From Raillietiella orientalis (lineage: Eukaryota): a DNA stretch of 64,000 bases. The notes under the pieces are model-generated. The model searched no databases. It worked only from the letters and a program-made list of their open reading frames with translations, and was not told the origin of the DNA. The translations under genes and the position numbers were made by a program. The stretch spans positions 744,001 to 808,000 of the forward strand of contig JAYWIR010000030.1 of NCBI GenBank assembly GCA_036172245.1. The letters run 5' to 3'. Below, one piece after another: positions 1 to 64,000 of this stretch. How positions within the stretch are numbered: position 1 is the first letter of the stretch; every line of letters starts with the position of its first letter.

Positions 1-713
1 TTTACACTCCTGCTGACATTTGTGGCCAGTGGGGATCCGGGGAAATTGAACAGTGGAACATTGTCTTGTTTCATGTACTGCATGTTGCAGTTTTGTACAC
101 TTTGGAGACAGTCTTGGGATTTCTTTAATATAGCGATAGTTCAGAGTTTCATTGCTGACCCTGTTTGTATAATTTCATAGTTTGCTTTTGCAAGCTTTCC
201 TACCTCAGATTCAGGTTCATCCCATTTGCAAGACTGTTTTTCTGTGGACATAGCTGATTTTTTGTTTTCAAAAGCTGTTTGTAATATTCAGCTTGCCTAG
301 TTGGCACTCTGTTGTAAACCATCTATTACACTGACTGTGCTTACTTTTGTAATATGGCCAGTTGCTTGCCAAGGCAATGGTTTTGTTTTTCGGATTTTTG
401 CAAGGCTGTTTTTAATCTGTATGCCTGTGCTTGTTCTGCAGTGATGGGATCTGTTTCCCATTCCGAAATTTCTTCTTCAGTCAAATCATTGCCTGTCACC
501 AGAATAGCAAGAAGCTCTGCAAGTGATCCAAATCTGTTCTCACATGCCTTTTTACTTACCCCTGTTCCAATGTTTTAATTTTGTTATCTCATCATGCAGT
601 TGGGCTAACATTTGTTTATGCTGGTCTTCCAAGAAACTAAACGAGTTTTTCAGTTGATCAGTTTTTGGATTGATTTGCAAACAGGCCACTTGGTTTGATA
701 GCTCAGAACTCAT
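1..713 (-). CDS. CCDC74/CCDC92-family coiled-coil protein, 4 exons visible (713-560, 516-345, 308-204, 160-<1), 3' end runs off the window
   Basis: GT-AG introns of 43, 36 and 43 nt join the exons into one open frame: MSSELSNQVACLQINPKTDQLKNSFSFLEDQHKQMLAQLHDEITKLKHWNRELLAIL... The segment FLEDQHKQMLAQLHDEITKLK resembles the CCDC74/CCDC92 N-terminal motif (FLQxxHxxMLxxLHxEIxxLK). An extra upstream exon cannot be excluded. Confidence 0.75.
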
Positions 714-1808
714 CTTATTCTGCTGCAAATAATATGATATAAATTACATTTTGATGTTTCCCACTGCCTCGATTAGCACTTATTTTCGGCGGCAATTTCA
801 AGTCACTTTCATGTTTTCATGACAGCTATGCATGAAACAGGGTTTACGTGACCGGAAACTATAGCAACGAGATGTTTTTTCCGCAAAACACCTGACAATC
901 TGACTCCCGAAAATCACGTAGTTTCTGAAAACGTATATGGCGTGACTTATTTTAACGATTCCCTCTTGAAATGTGGTACTCAAGTTTCTTGACAACAGGA
1001 AAGGTCCGACCGTGCCCAGCGGTTTGTGTATGTCAGCATTGTTTTTGCTTTCTCAGCATTTCGAAATTAGTGATTTTGAGAAAATCCCGTCATATGCATT
1101 CATTCAGTCGGCAAGTCGGCGGCAATTAATTACGGAATGCGGACAAAAGTCTGGTGCGGCAATCGATTCTCACCAAACGGAAAAGTTCCTCGAGTTTTTT
1201 TTTTAAAGTTGTGCCGCCACCCGTGTGTTTTGTGCAGAAACGGAAATCCATTTGCTAAAGGTTTCGTGTTTCTTGTGTTAGACCACCGTTCGTCTTGAAG
1301 TGGATTTGGAATTTAGCGATTTTGAACAGAGGAAAAATTTCTCCATAAAATGGTCTTTCCGGCAGTGTACACAGTTTAAGTTGCCCGACGGATGTTTCAG
1401 AATATCAAATACATAGTACAAGCGTAGTTATATGCTTGGATCTGCTCAGGAAGAAAACCTAAGCAGGGATACATTGAATTTTGAACATTATGGGAACCCT
1501 TGCTTGGAAGTATGAGCATAAAATGGTTTTCAATGCAAAACAGGATGCGCAAAGATAAGGACTTCAAGATTCATGAGATTGAAATAAGTTGATTATTTCA
1601 CGCAGGAGTGAAGACATTGAAGAACACCCAATTGCATTAAACTTGTTCAGAGCCGAGACCTGAAGGGTACACAAAATGCCCACCAAAGCGTCCCTGAAAG
1701 CCACTCAATCCCTGAAATGCAAAGTGAACCCCGAGGATGAACCCGCACTAGTAAAATAAGATAACACATGCAGCCAAAAGTCAAAGGATAAAATAAAATT
1801 GAATATCA

Positions 1809-2877
1809 GGAATGGGATTGTGACAGTGAAGATATGTCAGGGTTTTTGTAAGTGGCGACCTTTCTGCAAGTCACCCAAGGCCAAATTCGTATTTGACACA
1901 TCTTTCAGGCTGATCATACAAACTCTGCACACAAGTGATTCAGATGATTTTCACACCATTCATAGAACTGAAAAGTTTCTCATTGCTTTTAGGTTACAGT
2001 GTGAAGAAAGTTTCAGCGCTTCGTTGAGAATAGTTTCCGTATAAGAATTCGTACGTTTCAACAGCAAATAGGTCGAATAGCAATACCAAGTTCTTAACAA
2101 TCGTATTATATACGAAAACAGTTCCTAAAAACTTAACATTATGCTCAATGGATTTGCAATTCGATAAGCATTTTATCGGAATGAAATCTGCAATTTCGTT
2201 CTCATGAAATCTCGATATAGATGTGCATCAGTAGTGGAAGCCCTGTCCTACAATGGAATAAGGCTTCTGCAATAAGTACGCAGAACAAGTAAACTTAAGG
2301 GCTCTGTAATGTGAATGGCGCACAATTTTTCTAATAAGAAATGGTGAATGTGATGCATAATATTCGGAATAAGTAGATACTATTTCTTTAACTGAGATAC
2401 GTCAAATATTTCAACCACTTGTTTTCCTTTCTTACAGAATACAACACTCACAATAGACAATAAATAATTAGACTAGTAGCCTCTCTGGTTTACATCTTAT
2501 CTTAAGACATCATTTCCAGATTCTGAAGCTAGTACTAACACACTCTAAAGAAACATGCGAGTGGGCGTCCTACGTATTCTTTCGAAGTGCACAAAACTAT
2601 GCACCCAAGGGAATTCCACGGAAAATGCATTCCAAACATGTAAGTTGATCCTTAAAATGAAATTTCAAAAACGAGTAAAAGAAAAACTTTCCGAAGTCCA
2701 ACAAATTTTATCACAGGCGTATAGAAGTGCTATTGAACCAGAATGCTCAGAAGCTTTACATGAGCTTTACCGAATGACACCTTCAAACTTCCTGTCATAT
2801 CAAAATTTCCAAACAAACAGCTTTATGATAAAGTTGACTCAACTTATCTCATGCATCCACAAGCTTGAAAGTTTCAA
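1809..2877 (+). CDS. Putative internal exons of an unknown multi-exon gene; best supported are 2520-2639 and 2717-2877
   Basis: tttccag|2520-2639|gtaagt and tcacag|2717-2877|gtaaag are open and phase-compatible (ILKLVLTHSKETCEWASYVFF...KH / AYRSAIEPECSEALHELY...). More splice-like sites lie at 1809-2030. No start, stop or family recognised. Confidence 0.4.
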
Positions 2878-3199
2878 GTAAAGTGTTCTTTTTCCTCTGA
2901 GATCTATTAGAATATGAAAGCTGTAAGGTCTTAATTAGCTCATGTTTTTCGAATTTTTTTTTAACTATTCGAAGATTGCATGGATTGTGTTTTGCTACCT
3001 GGGAATATCAGAGTACCACTTCCAGTTTGTTAATCATTGTTTTTAGTTGTCGAATGCTAGATGAGGATCAACAGCATCCAATGTTACATGGATATACCGT
3101 TACTGCTACTAAATGGATGGGAGTAACGTTTAACCGATAAAAGAATGAAAGCGCTTCTAATCGAGTCAAAAACCAGCTAAGAACTGTGAAATTCTGGAA

Positions 3200-3636
3200 A
3201 AGTGAACAACATTCTCCCACGGCTCGAGAGAGGGGGAGCGCAACTGCCTATGGAGCAGCAGACACGACCGCCAGCCTCTGAAGGACATCCTGAGGAACAC
3301 CAGGAATCTGCTGTGGGCTTCGTTCACCCCCCTCGCCCCAGTGCTGCCCTGCCCTCCCTATGGGAAGCAGTGGACAGCCAACATCCAGCGAGGTGGGAAG
3401 TGACGTGTGAAATCCAAAAAAGAAGAAACATCTGGGTACGCGGACAACTCGGGAGCTGGCGGACGCTGTGACCCCGAATGTCACACCAAAAGCACTGCTA
3501 CGCTGGGGAGAGCTACTACAAATTCCTACGGAGGAGGTGAAGTCGCCCCCAGCGTGCCGGAGCAGCACCCTCCCCCTTAAGTGGCAGGAGTCGGCGACCC
3601 TGCTGCTGCTGCACTGGGGCCTCCCTTGCGACGCCC
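3200..3636 (+). mobile_element. Tx1/L1-like non-LTR retrotransposon ORF2 C-terminal fragment
   Basis: Frameshifted peptides LLWASFTPLAP, RWEVTCEI and PKALLRWGELL...LPLKWQESATLLLLHWGLPC match the other Tx1-like pieces in the window (e.g. 9876-10600). Confidence 0.75.
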
Positions 3637-5267
3637 CACCTTAGAGCAGTTGCAATCATCAAAAGACAGGTTTAATTTACAAATGCGATTTTTGGAATTG
3701 TAAATTAGAAGGGAAAATTATCTCTACAAAAAATCTGGATCACAATATAAAAAAATGATATTATAACTATAATTTTATGGTTTGTATATCTACGCTGGCA
3801 TGACTTAGATTTCAATATTAAGTATCTAGCAGTTCACCCTTGGTATTACTTAAAGATTTTGTGATTCCACACTATCGGTACTATATCTTCTTTTCCTTAA
3901 GACTGTCCATCCATTTCTGAAACAATTGTATAGTACATTAAGCCGATCTGAAGACCACTTTATTTTGAAACGAATAACACTTCAATCAACAGATAGAGTT
4001 TAAAATTCTTCAAAAGAGATTTTGTCTTCAGATTGTCTATGAAAGTTGTATAACGCTGTTTACGATAATCAGCATGCTGAATTCCTTTTTAAGTTAAACG
4101 GACATCCCAGGTAGTTTTACTTTCACTTCTCTTGTTAGAAGTACCTTCTCCTGAAAAGCCATCGAGAAAGTCTAATCACAAATTCAGTGATGCAAATTTT
4201 CCTGTCTGAAAATATGGAACCGCGTTTGTAGTTGGGCGATCAAACAGGCGCAGTACCTTTGCAGAAAAAAGTTTGTGAAACGAACTCGGAAGTTCTTCCA
4301 GTGGGGGGCCACTTTTCGAGCATTCATAAGCGTATTCTTCGCAGGGTGGAGCTTTGCATTTTTTTTTTTTCGGACAGCAAAACGAAACAGCGTTTGCACC
4401 GACCGCCTTGAGGGAACAGCAGCGCCGTGGCACGGAGTGCCAGAAATCCCATTTGGTGCGTTTTCTCATTCCAGGATGCTTTTTGCATCTTCCCTCATCT
4501 ACCAGCAAATGCAAAGCCTCGTAAAGGGGAAAGTGGAAGTGGCGTGCCCGAGGTGCGCAGCTCGGCATGTTGCGAATCGGCGCAGCAGCCATCTTCGTCA
4601 TACGTCATCAGCGGCCGTTTCGAAACGGAGCGCCTCGGCCCTGCTCGCGTCGGCGGCGGAGTGGCAACGCGAAGGCCGGTCGGTGCTTCCTGCGAGCTCT
4701 GTGTGGAATCGCAAAGGATGTCGTCTGGAAAGGGATCGACTTCAGCATCGAATTTGCTTCCGCATTGTGTGCGAGGATGCATCGTTGAATAGCGGGAAAA
4801 TGCAGAGTGAATATGTACTCCCACTCCAGGGAAGAGAGGAAAATAGCGGAGTGATGTTCGGTGCAGAAACTGAGCCGCTTCGTGTGCCATAAAATGGAAT
4901 CGCAAGAGATATGGTAAGTGCGATGTTTGATCCAATTGATCGAATTCAAACAGTGTTGGATTACTGTGGTCAGGTTTTGTTTGTGTTTCCCTCCCTTGGA
5001 GTAACCATAGTAATCTTACAGTAGTCTATTACCAAAGTCTAACATTGGAGCAGCATCCCCACCTGTGCTGCTGTGTTTTCTTTTTCTGTCTTTTCTAGAC
5101 GGAGTTTTGTTCTCGTTCCGAAATATGAAATTTTGGCACCAGAGCACTTTTTGACATCTTGCTGCAAGAAGCAGGTTCTTATCTTGACATAATTTTGTAA
5201 AGCATATTCCATAATGTTTATTAGGCGTACGTTCCTGTTGAAACGTTTCCATTACTGAGAGAAGAGG

Positions 5268-7140
5268 ATGGAACAATTTATCTGTTGCTCCTGCAAATCT
5301 CCTCTGGTAGCGCAAGAATCCATCTCAGCAATTCCATGTGGACATATGGTCCATAGCAGCTGCTTACAACATCTTCCAAGGGATTCTCCTGCTGGGTAGC
5401 TTTTTGTGTAAATTACCGTCAGTGCTACTCAAAATGATGTCCCAGTTTTCCTAGATGCCCTATTTGCGACCATGTAATGCAACCTGGTGAAGAAGCAAGG
5501 AGATTGTATTTTACTACTGATTTGGTGGAAATTGACCCTAATGAACTAATCACTCGTGAACAACAACGAGCTGCACTTCAGGAAGCTAGGTATTGTGCAT
5601 TGATCAAATTTCAGCCATCTAAGGAATACAGTGTAACCAGTTGTAAACAAGAATTAGACATGATTTGCAGATTTGAAATATCCATTTACTAACTTGATCA
5701 GGATTTCATGTATGATAGCAAGATATTTGAATCATTCATAAAATTGTTATGAGTTACAGATAATCAAATAATTTATTTTATTTTTCAATACCAGTCAGCT
5801 GCTTTTTCATAAATCAATTGAAAGTTCTTCTCAGAAATACATCTAGAGACTGTTTGGCACGTTTACATGAGACCAGAACTGCTTATGCCGCCTTGAACAC
5901 AGAAAATGGTGAAGTTTTGTACTCCCTGAAGGAATGTCAGGAGTCCAAACTTTGGCATGCAGCAGTCTATGAGAAAATTGCAAAATTACAGCAGTAAGTG
6001 CTTGCTTTTGTTTTCTTTATATTCTTAATGCAAATTTTTTTAGCATTAAAGAGATATTAGAAGCTAGTAGTTCTTACATCGATATGTATAAAGCAAGAAT
6101 TCCAGCTGATCATGAAAATGTGAATATTTTATGTACACTAAGTGGAGTACTACACAGGTAGTCATGTTTTTTAGAGTTTTGTTGTTGTTGATTGTTTTTG
6201 TGGATCTCAATATTTTATCACTTTTGCATACGGATGCATTTTTATTCTGTGAATCATTTAATAGCTGTTCTAAGCAGCTTGAATAGAATGGAGAAAATTT
6301 GCATTCATTTCCTAAACTTCTTTTCTTCTTTTTTTTCTTTTTTTTTCCCATGGTCTCATACAAGATTCCTATTGCCCATTTTCTCTCAAAAATTTGCTTT
6401 GTGGAACTACTAAGGGATGTTTAATTCAAATCAGATATGAGACATTCGTTTCTGGTTTGCTTTGTGCTGAACCAAGTTTTCCAGGGTGCGTTAAAGTTTG
6501 GGAATTGAATGTTTGATGCTATGTCAGCACATTCTCAAATGAGTGTTTCACTCTAGGGAACTTCAGGGATGTCAAGCAGAATTGCAGTTGAAGAAGCAAA
6601 GGCTGGAGAAATCTGAGCAGTTAGTCACAGCCCTCAGAGAATCTGTGAAAGGCTTTGAAAGGAAGCTCGCAAATCGCCAACAGCAAATAGTGCAATTGAC
6701 TGAAGAAAATAAGAAGCTTCGTGACAGTTTGGATCACATAAGTTCAGCTATGGCTTCAACTACTGGTGTCACGAGTGGGGTTTCACATGCAAATTCTGTT
6801 CCCAGGCCGGAAGACACTGGTTCACCTAATCACCAAGGTATCTGAATAAAAGTTGTGTGTGAAAGTGTTTGTTTGCTGTCAAGTTGGTTCATCTGGGATG
6901 TTGGTGCGTCCTCATCAGAAGGTCTCTTCAGAAGGTTGCGGAAGTTGTTTGTCTGAAATGAAAAGGGGCAAACTCGATGGCAGATGGGGTGGTGAGGGTG
7001 CGGCCATGTTTTCTTTGAATTGCGATGACAAGAGACGTTGCAAGCAAGTTAAAGATAAGCAGATAATCCGGATTAGTTGTAAGAACTCTAAAAAACTCAC
7101 CAAAGTTTGGAACTTTTTGTGGGATCGTCCTCATGCTTAA
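5268..7140 (+). CDS. TRAIP: TRAIP-like RING-H2 + coiled-coil E3 ubiquitin ligase, copy 1 (exons 5268-5395, 5446-5589, 5835-5993, 6044-6157, 6557-6837, 6932-7140; 344 aa)
   Basis: Spliced frame is open. The RING CCSC-x14-CGHMVHSSC-x14-CPIC is followed by RLYF (TRAIP has KLFF), then a long coiled coil, then C-terminal KLDGRWGG and TKVWNFLWD, reminiscent of the TRAIP GxDGLGG and KLDTFLWS motifs. An in-frame stop lies upstream of the ATG. The last-exon acceptor is less certain. Confidence 0.8.
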
Positions 7141-7274
7141 CCCTTTTATGACGTGTGTCCCCAAATAAAATTCGTTTTGCTAATGCAAGACCAATGATGT
7201 CACGGGAGGAAAGCAGTGAAGCTGATATACCTCCCTTTGTGCATTGACGGTACCTTCAACATGTGTGCAGAATC

Positions 7275-8309
7275 ATGGAACCTATGGCCATTGGTTCCTC
7301 GAATAGTCCCAACAAGAGTGATTTGGGGTGCTCTCAGTATTTGCCCAGTTTTCTTTTGGGTGAATCTGTGTTGTCTGCATGTCCCACGAGCAGGCAATCC
7401 GCAGGATGCTCCGATCCTCTCCTCCGATCCTCTCCGAAGGTGGGAAGCCACTCGTTTTCTCCGAATGCGGATCTTTCTTCATCTAGGTTGGACAGGTGAT
7501 ATGCGTGTGCCGTGAGCGTTTTGTTAACTGTTGCGTGTTTCAGATCTTTTGGGCGTCGTTTTTCTCCGGAAGGACACGTGAATTTTTCCCATGGTCAGGC
7601 GGCGAGTTGTAATAAAATGAGAACGTCTGGCTGCAATGCAGGGCCCCCCGTCATCTCCCAGCTGCTGTCCCCATCGCTTCCTTCCAGTTGCTTCAGCGAA
7701 TCTCGATCCCTTCAACCCAGTTTGGGAATGTGAGTGGTGCAGATGACAATCCGAGTGCTTGCTTAGTCAGCAGACATCTGATGACAATACTTGGGTGACG
7801 GTATTTGGCTTTCTTCCATCAGCTTGCGCGTACATTCTGGAACAGTTTTCGTCCTATGGGAATGTACTTGAGCACATACTTCCATCTCGTGGTAATTGGA
7901 TGCATCTCCATTATGAAAACGCTCTGCAAGCCCACAAAGCCTTGTGCAAAAATGGCCACATACTTGGAGATGCCATTATGATTGGCGTAAAAGCGTGTAC
8001 GCACAAAGTAAGCAGCAAGTGAAAATGTGTGTGAATGCGCGAATTTTCGAAAACGTTGTTGCAGGACGCCACGAGGGATGCCACTTTGAGTGGCAGCGGA
8101 CCGAGGAAAGTGGAACACGTGCAAGGGTACACACCTCCATCACGACTTTTGTCATCTTCTAGTTGGGCAGCGAAAGCTAATCACGACGTCAGTTGTCATC
8201 CTGCGCGCATTCCTGTTAATCTGCTCCGTTGTAGGTGATCCCGTGTTCCCCAGTGCCTCAAAGGAGTAATGGCCTGATGAATCGTGCAATGGAATTGCTG
8301 GGATGGTGA
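7275..8309 (+). CDS. NUP35: Nucleoporin Nup35/Nup53, copy 1 (exons 7275-7495, 7544-7729, 7767-8007, 8065-8187, 8235-8309; 281 aa)
   Basis: N-terminal EPMAIGS..SP...QYLPSFLLG, Nup35-type RRM WVTVFGF...ILEQFSSYG...GNWMHLHY..ALQAHKALCKNG..LGDAIMIGVKAC, and C-terminal amphipathic helix GLMNRAMELLGW-stop. All introns are GT-AG and in phase. Confidence 0.95.
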
Positions 8310-8855
8310 AGTACACGTTTCAAGTCGAAAGATTCGTCATTTTGTGTGGTTCAGCATCTCGCAGAGTCATTAAAAATATTCAACATGGTTACATGGCTTC
8401 GAGGTGTCTAATTGTGATGAACATTTGTGAATGCATCGTAAGGGAGTGGTAATTGAGGTTTTCTTCTCCCTCTCCGTCTTTCTGTTGACAGCGGTGGCTT
8501 AAACTGGCGGGAAGTTTTCCTAGTTGGATCACTTTTGATGCTTGAAGCAATCCAGCCGGATGAATTCTGGGAAAATTCCCCCCACTTTTCATGGTTGAGG
8601 TTTGGGGAGGTTTTTTTTTTTTTTTTTGCTGATGTTTATCCAGTAACGATCGACATCTGATGCTGACCGCTCTCGAATTGTGCAGTGCTGCCTGTATCTG
8701 GATGGTAATATTTGCACATCAGGTTTCGAAACGAACTGGCTCATGTTGTCGTTGTGACAAAGTGTTCGTTTAATTGATCTAGCTTTATGAGGTAATGGTG
8801 AGGTACAGGAAAATATCATTTGAACCTCAATCAATTAAGAAATACGTGTTCCATA

Positions 8856-9664
8856 TCCACCCGCGCGACCGAGGTTCACCCTCCCAAGCGTGGCGCTCGC
8901 CGGGAGACTGGTTGCGCCTCGCTGGAGCGCGCGAACATCTGCGTGCATTCCTGCGAGGTTGCCAACTGCAGACTCTCGCTGACTGGGACAAAATAAAACG
9001 CTCATTGCGAGAGTTCTGCGACCAGTTTCCCCTCCTCGGCGTGACCCGGTGGCAACAACCAGTTTCCCCTCCATCAACTTCCTCCAGGTTTCGGGGAAGG
9101 GGTGAGGAACGACAGGAGCAATCTGCATGCCCGTCGTTCCTCCAACAAGCCCGACGTTCGTCGCCTGGCGGAATTCAAGGCTGGAGCAGAGGCAGGCCTG
9201 GCAATCCGGATCTGCCTGCTTACTGGACGAAGATGGCCAGGAGCAATCCACTTCAGCGCAGGTTTGCCGCATCTTGCGAGATTTTTACTCCTCCCTCTAC
9301 GCAAGGAAAACATCAGAGCGCGTCTTTGCGCCGCGTTTGCTGTCAGAGGGAGCGCCTGCGCCAAGGGAGGAGCAACTTCACCACTTAGACCAAGAATACA
9401 CGATGACGGAGATTATCTCCGCCATCGTGAAACTAAAAAAACATAAAGCACCAGGGGAAGACGGCCTGCCAGCGGAATTCTATCAACACTTCGCGACAGA
9501 GCTGGTTCCCCTGGTGCACCAACTATGTACGCTGATCCGTGAAGGTGGGGATGTCCCCAACTCGTTCCGGTCAGCTAGAGTACGTCTCCTGCCCAAGGGT
9601 GGAGACTTGCGCAACGTTGGCAACTGGCGTCCCATCACTATAGTGAATGCGGACGCGAAGTTGC
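8856..9664 (+). mobile_element. Tx1/L1-like ORF2 fragment: post-endonuclease linker and RT N-terminus
   Basis: WDKIKRSLREFC, FYSSLY, KAPGEDGLPAEFY and LLPKGGDLRNVGNWRPITIVNADAKLL are L1/Tx1-clade RT motifs. Confidence 0.92.
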
Positions 9665-10600
9665 TTGTTGCCACCCGGTCACGCCGGGGCGGTTATTATA
9701 AATTCTCTACATTGTGGTACAAGGCCCCACTACGGCCAACTCAACGGGACCTGCTGGGTTGCCGGTACGCAGACCGGCGCGACGCCCCTCGGCAGCGGAA
9801 TGGGATAGGGGGAGAAAAACAAAAAGAAAAAATAAAACATAAAAAACAAAAGGATTTGTGAGGGCGGGGAAGGGATCACGGTCCACTGGGAGGAGGATCC
9901 ATCCTTTCCAGGATGCCCTCGAGGTCCGTCCGTATAATTCCCAGGTGGGGCCATCTGATCGCAATCCGCAGGTAGTGGATTGCAAGTACTACGGCATCCC
10001 TGTCGTGGCTCGGTCTTCTCACGTCGCTCCAGCACGTCACAATCCCTCGTACGCAGCAGAGCGCTGCCAGGGCAGCGGCTGGTCGCAAGGCATCCTGCAC
10101 GAACAGAAGCCGAAAAACGTCTCTGGGCTGGCTGCCCTCCTGCAGCCGTAGGGAGGTACCAAGACGTTCCCACAGGGGTCGGAGGGCAGCGCAATCAACA
10201 AGGAGGTGGGGGAGGGTTTCCCGCTCCCTGCACCTGATGCATGCGGGATCCACTCGACCCCTGGTCCAGTGGTGGCGGCGTGCGTTGCAGGGTAGGCCCC
10301 AGTGCAACAACAGAAGCGCCGACTCCTGCCACATCAGGGGGAGGATCCTCGATCCAATGAATACCGGGGGCCACTTCAGTTCATCCGTCTGGATGCCGAG
10401 CAGCTCTCCCCATCTCACTAATCCTCGCGGAAGGACACTTCGGGTCGTGGAGTCTGCCAGTTCCCTTATGGACCAGCCGCTCATCAGCTTCTCCTTGCCT
10501 GCGATACGGCAGAAGACTTGCCACCTGGGCTTGCGGCTGCTGGAGAGCGCCTTCCTCAAGAAGGGCATCGCCGTAGCTAGGGGGGTTATCTCTGCCCACG
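9665..10600 (-). mobile_element. 5'-truncated Tx1/L1-like element: CCHC region and 3' UTR, antisense to its neighbours
   Basis: CIRCRERETLPHLLVDC zinc knuckle, T-rich tract after the stop, and the family terminal motif at 9665-9692. Confidence 0.9.
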
Positions 10601-12072
10601 TGCTTCTTGCGCCCCCCTCTTGCGCCCTCTGCTTTTTGTTTGCCCGCCCTCCTACTCGGCCAAGCTCCAGGCGCAAAGCCTGTTGAGGAATGCTCTGTGG
10701 GGACCTGCGAGGTCCAGGATCCGCCTAAAAGACTTGGCGGCTCCGCGTCGGGATGCTGGCTTGGGCATCCTGACGCTGGAGAGAATCGAGCTGCAGGTGC
10801 AGCTTCGGATGTTGGCCCTGTGCGCAAACCTTTGGTCCACTCCGTGGTGCGCTCCCGCGCGCCTGCTTCTGCGGCGCTGCACCGGCAGCGACGGACTTCT
10901 GTCGCTGCGGCCGCACACGGAGCGCCCCACGACAAGTTTCGGTTTCCCTTTGAAACCGCTCTACCGGCTCCTGGCAGCCCAGGAATGGATCTCCTGCCGC
11001 CCAACGAACTTTCAAGCCTGGCGGCAGGAACCGTTGTATGGCTGGACAAAGCACCAGGATGTCTCCCCTCCTGGAACTCCGTTGCGTTCACCTCTCCCCG
11101 TACTGCACGGTGGATGAGGTCTGCAGCAGCCAGGAGAAGTGGACTCGCCTGGCCGTCACGCCGCTCGCCGACGCGCTGTCAGCCCTCAGGGCAAGAGATG
11201 ACAGCTGCGAACCGGCGAGATGGGAGGTCGCCTGCACCATCTCAGGAACAACACGACCCATTGGCGGCTGGAGGACTTGCGAGCTGGCAGACGCCGCCAC
11301 GCCTCGCCACATCCCGAAGGGACTGCTTCGGTGGAGTGAACACTTGAGTGTGCCCCCCGAAGAACTTGTGGTCCCTCCCTCCTGTTTGAACACTTCTGTG
11401 TTCCCCCTTTCGTGGAAGCAGGACGTCATCATGCTGGGCAGTGGGGTTTTCACTCCAACCAGCGGTCGAACCGTGTTTCCGGGGGAGTTGTCATTCCAAA
11501 CTGAAAGCGGTGCGGGGAAGTGGAAACGCTCCCGCACCTGCTCCTGGACTGCGGTGCCCTCCTAGGACTTTGACGGAGGCTGGCTTCAGCTCTCCTGCAC
11601 CAGGGGGACACCGCGAGAGACTTGATGCGCCGCTTCTTCACGCCAGGCGGCCTGTCTTTAGGTGCTGTCGTTGCAACCGTGTGTTGCACCCGCGCCATCG
11701 ACAAGGCCCACCGAGAGCTGGAGAAGCTGGCCATCCTTCGTCAGCCCACCGGATTAGCCAGCACAAGCATGTCGTCGGCTGCCAAGTGGACCCATCTGCC
11801 ACAGGACGTAAGGAGAGAGATCGCCGGCATCCATCGCCGGTTCTGAAAGGAAGGAACGGTCGAACCAAAGACCCCTGTCCCCTGCCCTCCATATTTTTCT
11901 TTTTATTTTTTATACTGGTGTATTTGTGGTCCCCTCCTTCCCGTTCCGGGCTTTCGGTATACCGACCTGCGTGTCGGGGATCCCACCCACTTCGTCTTCT
12001 CTGTATCCTTTGTCCGGGAACTCTGTTCCCGGATAGTTTTTCAATGAACGTCCCGGCGCACCCGGGTGATAA
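10601..12072 (+). mobile_element. Tx1/L1-like element 3' part: post-RT region to 3' terminus
   Basis: LRNALWG..RSRI...LAAPRRDAGLGI post-RT motif and a degenerate CCHC; homologous to 31000-32447; ends tcccggcgcacccgggtgataa. Confidence 0.88.
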
Positions 12073-12617
12073 CCAGCCACCCCCCTGCGATCCTCTCGAT
12101 CTCCTGTGCGTTCTCCGCGGTGATCACGTGGATCTCCTGCAGGAGCGCCAGGTCGAAGTCACGCAGGGTGGCGGCCGTGTCCCGTCTGTTGCCGTCGTCG
12201 CGCAGCCCGTTGACATTCCAACAGGCCGCGCGGATCCGACAGCGACAGGCGAGTCCAGGTGTTATTCCCGGGAAAGTGGCAATGGGGCTCCCGCCACCTG
12301 GTCGGGCGGGACTGATGGAGGAATGGGGGCACCGCGCACCGGTTCTCCCTCCTCCATGGGGCCGATTCCTCGGAAACCGCAACGGTGGAAGGGGACGGGT
12401 TTCACGCACCTGCTCCCCCTCTTCCATGGGGCGGATTCGTCGGCTTGGCTGGACAGCGGGGGGGAGCGGTTTTGAACTGTCTGCTCCCCCTCCTCCATGG
12501 CTATCTCCTCCTCAGCAGGACTCATCGGTGGAAGGGGGGCGGCAATCACTTACCTGCTCACCCTCCTCCATGGGGGTGCCCAGCTGCTCGGTAGCGCAGC
12601 GTGGGAAAATCCCTTCC
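12073..12617 (-). mobile_element. Tx1/L1-like ORF1 end and APE endonuclease N-terminus
   Basis: RIRAACWNVNGLRD...FDLALLQEIH is the start of an APE endonuclease domain; it is preceded by repeated MEEGEQ-coding units. Confidence 0.85.
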
Positions 12618-14712
12618 ACGATTGTGGCCACCATTCTTTTCTTCATGCTTAGCGTATAGATCAATCCGCCAAAATCCGAGTTGATATCAGGTTCACATCA
12701 GCTTGCACCCAAACGTTTCTGCGCGCCCTGTTGCAATGGTCCTACCCACCACAACTTGAAGAACCCGCCACCCTCCGATGGGAGAACTCTGCAGGTCGTA
12801 ACAGCTCATCCCCAGCTGTCGGGTAAAGTGTAACTCGAGCGTGACTTACCTCTATGGCGATTCGCTTCGGCAGAAGGGACTCCTGAGAAGATTCCGAATT
12901 CCCCGGTCGCCACACTGCTGACTACGGCAACCCATACCTTTCATGTAATGTAGCGACGAATCAGTTACTTCAGCTGAACGCTTGGTTCACCTCACAGCTC
13001 CACTCCTGCTTTACATAATTCCCCACTGGGCCCGCCAGCACCAAGCGCAAGTTTGGCAGTGGTCCTTGAGCTTTACGAATGTTTTGCAACCTAGCAATGA
13101 CTTGTGAGTAATAGCGGTTTTTAAAAGTGTGATGCGAGCTGCCGACATGGTGGAACAGGACACGCTTCCTTATTCCTAAGCTTTTAATCCATCCGACCAT
13201 AGTGTCCCGAAGCTCCTAATAAGCAAACCCAGTTACAGTGGGACATCGGATCCATCGTACGGGTAACAACCCAACACACCCAACACAGTGGTCCTCAGGG
13301 TAGGAGAAACTGTTCGCGTGGCATTCAAATCCTACTCTGCGGCAGCTGATGGAAACTGGTACATCGGAGTCTCCTGCAGGTAAAATAGCTGGGACTTCTG
13401 AAATCAGCATCTGGGACAGAGAGTTTCAAAATGTAGATGCCTCTACTGGGAATGTGGATCTCCAGGTTAGTATCGTCACGATCCCCATAAATGCCCTTCA
13501 AACTAGACGGTTCATACTTCTACCTTACACAGGAGAAAATGTTGATCTATACCGGCGAAATATGGCCTTTGGATCTCTCAAGGCCATCACCTCATCGGTC
13601 AGGGCATTTTTTGTACAGGGAAAGCGGGAATTTGCTTCGTGTCTTGGTTAACAAAGGGATGGACATCAATGGAGACTCCTCAAAGGAATTGCCGAAAATA
13701 TAGCGAGGGCTGTTTACTATGTTGGCTCTTTCAGAGGGCTGTTGTACTTTTCGCAGTTTGCTGAACTTAAACATCAAAAACAGAAAAAGATACGATGGAT
13801 TTCCCCGTTATCAGGCAAACACTTTTAAGGATCGATCAAACTCCAGGGTTCCTAGGCTCTTAAACATCGGAGCCTTCTCTCCGAAGAAGCAAGCTGCAGG
13901 CATCAACTGAATTTGACGAGAATGCCTGAGCTTTAAATATGAGGTCGCCGCCTGTCCCATGGCTACTTCTTTAAATGTTGCAGTCGAAACAATTTGGTAT
14001 TCTCTCGGCTCTACTGTCTGAGGTGTTATTTCTGCATTGAAAACACGGAAAAGCACTGCCACAAATTCAAAGAGTGGCACGAGACAAAAGATTGATCTTT
14101 CGTATGGCTGGCAAGAACAAACAAGTGAGAACAACAGAGGTCTCGATTCCAAGGAAGGGAAGTGGAGCAGGAAAGGGAGTCTGCACCACACGCATAAGCT
14201 AAGACCGTACTCAGGACAAATCTGGTTTTCCCAAAGAAGAAGGGATAGGGAGCCATAGAAAACACCGGAGTAATTTCCCTCGCACCAAAGAAACAGATCA
14301 TTGAATAACAGCCCCCGAACGATTGGATCCTCAGCACCTAGAATGGTGGTGAACTACGAGGCTATGATGGGACGATGACAAACAGTCCAAGAACATAAAA
14401 AAAACCATGAAACGAGCAGAAAAGAAAGTGCTCGTGTTGCGGGGTGATGCTACCTTGAAAGAAATGGTCTCACGGGGACCTCCGAAACTCACTTTAGAAA
14501 ATTATAACAACAAGAAAGATCAGAGGCAAATCAGATGTGCGATGAGCGGCCGCATGGAGTGGAAAGGAAGAAACCTAGAAGGAAACACACCACTCAATCC
14601 GAAGGAAAGTCGGCAAAGCTGAAGAGCACACTGCACAAGGAAACTAATAACAGAAACAGAATTTAAACAAGAGGACTTGTGAATTTTCCATTTGTTATTA
14701 TTACGTTCTCAG
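12618..14712 (+). repeat. Segmental repeat B, copy 1
   Basis: Apparently identical to 22247-24341 (offset 9629); shared start acgattgtggccacc. Confidence 0.97.
12900..13410 (-). mobile_element. Degenerate SGNH/GDSL esterase domain, probably ORF1 of a CR1/L2-type element (second copy at about 22530-23040)
   Basis: AILPAGDS, VLFHHVGSS, LRLVLAGP and EVNQAF occur in SGNH block order, broken by stops and frameshifts. Confidence 0.5.
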
Positions 14713-15774
14713 GAAAATATGGAACCGCGTTTGTAGTTGGGCGATCAAACAGGCGCAGTACCTTTGCAGAAAAAAGTTTGTGAAACGAACTCGGAATTTC
14801 TTCCAGTGGGGGGCCACTTTTCGAGCATTCATAAGCGTATTCTTCGCAGGGTGGAGCTTTGCATTTTTTTTTTTTTCGGACAGCAAAACGAAACAGCGTT
14901 TGCACCGACCGCCTTGAGGGAACAGCAGCGCCGTGGCACGGAGTGCCAGAAATCCCATTTGGTGCGTTTTCTCATTCCAGGATGCTTTTTGCATCTTCCC
15001 TCATCTACCAGCAAATGCAAAGCCTCGTAAAGGGGAAAGTGGAAGTGGCGTGCCCGAGGTGCGCAGCTCGGCATGTTGCGAATCGGCGCAGCAGCCATCT
15101 TCGTCATACGTCATCAGCGGCCGTTTCGAAACGGAGCGCCTCGGCCCTGCTCGCGTCGGCGGCGGAGTGGCAACGCGAAGGCCGGTCGGTGCTTCCTGCG
15201 AGCTCTGTGTGGAATCGCAAAGGATGTCGTCTGGAAAGGGATCGACTTCAGCATCGAATTTGCTTCCGCATTGTGTGCGAGGATGCATCGTTGAATAGCG
15301 GGAAAATGCAGAGTGAATATGTACTCCCACTCCAGGGAAGAGAGGAAAATAGCGGAGTGATGTTCGGTGCAGAAACTGAGCCGCTTCGTGTGCCATAAAA
15401 TGGAATCGCAAGAGATATGGTAAGTGCGATGTTTGATCCAATTGATCGAATTCAAACAGTGTTGGATTACTGTGGTCAGGTTTTGTTTGTGTTTCCCTCC
15501 CTTGGAGTAACCATAGTAATCTTACAATAGTCTATTAACCAAAGTCTAACATTGGAGCAGCATCCCCACCTGTGCTGCTGTGTTTTCTTTTTCTGTCTTT
15601 TCTAGACGGAGTTTTGTTCTCGTTCCGAAATTTGAAGTTTTGGCACCAGAGCACCTTTTGACATCTTGCTGCAAGAAGCAGGTTCTTATCTTGACATAAT
15701 TTTGTAAAGCATATTCCATAATGTTTATTAGGCGTACGTTCCTGTTGAAACGTTTCCACTACTGAGAGAAAAGG

Positions 15775-17648
15775 ATGGAACAATTTATCTGTTGCGCCTG
15801 CAAATCTCCTCTGGTAGCGCAAGAATCCATCTCAGCAATTCCATGTGGACATATGGTCCATAGCAGCTGCTTACAACATCTTCCAAGGGATTCTCCTGCT
15901 GGGTAGCTTTTTGTGTAAATTACTGTCAGTGCTACTCAAAATGATGTCCCAGTTTTCCTAGATGCCCTATTTGCGACCATGTAATGCAACCTGGTGAAGA
16001 AGCAACGAGATTGTATTTTACTACTGATTTGGTGGAAATTGACCCTAATGAACTAATCACTCGTGAACAAGAACGAGCTGCACTTCAGGAAGCTAGGTAT
16101 TGTGCATTGATCAAATTTCAGCCATCTAAGGAATACAGTGTAATCAGTTGTGAACAAGAATTAGATGTGATTTGCAGATTTGAAATATCCATTTACTAAC
16201 TTGATCAGGATTTCATGTATGGTAGCAAGATATTTGAATCATTCATAAAATTGTTATGAGTTACAGATATGCAAATAATCTATTTTATTTTTGAATACCA
16301 GTTAGCTGCTTTTTCGTAAATGAATTGAAAGTTCTTCTCAGAAATGCATATGGAGACTCTTTGACACATTTACATGAGACCAGAACTGCTTATGCCACCT
16401 TGATCGCAGAACATGATTCAATTTTGTCCTCCCTGAAGAGATGTGAGAACTCCAAACTTGGCAATGTAGCAGTCTATGAGAAAATTGCAAAATTACAGCA
16501 GTAAGTGCTTGCTTTTTTTTTTCTTTATATTCTTAATGCAAATTTTTTTAGCATTAAAGAGATATTAGAAGCTAGTAGTTCTTACATCGATATGTATAAA
16601 GCAAGAATTCCAGCTGATCATGCAAATGTGAATATTTTATGTACACTAAGTGGAGTACTACACAGGTAGTCATGTTTTTTAGAGTTTTGTTGTTGTTGAT
16701 TGTTTTTGTGGATCTCAATATTTTATCACTTTTGCATACGGATGCATTTTTATTCTGTGAATCATTTAATAGCTGTTCTAAGCAGCTTGAATAGAATGGA
16801 GAAAATTTGCATTCATTTCCTAAACTTCTTTTCTTCTTTTTTTTCTTTTTTTTTCCCATGGTCTCATACAAGATTCCTATTGCCCATTTTCTCTCAAAAA
16901 TTTGCTTTGTGGAACTGCTAAGGGATGTTTAATTCAAATCAGATATGAGACATTCGTTTCTGGTTTGCTTTGTGCTAAACCAAGTTTTCCAGGGTTTGTT
17001 GAAGTTTGGGAATTGAATGCTTGATGCTATGTCAGCACATTCTCAAGTGAGTGTTTCACACTAGGGAACTTCAGGGATGTAAAGCAGAATTGCAGTTGAA
17101 GAAGGAAAGGCTGGAGGAATTTGAGGTGTTAGTCACAACCCTCAGAGAATCTGTGCAAGGCTTTGAAAGGAAGCTCGCGAATCGCCAACAGCAAATAGTG
17201 CAATTGACTGAAGAAAATAAGAAGCTTCGTGACAGTTTGGATCACATAAGTTCAGCTATGGCTTCAACTAATGGTGTCACGAGTGGGGTTTCACATGCAA
17301 ATTCTGTTCCCAGGTTGGAAGACACTGATTCACCTAATCACCAAGGTATCTGAATAAAAGTTGTGTGTGAAAGTGTTTGTTTGCAGTCAAATTGGTTCAT
17401 CTGGGATGTTGGTGCGTCCTCATCAGAAGGTCTCTTCAGAAGGTTGCGGAAGTTGTTTGTCTGAAATGAAAAGGGGCAAACTCGATGGCAGATGGGGTGG
17501 TGAGGGTGCAGCCATGTTTTCTTTGAATTGCGATGACAAGAGACGTTGCAAGCAAGTTAAAGATAAGCAGATAATCCGGATTAGTTGTAAGAACTCTAAA
17601 AAACTCACCAAAGTTTGGAACTTTTTGTGGGATCGTCCTCATGCTTAA
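15775..17648 (+). CDS. TRAIP: TRAIP-like RING-H2 E3 ligase, copy 2 (exons 15775-15902, 15953-16096, 16342-16500, 16552-16665, 17065-17345, 17440-17648)
   Basis: Same exon structure as copy 1 with an open frame; many replacement changes in exons 3 and 5. Confidence 0.8.
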
Positions 17649-17782
17649 CCCTTTTATGACGTGTGTCCCCAAATAAAATTCGTTTTGCTAATGCAAGACC
17701 AATGATGTCACGGGAGGAAAGCAGTGAAGCTGATATACCTCCCTTTGTGCATTGACGGTACCTTCAACATGTGTGCAGAATC

Positions 17783-18817
17783 ATGGAACCTATGGCCATT
17801 GGTTCCTCGAATAGTCCCAACAAGAGTGATTTGGGGTGCTCTCAGTATTTGCCCAGTTTTCTTTTGGGTGAATCTGTGTTGTCTGCATGTCCCACGAGCA
17901 GGCAATCCGCAGGATGCTCCGATCCTCTCCTCCGATCCTCTCCGAAGGTGGGAAGCCACTGTTTTCTCCGAATGCGGATTCTTTCTTCATCTAGGTTGGA
18001 CAGGTGGGATATGTGTGCCGTGAGCGTTTTGTTAACTGTTGCGTGTTTCAGATCTTTTGGGCGTCGTTTTTCTCCGGAAGGACACGTGAATTTTTCCCAT
18101 GGTCAGGCGGCGAGTTGTAATAAAATGAGAACGTCTGGCTGCAATGCAGGGCCCCCCGTCATCTCCCAGCTGCTGTCCCCATCGCTTCCTTCCAGTTGCT
18201 TCAGCGAATCTCGATCCCTTCAACCCAGTTTGGGACTGTGAGTGGTGCAGATGACAATCCGAGTGCTTGCTTAGTCAGCAGACATCTGATGACAATACTT
18301 GGGTGACGGTATTTGGCTTTCTTCCATCAGCTTGCGCGTACATTCTGGAACAGTTTTCGTCCTATGGGAATGTACTTGAGCACATACTTCCATCTCGTGG
18401 TAATTGGATGCATCTCCATTATGAAAACGCTCTGCAAGCCCACAAAGCCTTGTGCAAAAATGGCCACATACTTGGAGATGCCATTATGATTGGCGTAAAA
18501 GCGTGTACGCACAAAGTAAGCAGCAAGTGAAAATGTGTGTGAATGCGCGAATTTTCGAAAACGTTGTTGCAGGACGCCACGAGGGATGCCACTTTGAGTG
18601 GCAGCGGACCGAGGAAAGTGGAACACGTGCAAGGGTACACACCTCCATCACGACTTTTGTCATCTTCTAGTTGGGCAGCGAAAGCTAATCACGACGTCAG
18701 TTGTCATCCTGCGCGCATTCCTGTTAATCTGCTCCGTTGTAGGTGATCCCGTGTTCCCCAGTGCCTCAAAGGAGTAATGGCCTGATGAATCGTGCAATGG
18801 AATTGCTGGGATGGTGA
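17783..18817 (+). CDS. NUP35: Nup35/Nup53, copy 2
   Basis: As copy 1, except for a compensating -1/+1 indel pair near 17959-17980. Confidence 0.92.
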
Positions 18818-20749
18818 AGTACACGTTTCAAGTCGAAAGATTCGTCATTTTGTGTGGTTCAGCATCTCGCAGAGTCATTAAAAATATTCAACATGGTTAC
18901 ATGGCTTCGAGGTGTCTAATTGTGATGAACATTTGTGAATGCATCGTAAGGGAGTGGTAATTGAGGTTTTCTTCTCCCTCTCCGTCTTTCTGTTGACAGC
19001 GGTGGCTTAAACTGGCGGGAAGTTTTCCTAGTTGGATCACTTTTGATGCTTGAAGCAATCCAGCCGGATGAATTCTGGGAAAATTCCCCCCACTTTTCAT
19101 GGTTGAGGTTTGGGGAGGTTTTTTTTTTTTTTTTGCTGATGTTTGTCCAGTAACGATCGACATCTGATGCTGACCGCTCTCGAATTGTGCAGTGCTGCCT
19201 GTATCTGGATGGTAATATTTGCACATCAGGTTTCGACGAACTGGCTCATGTTGTCGTTGTGACAAAGTGTTCGTTTAATTGATCTAGCTTTATGAGGTAA
19301 TGGTGAGGTACAGGAAAATATCATTTGAAGCTCAATCAATTAAGAAATACGTATTTTCATAGTCAAGGGAATGCTATAAGAATTGCAATTTACTTAATCT
19401 GATCAGGACGAGTTGCGAAAAAGTTTCATCTGACTTCATCTCTGCTTCAAGTGTTACTCTTAATTTTTATAGATATGGGCTTCTTTCGTGTATACGGTTC
19501 ATTGAGGAATTCTGTTAGAAATGTGGCTATTCTGTTCGTGTGCAGTCTTTTCCAAAAGAGCTTTATGTTTTTTTAGGGATGGATTTTCTTTCCAGAAGCG
19601 TCATTCTAGCAATAATGGTGTCTTTGCTAATTTGCATTCTCTTTTGTTTGGGGCTGCATGCGTTTTTGGAAGGTTCGAGATTGATTCTTGACTGTTGGCT
19701 CTTTGAGAAAATTCAAGGATTATTTGCTTAAGAATGTTGATTGTTCTCAACATTTGAATTATGAGGCAATTCGCTAGTAAGGGTGCCCCAGTCTAGTTGT
19801 GATGAAATAGAGGATCATATCTGTAGACTTATAGGATGTTTGTGGGTGAACTGATTGGTGTTACATAGAGGAGTGCAAAACTGGCAATTTCTGCTTTCTA
19901 CCAATGCTAACTGAACGTGAACTAATTTGTCCACTCGCAGACTGGGCATGTAAAACTCCAGTTATATGAAATAATACTAACTGTGGCGTTTGTAATTGTT
20001 TTAAGTGTCTACTAAAGTGAGAAAACACGACATTGGGCTATTTTGTTGTGTGTTTTTGGCGTTAGAATGGAGAAGTAGTAAGGTGTCGGTGTTCAGTGAG
20101 GTACTGTGTAGTGTACCCTTAGAACCCTTGGTTTCTAAAATTCTCGCCGTTGAAAAACAAAACGCTTTTATCATAAGAATTAGTTTTTGTCCGTGTGTGT
20201 ATCCTGTCGTTTATTATTGCAATGAGTGTTGTCCACAGGGACATTTTTCGCTGAATCAAAAGTTGAGAGCCCGTTTCATTTCCGACATTTAAGATTGGAA
20301 TTTAATGAAAAAGGAAACGATTTTACTGTATAGAAATGGTAAAATACATGAATTTTGTCAACAGTGTGTAAGATTCACAGCAATAGAGGTGAACCGCGGT
20401 AGTGGGTTGTGTTTGTTTTCCGATGTGCCACGAGACAGATATAAAATGAATAGTAAGATATCAGCATCTTAACGCGAAACGCATGCTAGTATCTGTATTC
20501 CGTATTGTGTAGTTTGATTTGGAAACTGCATTGATATGTTGTGACGTCATCTATCGGTGAGGAACAGCTTTCAGCAAATGCAATACGAGTTTGATAGTCA
20601 GAGAAGACCTACAGTTAACTCCATGTAACCTGTTTTCCTTATGCAAGATTTTCCCCAGTTCAACAGGCGGTGGGGTGATTTTCTTTGACTACAGGTTGTG
20701 ACAAAAGCTCAACAAATGCTTGAGCACACTTTTAACTCAAGTTTCAACA

Positions 20750-21600
20750 GTAATGGCACTTGTTGAAGCCCACGCTGAATGTCTCTCATTCCGATGTGCC
20801 TCCTTTACGCTGTCCACTTGCGGATCGCCGATTCGGGAAGGAGGACTCGGCTCTGTTTTGCAGGCAAGAGTTCATCTTCAGTTTCCGCAGGATGTACCTG
20901 AGTGTACATACAGGCACTCTTCTGCAATTGAGGATTTCGAGTTCCTTCTTCAACAGTCCTTATGCAATCCGTTTTGCCAGCACATCTGTTCCTTGGAGGA
21001 GCCTCCACCTTCGCACCATGGTGCTGGTGATGAAGAAGGCTAAGGTCGCCCTCTCACCGTCGGGTTGTACACCGGGGCCAATCCGTTACCATTAAAGAGC
21101 TCACTCAGGATTTCGGTTGGCAACACGTTCTGCAGACCTGCCGCCCTTCTTACCGCTGTCCAATCATTGGTTAATGTCAAAGTGAGCATGTGGTGTTGGG
21201 TTTCTCGGTCACCACACTCTTTGCAAGCTTCGTCCTGCCTTATGGTGATGCGTTGGAGTCGGACATTGTCCTGGTAAAGAGGGAAAAGGGACCCTCTCAT
21301 GTTTCCGGTGGTGGGTCCATCCTCCAGATCACTGCTCCGATCGCATGGCAATTGATCTGCGTTGTGCAGCAAGGACTTCCTCCTCCGTGTACGGTCTGCT
21401 GATGCTGTTTTTCCAGTTGACTTCCTGTACTTTATGCCAGTATTTTTGGCCTCCTTTCCCAAGTTTCCTGGTCCAATGGGTCACTCTGCCTCTCATGTTG
21501 GTCATATGCAGGTCTATGAAGTGTTTGAATATCTTTCTGCAAAACCAATAAATGGTTTCTTATGTTGATCTCAGCGGAGCAGCCATTGTTGGGAAGTCTG
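20750..21600 (-). mobile_element. Degenerate L1/Tx1-like ORF2 C-terminal fragment of a different family
   Basis: ACKECGDRETQHHML is a CCHC-like knuckle in ORF 21040-21462; the surrounding frames are disrupted. Confidence 0.55.
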
Positions 21601-21700
21601 GTACATTAGTACCGCTTTTCTCGACGTTTGCTTGTGATTAGACTGGAAGTCTGGTACATTAGTACCACTTTTCTCGACGTTTGCTTGTGATTAGACTGGA
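21592..21700. repeat. 53-bp tandem duplication
   Basis: gaagtctggtacattagtaccRcttttctcgacgtttgcttgtgattagactg occurs twice head to tail with one mismatch. Confidence 0.9.
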
Positions 21701-22246
21701 ACTTATTGATTTTCACAGAAAAGAGGGAAAGGCTGTCTCTAATTTCCAGTGGCATAATGGAATAGAAGTACTTTAGAATCAGCTTTACAATGTGTGTATC
21801 TGTATCCAACTCCAATGCATAACATTTACTCGTCTATGCGCTCTGCATACGTTTGGAATCTCACATTCGTACCCTGCCTTGGTTCGAAGAATTCATTCAA
21901 AGGCTGATTAGTAGTTTCCTATTCAGTATCTCATAAATGAGCTCCATTTAGAATGCAAAATGAAGACAATACCTGAGAAGCTTCTTGGAAATGATCACAT
22001 CAGTTCCCTTCGTATCGTTTGCTAATAGTCAGATCCTTTGCATCAGGACGGAGATCCAACCGATGTCTACGTCCTGTGTTTCTCAATCACATTTCCGACT
22101 TCCACAACCCATTTCGGGAGGCAGCACCGCAATCTGGAATGTTTTCCTCATCAATTGGAAAAGATTCTTCTCTCTAAAGCACTGATAGCGTCAAGGAAGC
22201 AGGAGTTCCGGCTCTTTCGATGTTTCGATTTTAGGATACTGAAGGA

Positions 22247-24341
22247 ACGATTGTGGCCACCATTCTTTTCTTCATGCTTAGCGTATAGATCAATCCGCCA
22301 AAATCCGAGTTGATATCAGGTTCACATCAGCTTGCACCCAAACGTTTCTGCGCGCCCTGTTGCAATGGTCCTACCCACCACAACTTGAAGAACCCGCCAC
22401 CCTCCGATGGGAGAACTCTGCAGGTCGTAACAGCTCATCCCCAGCTGTCGGGTAAAGTGTAACTCGAGCGTGACTTACCTCTATGGCGATTCGCTTCGGC
22501 AGAAGGGACTCCTGAGAAGATTCCGAATTCCCCGGTCGCCACACTGCTGACTACGGCAACCCATACCTTTCATGTAATGTAGCGACGAATCAGTTACTTC
22601 AGCTGAACGCTTGGTTCACCTCACAGCTCCACTCCTGCTTTACATAATTCCCCACTGGGCCCGCCAGCACCAAGCGCAAGTTTGGCAGTGGTCCTTGAGC
22701 TTTACGAATGTTTTGCAACCTAGCAATGACTTGTGAGTAATAGCGGTTTTTAAAAGTGTGATGCGAGCTGCCGACATGGTGGAACAGGACACGCTTCCTT
22801 ATTCCTAAGCTTTTAATCCATCCGACCATAGTGTCCCGAAGCTCCTAATAAGCAAACCCAGTTACAGTGGGACATCGGATCCATCGTACGGGTAACAACC
22901 CAACACACCCAACACAGTGGTCCTCAGGGTAGGAGAAACTGTTCGCGTGGCATTCAAATCCTACTCTGCGGCAGCTGATGGAAACTGGTACATCGGAGTC
23001 TCCTGCAGGTAAAATAGCTGGGACTTCTGAAATCAGCATCTGGGACAGAGAGTTTCAAAATGTAGATGCCTCTACTGGGAATGTGGATCTCCAGGTTAGT
23101 ATCGTCACGATCCCCATAAATGCCCTTCAAACTAGACGGTTCATACTTCTACCTTACACAGGAGAAAATGTTGATCTATACCGGCGAAATATGGCCTTTG
23201 GATCTCTCAAGGCCATCACCTCATCGGTCAGGGCATTTTTTGTACAGGGAAAGCGGGAATTTGCTTCGTGTCTTGGTTAACAAAGGGATGGACATCAATG
23301 GAGACTCCTCAAAGGAATTGCCGAAAATATAGCGAGGGCTGTTTACTATGTTGGCTCTTTCAGAGGGCTGTTGTACTTTTCGCAGTTTGCTGAACTTAAA
23401 CATCAAAAACAGAAAAAGATACGATGGATTTCCCCGTTATCAGGCAAACACTTTTAAGGATCGATCAAACTCCAGGGTTCCTAGGCTCTTAAACATCGGA
23501 GCCTTCTCTCCGAAGAAGCAAGCTGCAGGCATCAACTGAATTTGACGAGAATGCCTGAGCTTTAAATATGAGGTCGCCGCCTGTCCCATGGCTACTTCTT
23601 TAAATGTTGCAGTCGAAACAATTTGGTATTCTCTCGGCTCTACTGTCTGAGGTGTTATTTCTGCATTGAAAACACGGAAAAGCACTGCCACAAATTCAAA
23701 GAGTGGCACGAGACAAAAGATTGATCTTTCGTATGGCTGGCAAGAACAAACAAGTGAGAACAACAGAGGTCTCGATTCCAAGGAAGGGAAGTGGAGCAGG
23801 AAAGGGAGTCTGCACCACACGCATAAGCTAAGACCGTACTCAGGACAAATCTGGTTTTCCCAAAGAAGAAGGGATAGGGAGCCATAGAAAACACCGGAGT
23901 AATTTCCCTCGCACCAAAGAAACAGATCATTGAATAACAGCCCCCGAACGATTGGATCCTCAGCACCTAGAATGGTGGTGAACTACGAGGCTATGATGGG
24001 ACGATGACAAACAGTCCAAGAACATAAAAAAAACCATGAAACGAGCAGAAAAGAAAGTGCTCGTGTTGCGGGGTGATGCTACCTTGAAAGAAATGGTCTC
24101 ACGGGGACCTCCGAAACTCACTTTAGAAAATTATAACAACAAGAAAGATCAGAGGCAAATCAGATGTGCGATGAGCGGCCGCATGGAGTGGAAAGGAAGA
24201 AACCTAGAAGGAAACACACCACTCAATCCGAAGGAAAGTCGGCAAAGCTGAAGAGCACACTGCACAAGGAAACTAATAACAGAAACAGAATTTAAACAAG
24301 AGGACTTGTGAATTTTCCATTTGTTATTATTACGTTCTCAG
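22247..24341 (+). repeat. Segmental repeat B, copy 2
   Basis: Direct repeat of 12618-14712. Confidence 0.97.
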
Positions 24342-25403
24342 GAAAATATGGAACCGCGTTTGTAGTTGGGCGATCAAACAGGCGCAGTACCTTTGCAGAA
24401 AAAAGTTTGTGAAACGAACTCGGAAGTTCTTCCAGTGGGGGGCCACTTTTCGAGCATTCATAAGCGTATTCTTCGCAGGGTGGAGCTTTGCATTTTTTTT
24501 TTTTTCGGACAGCAAAACGAAACAGCGTTTGCACCGACCGCCTTGAGGGAACAGCAGCGCCGTGGCACGGAGTGCCAGAAATCCCATTTGGTGCGTTTTC
24601 TCATTCCAGGATGCTTTTTGCATCTTCCCTCATCTACCGGCAAATGCAAAGCCTCGTAAAGGGGAAAGTGGAAGTGGCGTGCCCGAGGTGCGCAGCTCGG
24701 CATGTTGCGAATCGGCGCAGCAGCCATCTTCGTCATACGTCATCAGCGGCCGTTTCGAAACGGAGCGCCTCGGCCCTGCTCGCGTCGGCGGCGGAGTGGC
24801 AACGCGAAGGCCGGTCGGTGCTTCCTGCGAGCTCTGTGTGGAATCGCAAAGGATGTCGTCTGGAAAGGGATCGACTTCAGCATCGAATTTGCTTCCGCAT
24901 TGTGTGCGAGGATGCATCGTTGAATAGCGGGAAAATGCAGAGTGAATATGTACTCCCACTCCAGGGAAGAGAGGAAAATAGCGGAGTGATGTTCGGTGCA
25001 GAAACTGAGCCGCTTCGTGTGCCATAAAATGGAATCGCAAGAGATATGGTAAGTGCGATGTTTGATCCAATTGATCGAATTCAAACAGTGTTGGATTACT
25101 GTGGTCAGGTTTTGTTTGTGTTTCCCTCCCTTGGAGTAACCATAGTAATCTTACAATAGTCTATTAACCAAAGTCTAACATTGGAGCAGCATCCCCACCT
25201 GTGCTGCTGTGTTTTCTTTTTCTGTCTTTTCTAGACGGAGTTTTGTTCTCGTTCCGAAATTTGAAGTTTTGGCACCAGAGCACCTTTTGACATCTTGCTG
25301 CAAGAAGCAGGTTCTTATCTTGACATAATTTTGTAAAGCATATTCCATAATGTTTATTAGGCGTACTTTCCTGTTGAAACGTTTCCACTACTGAGAGAAG
25401 AGG

Positions 25404-27236
25404 ATGGCTATGATACAGAGGGAAGTATTTAATTGCGTCATCTGCTCAGCAGTTCTAGAACCTGTCGAATCCATCAGAGCAATTTCATGTGGGCATGTGT
25501 TCCATAATTGTTGCCTTTTTGACTGGATAAACAGGTTGCTTTTATAAGTTCTGATTAGCTCTACTCAAAATCATGTTCTAGTTCTTCAGCGACATGCCCT
25601 CAATGCCGTTCACAAGTGGAATACCTAAATCAACTTACACCATTGATGGATTGTAGTGATGTGAATGAAGTTCCTCAGAAAGTAGAAGACTATCAAGCAG
25701 AAATGGCCTTAGTAAGGTATCATGTATTGAATAAATGTCAGCTATCTAAGGAATGCAGTGTAATCAGTTGTCAATGAGAATTAGATATGATTTCCAGATT
25801 TGAAGTATCCATTTAGTAACTTGATCAAGATTTCATGTATGGCAACATGATTTTTGAATCATTCATTAAATTTATTTTATTTTTGAATATCAATTAATTG
25901 TTTTGATGATACATGAATTTGAAATTCCTTCATCAGAAAAGACACTGCTGAAGCGGATGCACACATGGAGATCATTTTAGAAAACACTATCCATTTGGAG
26001 TCACTTGTTGCAAAGAACAAAAAGTTGCTGTCAGACTGTGAGAACAGATTAAGTGAACTGGTGGATGCTGAAAACCAACTCGGATTACTTCAACAGTAAG
26101 TGTGTTAATTAATCTTGATCTTTATTGTAGTTTTTTTTTTCTTTTTAGCATTGAACAGATATTGAATCCAGATAATGAAGGGTACCTTCTACAGTTTCGT
26201 GTTCCAGATGATGAGGGAGTGAACACTTCATACAGGGCATGTGAACAAGTACAACGGTAGTGATCTTCAAAGTTTTGTCATTGTTGATCGTTTTTGTGGA
26301 TTTCAATATTTTATCACTTTTGCATATGGATGCATTTTTATTCTGTGAATCATTTAATAGCTGTTCTAAGCAGCTTGAATAGAATGGAGAAAATTTGCAT
26401 TCATTTCCTAAACTTCTTTTCTTCTTTTTTTTCTTTTTTTTTCCCATGGTCTCATACAAGATTCCTATTGCCCATTTTCTCTCAAAAATTTGCTTTGTGG
26501 AACTGCTAAGGGATGTTTAATTCAAATCAGATATGAGACATTCGTTTCTGGTTTGCTTGGTGCTAAACCAAGTTTTCCAGGGTGCGTTAAAGTTTGGGAA
26601 TTGAATGTTTGATGCTATGTCAGCACATTCTCAAATGAGTGTTTCACTCTAGGGAACTTCAGGGATGTCAAGCAGAATTGCAGTTGAAGAAGGAAAGGCT
26701 GGAGGAATCTGAGGAGTTAGTCACAACCCTCAGAGAATCTGTGCAAGGCTTTGAAAGGAAGCTCGCGAATCGCCAACAGCAAATAGTGCAATTGACTGAA
26801 GAAAATAAGAAGCTTCGTGACAGTTTGGATCACATAAGTTCAGCTATGGCTTCAACTACTGGTGTCACGAGTGGGGTTTCACATGCAAATTCTGTTCCCA
26901 GGCCGGAAGACACTGGTTCACCTAATCACCAAGGTATCTGAATAAAAGTTGTGTGTGAAAGTGTTTGTTTGCTGTCAAGTTGGTTCATCTGGGATGTTGG
27001 TGCGTCCTCATCAGAAGGTCTCTTCAGAAGGTTGCGGAAGTTGTTTGTCTGAAATGAAAAGGGGCAAACTCGATGGCAGATGGGGTGGTGAGGGTGCGGC
27101 CATGTTTTCTTTGAATTGCGATGACAAGAGACGTTGCAAGCAAGTTAAAGATAAGCAGATAATCCGGATTAGTTGTAAGAACTCTAAAAAACTCACCAAA
27201 GTTTGGAACTTTTTGTGGGATCGTCCTCATGCTTAA
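25404..27236 (+). CDS. TRAIP: TRAIP-like RING-H2 E3 ligase, copy 3 with divergent N-terminus (exons 25404-25534, 25582-25716, 25937-26095, 26149-26256, 26653-26933, 27028-27236)
   Basis: MAMIQREVFNCVICSAVLEPVESIRAISCGHVFHNCCLFDWINSSSATCPQCR is close to the canonical TRAIP RING (CGHTFHxxCLxxW...TCPQCR). All exons are open with the same phases as copy 1. Confidence 0.85.
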
Positions 27237-27370
27237 CCCTTTTATGACGTGTGTCCCCAAATAAAATTCGTTTTGCTAATGCAAGACCAATGATGTCACG
27301 GGAGGAAAGCAGTGAAGCTGATATACCTCCCTTTGTGCATTGACGGTACCTTCAACATGTGTGCAGAATC

Positions 27371-28405
27371 ATGGAACCTATGGCCATTGGTTCCTCGAAT
27401 AGTCCCAACAAGAGTGATTTGGGGTGCTCTCAGTATTTGCCCAGTTTTCTTTTGGGTGAATCTGTGTTGTCTGCATGTCCCACGAGCAGGCAATCCGCAG
27501 GATGCTCCGATCCTCTCCTCCGATCCTCTCCGAAGGTGGGAAGCCACTCGTTTTCTCCGAATGCGGATCTTTCTTCATCTAGGTTGGACAGGTGATATGC
27601 GTGTGCCGTGAGCGTTTTGTTAACTGTTGCGTGTTTCAGATCTTTTGGGCGTCGTTTTTCTCCGGAAGGACACGTGAATTTTTCCCATGGTCAGGCGGCG
27701 AGTTGTAATAAAATGAGAACGTCTGGCTGCAATGCAGGGCCCCCCGTCATCTCCCAGCTGCTGTCCCCATCGCTTCCTTCCAGTTGCTTCAGCGAATCTC
27801 GATCCCTTCAACCCAGTTTGGGAATGTGAGTGGTGCAGATGACAATCCGAGTGCTTGCTTAGTCAGCAGACATCTGATGACAATACTTGGGTGACGGTAT
27901 TTGGCTTTCTTCCATCAGCTTGCGCGTACATTCTGGAACAGTTTTCGTCCTATGGGAATGTACTTGAGCACATACTTCCATCTCGTGGTAATTGGATGCA
28001 TCTCCATTATGAAAACGCTCTGCAAGCCCACAAAGCCTTGTGCAAAAATGGCCACATACTTGGAGATGCCATTATGATTGGCGTAAAAGCGTGTACGCAC
28101 AAAGTAAGCAGCAAGTGAAAATGTGTGTGAATGCGCGAATTTTCGAAAACGTTGTTGCAGGACGCCACGAGGGATGCCACTTTGAGTGGCAGCGGACCGA
28201 GGAAAGTGGAACACGTGCAAGGGTACACACCTCCATCACGACTTTTGTCATCTTCTAGTTGGGCAGCGAAAGCTAATCACGACGTCAGTTGTCATCCTGC
28301 GCGCATTCCTGTTAATCTGCTCCGTTGTAGGTGATCCCGTGTTCCCCAGTGCCTCAAAGGAGTAATGGCCTGATGAATCGTGCAATGGAATTGCTGGGAT
28401 GGTGA
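27371..28405 (+). CDS. NUP35: Nup35/Nup53, copy 3
   Basis: Appears identical to copy 1. Confidence 0.95.
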
Positions 28406-29178
28406 AGTACACGTTTCAAGTCGAAAGATTCGTCATTTTGTGTGGTTCAGCATCTCGCAGAGTCATTAAAAATATTCAACATGGTTACGTGGCTTCGAGG
28501 TGTCTAATTGTGATGAACATTTGTGAATGCATCGTAAGGGAGTGGTAATTGAGGTTTTCTTCTCCCTCTCCGTCTTTCTGTTGACATCGGTGGCTTAAAC
28601 TGGCGGGAAGTTTTCCTAGTTGGATCACTTTTGATGCTTGAAGCAATCCAGCCGGATGAATTCTGGGAAAATTCCCCCCACTTTTCATGGTTGAGGTTTG
28701 GGGAGGTTTTTTTTTTTTTTTTGCTGATGTTTGTCCAGTAACGATCGACATCTGATGCTGACCGCTCTCGAATTGTGCAGTGCTGCCTGTATCTGGATGG
28801 TAATATTTGCACATCAGGTTTCGAAACGAACTGGCTCATGTTGTCGTTGTGACAAAGTGTTTGTTTAATTAATATCCGACCGTTGATCCTCGCTCCTGGA
28901 TGGTCCTCACCGCGTGCTAAGTTTTCCTATTGCACCGATCTGTGTGCGTTGGCAGCGTGAGTTTGCTCACGGGACTTTCCCCCCTTTGTACCAGCAAGCA
29001 AAATATTCCTAAGTGGTTGCGAAATTTCCCTTGTTCTTCCCTGTATTCTCCTTTTCGAAATACAGCAGCGGAGCTCCAGGGATTGATGAGCAGGAGGAAA
29101 TGCAATTGTTCGAAGAGGTGGTATGCGACCGCAAGTGCTGTCTTTAGAGGCAGTATTTCCAGCGCTCCATGCAGTAAG

Positions 29179-32100
29179 GTGTGGATCGTCGAGGTCTCGT
29201 GCTGGCCGAGCTCTGCAACCATTCCAGGCTGGTGTTCGAGCTTCTCCCGCCTGGCAAGGGGCCTCCTCCGACGCACGTCTGAAGGCAGCCGACCCACCCG
29301 CTTAGCCATCCGGTGGCGGCGGAGCATCTTCGCCAGCACCTCCTGGACTTCGTCGTTCGGGAGCTCGGGTGATCTGAAAGGATCGGTCCGTGTTCCCCTT
29401 GCACCTGCTCCCCCGCGGCTCCGGGGAAGGAGTGGCCAACAGCAGAGCGTTTGTGCAGTTCCGAACTGTTTCCAGATGCCCGGACGTCCGGCACCTGGCG
29501 GAGTACAAGGCGAGGGCCGAGCGCCAGGTTTGGCAGTCTGGAGCGGTTCGTCTGCTCGATGACCGGGGTCGGGAATGCTAGGCCGCGGTCGACTTTTGTC
29601 ACCTGGATATGCCGGGGCATTTATTATTAAAAAAATTTTTTTTACAAAAATCTATAATGAAGTCTTGAAGAATGTTTGTTTCTTGGTAGAACACGTTCTG
29701 CGACGCTCGGGAGACTTGCCGTGAACCAGTACGCAGACCAGTGTGGTCCTGCCCAGCGGCGAAGGGAAAGGGAAAAGCAAAGCAAAAATAAACAACAACA
29801 ATTGAAAAGGGCAGGAAAATGTTTTTTGAGGGAGAGGAGGGCAGGGAATGGATTACTGTTCGCTTGGATTGGTCCTCTGCATCCTGTTCAGGATACTGGA
29901 AAGTATCCTGAACAGGATGCAGAGGACTGCTCTGGAATTATTCCGGTGGGGCCATATTGATGCGGTCTCCAAGAAGATCGTCGTCCATTGCATGGCGTCC
30001 CTGCTGTTTTGGCGTCTTTGCTCTCCAGCTTGCCAGGATTCTGCGAACACAGCAGAGAACTGCTAGAGACTCGGGGGGGGGGGGGGGCATGATGCCTCAA
30101 GAGGCGCCGGAAAATATCCTTAGGGTTGCCTACTGGAAGATTCAGAATCGACGAGAGTCGATCCCAAAGTTCACAGAGGTCGACGCAGTCTATTAAGGGA
30201 TGCGGGAAGGTTTCCCTTTCGCTGCACTCTGCATAACGGGCATTCACGCTCCCTACTGTCCAGTGCGAGAGGCGTGCTCTGAATGGGATTCTCCAATGCA
30301 AAAATAGCAACGCCGTCTCTTGCCACTTCATGGGAAGGGTGCCACTGTCCCAACACACTGAGGGCCACTTCGCCTTCTCCTAAGGGATTGTCGAGCAGCT
30401 CGTCCCACAGCATAAGTCCTTTAGGCGGCACGCTCGGGGTCGCAGCGTCCTCTAGCTGCCGAGTTACCCACACCTTCAACCGTTTTTTCCTTCCTCCGAT
30501 GAGTCACGACACTTCCCACAATGCCCGTCTGATGCCGTTTCTAGAGTTCCTGAGGGAGGGCAACACTGGGACAGGGGGGGTAAAAGAAGCCCACAGAGCT
30601 TGTGTGGGTTGATGATTATCTCCTGTAGGGGTTGTCGAGCGTATGTTCCTTTTGCCCACGTACGCCGTCAGTGGCCGCCTATGCAGATGACCTGTTTCTC
30701 TTTTTACCCATGTCCACTCCGGCGTCCAGTCTCGAAGATTCCTTCGAGCTGATTCGTCGGGGAGCGGGAGTGAGCGTAAACAGGAGCGAGTGTGGTCGTT
30801 CCTGTGGGTGCTAGGTGGAAGGAGCAGTCCGACTGGAACCGCCTGGGGATTCCCGAGGCCAGGTGCTTGAAGTACCTCGGATTGCCGTTGGGCAACTTCA
30901 GTCCAGTAGAAGTGTAGTCAGAAGGCAGAGAGTGCTCTGGACTCGTTCCAAGGTGGCAAGTTCATCTTGCCGGCGCGGACTTCCGTTTGGAACACCTTCG
31001 TTGCCCTCCTCCTCCGCCCCTTCTTTTTTGTTTGTGAGCCCTCCTACTCGGCCAAGCTCCAGGCGCGACGCCTGTTGAGGAACTCTCTGTGAAGAACTGC
31101 GAGGTCCAGGATCCACCTCAAAGACTTGGCGGCTCCCCCTCTCCGCTCCGACTTTGGTCAGGATCGGACTGCAAGTGCAGTTCCGGATGTTGGCACTTTG
31201 TGCCAAATTTTGGACTACTCCGTCGTGTGCTCCTGAACTCGTGTTACTGCGGCGCTGCACCGTCAGCGAAGGACTGCTTTCGTTACTGCCGCACACCGAG
31301 CGCACCACAAGAGGCTTTGGCATCCCGCTGAGGCAGCCTGCTTCGCACCTGGAAGAATGGAAGCCCATTCTTGGATCCCCTGCCTCCCAACGAAATTTAA
31401 CGCCTGGTGGCAGGAAGCTTTGTTGTCCTGGGCAAAGCATCACGAAGTGCCGCTCATCGGACTTTGTTGCGTACACCTTTCCCCACTGTGTCCAGTGGAA
31501 GATGTGCTGAAGGAGCAGGGCAAGTGGACTCACCTAGCCGCCACGCCCCTTGCCGCAGCGTTGTATGCCCTCAGGGAAAGAGATAGCAGTTGCCTACCGG
31601 TGGGGTGGGAGGTCAGCTGCACTATCGCAGGAGCAACCCCACCCATGAACGGCTGGAGAACCAGCGAGATGGCAGACGCCTCCACGCTTTCCCAAAGGAC
31701 TCCTTCGAAGGAGCGAACTGCTGAGTGTGCCTCCCGAAGAACTTGCAGTCCTCCTTCGTGCGTGGACACTTCTGTGTTCCCCCTTGCTTGGTAACAAGAC
31801 GTGCTTTTGCTGGTGCATTGGGGATTCCATTGCAACCAGCGCATGAACATTGTTTCCGGGGGAGTTGCCTCCCCGAACTGCAGAAAGTGCGGAGAAGTGG
31901 AAACGCTCCCTCACTTGCTCTTCGACTGCAGTGCCCTCCAACGCTCTCCGACTACGGAGGCTGCCTTCAGAGCCCTTGCACCAGGGGAACACGGCAAGGA
32001 TTTTGATGCGCCTCTTCTTCACGCCAGGCGGCCTGTAGTTAGGTGCAGTCGTCGCAACGATCTGTTGCATCCGCGCCATCGTCACGGCCCACCTCCAGTT

Positions 32101-32447
32101 GGAGTCGCAGGTGATTTTTCGAGAGGTCACCGGATTAGCCGACGACCACATGAAGACGGCTACCGGGTGACCTCATCTTCCAGAAGAAGTGAGGAAGATC
32201 TCCGGCATTCAACGCCGGTTCTGAAACGAAGGAACGGCCGAAGCCAAAGACCTCTGTCCTTAAGCCCCCATATCTTTATTTATATTTTTTTTATGCATTT
32301 ATTTGTGGTCCCCTAACTCTTATTCTTAACTTTCGGTGTTACCGACCTGCGTGTCGGGGAGCCCTCCCCTCGAACTTCCGCTTTCTTTGTCTAGGAACTT
32401 TGTTCCTGGATAGTTTGTAATAAACTCCCTGGTGCACCCGGGTGCAA
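29179..32447 (+). mobile_element. 5'-truncated Tx1/L1-like element flanked by an 18-bp target-site duplication, with an antisense fragment inside
   Basis: TSD agcgctccatgcagYaag at 29161-29178 and 32448-32465. Contains a linker homologous to 9110-9270, VAAYADDLFLF, KYLG, CRKCGEVETLPHLLFDC, and the terminal motif at 32425-32448. Confidence 0.9.
29594..30625 (-). mobile_element. 5'-truncated antisense Tx1/L1-like element (CCHC and 3' UTR)
   Basis: LPMKWQETALLFLHW and ECSERETFPHPLIDC; terminal motif at 29594-29620. Confidence 0.88.
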
Positions 32448-33516
32448 AGCGCTCCATGCAGCAAGAGCCACCCGAAGGTGAAGGTTTGGGATTTTTGTTC
32501 TATTTTCAGGACTAGCTCTAATCAAACTTCAGTAGACTTATTATTGGCTTCGGATCTGGCTGGTATCATCAGTTCCTGCTATTCGTCTCGTTTTTGCGGA
32601 TTACGTTGTGATCATTTACCAGAAAAAAAATAAATAAATTACGTAGTTGTTGCAGTTGTATATCAAGGGGTTATTGTAACTGGAATACTTTTTATACGGC
32701 TTTTGCTAGGATTACGGTTACGTCCTCACCACGAGATGGATATGAAGAATATTGCAATACTGGGGATTTCACTGTGATTTCTGAGAATCCCCTCGCGTAT
32801 CAGGACTTCTCTCGCTATTCCGGAAGCGACTTCTCTAACTTTTTGCCTTTCCGTTTCCGAGACAATAGCTCGAAGATGAGAGATCTGATCTGCCTAGGTG
32901 GAGATGACACGATGCCTTTCCAGCTGGAGAGTTTGTCGCATCTCTGAGTGACTTCACATCTGGCAACTAGGCCGTCTGGCAACTATCTGCCATGATGTCA
33001 ATACCAGCTAACTGAAGGTGTGGTCGGAGTAATCAGGGTGCAACAAGCAGATAATTTTTTATTTTTTTTTTTAATTTAAGCAGATAATTCGAGTCCAAAT
33101 ATAAAATTTCGTCGTAGGGAAGTTTTCAAACTTCCCTCTGTGAAAGAGCAATAGCAGCAACGGGACGATGCTGCTTCGTGGCCAGAAGACAGTCTATTCT
33201 AGAAGCTTGGGAACTACCTGTCATCCTTCTCGGAATAACGAAAGCCGGTGATCCAGCACTACCGAGTAAAGAAGACAAAGAAGCTAGAAGCTGTGATTAA
33301 GTCAGCCAACGACAGTGTGGGACAGTGGCTTTCTCCTAAACGTGTGCTCTTGCCGTCAGTTATTGGGGGGTCTCTGAGTCATGGGATGTTCCAGAGTGGA
33401 CTCTATATTTGCCTGCGTCGGAAGCTGTGGCTGAGGTCTCCGCTCGTGGCACCACCACGCGTCGAGGGTTCGAATGCTCGACAAGATATGTGTGTCGCGG
33501 GTTTGAGTTTTTCCTG

Positions 33517-34040
33517 AAAGATGACGCTGGTTGGCCTACATTCATCCGGGTGCGGCACTGGTAGCGATGAAAACCGGATGCCCCCGATGAGGACCGGGAC
33601 AAATGGGAGTCGACCTCCGGGTCCTTTCAGGAATCAAGTAGTGGAAGTTCCCCTCCGGTTGTGAAGGAGCGGACGCCCCTTTCCCGGGGGAATCCTCCGC
33701 GTCGTACTGGCGACGTAGGTGTGCCGCCACCTCTCCAGAGTGTAGAGAAGCGAGCCGCTCCCTTCGCGGAGCGCCCTTCTGGGATGAGCTGAGCGTCCCT
33801 TCGGGGTTCTCTTCAGAGGAGGAAACAGGAGCGGTTCCTTTCTGTTGAGTCCCTCCGGAGAAGAGAATCCTACCAGCGGATCCCTTCCGGGTTCCTTCGG
33901 AGAAGAAACAACGGAGAGGGCACCTCCCGGGGTACCGCCTATCTTGAAGAATTACACGCATCCTTGGGTGGTGTGGGGACAGCGTCAAAGAGCAGCGTGA
34001 GCCGACAGGGGCTCGACGGCTCTCGAGGTACTCTGCGAAC
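33517..34040 (+). mobile_element. Dispersed repeat X (other copies 38690-39930 + and 45215-46515 -), probable CR1/L2-type ORF1 remnant
   Basis: Shared head (gggtgcgg..ctggt..ggatgcc), ~35-bp degenerate cccttcgggg units, then sequence reading as a composite VVWGDSVKE..LPGAR, like the CR1 ORF1 esterase GDS and LPGAR motifs. Confidence 0.55.
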
Positions 34041-34169
34041 CAAGAAAAAGAAAACACGAAAAGAAAAAAAGCCGGAAGGAAAACAGCGAGGACAGAAAAA
34101 ACGAACCCATGAGATTAGTAGTAGCATGTACGCATGGTATGCAAGAGGACCCGTGAGATTGTAGATGTT

Positions 34170-36043
34170 CTGAGGCAGGAGGCAAGCATAATATCTCCGT
34201 CCTGGTCTCTCAAGACCAGGATGGGGATCCCGAGTGGACTCTTCGAGGGGCAAGGGACAATTCCCGTATACGGCCCCTTGGTGCAGGCGACGATAGCATT
34301 CTTCTTCGCAAGCATCGTGATGAGAAGGTGGGCGTTGCGCTGATGGCGGGAATGTCGCCGTTGTCGTGATGTGTAATGGACTGCTACTAAAAGTGGTATG
34401 GATCAGCGGGAGAGTGGAGGGTCATTTCCTGGGCACTCCAGTGCACCTTGCAGAAGTCGCAAGAGGCAAGTGCGAAACCAATGCCCCCAAGTGAGGCGAC
34501 AACACGGTGACGACTGTGTGGAGAGGGAAATTCAGGCGGCAAATTACCGTGCGTGTTCAGGCATGATGCGTTGTTTTGGTTTGTTGTGTTGTCATGTCAA
34601 CGTTTTGTTCTGAATGATTCGCCCCGCCGCTGTTCGGACCCGGAGAACAGGTGCCGGAGGCTTCCCTGTGTGTGCCCTTGGTTACGAGACGAGACTGTGG
34701 TTTTCAGCGTGTTTGACTGAGGATCGTGCTCCTCATTTATGCATCTCCACGCAACTGGAGACATGACACTGAGCCGTACCTTGAAGATACGTAGATTATC
34801 GTGTCGATCCACCCCTACGAAAGAAGGCTTCCAAGGAAAGTGATCCTTCGTGGCTCGCAAGGAGCACGCCCGAACCCGGGGAGTCCGTCGAAGACAACAT
34901 TGATCGAGTGACGGAGCAAGAACGGTTCCCGTGGGGAAGCAAAGTCCGCGTCCCATCGGCGTTTCGCTGCACAGATCCGAATCGAGAAAGTGATTTTTGC
35001 TCCGCGGTGAGTGATTCGACTTTGTGGATTAACGTGGAAGAAAATTGCCTTTGTAACGGAGCACCGCGAGCTACAATCTTCCTCTCGTCACAGAGCACCC
35101 CGCCGAGGGGAAGGCGTGCCCTGAATCGGGCTGCATCGCGGGTCGGCACACCTCCCGCGAGTCTCGAACTCGGGGTCTGTCGACTGACCCATGAGCCCCA
35201 GGTTAACCCACTGCCTGGACTCCCAACAAGGACGGCGCAATTCGCGGGCCTAAAGTGCGTGGGGCGTGAGGAAAGTTCCTTATTCACATTTTCAAGCAAC
35301 ACAGAAGCAACTCGGAGATGATTATCCAGAGGCGCGGAAGACCGGTATCCCGGATCAAGAGAGTTGTCTAGAAAACTTGAGAGACGAGAGTCTCGAGTCA
35401 GCCCAGTCCAAATCATGGCTGGATCTGGGTGCTCCAGGGCGACCAGAGAGCGATAACTACCTGTTCCACGAACCATCAGTAGCGGCTATCGAGGTGTCAG
35501 AATCAACGCCAGTGGTACAGAGATCGGACTTTCTATTTTGCCGCTAGAAAGGCACCTTCGTCGAAGGGTCCTCGAGTTCACGGGCTCTGTCAAGCAGCAA
35601 CGTAATACGAGGCTCCTCGCAGACGGATGGACAAGGCGAGGCGAAGGTGCTTCTCGAGCACCGGAGCTAGCGAAATGTTTACTGGAAACACAAGTTGAGT
35701 ATGAAGAAACAAGATGACCTCTTCTCTGTGATTTTCCGATGGACTGGGCGCTAGCAACCAGAGGCGTTTCGCGACTCTGGTTGCCAGAGCTGTGGGATGC
35801 TACCTGAATAGCAACTGTTCTTCCAGGAACCACAGGACACGTCACGATTTGAATTATCTGCACCAGCTCTGCTTCAGCGCCTCTCAGATTAGGGAGATCA
35901 AAGAAGGAACTCTGATCGAGACGGAGGCGCATGCTTTCGAGATGTGAACGAAACTCCCCTTCGGGCATCCAGAGTCCAGTTGTGGATGAGAAGTTCGCGG
36001 GAAATTTGACATAACTGAATTCATTCATTCTACTCATCTCCAT
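34170..36043 (-). mobile_element. Highly degenerate LTR retrotransposon remnant (gag/protease/RT start)
   Basis: GIVPCPSKSPLGIPILVLRDQDG resembles the Ty3/gypsy RT start GIIxPSxSPWxSPxxLVxKKDG. The upstream gag- and protease-like similarity is weak. Confidence 0.4.
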
Positions 36044-36192
36044 ATCCTAACCATCTGAGGACCAGCTGCGGTGAGGGTGGAAATCGATCACGCTGTCGGT
36101 GTCAGAAATGGGGCTCGAGGAGGCTAGCTGCTGCAGGCGTTTTGAGGCGTTCACCGAGGGAGGCGTGCTCAACACTGCATCAAGAGCATGGC

Positions 36193-36859
36193 GCCTTCAT
36201 GGACCGTCTCAGGAAGGCAACACGGAAAAACTCGGAGATCCCGACCTGCGGCCAAGGCGCGTCCGGCGTTACCATCTGACCCCTTCCAGGGAATAAGCGA
36301 ATTCGCGTCATTCCACTCGACGCATCCCAAAACACGGCGGCAGCCTCGAGAAGGAGCGCGAAAGAAAGGAAGGAGAGAACGGCACGCAGAGAGGTGGGGG
36401 CCCGCTACTTGTTCCTCCCTTTCCCCCTTCCTCCCCACTTCGCAACCGCGGGAAATCCAGGCGTCCCACTTCGCGCGGTCCTCGTTCGCTTCGCTTGTTC
36501 CTCGGGAACGGCGATGTGGCAAGAGCTGGAAACTCCCAGAACGTACGCGGACCAGCTCGGCATGCTGATGGCGCGGCCCGAAGACCAACGCAGCCGCGGC
36601 ATGCACGGGATGCGACTTGGCGGCGCCCGTGTACGTTCTGGGAGCTTTGGACGACCGAGCGCGGACCTCGAGGGCTCGGAGCTGCTGGGAGCAGGCCTCC
36701 AGAGGCTGGTGACGAGGCCGAAACTGTAAACAAGGAGGCCTGCTGCAACAGGCAGGCAGCAAAGCCTGCAGCAGGTGGAATATGAGGTTGAGGGTTCGAA
36801 CCTCGGCGGCGAACCCGTGTGGCAACGCCCTGATTTCAACCAGTGACTTTCTCACTCTC
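36193..36859 (+). repeat. Unclassified ~660-bp GC-rich repeat; inverted copy at 51868-52546
   Basis: The ORF translations of the two copies are near-identical on opposite strands. Confidence 0.95.
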
Positions 36860-36867
36860 ACAATCGG

Positions 36868-37485
36868 AAAAGGAACGGAGTCTCGTCCCGTAAAATTCGA
36901 GGCCTTGGAGCCAAAATGCCTTCGACTTATTCTCGAAATTAAAATGGGTAAAAAAGTCCGACTTGCTTGAAAGCTGGAGATCGGCCTGTCGTATCTATGG
37001 GCGTCCAGTCGATCATTTTGGCGAGCAGAGCTGGCGCTGCTGGAAGAACCAAGCGTTGGGTTACAGCGCCCGATGAGACGCTCATCAGATCCCATGAGAA
37101 AGGTGTTGGTTGCTACGGACGGCAGGATGGTAGCCATGGAAGCCGGAATTCGCTAAGGAGTGTGTAACGACCCACATGCCGAAGCAACCGGTCCTGGAGA
37201 TGAGTGGGGCGCTCAAGCGTCGAGCCTGCACGCAACCGCCGGGACAGAACCGTTCCTGCTTTCCTGACGCGTTCCGGATGTCGCGTTCGGGCGAGTAGGG
37301 GGTCAGGACAGTGCACCCAGAAGGGTTTGGGCGCGATTTCGCATGGAGCTGCCGTCGGGGCAAATCTTGGCGGTAGTAGCAAATGCTCCAGTGAGATCCT
37401 GGAGGTCCGATATGGAGGAGGGTTCCATGCGAACAGCCTTTGAGTGCGGTCCCCAGTCGATCCCGAATCCCCGGAGAAATCTGTC
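36868..37485 (+). pseudogene. Degenerate 28S rRNA fragment
   Basis: Collinear matches to conserved LSU core sequence with many substitutions: gcagagctggcgctg, gacgctcatcagatccc, aaaggtgttggttg, cgctaaggagtgtgtaac, aaatcttggcggtagtagcaaat, agggttccatgcgaacag. No other rDNA parts are adjacent. Confidence 0.92.
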
Positions 37486-37899
37486 CCTGATGGACGCACG
37501 TTGCTTGGAAATCCTCGTGGCCCCCAAGAAAGCTGAAGTAGCTGGAAGATGTCTGCTCTGCTTGCAGGGAGAACATTCTTCCTTGAGCCGTTATCGTTAT
37601 GATTCAAGAAGGATTATCTTTCAGGAGGGATCGATGACTATAAGCTGGAGAGTTTCCCCTCAGAGGTCGCCATCGCAAACCTGGGATCCCATGTTACGTT
37701 CGTAAGACATTAGGATGCAGCAGAGTCGACATCGAGATAAGACATCCAAGGGGGCAAACTGGCGTCGATCCTGTACCAATCCTGTAGAACCGTACAACTG
37801 ATTATTGCACTGTGCTCATGTTTTTGACTTTGCCAAGATTTTTATTTCTATAAGATCTCGGGGAGCACGAGCTTTCCGGTAATTTTATGGCTACTGCAT

Positions 37900-38650
37900 G
37901 CAAATATAATCAGCTCAGTTGCTGTGGCAGCCAGTATCCGGGCCTTGTTTCTCTATCGATTCTTCGTGAAATATAGATATGCCCTCTTTCCCCAAATTTC
38001 AACCCTAAAGGGAGTTCCATCAGGACTCTACTGCTTTCCATTTCTTCCTTTCAGAAAAGGTCATCACTGGGGATCCAATAAAGACATCAACTCTGTGAAG
38101 TGTTGCGATTTTGACAGATATTATGGCCTAAGCCCCCTCGAAAACCGAATCCCAAGTGGAACAGGGAGCACCTGGAACGGCAATGGATTGCATACGCGCG
38201 TCCAGAGTTTTCACTGGTTCCGCATTGGGTGTGGCGCAGAATGATTGGTCCCCGTGTCCACCCCCGGTACTCCAGATGAATGCAAGAAGCCGGTAGAATC
38301 GATTCCGACAAATAAGCTCCCAAGTGGCAAGTGACGAGGTAGCAAGGGTTGGGAGGTGTGGTTCAACCACCCGCTTCGACGGAAACAGGCTGAGTCTCCT
38401 AAAAGACTCTGTTGCCTGTGCGCTGCATGATCCCTACCTGTGATGCACGAGACTGCTTTCTGATTCGCGTAACCGCCTCAGAACTCGTGAGTATTCTTTC
38501 CATTCCTTCTTCTGCAAGAATCATCACAAATCAGTCCCTTCTTCCTGGTCTTCTTCTTCCCATCTTCACTTCTCGGTGCAAGTCTGTGGCAGGCATGGGA
38601 AAACACACACTGTCGCGCACTTGCAGAATTCTTGTAAGCAACCGATCGTG
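37900..38650 (+). mobile_element. Very degenerate L1/Tx1-like RT remnant
   Basis: ISTLKGVPSGLYCFPFL resembles GVRQGxPLSPxLF; a downstream segment resembles WxxxxLSxxGRLxLxK. Confidence 0.35.
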
Positions 38651-39146
38651 CTGCGTAACCCAAAGATGGAATGTAAATTTCTACATACTTCGGCTGACGC
38701 GGGTTGGCTCGCATTCGGGTGCGGTACTGGTAGCTGAAAAATCGGATGCCTTTCGTGAGTGGCCGGGATTGAGAGGCGACCCTTCGGGGTCCTTCAAGGA
38801 AACTGAGTCAAGGAGTCGGCTCCTTTCCAGTTGTGCAAAGGAGACGTGTGCGAAGGACTCTCCATTGCGTAGCATGGAGCTGGTAGATTGATATCCCTAT
38901 GGAGTTCAAGGAGCGTGCCGCTCCCTTCGGGAAGTGTCCTTCCTCGAAAATTGGGGAGCGTACCTTCGGGGTTCTCATCAGAGGAGCAACAAGGAGCGGT
39001 TTCCTTGCTGGTTCCCTCAGGAGAAGAAATTCGAAGAGCGGATCCTTTTCGGGTTCCCTTCAGAGAAGGAGCAATGGAGCGGATCCCTCAGAAGGTCTTT
39101 TCAAAGAGAATAAGGAAGAGGTTCCCCTATGAGGTTCCCTTCGGAC

Positions 39147-39732
39147 ACAACCAGCAGATGCGGGGAATGAGGATCCTTCCTGCACCTGCTAGTGGACTGT
39201 GCTGCCCTCCGGACCCTACGGGGACGTTTCGGAACGATCCTCCGCATCCCAGTCGGCGCTCCCAGGGACGTTTCACGGCTCCTCTTCGTTCGGGACTCCC
39301 TGCAGCCGGCCTCAGCCCCAGCAGCACTTTGCTGCCTACACGGGATTGCGGTGGCCTGGAGCGAAGCCGACGGAGGAAGAAGCGGGAGGGACGCCGTCCA
39401 GTCCGCAGTTCGCTTTCTGAGGATGGCGGCCAGATGGCTCCACCTGGCACCTATTCGAACGGATCCTGCTGTCATCCTGGAAAGGATGCAGACCCCCTCC
39501 AGCGGACAGGGGTCCCTTCCCGACGTTCCCAAAGATTTTTGATTTCTTTTCATTTACTCTTTTTGTCTTCTCCCATCCCCCCCTCCGCTACCAAGGTCAG
39601 CCCCTCCAGCCTGAGCACCGGCGATCCGACAGGTGCATGGAGGAACTGAGTGCGGAAGGACCAGGTGTCCTACCACAATTTCGGAGTTTCTTTTGAATTT
39701 TAAGAAACGCCCAGGCGTGGTCCGGGTGGAAA
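39147..39732 (+). mobile_element. Tx1/L1-like 3' fragment inserted in repeat X
   Basis: LHLLVDCAALRTL...WLHLAPIRTDPAVILERMQ, T-rich tract, terminal motif at 39708-39732. Confidence 0.88.
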
Positions 39733-41049
39733 TCGGAGGCAAGCAGGGTGGAGGGTGTGTTCCCTTCGTGGTTCGCTCCCAGGCGTGAGAGGAACGGACT
39801 CTCTTCTCCGGAGTCCTTCCTGGATCCATAGGATGTCCCCTCCCAGGGTCACCCCCTACGACTCGAAGAGTTACACTTACCCTCGGGTGGAAGGGACAAC
39901 GTCAAAGAGCTTCAAGAGCCTCCCTCACAGTTCTCCTCCCACGGAGGCAAGTGGGTCGCGGGATGTCCGCACTCCAGCACGTGGTCGCGCTTAGCAGCTT
40001 CCACCTCATCTTTCTCTCGTGCCCTCGGCAGTCCAAGACGATCCACAGCATCCCTTCACGGGGTGGAGGCTGGGGGAGGGTTAGTGGCACGCGCGCGCCG
40101 CGTGCAATGAGCCCGCTGACGTCACCACCGCTGACATTGTGGTCGTGGCCGTCCTGAATTGCGGGGTCGTAGCAACGGAAGCGGCGACCGGCCACCGTGT
40201 GGCCACGGCGACAGCTGCCAGCCCGATCGCCATGGAGGCAACGACCCCCTTAGGGAAGGAGAGGTTCCGGCCGTCGTTGCCACCTCTCCCCGCTCGGTTC
40301 ACAGCGCCATCCTTCCCGAGAGGAGGCAGCAGCTCGGGGTCTCTTCGCCCCTGCAGGCCCTAACCGCATCCTCCCTTCCCTTCCGTCCTACCTTCTCGCC
40401 GCCTGGAGGCGCGCGTTTCGGGGCGAGTCTTGCCGGGCTTGCGAGGTCGTGAGGCGGGTTCCCATGGGGAGGAGGAAGGGGAGGGAGAGAAGGAAGGAAG
40501 GTAAGAAAAGGGCCGTGGTGGCTGATGCCGTGGTTCCGAGTGCGTCCCGACGACGAGATGCCGCCGCCTCCGGCACGCGGGATTTCAGGCACATGTCCCC
40601 TGCGAATGATCGACCTCTCAGCTCCTCCGAAGTAAGCAGCAGCCACCACAGCAGCGTACACTGTGGAGAGCTTGGTCCAGGGGCGATCACAATGGTGAGA
40701 GGGGCTCGCGCTCGATCTTTGGGGTGGAGACGATGGCCCTCCTCAGGCCTCTCCCGTGTCTTCCACGTCTCCGGCGGAGACGTGGTCCAGCTGCCTCCAG
40801 AAGGCATAGGATCGGTCCGTTCCGGGATGGCAATTTTTTCTTGCCGGAACGGGCCGTAGTGTGGAACACGTTTGTGGCCTCTCTCTTCCTCCCTGCTTTT
40901 TGATTGCCCTCCACGGAGTAGCATTAAAAGGTGGACGAAGGACCTCTGAGAATCGCCCTGTGGGGCACAGGGAGGCTCGAGTCCTCCTGAAGGACTTGTG
41001 AGCTCCGAGTCGCCATGGTGGTCTCTTCCTTCTGACGCTAAGAGGCCAG

Positions 41050-42346
41050 GAGCGGTAGCTCCAGTGGAGGATGCTTGCCCTAGTGGCGAAGTTTTGGAGC
41101 ACAAAGTGGTGCGAGCCCGCACGATATCTGGTCAAGCGAGCCACCGGCTACGCGGGATTGTCTTCGTTTCTGGCACGGCGGTTCAGACGCAACGGATCCA
41201 GCTGCGGACTGGAGCTCTGGCGAGTGGCCAAGCGGACCAGGACCAACAACAGCTGGATCCTCTGACGGCCAGCGAACGGTAGTGACTGGTTGCAGGAAAC
41301 CGTACGCACATAGGCCAAGAACAACGAAGCGAGCCCGGAGATGCGACGGCGACTGCTGTACTCCTCCTACAACAACAGCCCGCTGCAAGACGCCATCGTG
41401 CAGTCCACCACATGTGCGTGGGTACAAAGAGCCTCTCTTGTTGCGGAGCTGTTTTAAATCTGAGAGTTTCTGGACAGTAGTTAGCCGGTCTAATGGGAGG
41501 TCTGATGTGAAATCGGTGGCACACCGAAGGAGTTAGGTAGTTGGACCACGGGTCAGATAGCAGACGCTGCAGCGCCAAGTGCTCCACCGAAGGGGCTATT
41601 GCGCTGGGCGAGCTGCTGCGAATCTCACAGGAAGACCTCGAGTGGCTCCCAGCACTGAAGAACAACCGGGCCCTCCCCTTGAAGTGGCAGCAGCCGGATA
41701 TCCTGATGTTGCAGTGGAGTCTCCCGTGCAACGCCCTCCTGTGTCACTGAACCTGGGGGGCTGTGAGACCCAACTGTTGAAGGCGCGGGATACGGGAATC
41801 CCCCCACACCTGCTTATAGACTGTGTTGCCCTCCAGTCCCTGTGGTTGAGTTACGCAACGGCCTTTGGTGCATCGAGGATAATCTCAGGGACGTCATGAA
41901 GCGCCTCTTCGTGCGCGATGCCCTTTTGTCTGCCACATCACCTGCAGCTCTTTGCTGCTGCCTACGCGGGATTGTAAAAGTCTGGAGATACGTGAGAGGA
42001 GGACGGAAGGAGAGGACGACGCCATCTGCTTCACGCGGCTTCCTGTGGACGGCAGCAAGATGGCCCTACCCCGAGCACACTCGGGTGGAACTTGCCAGCA
42101 TCCTGGAAAGGATGCAGAGGACGCCCTCCAGCGGACAGAGGGCCCTTCCGTGACCCCCAGAGTTTTTTTTTTTATTGATTTTTATTTTTGTTTGTCCCTC
42201 CCCTCTCCGCTGCCGAGGCGAACCTCTCCGGTCTGCGTGCCGGTTACTCGGCAGGCTCCGAGCATTTTCGGACTCTGTAGGGCCGATGGATCTACATATG
42301 TATGTTTATTTTTCATGAAAATGTTCCGGCGCGACCTGGTGATAAA
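41050..42346 (+). mobile_element. Tx1/L1-like 3' fragment
   Basis: MLALVAKFWSTKWCEPARYL, LPLKWQQPDILMLQWSLPCN, PHLLIDC and ILERMQ; terminal motif at 42323-42346. Confidence 0.88.
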
Positions 42347-45290
42347 CCCGAGCCACCCCTCCCTCCGGGGTTGCGGGAGATCGGACGCTTGCCGTGTCCG
42401 TCCCCCTTCCGAGAGGCCCCTTCCTGGTACGATGGGCGAGGTTCCCGTTCGCCTCCGCATCCGACGCTCATCCTCCATCCACACCGCTCCCTTGTTGGTC
42501 AGACAGGGGGACGCGGCAGCGGCCGAGGTGGCGGCAGAGGGGGCGCACTTGACGTCATGACGCGCGGGGGGACGTTCGGCAGCGCCGAGTTCCCCTCCCT
42601 CCGTCCCGCCATCTACGTGGCCATGCATCCGAGGAGGATTTCCGCCACGCCGACGGCGGAAGGATCCGTCCTGGGAGCGGCCCTTCAGCTTCGGGAGCTG
42701 CACGTCTCAGGGCCTGCCTCTATGTGAGCCCCGCGACTCTCCCTAGTGGGGGAAGACTGGGCGAAAGGAGGAAGAGGAGCCCGGAGGGGGAAGAGGATCG
42801 TTCCCGCAGGCGGGTTGCCCGAGAGGACTCCCTCCGCCCCGGATGGGGCGTTCTCTCCTCGCGCGACACGCCTGAGGAGAGAACGCCTCGGCAATGGATG
42901 GGAGGCCTCTGCCCGCGGCGTAGCACGCGGGAGGGACGGAAGGCTGCGGGACGTGCGCTGCCCTCTCGCGGCGGACTCCAGCACTCGCGTCTTCTCCGCG
43001 GTCCTGCCCGAGACGGTACAGAGGGACTGTGCAGGCGTTTCCTCCTCCTTCTCAAACGCGAGCCTTTCCAGGGGCTGTTCCCAGGATGGATCCTTCCGCC
43101 GTCCGCATGGCGGGAAAGGCAGAAACCCACCGGGCAGCCCGGCTGGCGCGCGCATCACCAGAGCGAAGCACCTCGGCAGGCGGAATGCGCGGTTGTGTCG
43201 TCTTCTCTTTTTCGCAGCAGAGCGCCACGGATGGTGCCGCTCCTCGGGAGACGGGAACGGGAGCTTGTGGCCCTGAGGCCTCACCTGGAACGCGCCCCGT
43301 GAGTCAGAGTCGCCCGGCAGGAAAGCGCAGGAACCGTGGAGAGAAACGAAAAGGAACGCTCCCTCTTCGTTTCTCTCCGCGGTTCCTTCTGCCTCGTCTT
43401 CCCGCCTCCGCTCCGAAGCGCAGGTCGTCCGGCACACGCACCGGCGGGCACAAAGTCCCCGCCACCGGGTAATCTGCTTCAGCTTCCGTTTCCCGTTCGT
43501 TCCCTCTGTGTCCGGCTTCTGGATGAACCTGTCCTGTCGGCTTCCGCTCGGCGTATTCTCTTCCTCGAGGGCAGGGAAGACGCCGAGTGACGGGCTCGCC
43601 GGCGTCAGCCTTCCTTGGCTGAACCTTAGCCGCACTCCTGCCGCTCCCGAGCTGGCAGCCTGGACGCCGGCGCCGGGCTTCCGATCTTGTGCTCCGGGAA
43701 GAGCACCGCAAGGAACTCTTGCGCGTACCCTCTCCCTGATCCTTGCGACCAAAGCGGAGGTCTGTTCTCGCAGAGCAGCTTTTCGAATATCCAAATGACC
43801 ATTCGTTTCCGTCGTAGGTCACCTTCCTCGCAAGCGTCGTGGCCGTCCTCCTTGTTGTTATGATATGGCTCGCTTTGCCTTCGACCCTTTGGGACCCTTT
43901 CCAGACTGATCCTTCACCATCTCTCTGTTTGCACTATCGAGTCTTCCCGATCCAGGCGGCATTCCAAGACCCGGAGGAAGCCAGGACTGTCCTCCTGCCA
44001 TGACCGAATGTTCAACAGGAAGCCCCTACGTTCCTTGATCTGTTGCATCCTTTTTATCGGATGCTTCTTCCACGCTGACTTCTACACTCACGAATTCCCC
44101 CTGGTCCGGAACTGCTTCCAAGTACAATGCTTCATGCTGATCCACCTGAGTAATTTAGTGGATGGTGAATAACAAATCAGGGAGCAACCGTTACTAAGGC
44201 TTTGCCTGCATTCCACCCATCAAGGATGCTTTCTTAGTAACTGGGCTTGCGTGAGAAATCAGGGTTTCTTTTGCCGAGAAAAAATATATTTATTCCGCTA
44301 CTTCGATTCGCACGATCTGCTCTGTTTGTGTGTATGTGTGCGTGTGTGTGTGTGGTGAAGTATCTGTAATTCACCGCAGTCTCTCCGATGAAAAACTACC
44401 TGATGTTTCCCGAATTGCATTTAGTTCCAGCTTGGCTCTTTGAGTTAATCCACCTCAGTTTCCGTATACATTTGAGAGATCCCATCTCAAAGTAATGGAA
44501 AACACTCTTAGATCGCCTTCCCGTGGCTGAAATGGTAAGAGCGATGGAAAGTCAAGATGGGAGGGTCTTTCCAGGGCTGAGTTGCCCGAGGGTTACGTGA
44601 TGCTCAAAGTGAAGCTCTTACGCCCGCTGGTACAACGCTGCCGGGTGCTTCGAAAATCGACGTGGTGGCACCAGCCTACTGCGCGCCACCGAAGACCACT
44701 CTCCAGCATTGACTAGTTGACCAGACCAAGCTAGCAGATCTCTGAAACAGAAGAATTTCCCCTATCTTTTTCGGACTGAGATCAGTTAAAAAGAATTTTA
44801 AGATGTTGCTGTACGAACGAGGAGGGCATTGCAATTCTATTGTCACTGAATCTATCGTGTACTTAGCAAAAAAAATATCCTCGTTCTTCTAGAAACATTG
44901 TTTATGTGAACTCTGTGCACATGCAAAGATCAACGTATTCCTGAATCCTAACAACAGGAAGCAAATTGAATGTGTTGCACCACAACGCCTGTGAACATAA
45001 GGAACTGGTGACGGAAGCGGGCGATTAACGAAAGGAAGAAAAGAAAAAAGGGAGTCCACGTCGCACCAACTCTTATTCTTTCTTTGTTGTAGGAACGATA
45101 AACAAAGGGGGAAAGAATATTCTGGAATAAATCAGGATGTGTACTGTCTCTGACTTTATAGCTGCATTGTTTCCTGCTGTCTTACCTTCCCCTGCGGAAT
45201 GCGATTATCAAGCCAAAGTAGGTGCCTGAAGAACCGTCGCGCGCCTGGCAGCTCACGCAGCTCTTTCACACTGTTCCACACCACCCGACA

Positions 45291-46024
45291 GTAAGTGTAA
45301 CTCTTCGAGTCGTAGGGGGCGACCCTGGGAGGGGACATCCTATGAATCCAGGAAGGACTCCGGAGAAGAGAGTCCGTTCCTCTCACGCCTGGGAGCGAAC
45401 CACGAAGGGAACACACCCTCCACCCTGCTTGCCTCCGATTTCCACCCGGACCACGCCTGGGCGTTTCTTAAAATTCAAAAGAAACTCCGAAATTGTGGTA
45501 GGACACCTGGTCCTTCCGCACTCAGTTCCTCCATGCACCTGTCGGATCGCCGGTGCTCAGGCTGGAGGGGCTGACCTCGGTAGCGGAGGGGGGGATGGGA
45601 GAAGACAAAAAGAGTAAATGAAAAGAAATCAAAAATCTTTGGGAACGTCGGGAAGGGACCCCTGTCCGCTGGAGGGGGTCTGCATCCTTTCCAGGATGAC
45701 AGCAGGATCCGTTCGAATAGGTGCCAGGTGGAGCCATCTGGCCGCCATCCTCAGAAAGCGAACTGCGGACTGGACGGCGTCCCTCCCGCTTCTTCCTCCG
45801 TCGGCTTCGCTCCAGGCCACCGCAATCCCGTGTAGGCAGCAAAGTGCTGCTGGGGCTGAGGCCGGCTGCAGGGAGTCCCGAACGAAAAGGAGCCGTGAAA
45901 CGTCCCTGGAAGCGTCGACTGGGATGCGGAGGATCGTTCCAAAACGTCCCCGTAGGGTCCGGAGGGCAGCACAGTCCACTAGCAGGTGCAGGAAGGATCC
46001 TCATTCCCCGCATCTGCTGGTTGT
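45291..46024 (-). repeat. Near-identical inverted copy of 39147-39880 (Tx1-like tail plus repeat X flank)
   Basis: The reverse complement matches with only a few substitutions. Confidence 0.95.
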
Positions 46025-48429
46025 CTCTGAAGGGAACCCCGAAGGGGAACCTCTTCTTGGCTCTATCCAGCTGGACCCCCTGGAAAGGGTCCTTTCCTTG
46101 TTTCTCCCCTGAAGGAAACCTCGAAGGGACGCTTTCTAATTTGTTCCCACAGTTTTAGGGCTGAATCCAGGAGGGGACCACCCTATGAGTCCAAGAATAC
46201 TTTAGAGGCAGTCCGTTCCTCTCATGCTTGGGAGGAAACCCCGAAGGGAGCCTCCTGCTTCTGACATTCCGTAGTGGCGATCCCCCGAGGGGGGTATCAC
46301 TCGATCAGCTCCATGGTTGGCGATGGAAAGCCCTTCTTAAGGGAAAGGGACGCCTTCTTTTTCACAGTCGTAGGGGGACCTCTAAGGAACCAACAGGCTC
46401 CTTGATTCCCGGAAGGGGCCCAGGAGGGTGGACTTCCAATCCCAGCCGATCAGCGGGCATCCAGTTCCCCGCTGACCACCAATGCACCGCACCCGAATGG
46501 GCTAGCCAGGGTCATCATCCTGAGGGGGGAACTCGTAACCCACGATGCGTCCCCCGTTCTCGAAGTCGATCCTTCCCTGGGCGGGATTCGAATCCGCAAC
46601 GCTCGCTGCCACGCTCAGAGAGCACGCGGTCACCAGCGCGGATCTCGGGGAAGGAGAAACCACCACCCGCTGCGATCCACGCGCCGGAGAGATTTTCTCC
46701 TAGGGAGAAGAACTTCTTCACCCTTTCCTCGCTTCTTTCCTCTTGCTCGCGTTCCAGGTGAGATCTCCCGGAGAAGCCTCGAACGTTGCGCCCATTTCTG
46801 CAGCTAGTCTGGCGCACTCCCTTTTCCGGTTCTCGAGGACAAAGGAAAAAGGAAAGGGAGGAGCAGCAGCAGCAACTCCTCCCTTTCCTTTTCCCTAGCA
46901 GCAGCAACACCACAAAGCGAGTTCCTCGGCACCTCAGCATCCAGAGGCTGCTGCAATTGCTGCCGCAAACCGGCTGCCGCGCCAGGAGATAGCAGTCTCG
47001 TAAGGAGGCCAACCCGGCTGGCGCCTCTGGAAAACCGGAGGCCAGCAACTTTACGGATAGGCTGCCACGGCAACCCTTCGCAGTGGTGGCCAAGGTCCAC
47101 CCAGCCCCTCGATGATGTGCATTATCTTTTGATTGAGTATCATCTCTAGAGCACCCGCGTTTTTTTTTTCTTTTTTTCCACCCTCTTCTTCTTCTTAGCT
47201 GAGACTATGCCGAAGGGGAGATTCGGACGAGATTAATTTTTATCTGTGTAATCTGGACAGGGCGCCTCCCGAAAGAATCTTGCAGCGAGCGCTCCTTAAG
47301 TGCACTGCACAGCCTCTCGAAGGCGGCTCACACGAGCCTCCTGGAGAAACAGACGCGAAGTTGTCATGGGAAACTCCGGTTTCCAGATCGAGCTCTCCTG
47401 AATCTACCTTTGCGGCTCCGAGCACGCTGCCCTAGTGGCGTTCGAGACTCCATGGAACCTGACCTTATGGCATTCCCTTGCAATGGGATCAGAGAAATGG
47501 ACACCATCTCGTTTTCGCGTTATCCCTGCTGTTTACGTACAATTTATTCTTCTTTGCGGAACGCAAGGCCCTGTGTCACTTTGCACGACGTGGTCCTTTT
47601 TGCGTTCGTGGGTCAAAAGACACATTTGTGAGAGATCTGCCTCACTTGATATCGTTCAGCATCGACAAGGAGTGTCTCGTGTCGTCTGGCAAAATAAATG
47701 CATGAGGGACCACGTTGTTTTCATTTTTCTTCCTTTCTTTTTTTGTTGCTGTTCCTCGTCTTCTAAACATGCATTATGCCTTCTTGTTCCTAGTGAGGGA
47801 TCTAAGGCCTCTGCGGAGATAGGCTTTTCGCGTAGGCATCTCATGGACTGATCATGCAATGCACATTAGAGCCTTTTTTACAAAGTCGCACCATCTCGAA
47901 ATGTTTCGTTAATGTTGGCGACCATTTTAAATGCACTGCGTTTATGTATTTTATAATTTTATCTCTGGATTAAAAACAACGACAACCAAAAACGCGCGGA
48001 TGTAGCTTTTGCACCTGATTACATGCTTGGCAAATCGGTTCTTCGGCGCAAGGAAGCAAAGTTCCCATTTATCCACTCCTTTTTCACGTCATACTATGAA
48101 TAAGGCTTCCTTGGAGTTATGGCCTCACATTAACCAGTCAGCCAAACATTCCGATTTGCTCTTCTGCGTTGCGTACCGCGCGCGCGCGCCTCTCCCTTTT
48201 AGACCACTCTGTTGCGCCTTGAAGCTTGGCATCCCTGCATTTGCCGCCAGAGTCCACCAAACGTCCTGCTTCTTCAGGGATGATGACAGATCCGCGTGGA
48301 CAACCAACCTAAGCAGCAGAGTTTAGTAATTGAGTCATTTTGCGTAAGCTGGTTGCTGAAGCGAAGTAGCAGTTGGAGCCATTTCACAGTGAACGGCAAT
48401 CCATAACCAAAAGATATTTTCGAAGAACG

Positions 48430-49140
48430 GTTTTCACGATGGGACAAAGTCATGCAGATACACCGTGAGCTGTGCGATTTGGGGAATACTTGTATATACG
48501 TGTGTCCAGCATGCACATGTATGTACATTCTTAGTCGTAGGCGTGTGATGTATGCACATGCATCCGGCAGATTTGTGTAGACATGCAATGTGCGTGCATG
48601 CAGATGGAATAATGTCTCCCCTTGCGTGCATATACATATAGGTGCGTGCATACATAATTACGTGTACTATACACGTTAACTGAGTAAACTGATCGCGCAC
48701 ACCTACTCAAGCGCAGGTGACGTATGGATGCACAGGGAGATGTACATAGAAGCACATACAGAAAGATGTGCAGTGAGAATGTACACTTCCATTCACGCTA
48801 ACACGTTGATTCACGCGCACGTTTATCAGTTGCGCACGGATTACACGATATGCAATTCGTACATAATTTTATTTATGATGTACGAGATTTTGTATAAATG
48901 CGCATGATCTGCATGCACTGTGTGATATGCAGTTTGTGTGTTAATACACATCTTTTGTCCACTCTTTATACAGGTGTGTACACAGATAGATGCAGACACA
49001 GCAGCATAGGCAGACCACACAAACGAGCATACGTGCACACGTAGAAACGCTGTTTCACTTGCATCATAGATTAAACCTTCAAAGTATATATGACGTCCAT
49101 AAAAATACATACATGCGTGTCCTTAAGATGCATGTGTATA
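48430..49140. repeat. Cryptic low-complexity alternating purine-pyrimidine tract (tgca/taca/cata rich)
   Basis: Dense runs such as gcatgcacatgtatgtacat and gcgtgcatatacatata. Confidence 0.6.
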
Positions 49141-51867
49141 AACAGCTCGTACGGCGACGTTTGCTCCCAACATCTGCGCCAACACAAACCCACTGCTTAA
49201 GAGTGTTTTTAGTCGGAAACCCTAAAGATGAGGCGTCAACAATGAGGCGCCTCCATCTTTTGTTCAGGAATGCCAAAAGTTTTCCCGCCTTGGAAATTTT
49301 GCCAGGTATGCAAAGGAGAAATCCCAGAGACTGCAGTGAGAAATCAGTTTCGAAAGTGTTGTACAGATGGTGAAAGAGGGCGTTTTGACGTGTTTAAAGG
49401 TGAAGCGACAGCGATTCACTTGCCAAGGCAAAGACAGATGAAATTTTTAATGGATTCTGGATCTCTTCTATGCTGTATTTTTCTGGAAAAGAAACTTCTT
49501 CCTAGTGATGTCGATTTCCAATAGGACAAAAGTGCATCCAGTTATTTTTGAAAATTGAAAATGTCAAAAGTTGCGCCAACGCAAGTAGAAATTACGAACG
49601 TGGGGAACTAAAAAAGGAGGGAGGGAAGGGGACTGACTGACTGAAGAAAAAAGAGGTATGTGCGCGACAGGTGAGAAGGCAGAATGTGTGGAGTTTTTTT
49701 TTTTTTTTTTTCATACCTGAGTGGTAGTCACGCAAGGGTTGTTAATAAGCATTGTGTAAGAAAAGTTATAAAATGATTGTAAACCAATGTCACCGATTAC
49801 ACACCCGGGAGCAACTGACGAGTGGATCACTTTCGGTCCAAGAATCTTTAAATGGGCAATGCAGGCATGCTTATCTTTCACTGTTTTATTTAATTTGCGA
49901 TTGCAAACCCTCTAGAGGAATAATCGTTTGCCGAAGCGGCAGAGGCGCCGGGAAAGTGATTATAGGGAAATAATGCCGAATCCTTTCTAATTACAATTCT
50001 GTGCTGATGGTGCGCGAATGTGCATAGCAACGAGCTCGGAAAGAAAAAAATATATATATGTTTGGTGGGAAGTGACCTAGATTTCTTGTTCAGGAGTATG
50101 TACCAAACACTTCAAACTCTGGAATCATTTCCGAAGTCTTCGTGCGTTGCTAGGAACCTGAGAGAGATCGGTTTGAGAAGAAAACAAAGAAAGGGTAGTT
50201 CCCCACTCCTCCTCAAACTCTCCCGCAGCGGATCTCGCTTCTTTAGGATTTGTCTGGATTTTAGGAGGCATTTTGTGGCACACACATCGCTCGGATATCC
50301 TTTGCCACCCGTTTCTGGTTTAGGAGTATCTTGAGAAGATCGTCGAATTTAAAGCAGTGGACTCCACGGACCATTGCTTCAATAAGACTTTGAAAAAGTG
50401 GCTGTGTTAAGCACGATAGAGTTATTTTCCTAAGTGAATTCCGGCAGTGCATGTGTAGTAACTTTGTAATGGATAACTTTGTAAAGCCTCCCTCCGATCA
50501 TCCTGCTACAATCGTTAACCGTTTAACGTTTTCACGATACCGTTTCCCACTGCCTGAAGCAGCATTGCGCATCCTATGAATTCTTGTTGTCCATCTAAAC
50601 CCTTGTGCTTACAGCTTGCGTGCATTCAGTCTGTTCCAGTTCCCTCTCGTCCGGATATCATGCAAAAACAGCACGGCTTACCGTGCTGTTTTCCGCATGA
50701 TACCGCAGAGGTCATTCTGCATTCATTACTATGCGTTCACGTAGGTATCTAATGATGCTTGTGATGTAATTTGTTAATGCTATAGGAGTTACACATGCGC
50801 CTATTAAGGATATTATGAGTATCATAAAAGTCTCTGGGCGAGGGTGTCTTTTAGAGAAAAACGATGAGTTATTTGGAAGAATATGGGTTTGGAGGAGAGT
50901 GAAGGGATACCTTGAAAACTGGGTTCTGAACTTGCTGAGAGACGCTGGTTGCCTTCCTTCTATTTAGAGTCATTCTCGTTTATGCTGAGCGTAGCATGGT
51001 ACTCGTAACATCCTCCTCGCATGGGTGCAGCGCTGCACTGCATGAGGGTATAGCAAGCAGTCCCACTTACAGAAAGATAAGCACGAAACGAGCAGAACGC
51101 GAACCGAGTCGAAGCTTAGGGGGTGAGCAAGAAGGGGGGAGCGACACCTCTTAGGAGTTATAGGATCTTCTAGGTACAGTACAGTTCATATAAAAGAAAA
51201 ACAGTACTTTTTCTAGAAGACAGCCAGCCATTCTTGTATGCAAAAGAACTTCCTTTCCTCACGGGCTCTCCGCAAATTTTCGAGAGTTTCTGATTCTAAT
51301 TTCTGTATCTTCTTCTCTCCCTGACCCATTCCAGTACACCTTGGAGACGCTGCACTGTGACTCTCTTTGAAAAACTGATCCTTTGTACCAGACTATGAGA
51401 TGTGCAAATTCTCGATTTTGTTTTCTTTCTTTCTTCTCTTCCTTGCAGCCGGAAGGTCACTAGAAAACAAGGTAGGCTCCCTGGGAAAGAATCACTAAGC
51501 TGGCGCGGCACAGTCTAGCGGTTTTCCTTGTCGCCTTCCCGGCAACGCTCGGGAATGTCATCAGACAGAAACGTGGAATATCGTCTTACTGTTGTCGTCA
51601 ACCGTCGTCTCGCGCTGAGTGGAGCCTCCTTCAAGCTGACACACCTCCATGCTCTACGCTTCCTGGATGATCAATGATCCTCGAGGGGCGCAAAGTATCT
51701 AATTCTCTCATCATTCATCTGTGATGCCCTTCCTTAGAAGGAAGTGATTCCCTGGATCCTATTTAAAAGAATCCAAATCACAAATAAGGGTGCGAGGGAG
51801 GTAATTCTCGTAGCTTTCTCCATTTCCTCAACCTATCCAACTTTGTCGTTAGCGAAGGGATGATCAA

Positions 51868-52546
51868 GAGTGAGATACTGGTTGAAATCATGTCTCTGGT
51901 TGAAATCAGGGCGTTGCCACACGGGTTCGCCGCCGAGGTTCGAACCCTCAACCTCATATTCCACCTGCTGCAGGCTTTGCTGCCTGCCTGTTGCAGCAGG
52001 CCTCCTTGTTTACAGTTTCGGCCTCGTCACCAGCCTCTGGAGGCCTGCTCCCAGCAGCTCCGAGCCCTCGAGGTCCGCGCTCGGTCGTCCAAAGCTCCCA
52101 GAACGTACACGGGCGCCGCCAAATCGCATCCCGTGCATGCCGCGGCTGCGTTGGTCTTCGGGCCGCGCCATCAGCATGCCGAGCTGGTCCGCGTACGTTC
52201 TGGGAGTTTCCAGCTCTTGCCACATCGCCGTTCCCGAGGAACAAGCGAAGCGAACGAGGACCGCGCGAAGTGGGACGCCTGGATTTCCCGCGGTTGCGAA
52301 GTGGGGAGGAAGGGGGAAAGGGAGGAACAAGTAGCGGGCCCCCACCTCTCTGCGTGCCGTTCTCTCCTTCCTTTCTTTCGCGCTCCTTCTCGAGCCTGCC
52401 GCCGTGTTTTGGGATGCGTCGAGTGGAATGACGCGAATTCGCTTATTCCCTGGAAGGGGTCAGATGGTAACGCCGGACGCGCCTTGGCCGCAGGTCGGGA
52501 TCTCCGAGTTTTTCCGTGTTGCCTTCCTGAGACGGTCCATGAAGGC
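51868..52546 (-). repeat. Inverted copy of 36193-36859
   Basis: Reverse-complement match; a 13-bp local duplication ctggttgaaatca lies at its left end. Confidence 0.95.
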
Positions 52547-54185
52547 ATCTTACCTCCTGGCGTACGATAAATCTCAAGGCTTCTTGCAGACTGTTAGAAG
52601 CAGAGTCTGCTGCATCCTAGCGCTCAGTCAGTTACACTCCAGAGATGGAGAACGTTGGTCAAGGATCTCATGCTGTTCGTAGCATAGGCCTGCTGACAAC
52701 CAAGGAGCGTTGACCCAGGACCCCTCAAGATGCTTCAACGAGGATTCAGTTGCGTCCAGCGCCACCGACGAGTGGCTTTCTCTCGATTCGACCTCCATCT
52801 CTTGTAGGACGAAACTTTTTCGTCTGCGTTTCTCTCTTCGCTGTTCCAGCAGACAGCATCAGCTTTTTTGCCCTCTACAGTAGCTTTGAGGTCACTCGCA
52901 ACCTCCCTGAAAAAATTTCATCTCCCCCCATAGAAATCTCTTTGCGAGTCCGTATCCAGTGGCTCCGATGCATTGCCGTTATCTCCGCACCAGGAACGAC
53001 CGAAAAATGTCTCCCTCTTCGGTGCCGGCTGGGACTAACTCAGACATGGCGCCGATTAAATTGTAGGCATCGGGTCGGCACACAGGGAGTAGAGAGAAGA
53101 AGGGGAAGAAGACGGCAGGAGTGCAGAGGAAGGTGGGGAATACGAAGAGGCGGCTTGAGACCACCGCGTGAGCCCAGCATCTCGAGTACACGAGGCGTCT
53201 CTAGCGGAACCGGATGAAGGATGCAGAAGGCAGGAGCAGCCTCCCTGAATGGCTGAGGAGGGGGAACATAGGGTATCGAGTGGACCGAACGCGCATTTTC
53301 TTCCGGGTCTCTTCCACAGATCATCTTGGAAAACACGAGCGGCAGATGAAACGATGGCAAGAACGAGCTCTGGCAAGAGCGCATGTTCGCAGCAAGGAAT
53401 CGTCGTGGTCAGTGCTTCCATTCGCTTCCTTTTCCAAGCATGAGAAGGACAGCGAACAGTCTGGAATGCTCGGGAAGCTCTATGCGATCCACGGCACCAG
53501 ATTCGTCACCGACTCATCTGAGATCGAAAAGGTCCGAGACTGATGGTGGGAGGAAAGAGCTGGGGAAGGAGGAGTGGGGAGAGATGAAAGGAATTGTTTT
53601 TTTTCTTTTCTCTACTCCACCTCACTCTTCGGTCTCAGGGAGAATGCCTTCGCGCGAGAGACCAGCCGCGGGTCTTCGAGAGCAACCTCCGTCTCGTTGG
53701 CACGAGATGATCTGCTGTGACATAGTGTTTTCTGGGACTAGGGAACGCTTGGGAAGGAGAGGGCTGTGTGTGGCAGAGTGGCGACTCGTAACGGGGCTTA
53801 AAGAGGTGCCGCAGGAGGTGAGTTCCAGGTGAAGGAGGGCGAAGAGGAGGAAAGAAAGGAGCAGCGCACTGTCTTAGGTCATGTCAGTGGAAGATGGATC
53901 AGAAAAGGTAAGGGTTGGAGACAGTTGGTTAGGTGGGGTGGATGGATTCCGTTCGTTCAAAAGTTGGCTTGCATCTGGGTCGGCATTACCGAAATCAGGT
54001 TGAGCGAGGTGAAGCGGGTTTGCTCCTATATTCTTTAAGTTTCCTGCAATTGCTGCTGCAGCTGCGGCTGCTGAGCACGCGCGCAGCAATCACGGGAAAC
54101 TTGAAAACCCCTTTCAAGATGTTTGCCTCAGACGAAGAAGGGACATCCTGCAGAGGTCTCCGATCTTTGTGGGTGTATGAAACAC

Positions 54186-54355
54186 ATCTTCCACTGTTTT
54201 GGTAAAATCCGTTCTTATCGGCTTAATATCTGATACGCCATCAATCTGGTGACCAGTATGTTAGACTACTTTTTGGAAGTGGACGGGATTCTCGTCGCTT
54301 GCTTCTGCCCTGCAGCGGGTTGACCCGGTAACCCGGCACCTCCGTGGTCGACCCC
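54186..54355 (+). pseudogene. U2 snRNA-derived sequence lacking the branch-point pairing region
   Basis: atccgttcttatcggcttaatatctgatacg matches U2 atctgttcttatcagtttaatatctgatacg (stem IIa). It is followed by a stem IIb, an Sm-like site actttttgg and a terminal stem gggttgacc/ggtcgaccc. Confidence 0.85.
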
Positions 54356-56339
54356 TTGCTCCCCTTCACGGGAGGGATGCCACGCAAATGATAAGGTTCA
54401 CCCCTCGTTCTCTCCCTGAAGACGAAGACAGTCCTTGGAGTGCTCTTGGAGCTACAGAGGCAGCAGCAAGGGAGAGCAATCGACATCGACACGCTCTCTA
54501 GGAGGAGGGTTCCTGAAACCTACCTCCACACTGCCTATTTGCTAGCGTTGGTCCCGCGGCCGCTTCTTGCGTGCCTTCTCACGAAGAAAGCGCTCTTCAA
54601 AGACCTCCAGGACGCGACCCCGGCAGGAAGGAGGTTCTCAAACTACGTCATTCTCCCCTGAGGAAGCGACTGTCGGCCTGCCACCAATGAGGCACCGAAA
54701 CTCTTGGCACCTCTTCCTCCCGCCGTAGAAGAAGGGGAGGGGGGAAGAAATATACTTAGGAACTCTCTCCTAAGTGTGTTCCTGTGGGTGCCTCCGCTGC
54801 ACTCTTTGTCTTCCAGAGGACGTTGTCCCCTTCTCTTACTGGGTTACAACTCAACAAAACCTTCGCGTTGCTCTCTCCTTCCCTTCCTCCCACCCGAAGA
54901 CACAGTCCCGCGCTCTTCCCGCCCACCCGCAACGTCTTGGATTTTTCCGTTGCTGCGCCTTCCTTGAGAGGTTGAAGGGAACTCGACCGACCGAATGCAC
55001 AGTGAAGTCCTCTCTCACGTGCGATCGTGGGTGCGCGGGCGCAGAGTTGCCAGGTACTCCACCTAGGCGGAGCGGCAACGCAGGGAACTTTTTCCTTCCC
55101 CTCTTCCTCCTCTCCAGGGGAAGGTTTGCACCGTTTTGATTCCCCTTTTTCCCCTCCCATTCCTTCTTCCCTTTCTCTCCTTCCCCCAAGCGCTCTCAGA
55201 TTTCCAAGATCTGCGTCCGGAAGCCGCTGCCCGTGGGACCGGCCTGAATAGGACACGCAGGGGCAGGTCTTTCAACCCAGAGGAAGGACTCGGGAGCGCG
55301 AGATGGATAGGCCCCATTAGCGAAATTGGGGAGAGGGGTGAGGATCCTGGTCCGCAAGGACGCCGGGACAGGGAAGGAAGAGGGAAAAGGGAGTAAGGAA
55401 GAAGGGAGGGAGGAAACGCATCATCATCCATCCCAGTCATGCGTTCCTCGAGCCGTCGCCCCTGACGACCGCGTGGGCCCGCCGGAAGCATCCGCGCTTT
55501 GCTCTACTCCTCTCGATCGTTGGAGCCTCGGCATTTGAGTGCGTGCGAGCTCTGGGTCGCTGCGCAGCAGCACACGCTCGACAGCGCTGGCATCCCTGCT
55601 TCTCTCTTCACCACCTCCAGCCCCTTTCCATTCTTCCCTTTCTCCAGAAAGAAGTGCGGTCCCGCGGAGGGCTCTCCGCTCGCTCGTGATGGTGCGGAGC
55701 TCGAGCGCAGCGTCCAATCTCCTTCCTCAGAGAAGCAGTACGGCCGTCGTCCGCGATCTTGGCGTTTATCAGAGTGCTCTGAGGGGCTTGGCTGAAGATG
55801 GAATGGAGTAACCTGCCCTCCCACGCATCCGAGATCCCAAGCTGGGAATGTGCGTTCTTACTTTTCCCATCTTTCTCTTCTTCTTCTCTACCCTCGATAA
55901 CTCGCTTCCACGCCGCCATCCTGTTCAGCCTCCTCTGTCTCCGTGAGTCACTCCTCGCTCTCAGGTTCTCAGCGAAGAAATAGAGTCGCACCAGAGACAC
56001 TCTGCCAGAAGGAGCAACAGGGATTCGTTCGCCCGCGTCACGACGGAGGCCGTCCGTCCAGCACCGAGCCACGCACGCCGGCGATATCCCCACTGGCGGT
56101 CGCGCGGCAGCGACCTACCGTGCAGCTGTACTGAGGGTCGATCTTGGAGAAACAAGCAGGCACGCCTGCTCTTGAATCGAGATCCCGTGCTAAGTCGCGT
56201 CGTCGCCGTGGAGACCAATGCAAGCTTTTGCGCCCGTATACCGCCACCAAAACTGCCCACCTTCACCGACCCGTGAGAGCTTTGTCACGTGGTAGCAAGA
56301 GAAGATGTCGAAGGGGCAAGAAAGATAGAAACTAGGTTC

Positions 56340-56520
56340 TCTTTCTCAGAAAAACGTTCCCTTGGGAGCGTCGCATTCGAGGACTTGCAACCAACCCTTG
56401 GAGCCCACAGTCTGTTCCGCGCGATCAGCATCCCACAAAACTTGGGCCCATTTCCATCACTCCAGGAAACACAGGTGGGATAGTCTGGGAAATTTGAACT
56501 GACCCTGCCTGGAAAATTGC
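56340..56520 (-). mobile_element. Degenerate LTR-retrotransposon integrase remnant
   Basis: YPTCVSWSDGNGPKF resembles PxxIVSDNGPQF. Confidence 0.35.
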
Positions 56521-58089
56521 GTTCTTTTCCGAAACAGCACCACGCAGAGCACATACGTATCGAGGCGGAGGGACGCCTCCTTGAGGCGGCGGCTGTCGAT
56601 TCTACCCCACCAACGGAGGTCTGAGAGTATCCATGCACGGATTGTTTCGAGGCTCACTTTCGGTGTGCATTCGTGTCTGAAGAAACGAAGAATGGCGACA
56701 CACACCTGGCAACGACGACCGGACGCGGCTCAGCCGGATGGGGGGACACCGCCCTCATGAAGCTGAGCTGCGTCCCGCTTTCCAGCAGGTCACACGAAAG
56801 AACGGCGCTCCATCGCGCGGTCTGCATGGGGCGGATCTGTGCACGAGTGCGCGCATGTCCGTCGGGTGGGGGGGGGTACGGGGTCACGAAATCTTCGGCG
56901 GCTCTCTTGCCACCTTTAGCCGCTCCCCACCTCCGTAGTTCTAGGGATGGAGGCATTCAGCCCTCCTGTTTTCCTCCTCACCTTCTCCACGAGCTGAAGT
57001 TCGTTCCGAGAGAACTGCCCACCCATTCCATTGTTGAATCTACCCATGGTCACCATGTCCTATCCGGGGGGTGGCAAAGAGGAGCAGTCCTGCGATTCCC
57101 CGGGCCCCACAAAAAGCTCATGGCTCACTGCATGAGAAGGGAGAGTGCGGAACAGGAAGGTATGCGAGTTGCTCCTCACGCAGGGCATCTTCCCTCACAT
57201 AGGATGAACCGCGAGTCGCGTGTTTCCACGAGCCGACTAAGCCCCGATACCCGTGCTGTCGGGTAGGGGAGCGGGGCGCTCCCGCCTTCGTGCACTCTCC
57301 GTCCTCCGCTGCCTCCGTATACCGGCTGCACTCGTCAGCATCCCTCGAGCACACGTAACTGGGAAGCGCCCACGCACTTGCCTGTACGCGAGTGCGTGCT
57401 CACGTGCACGGCGTGCATTCTCCGGAGTGCCGCGCTTACGCTACGCTTGAGCGTGGTGAACGCACGCATCGTGTGCACTTCACTCGCTCAGAGTTGCCTC
57501 CACAAGCCCATCCGAGGTGTGCCGTCTCCCCGATGAAACGGAAAGGATTCCTCTTCCCTGCTTCGCACCTGCGCTCCCACCGTCAACATCTGACTGCAAT
57601 AGATGCGCACTGCCATGTAGCCAGTGTTGCTGCAGACGCCGCAACCCCGTCCTAGGAGAATTTTGACCGGGGTCTCTTCTGACGCAATAAAATTAGTTGT
57701 GTGGCACCTGAGGCTGCTCGGTACAGATCCAGGGGAATCTCGGTGTTGCTTGCGGAGGATCCACGTGATACTCACTTGCTGAACCTCCTCCGGTTCCCTA
57801 CACACGTGCCGTATCTGTGTACACATGCGTGCATACGTACAAGCCTATAACGTTAAGCATTCATGTACATCTTGTGCGCAGACACCTTTCTGTACACACA
57901 TGTGGTATCAGCTGCGGAATCAATTGGAGACCTCGGTTTCCGGATTTCCTTTCCAAGTCCGTATTTCCTGGTCTTTGCAACGCGTTCTTTCCGTTTTTGT
58001 CGACAACCTCATCATCATTGAAGAAAGAGAGAGGAGAAAAAGAAGAGATTCTGCTCGAAGTCGGTCACTACCTCTCGTCCTACTCTGCC

Positions 58090-58345
58090 AAGAGCCAAAG
58101 GTTTCCTTACGAAGCGTTTTAATTGGGAAACCGCACGTTCAGCAAGTGCATTCGGTTGTAGGTGTTCAGTCATGAATCGCTCGGTCATTCGTAATGCGTT
58201 TCGAGTAATAAAAAGGTCAAATGCTCGCGCGGTGAAATCAAGGAGAACGGACAAGAGCGAATACGCTTCACCTAGTGGATGCATGTAGTTTATACCTTTT
58301 GTGGATGATCGCTGATCGGTTCGGAAGAATTTGCTCGGACAGCAT
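58090..58345 (-). mobile_element. Degenerate LTR-retrotransposon integrase remnant
   Basis: FRTDQ ... HLQPNALAERAVSQLKRFVRK resembles TDQG ... HPQSNGLAERxVxTLKxxLRK. Confidence 0.5.
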
Positions 58346-60499
58346 GATGATCGCATAAAAAAAGAAAAGAAAAAAAAAATTCTGATCAGCTATGATGTAT
58401 GAGTTGTCAACGAAAAACCGCACATCTCCCTATATGCAATTATGCGTGAGCATGCATGCACGAAGACACCGAGCACATGTTTGCACATGCTTGGAATCTG
58501 CGAGTCCATCGTCAGGTCGGGACGAGCCGCGTGTGCACCATCACCCGCTCTAGACAAGCGACAAGCGCATCGAAGTACACCCCTGGAAGTACACCAGCAC
58601 ATGGGCTGGACAGGACACGCCCGATGTGCGTACACCCGCGGAACTGCCTACGTGAATTCAGCCGCGCCCTGCCCACTGTACCTGAATTCCTGCACGGGAC
58701 CAGTGCGGTGCAAACAATCACACACGTCTCGGAGTGAGCAGCAGCATCATTCGTGACCTCTCATCTGAAGGGTGAAAAGGGTGACGTCGGGAGGAGAGAA
58801 ACCTGACCTCGCCCTGCTGCCCGAGGAATTCTTCTAGAAAACTAGAAAGGGCATCCGGGCCTTCTTCTCTGCTTCCCTCTTCCCACTTCAACCGAGCAGC
58901 ACAGGGATGCACACGCGCCCAGGGAACCACCCCCCATCTTGCTATCCATCCATTCCAACGGCTTGGAAATCTAGGCTGGGCGGCCTGCCTTGCTTTCGGT
59001 GAATATGGACGGAATGGAGACCTCAGGCACGCAGCAGGAACGAGGAGACCACGTTCGATGGAGGGATTGGACCGCTCCATTTCTCGCCGGAGACCGACTC
59101 GAGTTTGTGCAGGGACACGTTGCACGCATGCAGTCTCCATCTTCTGCAGCACGCGACCCCCAGGAATCCACTGAAGTCTCTGCGACAGTACCCCAGATGG
59201 TCTGGTTGCGAGGCGAGGGACGCTTCGATCTTAGCTTTTCCTCTTCCACCTCCTGCCCTCGCTCTGCGGGGCGCTACCCCGGAAGCCTTCCCGGATGGCA
59301 ATACCCAGGGTGGAAAATGAAGCGAGAAGCCTAAGAAGGTCACGTGTTGCTCTCCGGTTTACGGAGCACTGCACTCCAACTTCCGATCCGGGGATGAGGC
59401 GGCGTTTGACCAGCCAAATGGAGTCGCGCTGCCATGGAGACGAAGAATGGCAGAGATGCGCAGAGAACGCGCAGCTCGGTGTGCCGTTTGCGTGTATCCG
59501 CTGACCCGATACTCAGACGAGAACAGCGGATCGGTCAGTGATTTTAGCGGAAGATCATGGCTACTGACTTCATAAAGCGATCCCCACTATTTTGTTTCCC
59601 TGCCGGAGGTTCGCTGACGGATGCTCATCCTGTTGACTCGCACCATCCTCTTCTTCATGTCTTCTGCTTGCGAGCGTACAAGGGACCCCAAGCTTCAGGA
59701 ACAGCATCATCTTCGCGTACCAAGCTCCCAGGGAGCCCGTCGCTAATGTTCTCACCGAAACCGGTACTCCTTCTGGCGGCGAAAGGAGTGCATCCGCTAA
59801 TTGGTGGGTCTCCTCCTTCCGATGCTGTCGCTGAGCTCTCACATGGGCAGGCAGAGTCAGGCGCGACGTTCCGTTTTAGAGCGCCAGGGTCTGGGAGACG
59901 CGCGTCAAGGACACTCGACCATGTCAAGCGTCCCTTCTCGCTCCAGTCCACTGCCTCTCACGCGGGCAGTGGACTGGACCCCCGTCTAGCGGCAGCGCGC
60001 CCGAAGAGGCAGCCGTAGGACCGCTGGTGGTCCCCGGTGCGCAGGAAGTGTCTAGGCGCACCAATGCAAGGCGTGCTCTGGGAAAAGCTCATGCCCTGCG
60101 TTGGTGCACCCTGACATTTCTCGGTGAAGGAGTACCACGCCCCTCCGCTCAGGAGCACCCGTGCGCATGGCAGCGGCAAATCTGCGCCTGTATATGTTTA
60201 GCAAAGGCAGTGTTCCCCGATCGTTACTATGGGTTCGGCATCTTCGAATGCCGAGGTCATCGTGGAGGAGGGACGCCTTCCTAACTCGAGGGCCTCTGAA
60301 ACTGCCCTGCTAACGGGGTCCTGAGAGTGGCGAATGCCGTGGGCTGTCCTCGGCGGTGGCTGCGAACAAGCGCGGCGTGGAGCGTCACACGAGGCGTCGT
60401 CGAGGCTCCAAGCATTGGACGGGCAACCCGAAAGACACGGATCGTTCCGCATGCTGGAGCATGAAAGATCAAACTCCACTTGTTCACCTGCAGAAGGTT

Positions 60500-60700
60500 T
60501 GCCTAGGGAGAGGAGGTTACCCTCGTTCTTTCCTTCTCCCTTCCTCTTCCCGGACCGGAGAGTGGTCGAGCTGGACATGGGATCACCATCCGAAACCGGA
60601 ATCCCGACCTCCTCCGCGGACTCTTCCGAGGAGAAGCCATGGTTCCCGTGTACAACTCCATGTCGAGGACGCAGCTTCTCAATGATGAGTAAGTCAGCGC
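60500..60700 (-). mobile_element. Possible integrase remnant
   Basis: VHGNHGFSSEESAEEVGI...P.S...GKRKGEGKN weakly resembles DNGxxFxSxEF...GI...PxSNGxxERxN. Confidence 0.3.
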
Positions 60701-62249
60701 ACACAGAGATACGAACAGGCCTTGTTCATTGTTCAAACGAGAGACAGTTGTGAGAGGCTGCAGTAGAGCGCCCGTCTGGACCATCTCCCACACTCTGAAG
60801 AGGAGCCAGGAAGCTCTAAGCAGCAGGACCACGAAGACACAGCGGGATGCAGTGAACGAGGATCCACCTTTCCTTCCCCCTCCCCTCCCCGCCTCTTTTT
60901 CACCCCGTGCTTGACGGCAAAACCGGAACCCGGATCCGAAGGGAGGGGCTTCCAGGCAGCAATGTCCACTGCTCTATCGCTCTATCATCTTCCATCGCTA
61001 CGAGTTTGTGTTTGATCGGCTCGCGAGATTGGAACTTCCTCCCTCCCACCGCGAGTCGGACTGGGGGATCCGAACGTTTTAGAGCGCTCGCATCCGCCCC
61101 CGGATGCTCGGCGACCTACATGCGCCCGGGTGTCGCGTGGTCGTCCTTCCGGATTTTACAGCGCACCGTAACGCCGGGGTCCGAGTCGGAAGCGTCGGAC
61201 CGACTCTGTCCGCTGTCCGCTGTCGCCGCTGCGGGGAGCAGTGCCGGACGACGGCCGCAGCTTGGTCCGGAGGCGTTGGCATCCTCCGCGGCGGAACCTT
61301 CGGTCGCGTCCGACGAACCTAGCGGACTCGAGGCATCCCGGCGGGCGGAAGGCGCGGAAACGACCCGCCCTGCTTGGATCCTCGCCCGGGTGCCCCGGGG
61401 CGTTCAATTGAATGAAAATAGGCATTCGTGGAAATTTCTTTTTGCTATGTCAGGACGGGCGTCTCTTGGCTGTTGAGTGTTCATTCCTGTAGGGGACAAC
61501 GACCGTTCCCCGCTCGCGTCGGCCTGTCGTCCGGGCCGCGGGGAAGGGCGCCCCCCGGCTACCGGATGACTCACACCCGTTTCCTGAGTCCGTAGGACGA
61601 CCCTGCCCGCCCGCGAGGGCAGACACCAGCGACGCGAGAAGAGGAGGAACGGGGACCTGCTGCGTTGCTGAACCCGACGAGGACACGTCAGCAAGTATCG
61701 GTCGAGAATGTGGGGAGGGGGTGGGGAGCGTTTTCAGGAGTGGCAACAGGGAAGCCAAGGTCGACGAAAGGCAAGGTCAGCTGCAGCGCAAGAACGGACG
61801 GATGGTCTGCAGGCCCACCCACCCCACACACACACACGCACACACACACAAATACGTGGCGACTGTTCAAGATGCGAGGGAGCGCCGCAGGCCACCCATC
61901 AACCTGAAGATGAGCCGAATACATGATGATCAGGAAGCCACGGGAGATGAGCTGACCAAGCAATGATCAAACATCGACATGGAGGTCGGCCGACGTCTCG
62001 GAGATGAGCCAACGACACAGAGACCAGTCGACGCCACGACAATCAAGATGGGCCGAGGACCTGAACCTGACCCAGCGTCACGACGATCGTCCGTCGGTAC
62101 GGTGATGAGCTGGTGACACGATGATCGGCCAACGATCGGGCGCAGAGCCGAAGACCCGAAAACGAGGCGATGACGTGAAGATCAGCCGACTCCGCCATAA
62201 TGGGCCAGCGACACGGTCTTTAACCGACGTCCAGCCTGACCAATACAAC

Positions 62250-63075
62250 GGTGTTGCTTCGGCCGAAAACAGCAGCTTTCGGCCGAAAATGCACGTGGTT
62301 GGACCGGCGATCCAACCACGTGCATTTAGCGGGAGCCTGCCTGGTTACCGGTTCGCAGGCCAGTGAGGCCCGCCATGGCAGCAGAGGGGAGGGAGCAAGC
62401 AGAAAAAAAAGAAACAAAAAAAAAAAATGAATAAACTTTGGGGGAAGGGGAGGGAGGGGGGGGATTATGTCCTGCTGGGGACGGCCCTCTGCATCCTTTG
62501 GAGGACGCCGGCAAGGTCTTGCTGGATATTGCTGTCCAGATGAGACCATCTCGTTGCCATCCTCATGAAGCGGATGGCCAAGTGGACATGGCATCCCTGT
62601 CTCTCGGTCCCTCTCTTGAGTCGCTCCAGGCAGCGACAATCCCGCCCAGGCAACACAGAACTGCTAGCTAAGATGACGGTCGATCTGTGTTGCGTAGGAG
62701 GGGAGGTCATAAAGCGCCCCTGGAGTTGCTGCTCGGGGTTCCTAGGTTCGCGGCAAAGAGTTCCCAGAGGGGCTGGAGGGCAACAACACGATCCACAAGC
62801 AGGTGTGGAAGGGATTCACGCTCCCCTCAACACCAGACACGTTGGGGTCCCCACACACCACATGTGATGCTGGCGGCCGTTGCACGGGGGGTCCCAGTGC
62901 AACAACATCAGCGCCGACTCCCAGCACAAGGGAAGGGTGAGTCTGTCCAGAAGCACCGAGGGCCACTTCAGAAAATCGGAATTCCCGGTGGCTCGCCCCA
63001 GAGCCCACTCTGCTTGGAAGACCAAAGAATCTTTACTCGGCAATCTGCCGAATCGGGTCGCCTTACCCCGAGCCC
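62250..63075 (-). mobile_element. Tx1/L1-like 3' fragment with structured 3' UTR
   Basis: LPLCWESALMLLHWDPPCN, RWSHLDSNIQQDLAGVLQRMQ, T-rich tract and hairpins at 62258-62365. Confidence 0.85.
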
Positions 63076-64000
63076 CCTAGGTCTCGGGAAGTGGCCGAGG
63101 GTGGGGTGGAAGAGGAAGAATCAGTCGCACGGTGCCCAACGCCGCGAAAGCTCCGATGTACTGACTGCTAGGGCACACACACCTCCTCTCCCGAAACAAG
63201 CTCCGGCTGAAAGCAAACGGATCTTCTGTCGGGGGGGAGGTCTCCAGGATCCCGTGGTCCTGGTAGCCTCCACGCCACAGCCTCGCGGTAGCTCCTTCCC
63301 CTTTCCCTTTGCACGGATGCACGGCCTTTGCCCTGCCGGCTACTCCGTCCGGAACTCCTGCTGCTCTTTTCATTCCTCTCTTTTGACAGGATCACGTGCC
63401 AACGAGACCTTGGCAACCCCTTTGATCAATCCCTCCTTCCCCCTCTTTACGCGGCAAGCGATCACCCTAATCCCCTTGACTTTTTCCGGCCTCTTCAGCT
63501 TGGAAAGCTTCCGTCGTCTGGGGGACGCAGACGAATCCGATCCGACCGTTGAGCTCGCAAAGGACCCTACCGCACGAGGAGCAGCAAGCAGCTTTCGCTT
63601 ACGCAGCGACTCCGCATCTGGTCCTTGAGGGTTCCTCCTCGTCGACTTCCCTCCCGAGGGCAAACGCGTTGCGAGCCGGCGCGGATTTCCGTAAGGTACG
63701 ACAAGGAGCGGCACGCATTCAAGCACGCGGAAGCCACGGGGGAGGACGTGCCGGGAAAGCACGGTTGTACGCAACAAGGGATCAAGCGAACGGACGTTCC
63801 CTCCCAGAGCTGAAACAGCCCGTCCTTGGAGGGCCAATCCCGCGGATACCGTACGTACTCCGGACTGTCTCGCCAGGAGCACGTGACGGAGACGACCCCC
63901 CTCTCCACGTCGATGTTCTTCCTAAGAAGGGCACTTGGCAGCCGCCGGACGACGAGGCGGCAGGTCTCCTGCCGGATCAGAGGCAGAGGAAAGTTGATGA

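Follow-up and report, generated by a model that had tools for sequence, protein, structure and literature searches.

A tandem array of TRAIP-like and Nup35-like genes with a candidate divergence island in the ligase front half

Introduction

Why would three tandem gene cassettes stay almost identical along most of their length and yet encode strongly different front halves of the same protein? This question is raised by a locus in the window analysed here (the whole 64-kb stretch of DNA), where each of three units carries a six-exon gene encoding a RING and a coiled coil, followed 134 nt on by a gene with a Nup35-type RRM. Near-identical cassettes that differ almost only in the coding front half of the ligase suggest selection for diversity. 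The reading we favor, at a probability of about 0.5, is that of a tandem array under concerted evolution, in which selection maintains a divergence island in an E3 ligase of the TRAIP family.

Organization of the tandem array

We compared the window with itself by BLAST and delineated three tandem units in the assembly (Table 1). Units A and B align at 98.1% over 4645 nt (4208-8847 against 14713-19352), and C matches A in two blocks, at 99.2% (A 4208-5271, C 24342-25407) and 99.3% (A 6175-8775, C 26271-28870). B and C are 99.9% identical across 12618-15778 and 22247-25407, a match that includes about 2.1 kb of additional upstream sequence (12618-14712) common to these two units only and missing from A. 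Pairwise differences (A-B/A-C/B-C) number 9/9/4 in 1062 columns of the upstream flank, 1/0/1 in 257 columns of exon 6 of the TRAIP-like gene and 7/0/7 in 1039 columns of the Nup35 gene. By these comparisons, the triplicated TRAIP-Nup35 cassette with near-identical flanks, which the initial annotation had reported over an interval running from the ATG of copy A (5268) to the stop of copy C (27236), is indeed seen in the assembly.

The sequences around the units (1-4207 upstream of A, the A-B and B-C spacers and the stretch after C) are mutually dissimilar by self-BLAST, save for one repeat-like stretch at 76%; the 64-kb window contains no N and no further TRAIP-like fragments. An ORF at 9106-9858 in the A-B spacer appears LINE-RT-like, a call made by eye and without Pfam support.

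In the read data, X1 DNA contigs match copy B exactly at 16027-16177 and 16355-16505 and have loose ends within introns 2 and 3, which could belong to further copies. A low-depth DNA run (~1-4 per bin), which may come from the assembly's own sample, contains the exact exon 3 of B together with A-specific letters.

Table 1. Coordinates of the array features in the window
Feature	Coordinates	Strand	Basis or remark
Cassette A (upstream region, TRAIP-like gene, Nup35-like gene, 3' flank)	4208..8847	+	self-BLAST, three-way alignment
Cassette B	12618..19352	+	core 14713-19352 similar to A; self-BLAST
Cassette C	22247..28870	+	core 24342-28870 similar to A and B except the divergence block; self-BLAST, alignment
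A-B spacer	8848..12617	.	G+C-rich (up to 62%) degenerate repeat DNA
TRAIP-like gene, copy A	5268..7140	+	357 codons; last acceptor uncertain
Copy A exons	5268-5395, 5455-5589, 5835-5993, 6044-6157, 6557-6837, 6884-7140	+	
TRAIP-like gene, copy B	15775..17648	+	
Copy B exons	15775-15902, 15962-16096, 16342-16500, 16552-16665, 17065-17345, last exon to 17648	+	
TRAIP-like gene, copy C	25404..27236	+	356 codons
Copy C exons	25404-25534, 25582-25716, 25937-26095, 26149-26256, 26653-26933, 26980-27236	+	
Divergence island, A	5271..6174	+	self-BLAST, alignments
Divergence island equivalents	B 15778-16682, C 25407-26270	+	
Intron 2	A 5590..5834, B 16097-16341, C 25717-25936	+	conserved within the island
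Exon 3, first helical/coiled-coil exon	5835..5993	+	A-B hot spot
Variable patch, exon 5 coiled coil	6573..6671	+	three versions
Nup35-like gene	A 7275..8309, B 17783-18817, C 27371-28405	+	tentative: six exons, 261 codons

Gene models and coiled coil

Exons 2, 3 and 5 of the TRAIP-like gene have the same length in all copies (135, 159 and 281 nt), and exons 1 and 4 measure 128/128/131 and 114/114/108 nt in A/B/C. Introns 1-4 are GT-AG and the intron phases identical (2,2,2,2,1) in the three copies, and the frame stays open through exons 1-5, as had been proposed of the variants from the outset; by simple arithmetic, the chance of a 178-codon frame staying open is ~0.0002. At the last intron, B has lost by mutation the acceptor AG used in the models of A and C and has a new AG, 6 nt further upstream, that is out of frame; with another AG, which would make the intron 28 nt long, A, B and C all stay in frame. 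In copy A, an AATAAA (7164..7169, + strand) lies 24 nt past the TRAIP-like stop and the Nup35 ATG is at 7275, a spacing that may be operon-like.

The middle of the protein has a predicted central coiled coil, as in the TRAIP/NOPO family. Hydrophobic residues occupy 72% of the a and d positions in the best register of exon 5 and no more than 44% in any other, and the exon gives weak Pfam coiled-coil-type hits; AF2 predicts one helix spanning residues 2-72 (pLDDT 85 on average, and >90 for residues 1-60). Exons 3-4 are proline-free and have moderate heptad scores. Six of the seven varying residues of the exon 5 patch fall at heptad position b, c, e or f, and one at d.

Relationship to TRAIP/NOPO

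TRAIP/NOPO is generally regarded as a conserved, single-copy genome-maintenance ligase. The architecture given for TRAIP in PMC4700480 comprises an N-terminal RING, central coiled coils and a C-terminal PIP box, the PCNA-binding last 10 residues of human TRAIP. In the translations of A, B and C, the RING-H2 pattern C-x2-C...C-x-H-x2-H-x2-C...C-x2-C is complete and starts at residue 6-11, with all eight zinc ligands apparently retained (both by eye), so that the array protein has an N-terminal RING-H2, as this family does.

Pfam zf-RING_2 scores 31.5 bits for exon 1 of C and 25.4 bits for that of A (cut-off 27.3), and PDB domains such as Arkadia/RNF165 give a generic RING-H2 match at 29 bits. 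Searching C exon 1 with phmmer against 1.84 billion representatives yielded 87 hits at E<=1e-3, mostly other or multi-RING proteins, the best 33 of which are not N-terminal; 9 of the 87 were fetched for comparison. At rank 34, the millipede protein P0034 matches C exon 1 over residues 3-36 with 47% identity and is itself related (E 7.5e-17) to the beetle protein P0089, named 'TRAF interacting protein no poles'. Exons 1 and 2 of C align collinearly to residues 4-36 and 39-87 of P0089 (E 8e-12 and 7e-5), and exon 1 of A matches it at E 9e-6; RING identity to the named TRAIP/nopo protein is 45% (44 bits) for C and 33% (27 bits) for A. A exon 2 has no match in P0034. Judged by these scores, the RING of C is the most TRAIP-like of the copies, and the identification as a RING-H2 and coiled-coil protein stands, with a C-type N-terminus that aligns collinearly with the protein named no poles.

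Towards the C-terminus, exons 5 and 6 have no significant similarity to the fetched TRAIP relatives, BLASTP of the C-terminal part against P0034 and P0089 found nothing significant, and no PIP box emerged from a phmmer search of the last-exon ORF against PDB, which returned 28 chance-level hits (E ~1), none of them TRAIP. By eye, a C-terminal '...FLW' and a 'DG..GG' stretch resemble TRAIP.

The Nup35-like gene

The tentative model of the second gene, with introns of 48, 64, 51, 57 and 29 nt, contains an RRM of the Nup53/35/40 type (RRM_Nup35, PF05172; E 7.3e-29; 100 bits, cut-off 24). It matches the mouse Nup35 RRM (PDB 1wwh) at 2.8e-28, with about half of the residues identical by eye, and PDB 4lir at 7e-28. 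The closest Atlas cluster, useful as a lead only, is 'Nucleoporin NUP35' (0.89). The sole match of the N-terminal ORF in the whole PDB is to residues 15-62 of human NUP35, collinear and weak (E 0.12), and a C-terminal helix, reached only via the 29-nt intron of the tentative model, may resemble the amphipathic, membrane-binding tail of the family. The 261-codon models are open in A, B and C; exon 1 of B contains a -1/+1 frameshift pair that is compensated within 18 nt. The linked Nup35 gene shows 0 differences in 1039 columns between A and C, the cassettes whose ligase modules differ most; this speaks against its co-varying with the ligase in the way that receptor and partner do in S-locus or toxin-antidote systems.

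Divergence between the A/B-type and C-type modules

Copy C is 99-100% identical to A outside one block, which starts 3 nt after the ATG and ends 17 nt past exon 4; this agrees with the earlier description of a variable block inside homogenised flanks. Within this block, gapped nucleotide identity of A and C in exons 1-3 is 0.50/0.49/0.47, against shuffle means of 0.46-0.47, whereas intron 2 is identical at 177 of 217 aligned columns (82%); this intron gave no Rfam match and no covariation. With exons saturated around so well conserved an intron, neutral decay cannot explain why the exons diverged faster. As proteins, the two modules share 47 of 178 residues (z = 9.8 against 500 shuffles), a level that indicates homology, and differ at 74% of residues. 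The A-C dN/dS is ~0.9 with both values near saturation (pS 0.54, pN 0.49), so positive selection on this old split is not demonstrable, and 4 of 13 four-fold sites differ, too few for dating it. The RING exists in two versions and not in the three that the initial annotation had proposed, A and B differing at 1/128 and 2/135 nt and C being saturated; its three versions of exon 3 are real.

Differences between copies A and B

Between A and B, 39 of the 42 coding differences change an amino acid (39 non-synonymous, 3 synonymous; binomial P = 0.013), a ratio of 13:1 against a neutral expectation of ~3.7:1, and exons 3 and 5 together have 35 non-synonymous and 2 synonymous differences (P = 0.007), significance that stays at the ~1-2% level only in tests on three sequences from one assembly. 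The earlier claim that the differences are overwhelmingly amino-acid-changing is borne out by these counts. The hot spot is exon 3, where 24 of 159 nt differ and 23.5 of the 24 differences are non-synonymous; this density exceeds that of the adjacent introns (14/296; P = 3e-4) and of the unit background (21/2701; P = 2e-19). Exon 5 had been taken as constant, but its 5' part has 13 variable sites in three versions, 6 unique to A and 7 unique to B; taken alone, exon 5 is not significant, either in N:S (P = 0.44) or in comparison with its introns (P = 0.08).

Over the whole CDS, A and B differ at 42/1074 sites, which is not in excess of the introns of the gene (25/800; P = 0.38); a conversion patch from an unobserved donor could therefore account for part of the signal. 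The differences around exon 3 continue into intron 2, whose last 75 nt contain 7 of them. Where A and B differ in intron 2, C has the letter of B at 6 sites, has that of A at 2 and matches neither at 1, and such mosaic sharing of variants among the copies is typical of conversion.

Proposed explanation

Near-identical flanks, a bounded block, mosaic sharing and an excess of amino-acid change in the block give the locus the features of a divergence island. The tandem array would be young or concertedly evolving, with gene conversion or unequal exchange holding the promoter, the ligase 3' half, Nup35 and most introns at 98-100%, while selection would keep apart the ligase front half (RING and first helical region, exons 1-4). 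The C-type module would be close to the conventional TRAIP/NOPO N-terminus and the A/B type derived, and amino-acid changes between A and B may still be accumulating, both within exon 3 and along the outer side of the coiled coil encoded by exon 5. We infer that the copies would act as E3 ligases with a constant coiled-coil and C-terminal scaffold and a differing RING/helix surface that sets partner, substrate or antagonist specificity, either as neofunctionalised paralogues or as an arms-race gene family. Nup35 would be a passenger, possibly co-transcribed.

More tentatively, TRAIP, normally a single-copy replisome ligase, may have been recruited into a diversifying, conflict-type family, whose tandem members would have a constant scaffold in common and be homogenised by gene conversion. 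Their interchangeable, positively selected RING/coiled-coil modules would be directed at an antagonist that evolves fast, for example a virus, a transposon or a selfish chromosome that acts during replication or at the nuclear pore. Other variants of the module may be segregating in the population or be present elsewhere in the genome, as the X1 contig ends in introns 2 and 3 hint.

Alternative explanations

A mosaic could have formed without selection: one cassette may recently have acquired its front half in one ectopic conversion or recombination event, the donor being a remote TRAIP paralogue elsewhere in the genome, or A/B and C may be old paralogues whose flanks happened to be converted. 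The island limits and the A-B patch would then be tract end points. We consider this fairly unlikely: the near-saturation of both A-C substitution classes (omega ~0.9), the spread of A-B differences from exon 3 into intron 2 and the loose X1 ends, possibly from further copies, are all compatible with it, but the island limits track coding sequence, as random tract ends would not, introns within the block are alike where exons are not, the exon 3 differences are almost all non-synonymous whatever their source, and the window contains no other TRAIP-like fragment. Nor is it likely that the assembly has strung together, as some of the copies, the alleles of one highly heterozygous locus, in which case the triplication would fall and the variability would stay as allelic diversity. 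Flank identity of 98-100% is what alleles would show, A and B letters in one run are also expected from a heterozygote, and the sole DNA run found is of low depth and may be the assembly's own sample; against this, the sequences around the units are non-allelic, dissimilar save for the one 76% stretch, the 2.1 kb upstream of B and C is lacking in A, and the window is without N.

The initial annotation had suggested a self/non-self, toxin-antidote, meiotic-drive or pathogen-recognition locus under balancing selection of the kind seen at csd, S-loci and het genes, with Nup35 as the partner. Deeply diverged open modules in homogenised flanks with conserved introns, the excess of amino-acid changes and the tight linkage of ligase and Nup35 would suit such a locus, which we regard as quite improbable given that Nup35 is invariant between the cassettes with the most different modules, that all variants are paralogues on one haplotype and not alleles, and that we found no such TRAIP system in the literature. 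Neofunctionalising tandem paralogues with a divergence island maintained against gene conversion would fit equally well. It is highly improbable that the extra cassettes are redundant copies drifting into pseudogenes. Copy B, which lacks the last-intron acceptor AG of A and C and carries the Nup35 frameshift pair, may be damaged; nevertheless, that pair is compensated, the frame is open in all three ligase genes (356-357 codons) and in all three Nup35 models, neither the zinc ligands, judged by eye, nor the splice sites of introns 1-4 are damaged, and drift would neither raise N:S from ~3.7:1 to 13:1 nor spare introns.

Significance and comparison with known systems

If TRAIP has been triplicated in this lineage, the array would add a new case of adaptive diversification in a core replication factor. 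The argument for this is the presence of two intact RING/coiled-coil modules of ancient divergence and the amino-acid changes that continue to separate A and B. It would also offer an unusually clean natural case of selection keeping an exon-bounded island against gene conversion, useful for testing models of concerted evolution, and, should substrate or antagonist specificity be determined by the modules, these would mark the recognising surface of TRAIP-type ligases.

The array protein resembles TRAIP/NOPO in its RING-H2 at the extreme N-terminus, in the CPQCR motif that contains the second zinc-ligand pair of the C copy and in the long helical/coiled-coil middle that follows the RING. It differs in being shorter (~357 aa) and in being encoded by three tandem genes that carry two N-terminal modules of ancient divergence, where TRAIP is generally single-copy and conserved. 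The companion gene shares the RRM_Nup35 domain with Nup35/Nup53/Nup40, and its N-terminal motif may be collinear with that of human NUP35; unlike these nucleoporins, its tentative model is short (261 aa), and it sits 134 nt behind a ligase gene and is triplicated with it.

TRIM5/TRIM22-type restriction-factor clusters consist of tandem RING and coiled-coil E3 paralogues under positive selection; here, by contrast, the varying part includes the RING itself. As a candidate identity, a TRIM-type restriction factor was rejected, Pfam searches of the exon ORFs giving only RING and coiled-coil-type hits and neither B-box nor SPRY/B30.2. In MHC genes, introns are reported to be homogenised around anciently diverged exons, and venom PLA2 and conotoxin genes show 'accelerated exon evolution'; the array shares with them exons more diverged than introns, and we know of no link of its ligase to immunity or venom.

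Divergence islands that persist under gene conversion are described as a sign of selection in PMC3924837 and PMC3728101, the former reviewing interlocus gene conversion theory and the latter treating copepod GOT1 paralogues. Like the islands described there, our candidate combines homogenised flanks, a bounded conversion-resistant block and mosaic sharing among copies; unlike them, its limits match coding boundaries almost to the nucleotide, and its exons are saturated around an internal intron that is still 82% identical.

Tandem ligase–Nup35 units with homogenised flanks

In the assembled sequence, self-BLAST resolved three direct copies (A, B and C) of a single unit, each carrying a TRAIP-like RING/coiled-coil ligase gene followed by a Nup35-like gene, in a 64-kb window that contains no N and in which no other TRAIP-like or Nup35-like fragment was found. 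A and B are 98.1% identical across 4645 nt, and B and C have a further 2.1 kb of upstream sequence in common (12618–15778 matching 22247–25407 at 99.9%). C equals A at 99.2% over A 4208–5271 and at 99.3% over A 6175–8775; between these two stretches lies a 0.9-kb block without BLAST similarity except for a 158-nt piece at 85%. The spacers between the units consist of G+C-rich degenerate repeat DNA and are mutually unlike. No terminal inverted repeats were found at the unit ends, so a DNA-transposon carrier of the unit is unsupported. The putative promoter part of the unit, 1.06 kb at 4208–5267 with copies in B and C, has long ORFs on both strands, for which Pfam returned no match; this part may be more than regulatory DNA.

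Positions of the units, the ligase gene of copy A and other features of the window, with A–C identity across the divergence island
Feature	Position	Strand	Description
Unit A	4208–8847		direct copy, 4.6-kb unit
Unit B	14713–19352		direct copy, 4.6-kb unit
Unit C	24342–28870		direct copy, 4.6-kb unit
Ligase exon 1	5268–5395	+	A–C identity 0.50; shuffled means 0.46–0.47
Ligase intron 1			A–C identity 0.58; shuffle maximum 0.56
Ligase exon 2	5455–5589	+	A–C identity 0.49; shuffled means 0.46–0.47
Ligase intron 2			A–C identity 0.73 with gaps; shuffle mean 0.50
Ligase exon 3	5835–5993	+	A–C identity 0.47; shuffled means 0.46–0.47
Ligase exon 4	6044–6157	+	A–C identity 0.55; equals shuffle maximum
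Ligase exon 5	6557–6837	+
Ligase last exon	to 7140	+
Long ORFs of the upstream part (examples)	4191–4892; 4495–5025	+; −
CCDC92 coiled-coil domain ORF	555–743	−	E 1.3e-9, above cut-off
DOCK DHR-2 lobe A ORF	2549–2878	+	E 5e-4, below cut-off
LSU rRNA fragment	36846–37360	+	515 nt, RF02543 positions 957–1444, 184 bits
Segment abutting the LSU rRNA fragment	36193–36847		655 nt; inverted copy at 51892–52546, 99.5%
U2 snRNA gene, full-length	54184–54361	+	RF00004, 64 bits (gathering score 46)
Inverted repeat pair	39115–39911; 45259–46056		about 800 nt, 97.4%
Older repeat copies (example)	10611–12068; 31003–32444		74–79%

Gene models of the ligase

In every unit the ligase gene has six exons on the plus strand, with GT-AG introns 1–4, intron phases of 2,2,2,2,1 in all three copies, and reading frames open across 356–357 codons. 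The lengths of exons 1–5 in A/B/C are 128/128/131, 135 in all, 159 in all, 114/114/108 and 281 in all. Exons 1 and 2 encode a RING-H2 domain, for which Pfam zf-RING_2 gives C exon 1 a score of 31.5 bits and A exon 1 one of 25.4 bits, the latter under the cut-off; all eight zinc ligands, judged by eye, are kept in the three translations. Exon 5 encodes a canonical heptad coiled coil, with 72% hydrophobic a/d positions in one register and a helix predicted over residues 2–72 in an AF2 model.

At the last intron, the acceptor AG consistent with A and C (a 46-nt intron) is missing from B, where two substitutions at 17385 and 17391 (A 6877 and 6883) destroy it and create an out-of-frame AG 6 nt upstream. 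The last junction is therefore putative, and the C-terminus of B may not be intact. An alternative upstream AG, common to all three copies, would give a 28-nt last intron and hold A, B and C in frame. An AATAAA motif lies 24 nt 3' of the ligase stop codon.

An island of divergence bounded by exons

The island in which A and C have diverged begins 3 nt past the start codon and ends 17 nt beyond exon 4. Inside it, the nucleotide identity of the exons is close to that of shuffled sequences and that of intron 2 is well above it (table), with 177 of 217 aligned columns of the intron identical (82%). The two modules are homologous as proteins, with 47 of 178 residues identical (z 9.8). Codon alignment gave pS 0.54 and pN 0.49, both near saturation, and 4 of 13 four-fold sites differ, too few for dating the split. 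Two histories would fit: the exons greatly predate the intron, with homogenisation of the introns, or exons and intron are coeval and change in the exons has been much more rapid. Neutral decay is excluded under both, as it is unable to make exons diverge beyond an intron lying between them; something has kept or driven the coding sequences apart. For intron 2, a conserved RNA finds no support (RNAalifold −18 kcal/mol, covariation term 0.02), and an Rfam search at E≤1 over 5200–8900 gave one chance-level bacterial sRNA match only.

Differences between A and B

The initial annotation had described three distinct versions of the RING and first coiled-coil exons. Exon 3 fits this description; the RING exons do not, A and B being separated there by 1 and 2 nt. 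Across the whole CDS, A and B show 39 non-synonymous and 3 synonymous differences (dN 0.048, dS 0.013), a non-synonymous excess against the expected 21% synonymous share (binomial P = 0.013). Exon 3 accounts for 23.5 non-synonymous and 0.5 synonymous differences (dN 0.22, dS 0.015; transitions and transversions 12 each by hand count), at a density of 24/159; the introns on either side have 14/296 (P = 3e-4) and the remainder of the unit 21/2701 (P = 2e-19). A second patch occupies the 5' part of exon 5, where 6 of 13 variable sites are private to A and the other 7 to B, which makes each of the three copies distinct; 11.5 of the 13 A–B differences are non-synonymous, and 6 of the 7 varying coiled-coil residues occupy outward-facing heptad positions.

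Several observations stand against reading these differences as selection. Exon 5 taken alone is not significant; the CDS shows no overall excess over its own introns (42/1074 versus 25/800, P = 0.38); and the exon 3 patch reaches into intron 2. An unseen donor may be the source of this patch. Simple conversion of B exon 3 from C is ruled out by mixed matches: of the A–B difference sites in this exon, C agrees with B at 10 and with A at 8, and departs from both at 6.

The Nup35 neighbour

The Nup35-like gene begins 134 nt after the ligase stop codon (ATG 7275) and encodes an RRM of the Nup53/35/40 type (PF05172, 100 bits; mouse Nup35, 2.8e-28) that is similar to animal Nup35. Its N-terminal motif found only human NUP35 in the PDB, and weakly (E 0.12). 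A tentative model of six exons and 261 codons, dependent on a 29-nt intron, is open in all copies; in B, a −1/+1 frameshift pair in exon 1 near 17961 and 17979 (A 7453 and 7471) is compensated within 18 nt and alters six residues. A and C show 0 differences in 1039 positions, and 7 sites differ from B. Nup35 variation therefore does not track the ligase module, which counts against a paired-specificity system; the gene is most readily viewed as a passenger, or as a possibly co-expressed neighbour.

Independent sequencing data

Among public sequencing runs, the sole match was a DNA run (X1; 0.06 of sampled words), and no RNA run was among the matches. Compared over 15700–26280, X1 has low depth, with 19 of 30 bins lacking cover and no listed piece in the variable exons of C. 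Contigs of 151 nt match B exactly at exon 2/intron 2 (16027–16177) and exon 3 (16355–16505), and other contigs bear A letters at sites of A–B or A–C difference (16623, an indel at 16513, 25156, 25166 and 25284). Hence, A-type and B-type sequences are both present in the sample, possibly the very one from which the assembly was made. Some X1 contigs have loose ends at 16159 (B intron 2), 25883–25884 and 26146 (C exon 3/intron 3), where 217–255 nt unlike the window follow; these could represent additional copies or variants, or else repeats.

Genomic neighbourhood

The source is an animal-like eukaryote of compact gene structure, with introns mostly of 46–64 nt. Outside the cassettes, a Pfam search of 90 long ORFs and 121 shorter ones returned only a CCDC92 and a weak DOCK DHR-2 match, both upstream of A, which are probably exons of neighbouring animal-type genes. 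The LSU rRNA fragment, of eukaryotic type, is embedded in G+C-rich repeat DNA, and the inverted repeat pair belongs to the right half of the window, which is G+C-rich. Other repeat copies, more diverged, suggest old transposon families.

Interpretation and relationship to TRAIP

The initial observation is largely real and non-random. On our preferred reading, to which we assign a probability of about one half, the locus is a tandem array under concerted evolution, and the RING/coiled-coil half of its TRAIP-family ligase forms a divergence island that selection maintains and continues to extend. Apart from the divergence pattern itself, nothing supports the proposed recognition, toxin-antidote and drive functions, and the invariance of Nup35 makes them less likely.

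Word-indexed protein searches with the exon 5 and C exon 1 ORFs gave no match. With phmmer, C exon 1 matched 87 of 1.84 billion representatives at E≤1e-3, mostly other or multi-RING proteins. Among the 9 of these 87 examined was a millipede protein (P0034) with the RING at residues 3–36 (47% identity), which shows homology along 99% of its length with P0089, a beetle protein named 'TRAF interacting protein no poles' (E 7.5e-17). C exon 1 aligns with P0089 residues 4–36 (45% identity, pairwise E 8e-12) and C exon 2 follows collinearly at residues 39–87 (E 7e-5); A exon 1 matches more weakly (33% identity, E 9e-6). The C-type module is the more conventional of the two module types. For A exon 2 no match to P0034 was obtained, and the exons for the coiled coil and the C-terminus likewise matched neither of these TRAIP relatives; an Atlas search with C exon 1 returned generic RING clusters only, and RING matches in the PDB were only generic RING-H2. 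Four loci from a metagenome scan with the exon 5 ORF (L001–L004) were rejected as unrelated, with 27–39% similarity confined to the coiled coil (local tblastn), no RING match, and a G+C content of 26–28% or 63%.

Divergence islands that persist despite gene conversion are an established evolutionary pattern, described in PMC3924837 and PMC3728101. Titles and abstracts on TRAIP with Nup35, paralogue selection or tandem duplication revealed no such locus, and a divergence island with exon-exact boundaries in TRAIP therefore appears to be new. TRAIP itself, according to PMC4700480, has a RING at the N-terminus, coiled coils in the centre and a PIP box at the C-terminus. Here a PDB search with the last exon gave no informative match and revealed no PIP box. 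Both the RING and the coiled coil are present, and by this predicted N-terminal architecture we call the ligase TRAIP-family-like, with orthology unproven.

Follow-up and report, generated by a model that had tools for sequence, protein, structure and literature searches.

Replacement-only divergence in one exon of a tandemly repeated RING-H2/coiled-coil gene of Raillietiella orientalis: a probable case of diversifying selection within a homogenized unit

We analyzed a stretch of 64,000 nucleotides from Raillietiella orientalis (the window; GenBank assembly GCA_036172245.1, contig JAYWIR010000030.1, positions 744,001 to 808,000 of the forward strand). The window contains three tandem units, each composed of a gene predicted to encode a RING-H2/coiled-coil protein and, about 430 bases downstream of it, an intact compact Nup35-like gene. 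The positions of these features are collected in Table 1.

Table 1. Positions of the repeat units, genes, and exons in the window
Feature	Position	Strand	Description
Repeat unit 1	4208..8850	+	Self-BLAST identity 98.1-99.9%; three-way site classes
Repeat unit 2	12618..19355	+	Self-BLAST identity 98.1-99.9%; three-way site classes
Repeat unit 3	22247..28873	+	Self-BLAST identity 98.1-99.9%; three-way site classes
RING-H2/coiled-coil gene, copy 1	5268..6845	+	277 aa; in-frame GT-AG hand model
Exons 1 to 5, copy 1	5268-5395, 5446-5589, 5835-5993, 6044-6157, 6557-6845	+	
RING-H2/coiled-coil gene, copy 2	15775..17353	+	277 aa; in-frame GT-AG hand model
Exons 1 to 5, copy 2	15775-15902, 15953-16096, 16342-16500, 16552-16665, 17065-17353	+	
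RING-H2/coiled-coil gene, copy 3	25404..26941	+	273 aa; head (exons 1 to 4, from the start codon on) strongly diverged
Exons 1 to 5, copy 3	25404-25534, 25582-25716, 25937-26095, 26149-26256, 26653-26941	+	
Exon 3, copy 1	5835..5993	+	AG acceptor, GTAAGT donor
Exon 3, copy 2	16342..16500	+	AG acceptor, GTAAGT donor; helical segment behind the RING finger
Exon 3, copy 3	25937..26095	+	159 bases, same phase; 37% identity (ungapped) to copies 1 and 2
High-divergence patch	5763..5960	+	31 differences in 198 bases, copy 1 versus copy 2
Exon 5, copy 2	17065..17353	+	Coiled coil and Ser/Thr-rich tail; counterpart in copy 1, 6557-6845
Nup35-like gene, copy 1	7275..8309	+	Hand model; 6 exons, 254 aa, ends in GW before the stop
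Nup35-like gene, copy 2	17783..18817	+	Open spliced frame
Nup35-like gene, copy 3	27371..28405	+	Open spliced frame

The five-exon RING-H2/coiled-coil gene is a model built by hand from GT-AG introns with consistent phases in the three copies. Frames are open through all five exons in each copy, and the phases of the splices agree. The introns of copy 1 measure 50, 245, 50, and 399 bases; in the hand model, introns 1 and 3 are only 47 to 53 bases long. A protein fusing the RING finger and coiled coil to Nup35 was considered as an alternative gene structure. The stop codon at the end of the RING gene (in copy 1) is overlapped by AATAAA, and no AG acceptor precedes the RRM exon in the phase required by the GT after exon 5. 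From these signals, we infer that such a fusion is ruled out.

Intron 1 interrupts the RING finger, and the scan covered exon 1, which encodes the N-terminal two thirds of it. Exon 1 matched the Pfam family zf-RING_2 (PF13639) with E values of 1.4e-5, 6.8e-6, and 2.1e-7 for copies 1, 2, and 3 and with 25.7, 26.7, and 31.5 bits, respectively, for this exon only, against a gathering threshold of 27.3. Splicing of exons 1 and 2 yields eight zinc ligands of the C3H2C3 type at canonical spacing in all three copies. Copies 1 and 2 show the pattern C-x2-C-x14-C-x-H-x2-H-x2-C-x14-C-x2-C, whose last x14 is x12 in copy 3. Comparison of copy 3 with RING-H2 chains in the PDB gave an E value of 5e-6, with RNF165/Arkadia as the best match; the C-V-I-C and F-D-W motifs of copy 3 line up with identical residues there. 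The corresponding motifs in copies 1 and 2 are C-C-S/A-C and Q-H-L. The Ser/Ala site, which occupies the Ile position of copy 3, is the sole difference between copies 1 and 2 in exon 1. We take the Ile inside the first Cys pair and the Trp after the last His-x2-Cys to be E2-contact residues. The product is a putative E3-ligase-like protein, and it may be an active ligase.

Exons 3 to 5 are helical or coiled-coil in appearance. Exon 5 weakly matches many coiled-coil families (Pfam, PDB, and generic clusters of the Atlas), and its heptad register was steady in a crude scan, whereas the register of exon 3 is weak and differs between copies. The hydrophobic residues that copies 1 and 2 share in exon 3 recur with a 3.5-residue period (resultant, 0.557; p = 0.006 by permutation). 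No B-box and no SPRY domain appeared when the translated exons were scanned against Pfam, and the 277-aa model has no spare Cys/His cluster. In TRAIP-like ligases, a long coiled coil comes straight after an N-terminal RING-H2 finger. The domain order here is the same, and the RING and coil are of similar size, a likeness of general architecture; the best RING matches in the PDB are RNF165/Arkadia. A HMMER scan of exon 5 against 1.84 billion representatives gave two weak coiled-coil matches (E = 4e-6 and 8e-4) to proteins of 671 and 827 aa at 28 to 29% identity, which are not orthologues. A word-based protein search at the "longer" lengths returned no homologue of exon 5 or of the Nup35 RRM exon, and no homologue of the RING/coiled-coil protein was found in the libraries searched. 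Since these libraries, apparently poor in animal proteins, missed even NUP35, such blanks say little about novelty or about the spread of the family.

The neighboring gene was identified by its RRM exon, which matched Pfam RRM_Nup35 (PF05172) at an E value of 7e-29 (100 bits against a cutoff of 24) and NUP35 in the PDB at 3e-28, with about 60% identity by eye. Its N terminus aligns weakly to residues 15 to 62 of human NUP35 (E = 0.12). The collinear homology within about 1 kb and the frame changes had suggested a processed pseudogene, a reading that we rejected, as five GT-AG mini-introns of 47 to 64 bases restore an open frame of 254 aa in all three copies. Judged by its sequence, the Nup35-like gene is intact and compact, with short introns, which are normal in this organism. 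Its coding sequence is identical in copies 1 and 3. The earlier note had held that Nup35 shows no divergence similar to that of the RING gene. This mostly holds: there are no substitutions in the 765 bases of the modeled coding sequence, although copy 2 carries a 1-base deletion and a 1-base insertion, 18 bases apart and mutually compensating, that change six residues.

Self-BLAST showed that the copies are nearly identical over most of their length: 98.1% between 4208-8850 and 14713-19355, 99.87% between 12618-15778 and 22247-25407, and 98.9% between 6151-8778 and 26250-28873. The closest pair shifts along the unit, being copies 2 and 3 upstream, copies 1 and 2 in the head of the RING gene, and copies 1 and 3 downstream, and no single tree fits the whole unit.

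The earlier note had claimed that copies 1 and 2 differ in exon 3 by 20 replacement codons and no synonymous one. The exon of 159 bases (1 leading base, 52 codons, and 2 trailing bases; preceded by ctcag) has AG and GTAAGT borders at exactly the positions given there, and the peptides, read from the second base (5836 and 16343), were reproduced. The 24 base differences fall in 20 of the 52 codons, every one of them a replacement, with no indel or stop. Of the six frames, +2 alone lacks stops in each of the three copies. The differences span 5839-5960 in copy 1, and the last 33 bases of the exon are identical. Half of them are transitions (12) and half transversions (12), and they occupy codon positions 1, 2, and 3 in numbers of 13, 9, and 2, a spread that indicates selection on the protein and not a mutation process blind to the frame.

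These counts depart strongly from the surrounding DNA. The alignment of 4208-8850 with 14713-19355 comprises 4647 columns and 89 differences, of which 24 lie within the 159 columns of exon 3 (binomial p = 2e-15); noncoding divergence in the repeat unit is 1.26% (48/3813). By the method of Nei and Gojobori, exon 3 has 23.5 replacement differences over 124.5 sites and 0.5 silent differences over 34.5 sites, the latter stemming from one two-step codon path (TGG/GGC). The resulting dN of 0.217 and dS of 0.015 give a ratio of about 15. For the whole coding sequence, the values are 39/651.5 and 2/179.5 (Fisher p = 0.0055; dN/dS of about 5.6). Silent divergence, at 2 in 179.5 sites, stands at the noncoding level (p = 1.0), whereas replacement sites exceed that level in exon 3 (18.9% versus 1.26%; Fisher p = 2.6e-19) and overall (p = 7e-12). 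When 24 random hits were simulated, the probability that no codon change would be synonymous was 0.003 to 0.008, and in a codon bootstrap pN - pS was zero or less in 0 of 10,000 replicates, for exon 3 and the whole coding sequence alike. The argument that neutral decay could not produce 20 replacements and no silent change beside near-identical DNA is borne out by the dN/dS ratio, the Fisher tests, the noncoding-level silent divergence, and the agreement of frame and splice phases, and the reading of these changes as selection on the protein, as far as the sequence comparison goes, is supported.

The remaining exons contribute less. Exon 5 differs between copies 1 and 2 in 11 codons, 10 replacements and one silent change, as had been claimed (Nei-Gojobori, 11.5/222.8 replacement and 1.5/62.2 silent), but by itself it is not significant (bootstrap P = 0.11). 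Most of its changes occupy positions b, c, e, and f of the heptad. They sort by copy: copy 3 has none of its own, copy 1 has five replacements and one silent change, and copy 2 has six replacements. The changes specific to copy 1 cluster in 75 bases (6597-6671). This sorting by copy and the shift of the closest pair along the unit are the kind of pattern that gene conversion among members of the array produces. Exons 1, 2, and 4 together show four replacements and no silent change.

Mapping of the changed sites of exon 3 onto the heptad register, proposed in the earlier note, gave no preferred helical face (p = 0.65 to 0.81), which counts against a single binding surface. At positions a and d of the best single register lie 5 of the 20 changed residues, about the share expected by chance; these include Asn/His and Val/Ile changes, and the Leu/Ile/Val/Tyr backbone is kept. 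The pattern fits either a changing recognition surface or altered pairing between paralogues.

Copy 3 presents a more extreme divergence of the same part of the gene. In pairwise gapped alignments, it is 98.8 to 99.6% identical to copies 1 and 2 over the 500 bases upstream and 96 to 100% identical over intron 4, exon 5, and the next 500 bases. In between, identity drops to 63 to 68% in exons 1 to 4 and to 72 to 85% in introns 1 to 3. Divergence is thus greater in the exons than in the introns that separate them, which neutral change does not produce. At the self-BLAST threshold used, copy 3 had no match to copies 1 and 2 over 25407-26250. Between the two head types, tblastn matched exon 1 (E = 0.002 to 0.004) and exon 5 and found no match for exons 2 to 4 at E values up to 10. 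The break in similarity starts at the start codon (5271 and 25407) and fades about 100 to 200 bases past exon 4. Exon lengths remain comparable (128/131, 144/135, 159/159, and 114/108 bases in copies 1 and 2/copy 3), and the phases and zinc ligands are kept. Preservation of the ligands, exon lengths, splice phases, and 3.5-residue spacing indicates that the fold survives while surface and interface residues turn over. Copy 3 was tried as an outgroup for exon 3 and rejected: at 37% identity, it agrees with copy 1 at 8 of the differing sites, with copy 2 at 10, and with neither at 6. The comparison thus comprises three unrooted sequences.

The borders of the divergence between copies 1 and 2 bear on how it arose. 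The high-divergence patch opens 72 bases before the end of intron 2 and closes within exon 3, 33 bases short of its end. One copy could have imported this patch (5763-5960) as a conversion tract of some 200 bases from a distant family member outside the window, in which case the replacement excess would have built up elsewhere in the family and not in place after duplication. We regard this as possible but unlikely. The exon does not bound the patch: seven differences (9.7%) lie in the terminal 72 bases of intron 2, and the final 33 bases of the exon are unchanged; the three copies form a clear conversion mosaic, and the bunching of copy 1-specific changes in exon 5 would also suit short tracts. 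The test of exon 3 against intron divergence proposed in the earlier note reflects the same border: it stands against the whole of intron 2 (12/245, 4.9%; p = 2.6e-5) and fails against the last 72 bases, a local control chosen post hoc (p = 0.10). The local rate predicts 3.35 silent changes for exon 3 and a probability of 0.035 of seeing none, so the silent-change test is not overwhelming. However, tblastn found no donor within the window, and a neutral donor would have brought silent changes along with the replacements, where the simulation leaves little room for 0 silent among 20. Selection at the protein level would therefore still be required somewhere, even with an imported patch.

Two further readings concern the reality of the copies and of selection itself. 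Copies 1 and 2 could be haplotypes of one locus, with exon 3 as an allele pair under balancing selection. Their 98.1% identity would suit such a false duplication, and the depth of the available reads (about 3; 3.7 over a shared stretch versus 2.4 to 3.0 over copy-specific ones) is too shallow to count copies. Nevertheless, the spacers behind copy 1 (8851-12617) and copy 2 (19356-22246) differ, an upstream stretch of 2.1 kb, 99.87% identical between copies 2 and 3, is missing from copy 1, and a third copy with another head is present, all of which make this explanation improbable. The reads are contigs of a single public run (X1, presumed to be DNA), used over 4700-8100; RNA runs covering this interval were looked for and none was found, the yield being one DNA run with a small word share. 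The earlier note had made its claim depend on raw reads supporting the differences. For exon 3, this was confirmed on the side of copy 2, as a 151-base contig over 5848-5998 has 21 differing letters, and the 18 listed all equal copy 2; exon 3 of copy 1 was uncovered. Another contig, over 5520-5670, has five copy 2 letters, and two contigs over 4909-5252 show no difference from copy 1 at copy 1-specific sites. Both versions are present in the reads, although X1 may derive from the sample that was assembled. Selection would be dispensed with altogether if the copies were decaying pseudogenes, or if the differences came from sequencing error or from a mutation process targeted to the exon, and the lack of homologues in the searched libraries could be seen in that light. 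Decay, though, predicts similar dN, dS, and intron divergence, together with stops and indels, which are absent from all five exons of the three copies; the copy 2 letters recur in read contigs; and the codon-position spread with its mixed base changes matches no known targeted mutator. This last reading is already largely refuted, and we consider it extremely improbable.

The explanation that we think probable, on the basis of these sequence comparisons, is diversifying selection on the RING-proximal head of the protein within a unit that is otherwise homogenized by gene conversion. The sequence itself establishes the duplication, the mosaic of identities, the replacement excess, and the intact frames. 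On this reading, exon 3 would encode part of a small E3-ligase-like protein in which helical or coiled-coil sequence follows an N-terminal RING-H2 finger. Gene conversion or unequal crossing-over would hold the promoter, intron 4, the tail exon, and the Nup35 gene 96 to 100% alike, while selection for amino acid change would drive and preserve differences in the protein head. Between copies 1 and 2, this selection would be visible mainly in exon 3 and in the first part of exon 5; in copy 3, compared with the other two, it would have erased recognizable similarity across exons 1 to 4. The variable helix may set the binding target or the paralogue with which the protein pairs, and the selective agent could be a conflict (with a pathogen, with a selfish element, or over reproduction) or the need to block pairing across paralogues. 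In a bolder form, which we find distinctly doubtful, the array would be a germline set of E3 ligases with a variable head and a constant tail: an ongoing conflict with a pathogen or selfish element would be driving the RING finger and first helices of the copies apart, and conversion would hold the promoter, tail, and Nup35 identical, with selection stopping conversion exactly at the start codon. In that case, the fixed pairing with a nuclear-pore gene could mean that these ligases act at the pore or guard it.

Exons that evolve faster than their introns are known from several systems, the classic cases being snake phospholipase and conotoxin genes. The exons of venom genes in the habu genome reportedly outpace their introns, and NPIP/morpheus in apes is said to show accelerated exon evolution in segmental duplications. 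As in venom and conflict genes, the exons of the tandem paralogues described here are more diverged than the introns; unlike venom genes, they encode no signal peptide or toxin fold but an intracellular-type RING finger. The array differs from NPIP in encoding a RING-H2 finger with a coiled coil, in being tandem and not interspersed, and in having a third copy with exons 1 to 4 past recognition and a break exactly at the start codon. Ligases of the TRIM5/TRIM22 type, which are tandem RING and coiled-coil proteins under positive selection, resemble it in architecture, in tandem paralogues, and in recurrent replacement. Here, however, no B-box or SPRY domain was found, and it is the RING-proximal head that varies, not the C-terminal target-binding domain.

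PMC3906575 lists 74 exons whose evolution outpaces that of the flanking introns. Such exons are strongly enriched in duplicated genes, 55% of the 74 being duplicated; NPIP, GYPA, and APOBEC3G served as controls, and ligases of the TRIM5/TRIM22 type were among the positive controls. The array resembles the accelerated exons in segmental duplications described there, with near-identical noncoding DNA and an exon several-fold more diverged, mostly by replacements. Divergence in the array is 0.15 exonic versus 0.013 to 0.049 intronic, and an example given in PMC3906575 shows 0.20 versus 0.04. Exon divergence exceeds intron divergence and dN exceeds dS, the last 72 bases of intron 2 being the exception. 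Searches of the literature for NUP35 with TRAIP, or with gene fusion, RING, and positive selection, showed no such gene pair among the papers listed; the former gave unrelated papers, and the latter gave, among others, papers on HIV, NUP358, and TRIM5. Within the scope searched, this is a new case in a type of protein for which none was reported.

The signature of positive selection is clear but not unprecedented. Segmental duplications of apes, venom genes, and immune genes already provide examples of the phenomenon, and this array is of value as a case and not as a new principle. If our reading holds, it would be a very clean natural case of diversifying selection working against concerted evolution, with neutral controls (introns, promoter, and neighboring gene) within the same few kilobases, a contrast of about 15-fold in one exon, and the loss of all similarity from four exons of a third copy. 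It would also mark the putative RING ligase as a candidate conflict gene, and the compact array would lend itself to finding out which positions in the RING-proximal helix set specificity and whether the coduplicated nuclear-pore gene takes part.

Similarity between copy 3 of the tandem RING-H2/coiled-coil genes and copies 1 and 2 begins to break down within the opening codons of their reading frame (5271 in copy 1, 25407 in copy 3). Upstream of this point, copy 3 and copies 1 and 2 share more than 1 kb at 99% identity. For a conversion tract, such a boundary is unusually sharp.

The Nup35-like gene adjoining each RING gene is present three times, having been triplicated together with it. There is no difference between its copies 1 and 3. 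Its copy 2 carries a 1-base deletion and a compensating 1-base insertion (at positions 7453 and 7471, numbered as in copy 1), which rewrite six residues in the disordered N-terminus.

The spacers that follow copies 1 and 3 contain long ORFs and have in common a 1.4-kb stretch with 75% identity (10611-12068 and 31003-32444). One spacer ORF weakly resembles a reverse transcriptase zinc-binding region (PF13966; E value of 0.002, under the cut-off). These spacers are probably decayed non-LTR retrotransposons.

Features of the window
Feature	Position	Description
Nup35-like gene, copy 1	7275-8309	complete, 6 exons, 254 aa
Nup35-like gene, copy 2	17783-18817	complete, 6 exons, 254 aa
Nup35-like gene, copy 3	27371-28405	complete, 6 exons, 254 aa
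Spacer after copy 1	8851-12617	G+C-rich
Spacer after copy 3	29000-32450	G+C-rich
Tandem repeat	21592-21701	53-base unit, 2.1 copies, 98% matches; spacer between copies 2 and 3
Inverted repeat pair	36193-36847 / 51892-52546	99.5% identical
Inverted repeat pair	39115-39919 / 45251-46056	97.0% identical
Large-subunit rRNA fragment, eukaryotic	36846-37360	Rfam RF02543, 184 bits, covering model positions 957-1444
U2 snRNA, gene or pseudogene	54184-54361	Rfam RF00004, full-length match, 64 bits (threshold 46)

Both inverted repeat pairs belong to the right half of the window, which is rich in G+C. The rRNA fragment is isolated within G+C-rich repeat DNA, beginning where one arm of a 655-base inverted repeat ends.

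The Nup35-like gene is compact, and mini-introns of 47 to 64 bases occur in both it and the RING genes (for example, 5396-5445 and 5994-6043), next to introns of 245 and 399 bases. Raillietiella orientalis seems to make use of mini-introns even though long, repeat-laden, and G+C-rich (up to 65%) DNA separates the genes.

Follow-up and report, generated by a model that had tools for sequence, protein, structure and literature searches.

An island of divergence in the third copy of a tandem RING-H2/coiled-coil gene array in Raillietiella orientalis

A 64-kb window of Raillietiella orientalis DNA (the whole stretch that was analysed, 64,000 nucleotides) contains three tandem copies of a RING-H2/coiled-coil gene, and the third of them is a mosaic. 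Its N-terminal module (exons 1-4) forms an island of divergence of 0.85-0.9 kb between flanks that are nearly identical to those of copies 1 and 2, and within this island the exons are much more diverged than the introns. The gene carrying the island is intact, and the same exons differ between copies 1 and 2 almost entirely by non-synonymous changes. A contrast of this kind between exons and introns, with uniform flanks, is recognised in recombination-homogenised families as a mark of strong selection for change in the protein. We favour the reading that diversifying selection on the N-terminal module makes the divergence island, with gene conversion or unequal crossing-over homogenising each unit elsewhere, and we place its probability at about 0.58.

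Results

Layout of the array and edges of the island

BLASTN comparison of the window with itself resolves three tandem units, each consisting of a RING-H2/coiled-coil gene and then a Nup35 gene. The copy 1 unit spans 4208-8850, the copy 2 unit 14713-19355, and the copy 3 unit 24342-28873; the sequence shared by copies 2 and 3 begins further upstream, at 12618 and 22247, respectively. The RING/coiled-coil gene of copy 1 occupies 5268..6846 on the + strand (exons 5268-5395, 5446-5589, 5835-5993, 6044-6157, and 6557-6845), and that of copy 2 occupies 15775..17354 on the + strand (exons 15775-15902, 15953-16096, 16342-16500, 16552-16665, and 17065-17353). The spacers 3′ of copy 2 and 3′ of copy 3 are unrelated to each other. 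In unit 3, the Nup35 gene (27371..28403, + strand; Pfam RRM_Nup35, E 7.3e-29; a partial model with its 3′ end set by eye) lies directly 3′ of the RING gene on the same strand and was duplicated together with it. A Pfam scan of 16 long ORFs elsewhere in the window returned 0 families. Nup35, with its conserved C-terminal motif, and the intron structure would point to a metazoan-like eukaryote.

The island in copy 3 extends over 25408..26327 (+ strand), starting at the second codon of the RING gene and ending ~70 nt inside intron 4. Its introns are ~16-18% diverged and its exons are near saturation, whereas the flanks share 98.3-99.9% identity with copies 1 and 2. By BLASTN, the upstream flank of copy 3 is 99.16% identical to copy 1 over 24342-25407 and 99.87% identical to copy 2 over 22247-25407 (4 differences in 3161 nt), and the downstream flank (26250-28873) is 98.9% identical to copy 1 and 98.3% identical to copy 2. 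Outside the island, only 6 differences are private to copy 3, the ragged unit end excluded. Between 25408 and 26249, BLASTN finds a single alignable block, of 158 nt (25715-25872, 85-87%), inside intron 2. An earlier sequence-only reading of this DNA had described a sharply bounded divergent segment in copy 3, and the BLASTN matches and the 6 private differences confirm such a mosaic. The left edge had been placed just past the start codon and is exactly there, as identity stops after ATGG, 4 nt into the start codon region. The right edge had been placed just past the exon 4 donor (26256/26257), and this needs correction: the first 75 nt of intron 4 contain 9 mismatches plus gaps and the next ~175 nt contain none, so the old segment extends to ~26327.

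At upstream sites where copies 1 and 2 differ, copy 3 carries the copy 2 type at 7 of 9; at such sites 3′ of the gene, it carries the copy 1 type at 12 of 16. The flanks are thus mosaic in ancestry, which fits recombination among the copies. A local divergence peak between near-identical stretches and mosaic ancestry as evidence of exchange are two features of an island of divergence under interlocus gene conversion (Teshima-Innan type).

The copy 3 gene is intact

Copy 3 was aligned globally, part by part, with copies 1 and 2, using 100 shuffles per part. Exon 1 (25404..25534), with the start codon and the first six RING-H2 zinc ligands, is 62% identical (z 5.9); exon 2 (25582..25716), with the last RING Cys-x2-Cys pair and a linker, is 64-67% identical (z 2.5); exon 3 (25937..26095), predicted to be part of a coiled coil, is 62-66% identical (z 0.4); and exon 4 (26149..26256; 108 nt vs 114 nt in copies 1 and 2) is 65% identical (z 5.0), its homology being recognisable in the protein alignment. 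Since shuffled sequences score ~0.61-0.67 identity with the same gap settings, these exons are close to saturation. Exon 3 is the most diverged, with an ungapped identity of 58/159 to copy 1 and 60/159 to copy 2 and a shuffle mean of 42 (sd 5.4). Intron 1 (25535..25581; 47 nt, GT-AG) is 72-80% identical (z 7.7), and intron 2 (25717..25936; 220 nt, core block 25715-25872) is 83-85% identical (z 22.5), with 36/217 mismatches to copy 1 and 32/217 to copy 2. Intron 3 is 76-78% identical (z 1.3). Intron 4 as a whole reaches 96-97% identity to copies 1 and 2, and exon 5 (26653..26941), which lies beyond the island and encodes a coiled coil and a Ser/Thr-rich tail, reaches 97.6-97.9%. All these parts lie on the + strand.

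All four introns of copy 3 are bounded by GT-AG, and its exon phases are the same as those of the other copies. Exon 3 had been said to keep its length and phase despite its divergence, which holds: it is 159 nt long in 3/3 copies, and every exon is in matching phase. The reading frame contains 0 stops, vs 13 and 16 in the other two frames, and 0/5000 shuffles are open. It ends at a TGA (26939-26941) overlapped by an AATAAA (26941-26946). Judged by its sequence, copy 3 is a working-looking, intact gene. We considered a pseudogene or a gene under relaxed constraint and ruled this out by the open frame and by an exon rate above the intron rate, because relaxed evolution cannot outpace the intron rate.

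Exons are more diverged than introns inside the island

The sequence-only reading had claimed that the exons of the segment are more diverged than the intron. The alignments agree, with z 0.4 for exon 3 vs z 22.5 for intron 2 and a shift of identity at each exon-intron junction. Pooling introns 1-3 with the first 75 nt of intron 4, 69/381 sites differ from copy 1 and 60/380 from copy 2 (Jukes-Cantor 0.21 and 0.18). In exons 1-4, pN is 0.50 and dN is 0.80-0.82, and the amino-acid identity in the island is about a quarter. The value of dN exceeds the intron Jukes-Cantor distance of 0.18-0.21, but its ratio to the Nei-Gojobori dS (1.15-1.25, a saturated estimate) is below 1. The dS values are also very high, at 0.86-0.96 for exons 1, 2, and 4 and at saturation for exon 3, which counts against the explanation that we favour. 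Among degenerate codons encoding the same amino acid in copies 1 and 3, 17/47 use another codon. By a rough estimate, this is about twice the intron-based prediction and would be consistent with a genuinely greater age of the exons than of the introns. With almost no codon left unchanged, however, dS and same-residue codon estimates cannot be relied on, and chance identities in poorly aligned stretches inflate them.

The four island introns have p of 0.20-0.28, 0.15-0.17, 0.22-0.24, and 0.125, and the longest identical run in intron 2 is just 16-17 nt. Divergence is thus intermediate and similar across the introns. Nothing here marks out intron 2 from the others, nor, given the short identical runs, is there any trace of recent conversion tracts within the island. 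At only ~50 nt each, introns 1 and 3 may be constrained in part by splicing signals, and intron 3 aligns no better than shuffles do (z 1.3).

A younger island between copies 1 and 2

Copies 1 and 2 show what we read as the same process at a younger stage, with an island of ~250 bp round exon 3. In copy 1 coordinates it covers 5763..6010 (+ strand), which takes in exon 3 with the 3′ portion of intron 2 before it and the beginning of intron 3 after it. Across exons 1-4, the two copies show 27.5 non-synonymous vs 0.5 synonymous differences, centred on exon 3, where 24/159 sites differ (23.5 non-synonymous and 0.5 synonymous; dN 0.217, dS 0.015). Third codon positions of exon 3 are identical at 51/53, compared with 40/53 for first and 44/53 for second positions. 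The binomial probability of zero synonymous among 28 changes is 0.0011, or ~0.01 by hand calculation with one synonymous change allowed. The divergence of exon 3 (24/159) exceeds that of introns 1, 3, and 4 pooled (10/499; Fisher p 5e-09). Intron 2 is the most diverged intron of this pair (12/245), with 7/97 in its 3′ part. Exon 5 alone, with 11.5 non-synonymous and 1.5 synonymous differences, gives no significant excess (P 0.44). The residues of exon 3 that vary between copies 1 and 2 fall at predicted heptad core positions in 5/20 cases, as against 15/54 positions expected. They show no avoidance of the core, so a surface-only pattern of change is without structural support.

The encoded protein

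The RING-H2 ligand pattern C-x2-C-x(9-39)-C-x-H-x2-H-x2-C-x(4-48)-C-x2-C is complete in 3/3 spliced models, at residues 11-52 in copy 3 and 6-50 in copies 1 and 2, and spans exons 1-2. Exon 1 by itself, three quarters of the domain, matches Pfam zf-RING_2 (PF13639) with 30.6 bits in copy 3 (E 4.1e-07) and 25.8 bits in copy 1, relative to a curated cut-off of 27.3 bits. The best solved-structure match of copy 3 exon 1 is the Arkadia RING-H2 (E 5.1e-06), while that of copy 1 exon 1 has an E of 9e-04. The positions that we take to be the usual E2 contacts, an Ile after the first Cys and a Trp after the sixth ligand, are kept in copy 3 (CVIC, FDW) and replaced in copies 1 and 2. The RING-H2 of copy 3 is the more canonical one, and much of the change in the module therefore probably happened on the copy 1/2 lineage. 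From these features, the array genes are putative small RING-H2 plus coiled-coil E3 ubiquitin ligases of ~275 residues.

Relatives of the protein were sought in several ways. A tblastn search of the 64-kb window with the three proteins found no family member beyond the three copies. Protein homologue searches with single exons, namely exon 5 (longer proteins), the Nup35 RRM exon, and copy 3 exon 1, found none. With exon 5 as the query, HMMER was run exhaustively against 1.84 billion representatives and gave 2 matches (E 2.7e-05 and 6.1e-05), which we read as coiled-coil noise; they have 26-28% identity to proteins of 671-683 residues, spread over 4-6 matched stretches. Metagenome matches to exon 5 (3 loci, 35% identity over ~52 residues) were also judged unrelated, as tblastn with the full models aligns the coiled coil only and no RING. 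In the ESM Atlas, copy 3 exon 1 retrieves generic RING clusters only (scores 0.88-0.92). The Pfam scan of exon 5 gave weak coiled-coil matches only, all under the cut-off, and neither a B-box nor a SPRY domain was found among the exons scanned with Pfam.

Discussion

How the island may have formed

Under the reading that we favour, interlocus gene conversion, unequal crossing-over, or both would hold the three units near-identical, while exons 1-4, the RING and first coiled-coil exons, would be under recurrent selection for amino-acid change. The ~0.9 kb island of copy 3 would arise from this recurrent diversifying selection. Very different exons would bar heteroduplex from running through them, and as a result conversion tracts in the flanks would end at the first diverged codon on the left and ~70 nt past exon 4 on the right. 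The short internal introns would thereby be cut off from exchange, and their divergence of ~0.2 substitutions per site may act as a clock of the time since the last exchange with copies 1 and 2. On that clock, the exons would have evolved about four times faster than the introns at non-synonymous sites, to a state now near saturation. We infer that selection, not mutation bias, drives the exon changes; sequence divergence may likewise block conversion at the island edges, and the variable surfaces may bind a changing partner such as a pathogen, a selfish element, or a reproductive factor.

The sequence-only reading had explained the segment as an old N-terminal allele or paralogue kept by selection while the rest was homogenised. 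Part of this stands, as the mosaic and the mixed ancestry of the flanks agree with it, and the differences between copies 1 and 2 (27.5 vs 0.5) lend selection indirect support. The word "kept", however, leaves the excess of exon over intron divergence unexplained; it calls either for exons whose amino-acid evolution was accelerated, as in our reading, or for introns that underwent secondary homogenisation.

Secondary homogenisation is what the strongest rival proposes, namely an ancient paralogous or allelic module, each exon type under purifying selection for a distinct function, in which gene conversion homogenised the noncoding sequence and reached the internal introns at an intermediate time. 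The dS of 0.86 to saturation, above the intron divergence of ~0.2, speaks for it, as do the 17/47 same-amino-acid codons that differ and the exon 3 third positions, where copy 3 matches copy 1 at just 17/53. There is also a precedent in the opsin genes, as set out in an excerpt of PMC3924837. Nevertheless, it requires that four introns, including two of just 47-53 nt, received conversion tracts of their own, each confined to its intron and stopping at splice junctions. The intron divergence is fairly even, with identical runs no longer than the 16-17 nt given above and without recognisable recent tracts, and intron lengths are nearly constant between copies 1/2 and copy 3 (50/47, 245/220, and 50/53 nt). 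Copies 1 and 2, moreover, show positive selection rather than conservation in these exons. We regard an ancient conserved module as unlikely.

A second rival is recent ectopic import. A diverged family member elsewhere in the genome would have donated the copy 3 module to a young array copy by conversion or recombination, and the exon/intron excess would reflect the history of that paralogue; long-term resistance to homogenisation would then no longer be required. This would suit the extreme youth of the copy 3 flanks (upstream, copy 2 differs at just 4 of 3161 nt, and copy 3 has a total of 6 private differences) and the razor-sharp left breakpoint. However, the tblastn search with three proteins found no further family member within the 64-kb window, and accelerated exon evolution would still be needed for exons to exceed introns in divergence. 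We hold such an import to be less likely still.

Conservation of the introns, above all intron 2, by a functional element (an intronic RNA, or a regulatory or splicing element) in a segment that is equally old throughout would account for the 158-nt block at 85-87% being the sole BLAST-detectable match inside the segment. Against this, no Rfam family matches at E up to 1 across 25300-26700, the consensus fold is weak (-16.45 kcal/mol) with compensatory change in 0/42 predicted pairs, introns 1 and 4 are at similar intermediate divergence, and, when copies 1 and 2 are compared, no intron is more diverged than intron 2 (12/245), at odds with constraint; we give this explanation very little credence. 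An assembly artefact, with reads of an unlinked paralogue or a second haplotype threaded into copy 3, is equally hard to credit, although near-identical repeats are hard to assemble: the window is without N and resolves three 4.6-6.7 kb units, 98-99.9% identical and with different spacers (a long-read assembly, by inference), the unrelated spacers after copies 2 and 3 speak against duplicated haplotigs, and an assembler could switch only within shared sequence, so that near-identical flanks would be needed in the source too, which makes the mosaic real at one location or another.

Comparison with known systems

A divergence peak round selected exons with low divergence in the flanking introns is described for the red/green opsin genes in an excerpt of PMC3924837. 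The array resembles the Teshima-Innan islands and human red/green opsin exon 5 treated there, in that conversion-homogenised tandem paralogues carry a short stretch of coding divergence and the noncoding sequence is more alike than the exons. It differs from the opsins as they appear in that excerpt in three respects. The island here covers four exons and is saturated, with amino-acid identity of about a quarter, vs a handful of fixed substitutions in opsins; its internal introns are at intermediate divergence (16-18%) and not homogenised; and dN far above dS in the younger pair suggests that diversification continues, and not that a single new function is being preserved. Snake toxin genes are reported, in the portion of PMC2711939 that we draw on, to change radically in their exons alone, with introns that are >85% similar. 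Like the venom families covered there (PLA2 and three-finger toxins; 'ASSET'), the array is tandem, with radical exon change, conserved introns, and non-synonymous at least equal to synonymous change. Those toxins are secreted, whereas the array encodes a RING E3 ligase of intracellular type that carries a coiled coil.

For the protein, TRAIP (TRAF-interacting protein; NOPO in Drosophila) offers a comparison. According to an extract from PMC7253899, it is an E3 ligase with an N-terminal RING and then a coiled coil, and the array genes are like it in architecture only in that a RING stands at the extreme N-terminus with the coiled coil directly after. Their ~275 residues compare with 469 in TRAIP, and no TRAIP chain is among the 46 solved-structure matches of copy 3 exon 1 at E up to 1. 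The copy 3 RING presumably does resemble TRAIP in sequence round the last Cys pair. TRAIP is a conserved single-copy genome-maintenance gene and not a fast-evolving tandem family, and we do not file the gene as TRAIP. In TRIM restriction factors such as TRIM5, a RING and a coiled coil are joined to a variable recognition domain, which evolves under positive selection. The array genes are like this type in being RING E3 ligases with a coiled coil that show gene duplication and positive selection, and unlike it in that the selected region is the RING/coiled-coil part itself, with no B-box or SPRY in the scanned exons. TRIM chains occur among the solved-structure matches only weakly (E 0.4-0.6).

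Significance

The phenomenon has already been described in other gene families, and the value of this locus is that of a new case, not a new principle. It would be an unusually clean natural case in which concerted evolution of the flanks, amino-acid selection on exons, and divergence that blocks conversion come together, and it offers two time depths at one locus, in a ~250-bp island with 15% exon divergence and a ~900-bp one that has reached saturation. It is also a warning for annotation and phylogeny, as exon trees and flank trees of these copies would tell opposite histories.

As a small RING/coiled-coil ligase without relatives detectable by single-exon queries in very large protein collections, the gene is a candidate conflict gene. 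One could go further and suppose a lineage-specific RING/coiled-coil E3 family in genetic conflict (virus or transposon restriction, or a reproductive or meiotic-drive role), with the RING plus coiled-coil module as an exchangeable specificity cassette. Balancing or diversifying selection would maintain two deeply diverged types together in the array, perhaps even beyond species boundaries, with continual homogenisation of the promoter, the C-terminal half, and Nup35. In this scenario, the co-duplication of Nup35 might link the ligase functionally to the nuclear pore. We think this fuller scenario distinctly unlikely.

A tandem array of RING and Nup35 genes

The DNA of the window is eukaryotic and contains no N. 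Comparison of the window with itself by BLASTN, together with a repeat search, reveals a tandem triplication, with unit 1 at 4208-8850, unit 2 at 14713-19355, and unit 3 at 24342-28873, spaced ~10.5 kb and ~9.6 kb from start to start. The homology between units 2 and 3 begins further upstream, at 12618 and 22247, respectively. Each unit contains two plus-strand genes, a RING gene followed by Nup35 (Pfam RRM_Nup35, E 7.3e-29). In the gene model, the RING gene has five coding exons separated by GT-AG introns and encodes ~275 residues: a RING-H2 finger at the extreme N-terminus, coiled-coil-like sequence, and a Ser/Thr-rich tail. Exon 1 of copy 3 matches Pfam zf-RING_2 (E 4.1e-07), and the eight-ligand RING-H2 signature is complete in the spliced models of all three copies. 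Family, homology, and structure searches used single exons as queries; with such queries, no relatives of the RING gene were found in protein, metagenome, or ESM Atlas searches. In its architecture, an N-terminal RING followed by a coiled coil, the protein resembles TRAIP (abstract of PMC7253899), but we do not assign the gene to TRAIP.

A divergent island in copy 3

On the left side, copy 3 shares 99.87% identity with copy 2 across 22247-25407 and 99.16% with copy 1 across 24342-25407; from 26250 to 28873, its identity is 98.9% to copy 1 and 98.3% to copy 2 (BLASTN). In the gap between these flanks, the sole BLASTN match is a 158-nt block within intron 2 (25715-25872, 85-87%). We compared copy 3 with copies 1 and 2 part by part, using global alignments with shuffle controls. 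Identity is 62% in exon 1 (z 5.9), 64-67% in exon 2 (z 2.5), 62-66% in exon 3 (z 0.4), and 65% in exon 4 (z 5.0), and it is 72-80% in intron 1 (z 7.7), 83-85% in intron 2 (z 22.5), and 76-78% in intron 3 (z 1.3); identity alone is given for intron 4 (96-97%) and exon 5 (98%). Since shuffled sequences at equal alignment settings reach ~0.61-0.67 identity, the exons of the island are close to saturated. An ungapped comparison of exon 3 between copies 3 and 1 gives matches at 58 of 159 positions, where shuffles average 42 (sd 5.4). The divergent segment that the sequence-only reading placed in copy 3 is thus real and well above chance, as is its observation that intron 2 aligns easily while exon 3 barely does. 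Exon 3 is 159 nt long and of equal phase in all copies, also as described there, and the phases of the other exons agree as well.

The left edge of the island, at 25408, is exact: the copies diverge 4 nt into the coding region, just past the start codon as had been proposed. The right edge is softer. Identity does return after exon 4, but not at its donor, because intron 4 opens with 75 nt that contain nine mismatches and a 3-nt gap, followed by ~175 nt without differences; this puts the end of the old segment near 26327, within intron 4. We note that ~28 nt of intron 2 (5746-5773 in copy 1, 16253-16280 in copy 2) are absent from copy 3, which explains most of the length gap of this intron (245 versus 220 nt).

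Exons more diverged than introns

When introns 1-3 are pooled with the 75 nt that open intron 4, copy 3 departs from copy 1 at 69 of 381 aligned positions (Jukes-Cantor 0.21) and from copy 2 at 60 of 380 (0.18); in intron 2, identical runs reach at most 16-17 nt. For exons 1-4, the Nei-Gojobori method gives pN 0.50, dN 0.80-0.82, and a saturated dS of 1.15-1.25. The non-synonymous rate is therefore ~4 times the intron rate, which bears out the claim that exons are more diverged than introns, although dS is also high. We consider it somewhat probable (about 0.58) that selection favouring amino-acid change has produced this island of divergence within a homogenised tandem array. The earlier interpretation, an old allele or paralogue of the N-terminal module kept by selection amid a homogenised rest, is thereby refined: on our reading, the selection is for change and acts on the RING finger and first coiled-coil exons (exons 1-4).

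Alternatively, the module may derive from an ancient paralogue whose introns were homogenised later, which would make the exons genuinely older than the introns. The main point for this explanation is the high synonymous estimates, including different codons at 17 of the 47 degenerate codons whose amino acid copies 1 and 3 share, but synonymous counts are unreliable where nearly all codons have changed, and chance identities in a weak alignment add random codons. It also needs a separate tract confined to each intron, even those of 47-53 nt, and no recent conversion tract is visible in the introns; we regard it as unlikely. Recent import of the module from an unlinked diverged paralogue appears more doubtful still, and no further copy of the family is present within the 64-kb window.

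Copy 3 exons 1-4 contain no in-frame stops, versus 13 and 16 in the other two frames, and the open frame was kept in none of 5000 nucleotide shuffles. With exon 1 alone scanned, zf-RING_2 scores 30.6 bits in copy 3 and 25.8 in copy 1 (cut-off 27.3 bits), and the best solved-structure match is Arkadia RING-H2 for copy 3 (E 5.1e-06) versus RNF126 for copy 1 (9e-04). By these matches, exon 1 of copy 3 is a better RING match than that of copies 1 and 2. Since the RING of copy 3 has stayed closer to the canonical form, it is probably the lineage of copies 1 and 2 that underwent much of the change. We rejected the idea that copy 3 is a wreck, as its frame is open and its RING-H2 ligand pattern complete, and also relaxed constraint, which cannot drive exon divergence past intron divergence.

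A younger island between copies 1 and 2

When copies 1 and 2 are aligned, only 89 of 4679 columns show a difference, and nearly half of these differences fall within ~250 bp around exon 3 (5763-6010 in copy 1, 16270-16518 in copy 2, plus strand). In exon 3, 24 of 159 nucleotides differ, 23.5 non-synonymous and 0.5 synonymous (dN 0.217, dS 0.015), compared with 10 of 499 in introns 1, 3, and 4 (Fisher p 5e-09). The identical codon positions number 40, 44, and 51 of 53 for first, second, and third positions. Over exons 1-4 together, the counts are 27.5 and 0.5; with a synonymous-site proportion of 0.215, 28 changes would include no synonymous one with a probability of 0.0011, or ~0.01 by hand calculation if one is allowed. 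Because an exon-directed mutational process would yield synonymous changes as well, their near-absence points to selection behind the exon changes. On this evidence, copies 1 and 2 represent the same putative process as the copy 3 island, at an earlier stage.

Between these copies, the 3' part of intron 2, which adjoins the younger island, differs at 7 of 97 positions versus 5 of 148 in the 5' part, the rise expected where neutral sites lie in linkage with an island under selection. A functional element keeping the intron conserved is very improbable: intron 2 has diverged more between copies 1 and 2 than any other intron, there is no Rfam match, and compensatory change is found in none of 42 predicted pairs. 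Differences form a second cluster at the 3' end of intron 4, extending 100 nt into exon 5 (6469-6671, 16977-17179, and 26565-26767 in copies 1, 2, and 3). In exon 5, copies 1 and 2 each have their own changes relative to copy 3; alone, this exon has 11.5 non-synonymous versus 1.5 synonymous changes, which is not significant (P 0.44).

Exchange among units and a possible mechanism

At sites separating copies 1 and 2, copy 3 has the copy 2 state upstream (7 of 9) and the copy 1 state in intron 4 (6 of 8) and downstream of the RING gene (12 of 16), and is mixed in exon 5 (7 to 6). Apart from the ragged end of the unit, copy 3 has only six private differences outside the island. Such a mosaic is consistent with exchange among units by gene conversion or unequal crossing-over. 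An assembly artefact is hardly credible; the spacers 3' of units 2 and 3 are unrelated (self-BLASTN), so these units are not two haplotypes misplaced in tandem.

The array is homogenised apart from one island, in which exons exceed introns in divergence at every junction. If selection for amino-acid change drives the island, diversifying selection on the RING/coiled-coil module would push the exons apart, and the diverged exons would halt heteroduplex extension. Such a block would explain the left edge at codon 2, and the introns of 47-220 nt, flanked by diverged exons, would go without further exchange and age at the neutral rate. Divergence patterns of this kind usually arise from a changing partner, such as a pathogen, a selfish element, or a reproductive factor, which the variable surface may recognise here too.

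Passages of PMC3924837 describe divergence peaks around selected exons in duplicated genes under gene conversion, with red/green opsins keeping a diverged exon 5 amid homogenised introns, and passages of PMC2711939 describe radical exon-segment change in snake toxin genes whose introns are >85% similar. Compared with these accounts, both patterns are united at this locus, in an intracellular-type RING E3 gene.

Other features of the array and the window

The TGA stop of the copy 3 RING gene (26939-26941) overlaps AATAAA (26939-26946 together), so the gene may end there, without a sixth exon, rather than in the further exon assumed by the sequence-only reading. Nup35 is triplicated alongside the RING gene (7275-8007, 17783-18515, and 27371-28103). 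Copies 1 and 3 agree in all of its first 216 codons; copy 2 carries -1 and +1 indels 18 nt apart, which change seven residues before the frame is restored, and additionally one Ile-to-Leu change. The Nup35 model requires a 37-nt GT-AG intron (27826-27862) directly 5' of the RRM exon, and other short introns in the array genes are 47-53 nt; introns this short may be a sign of a lineage with compact introns.

In its right half, where G+C content is high (55-63%), the window contains long ORFs with no Pfam match and two inverted repeat pairs, 36193-36847/51892-52546 (99.5% over 655 nt) and 39115-39919/45251-46056 (97% over 806 nt). Downstream of units 1 and 3, two G+C-rich blocks (10611-12068 and 31003-32444) share 75% identity over ~1.45 kb. 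Both probably belong, as two copies, to a single transposable-element family, and the second carries a Cys/His-rich ORF, which we take to resemble a retroelement tail.
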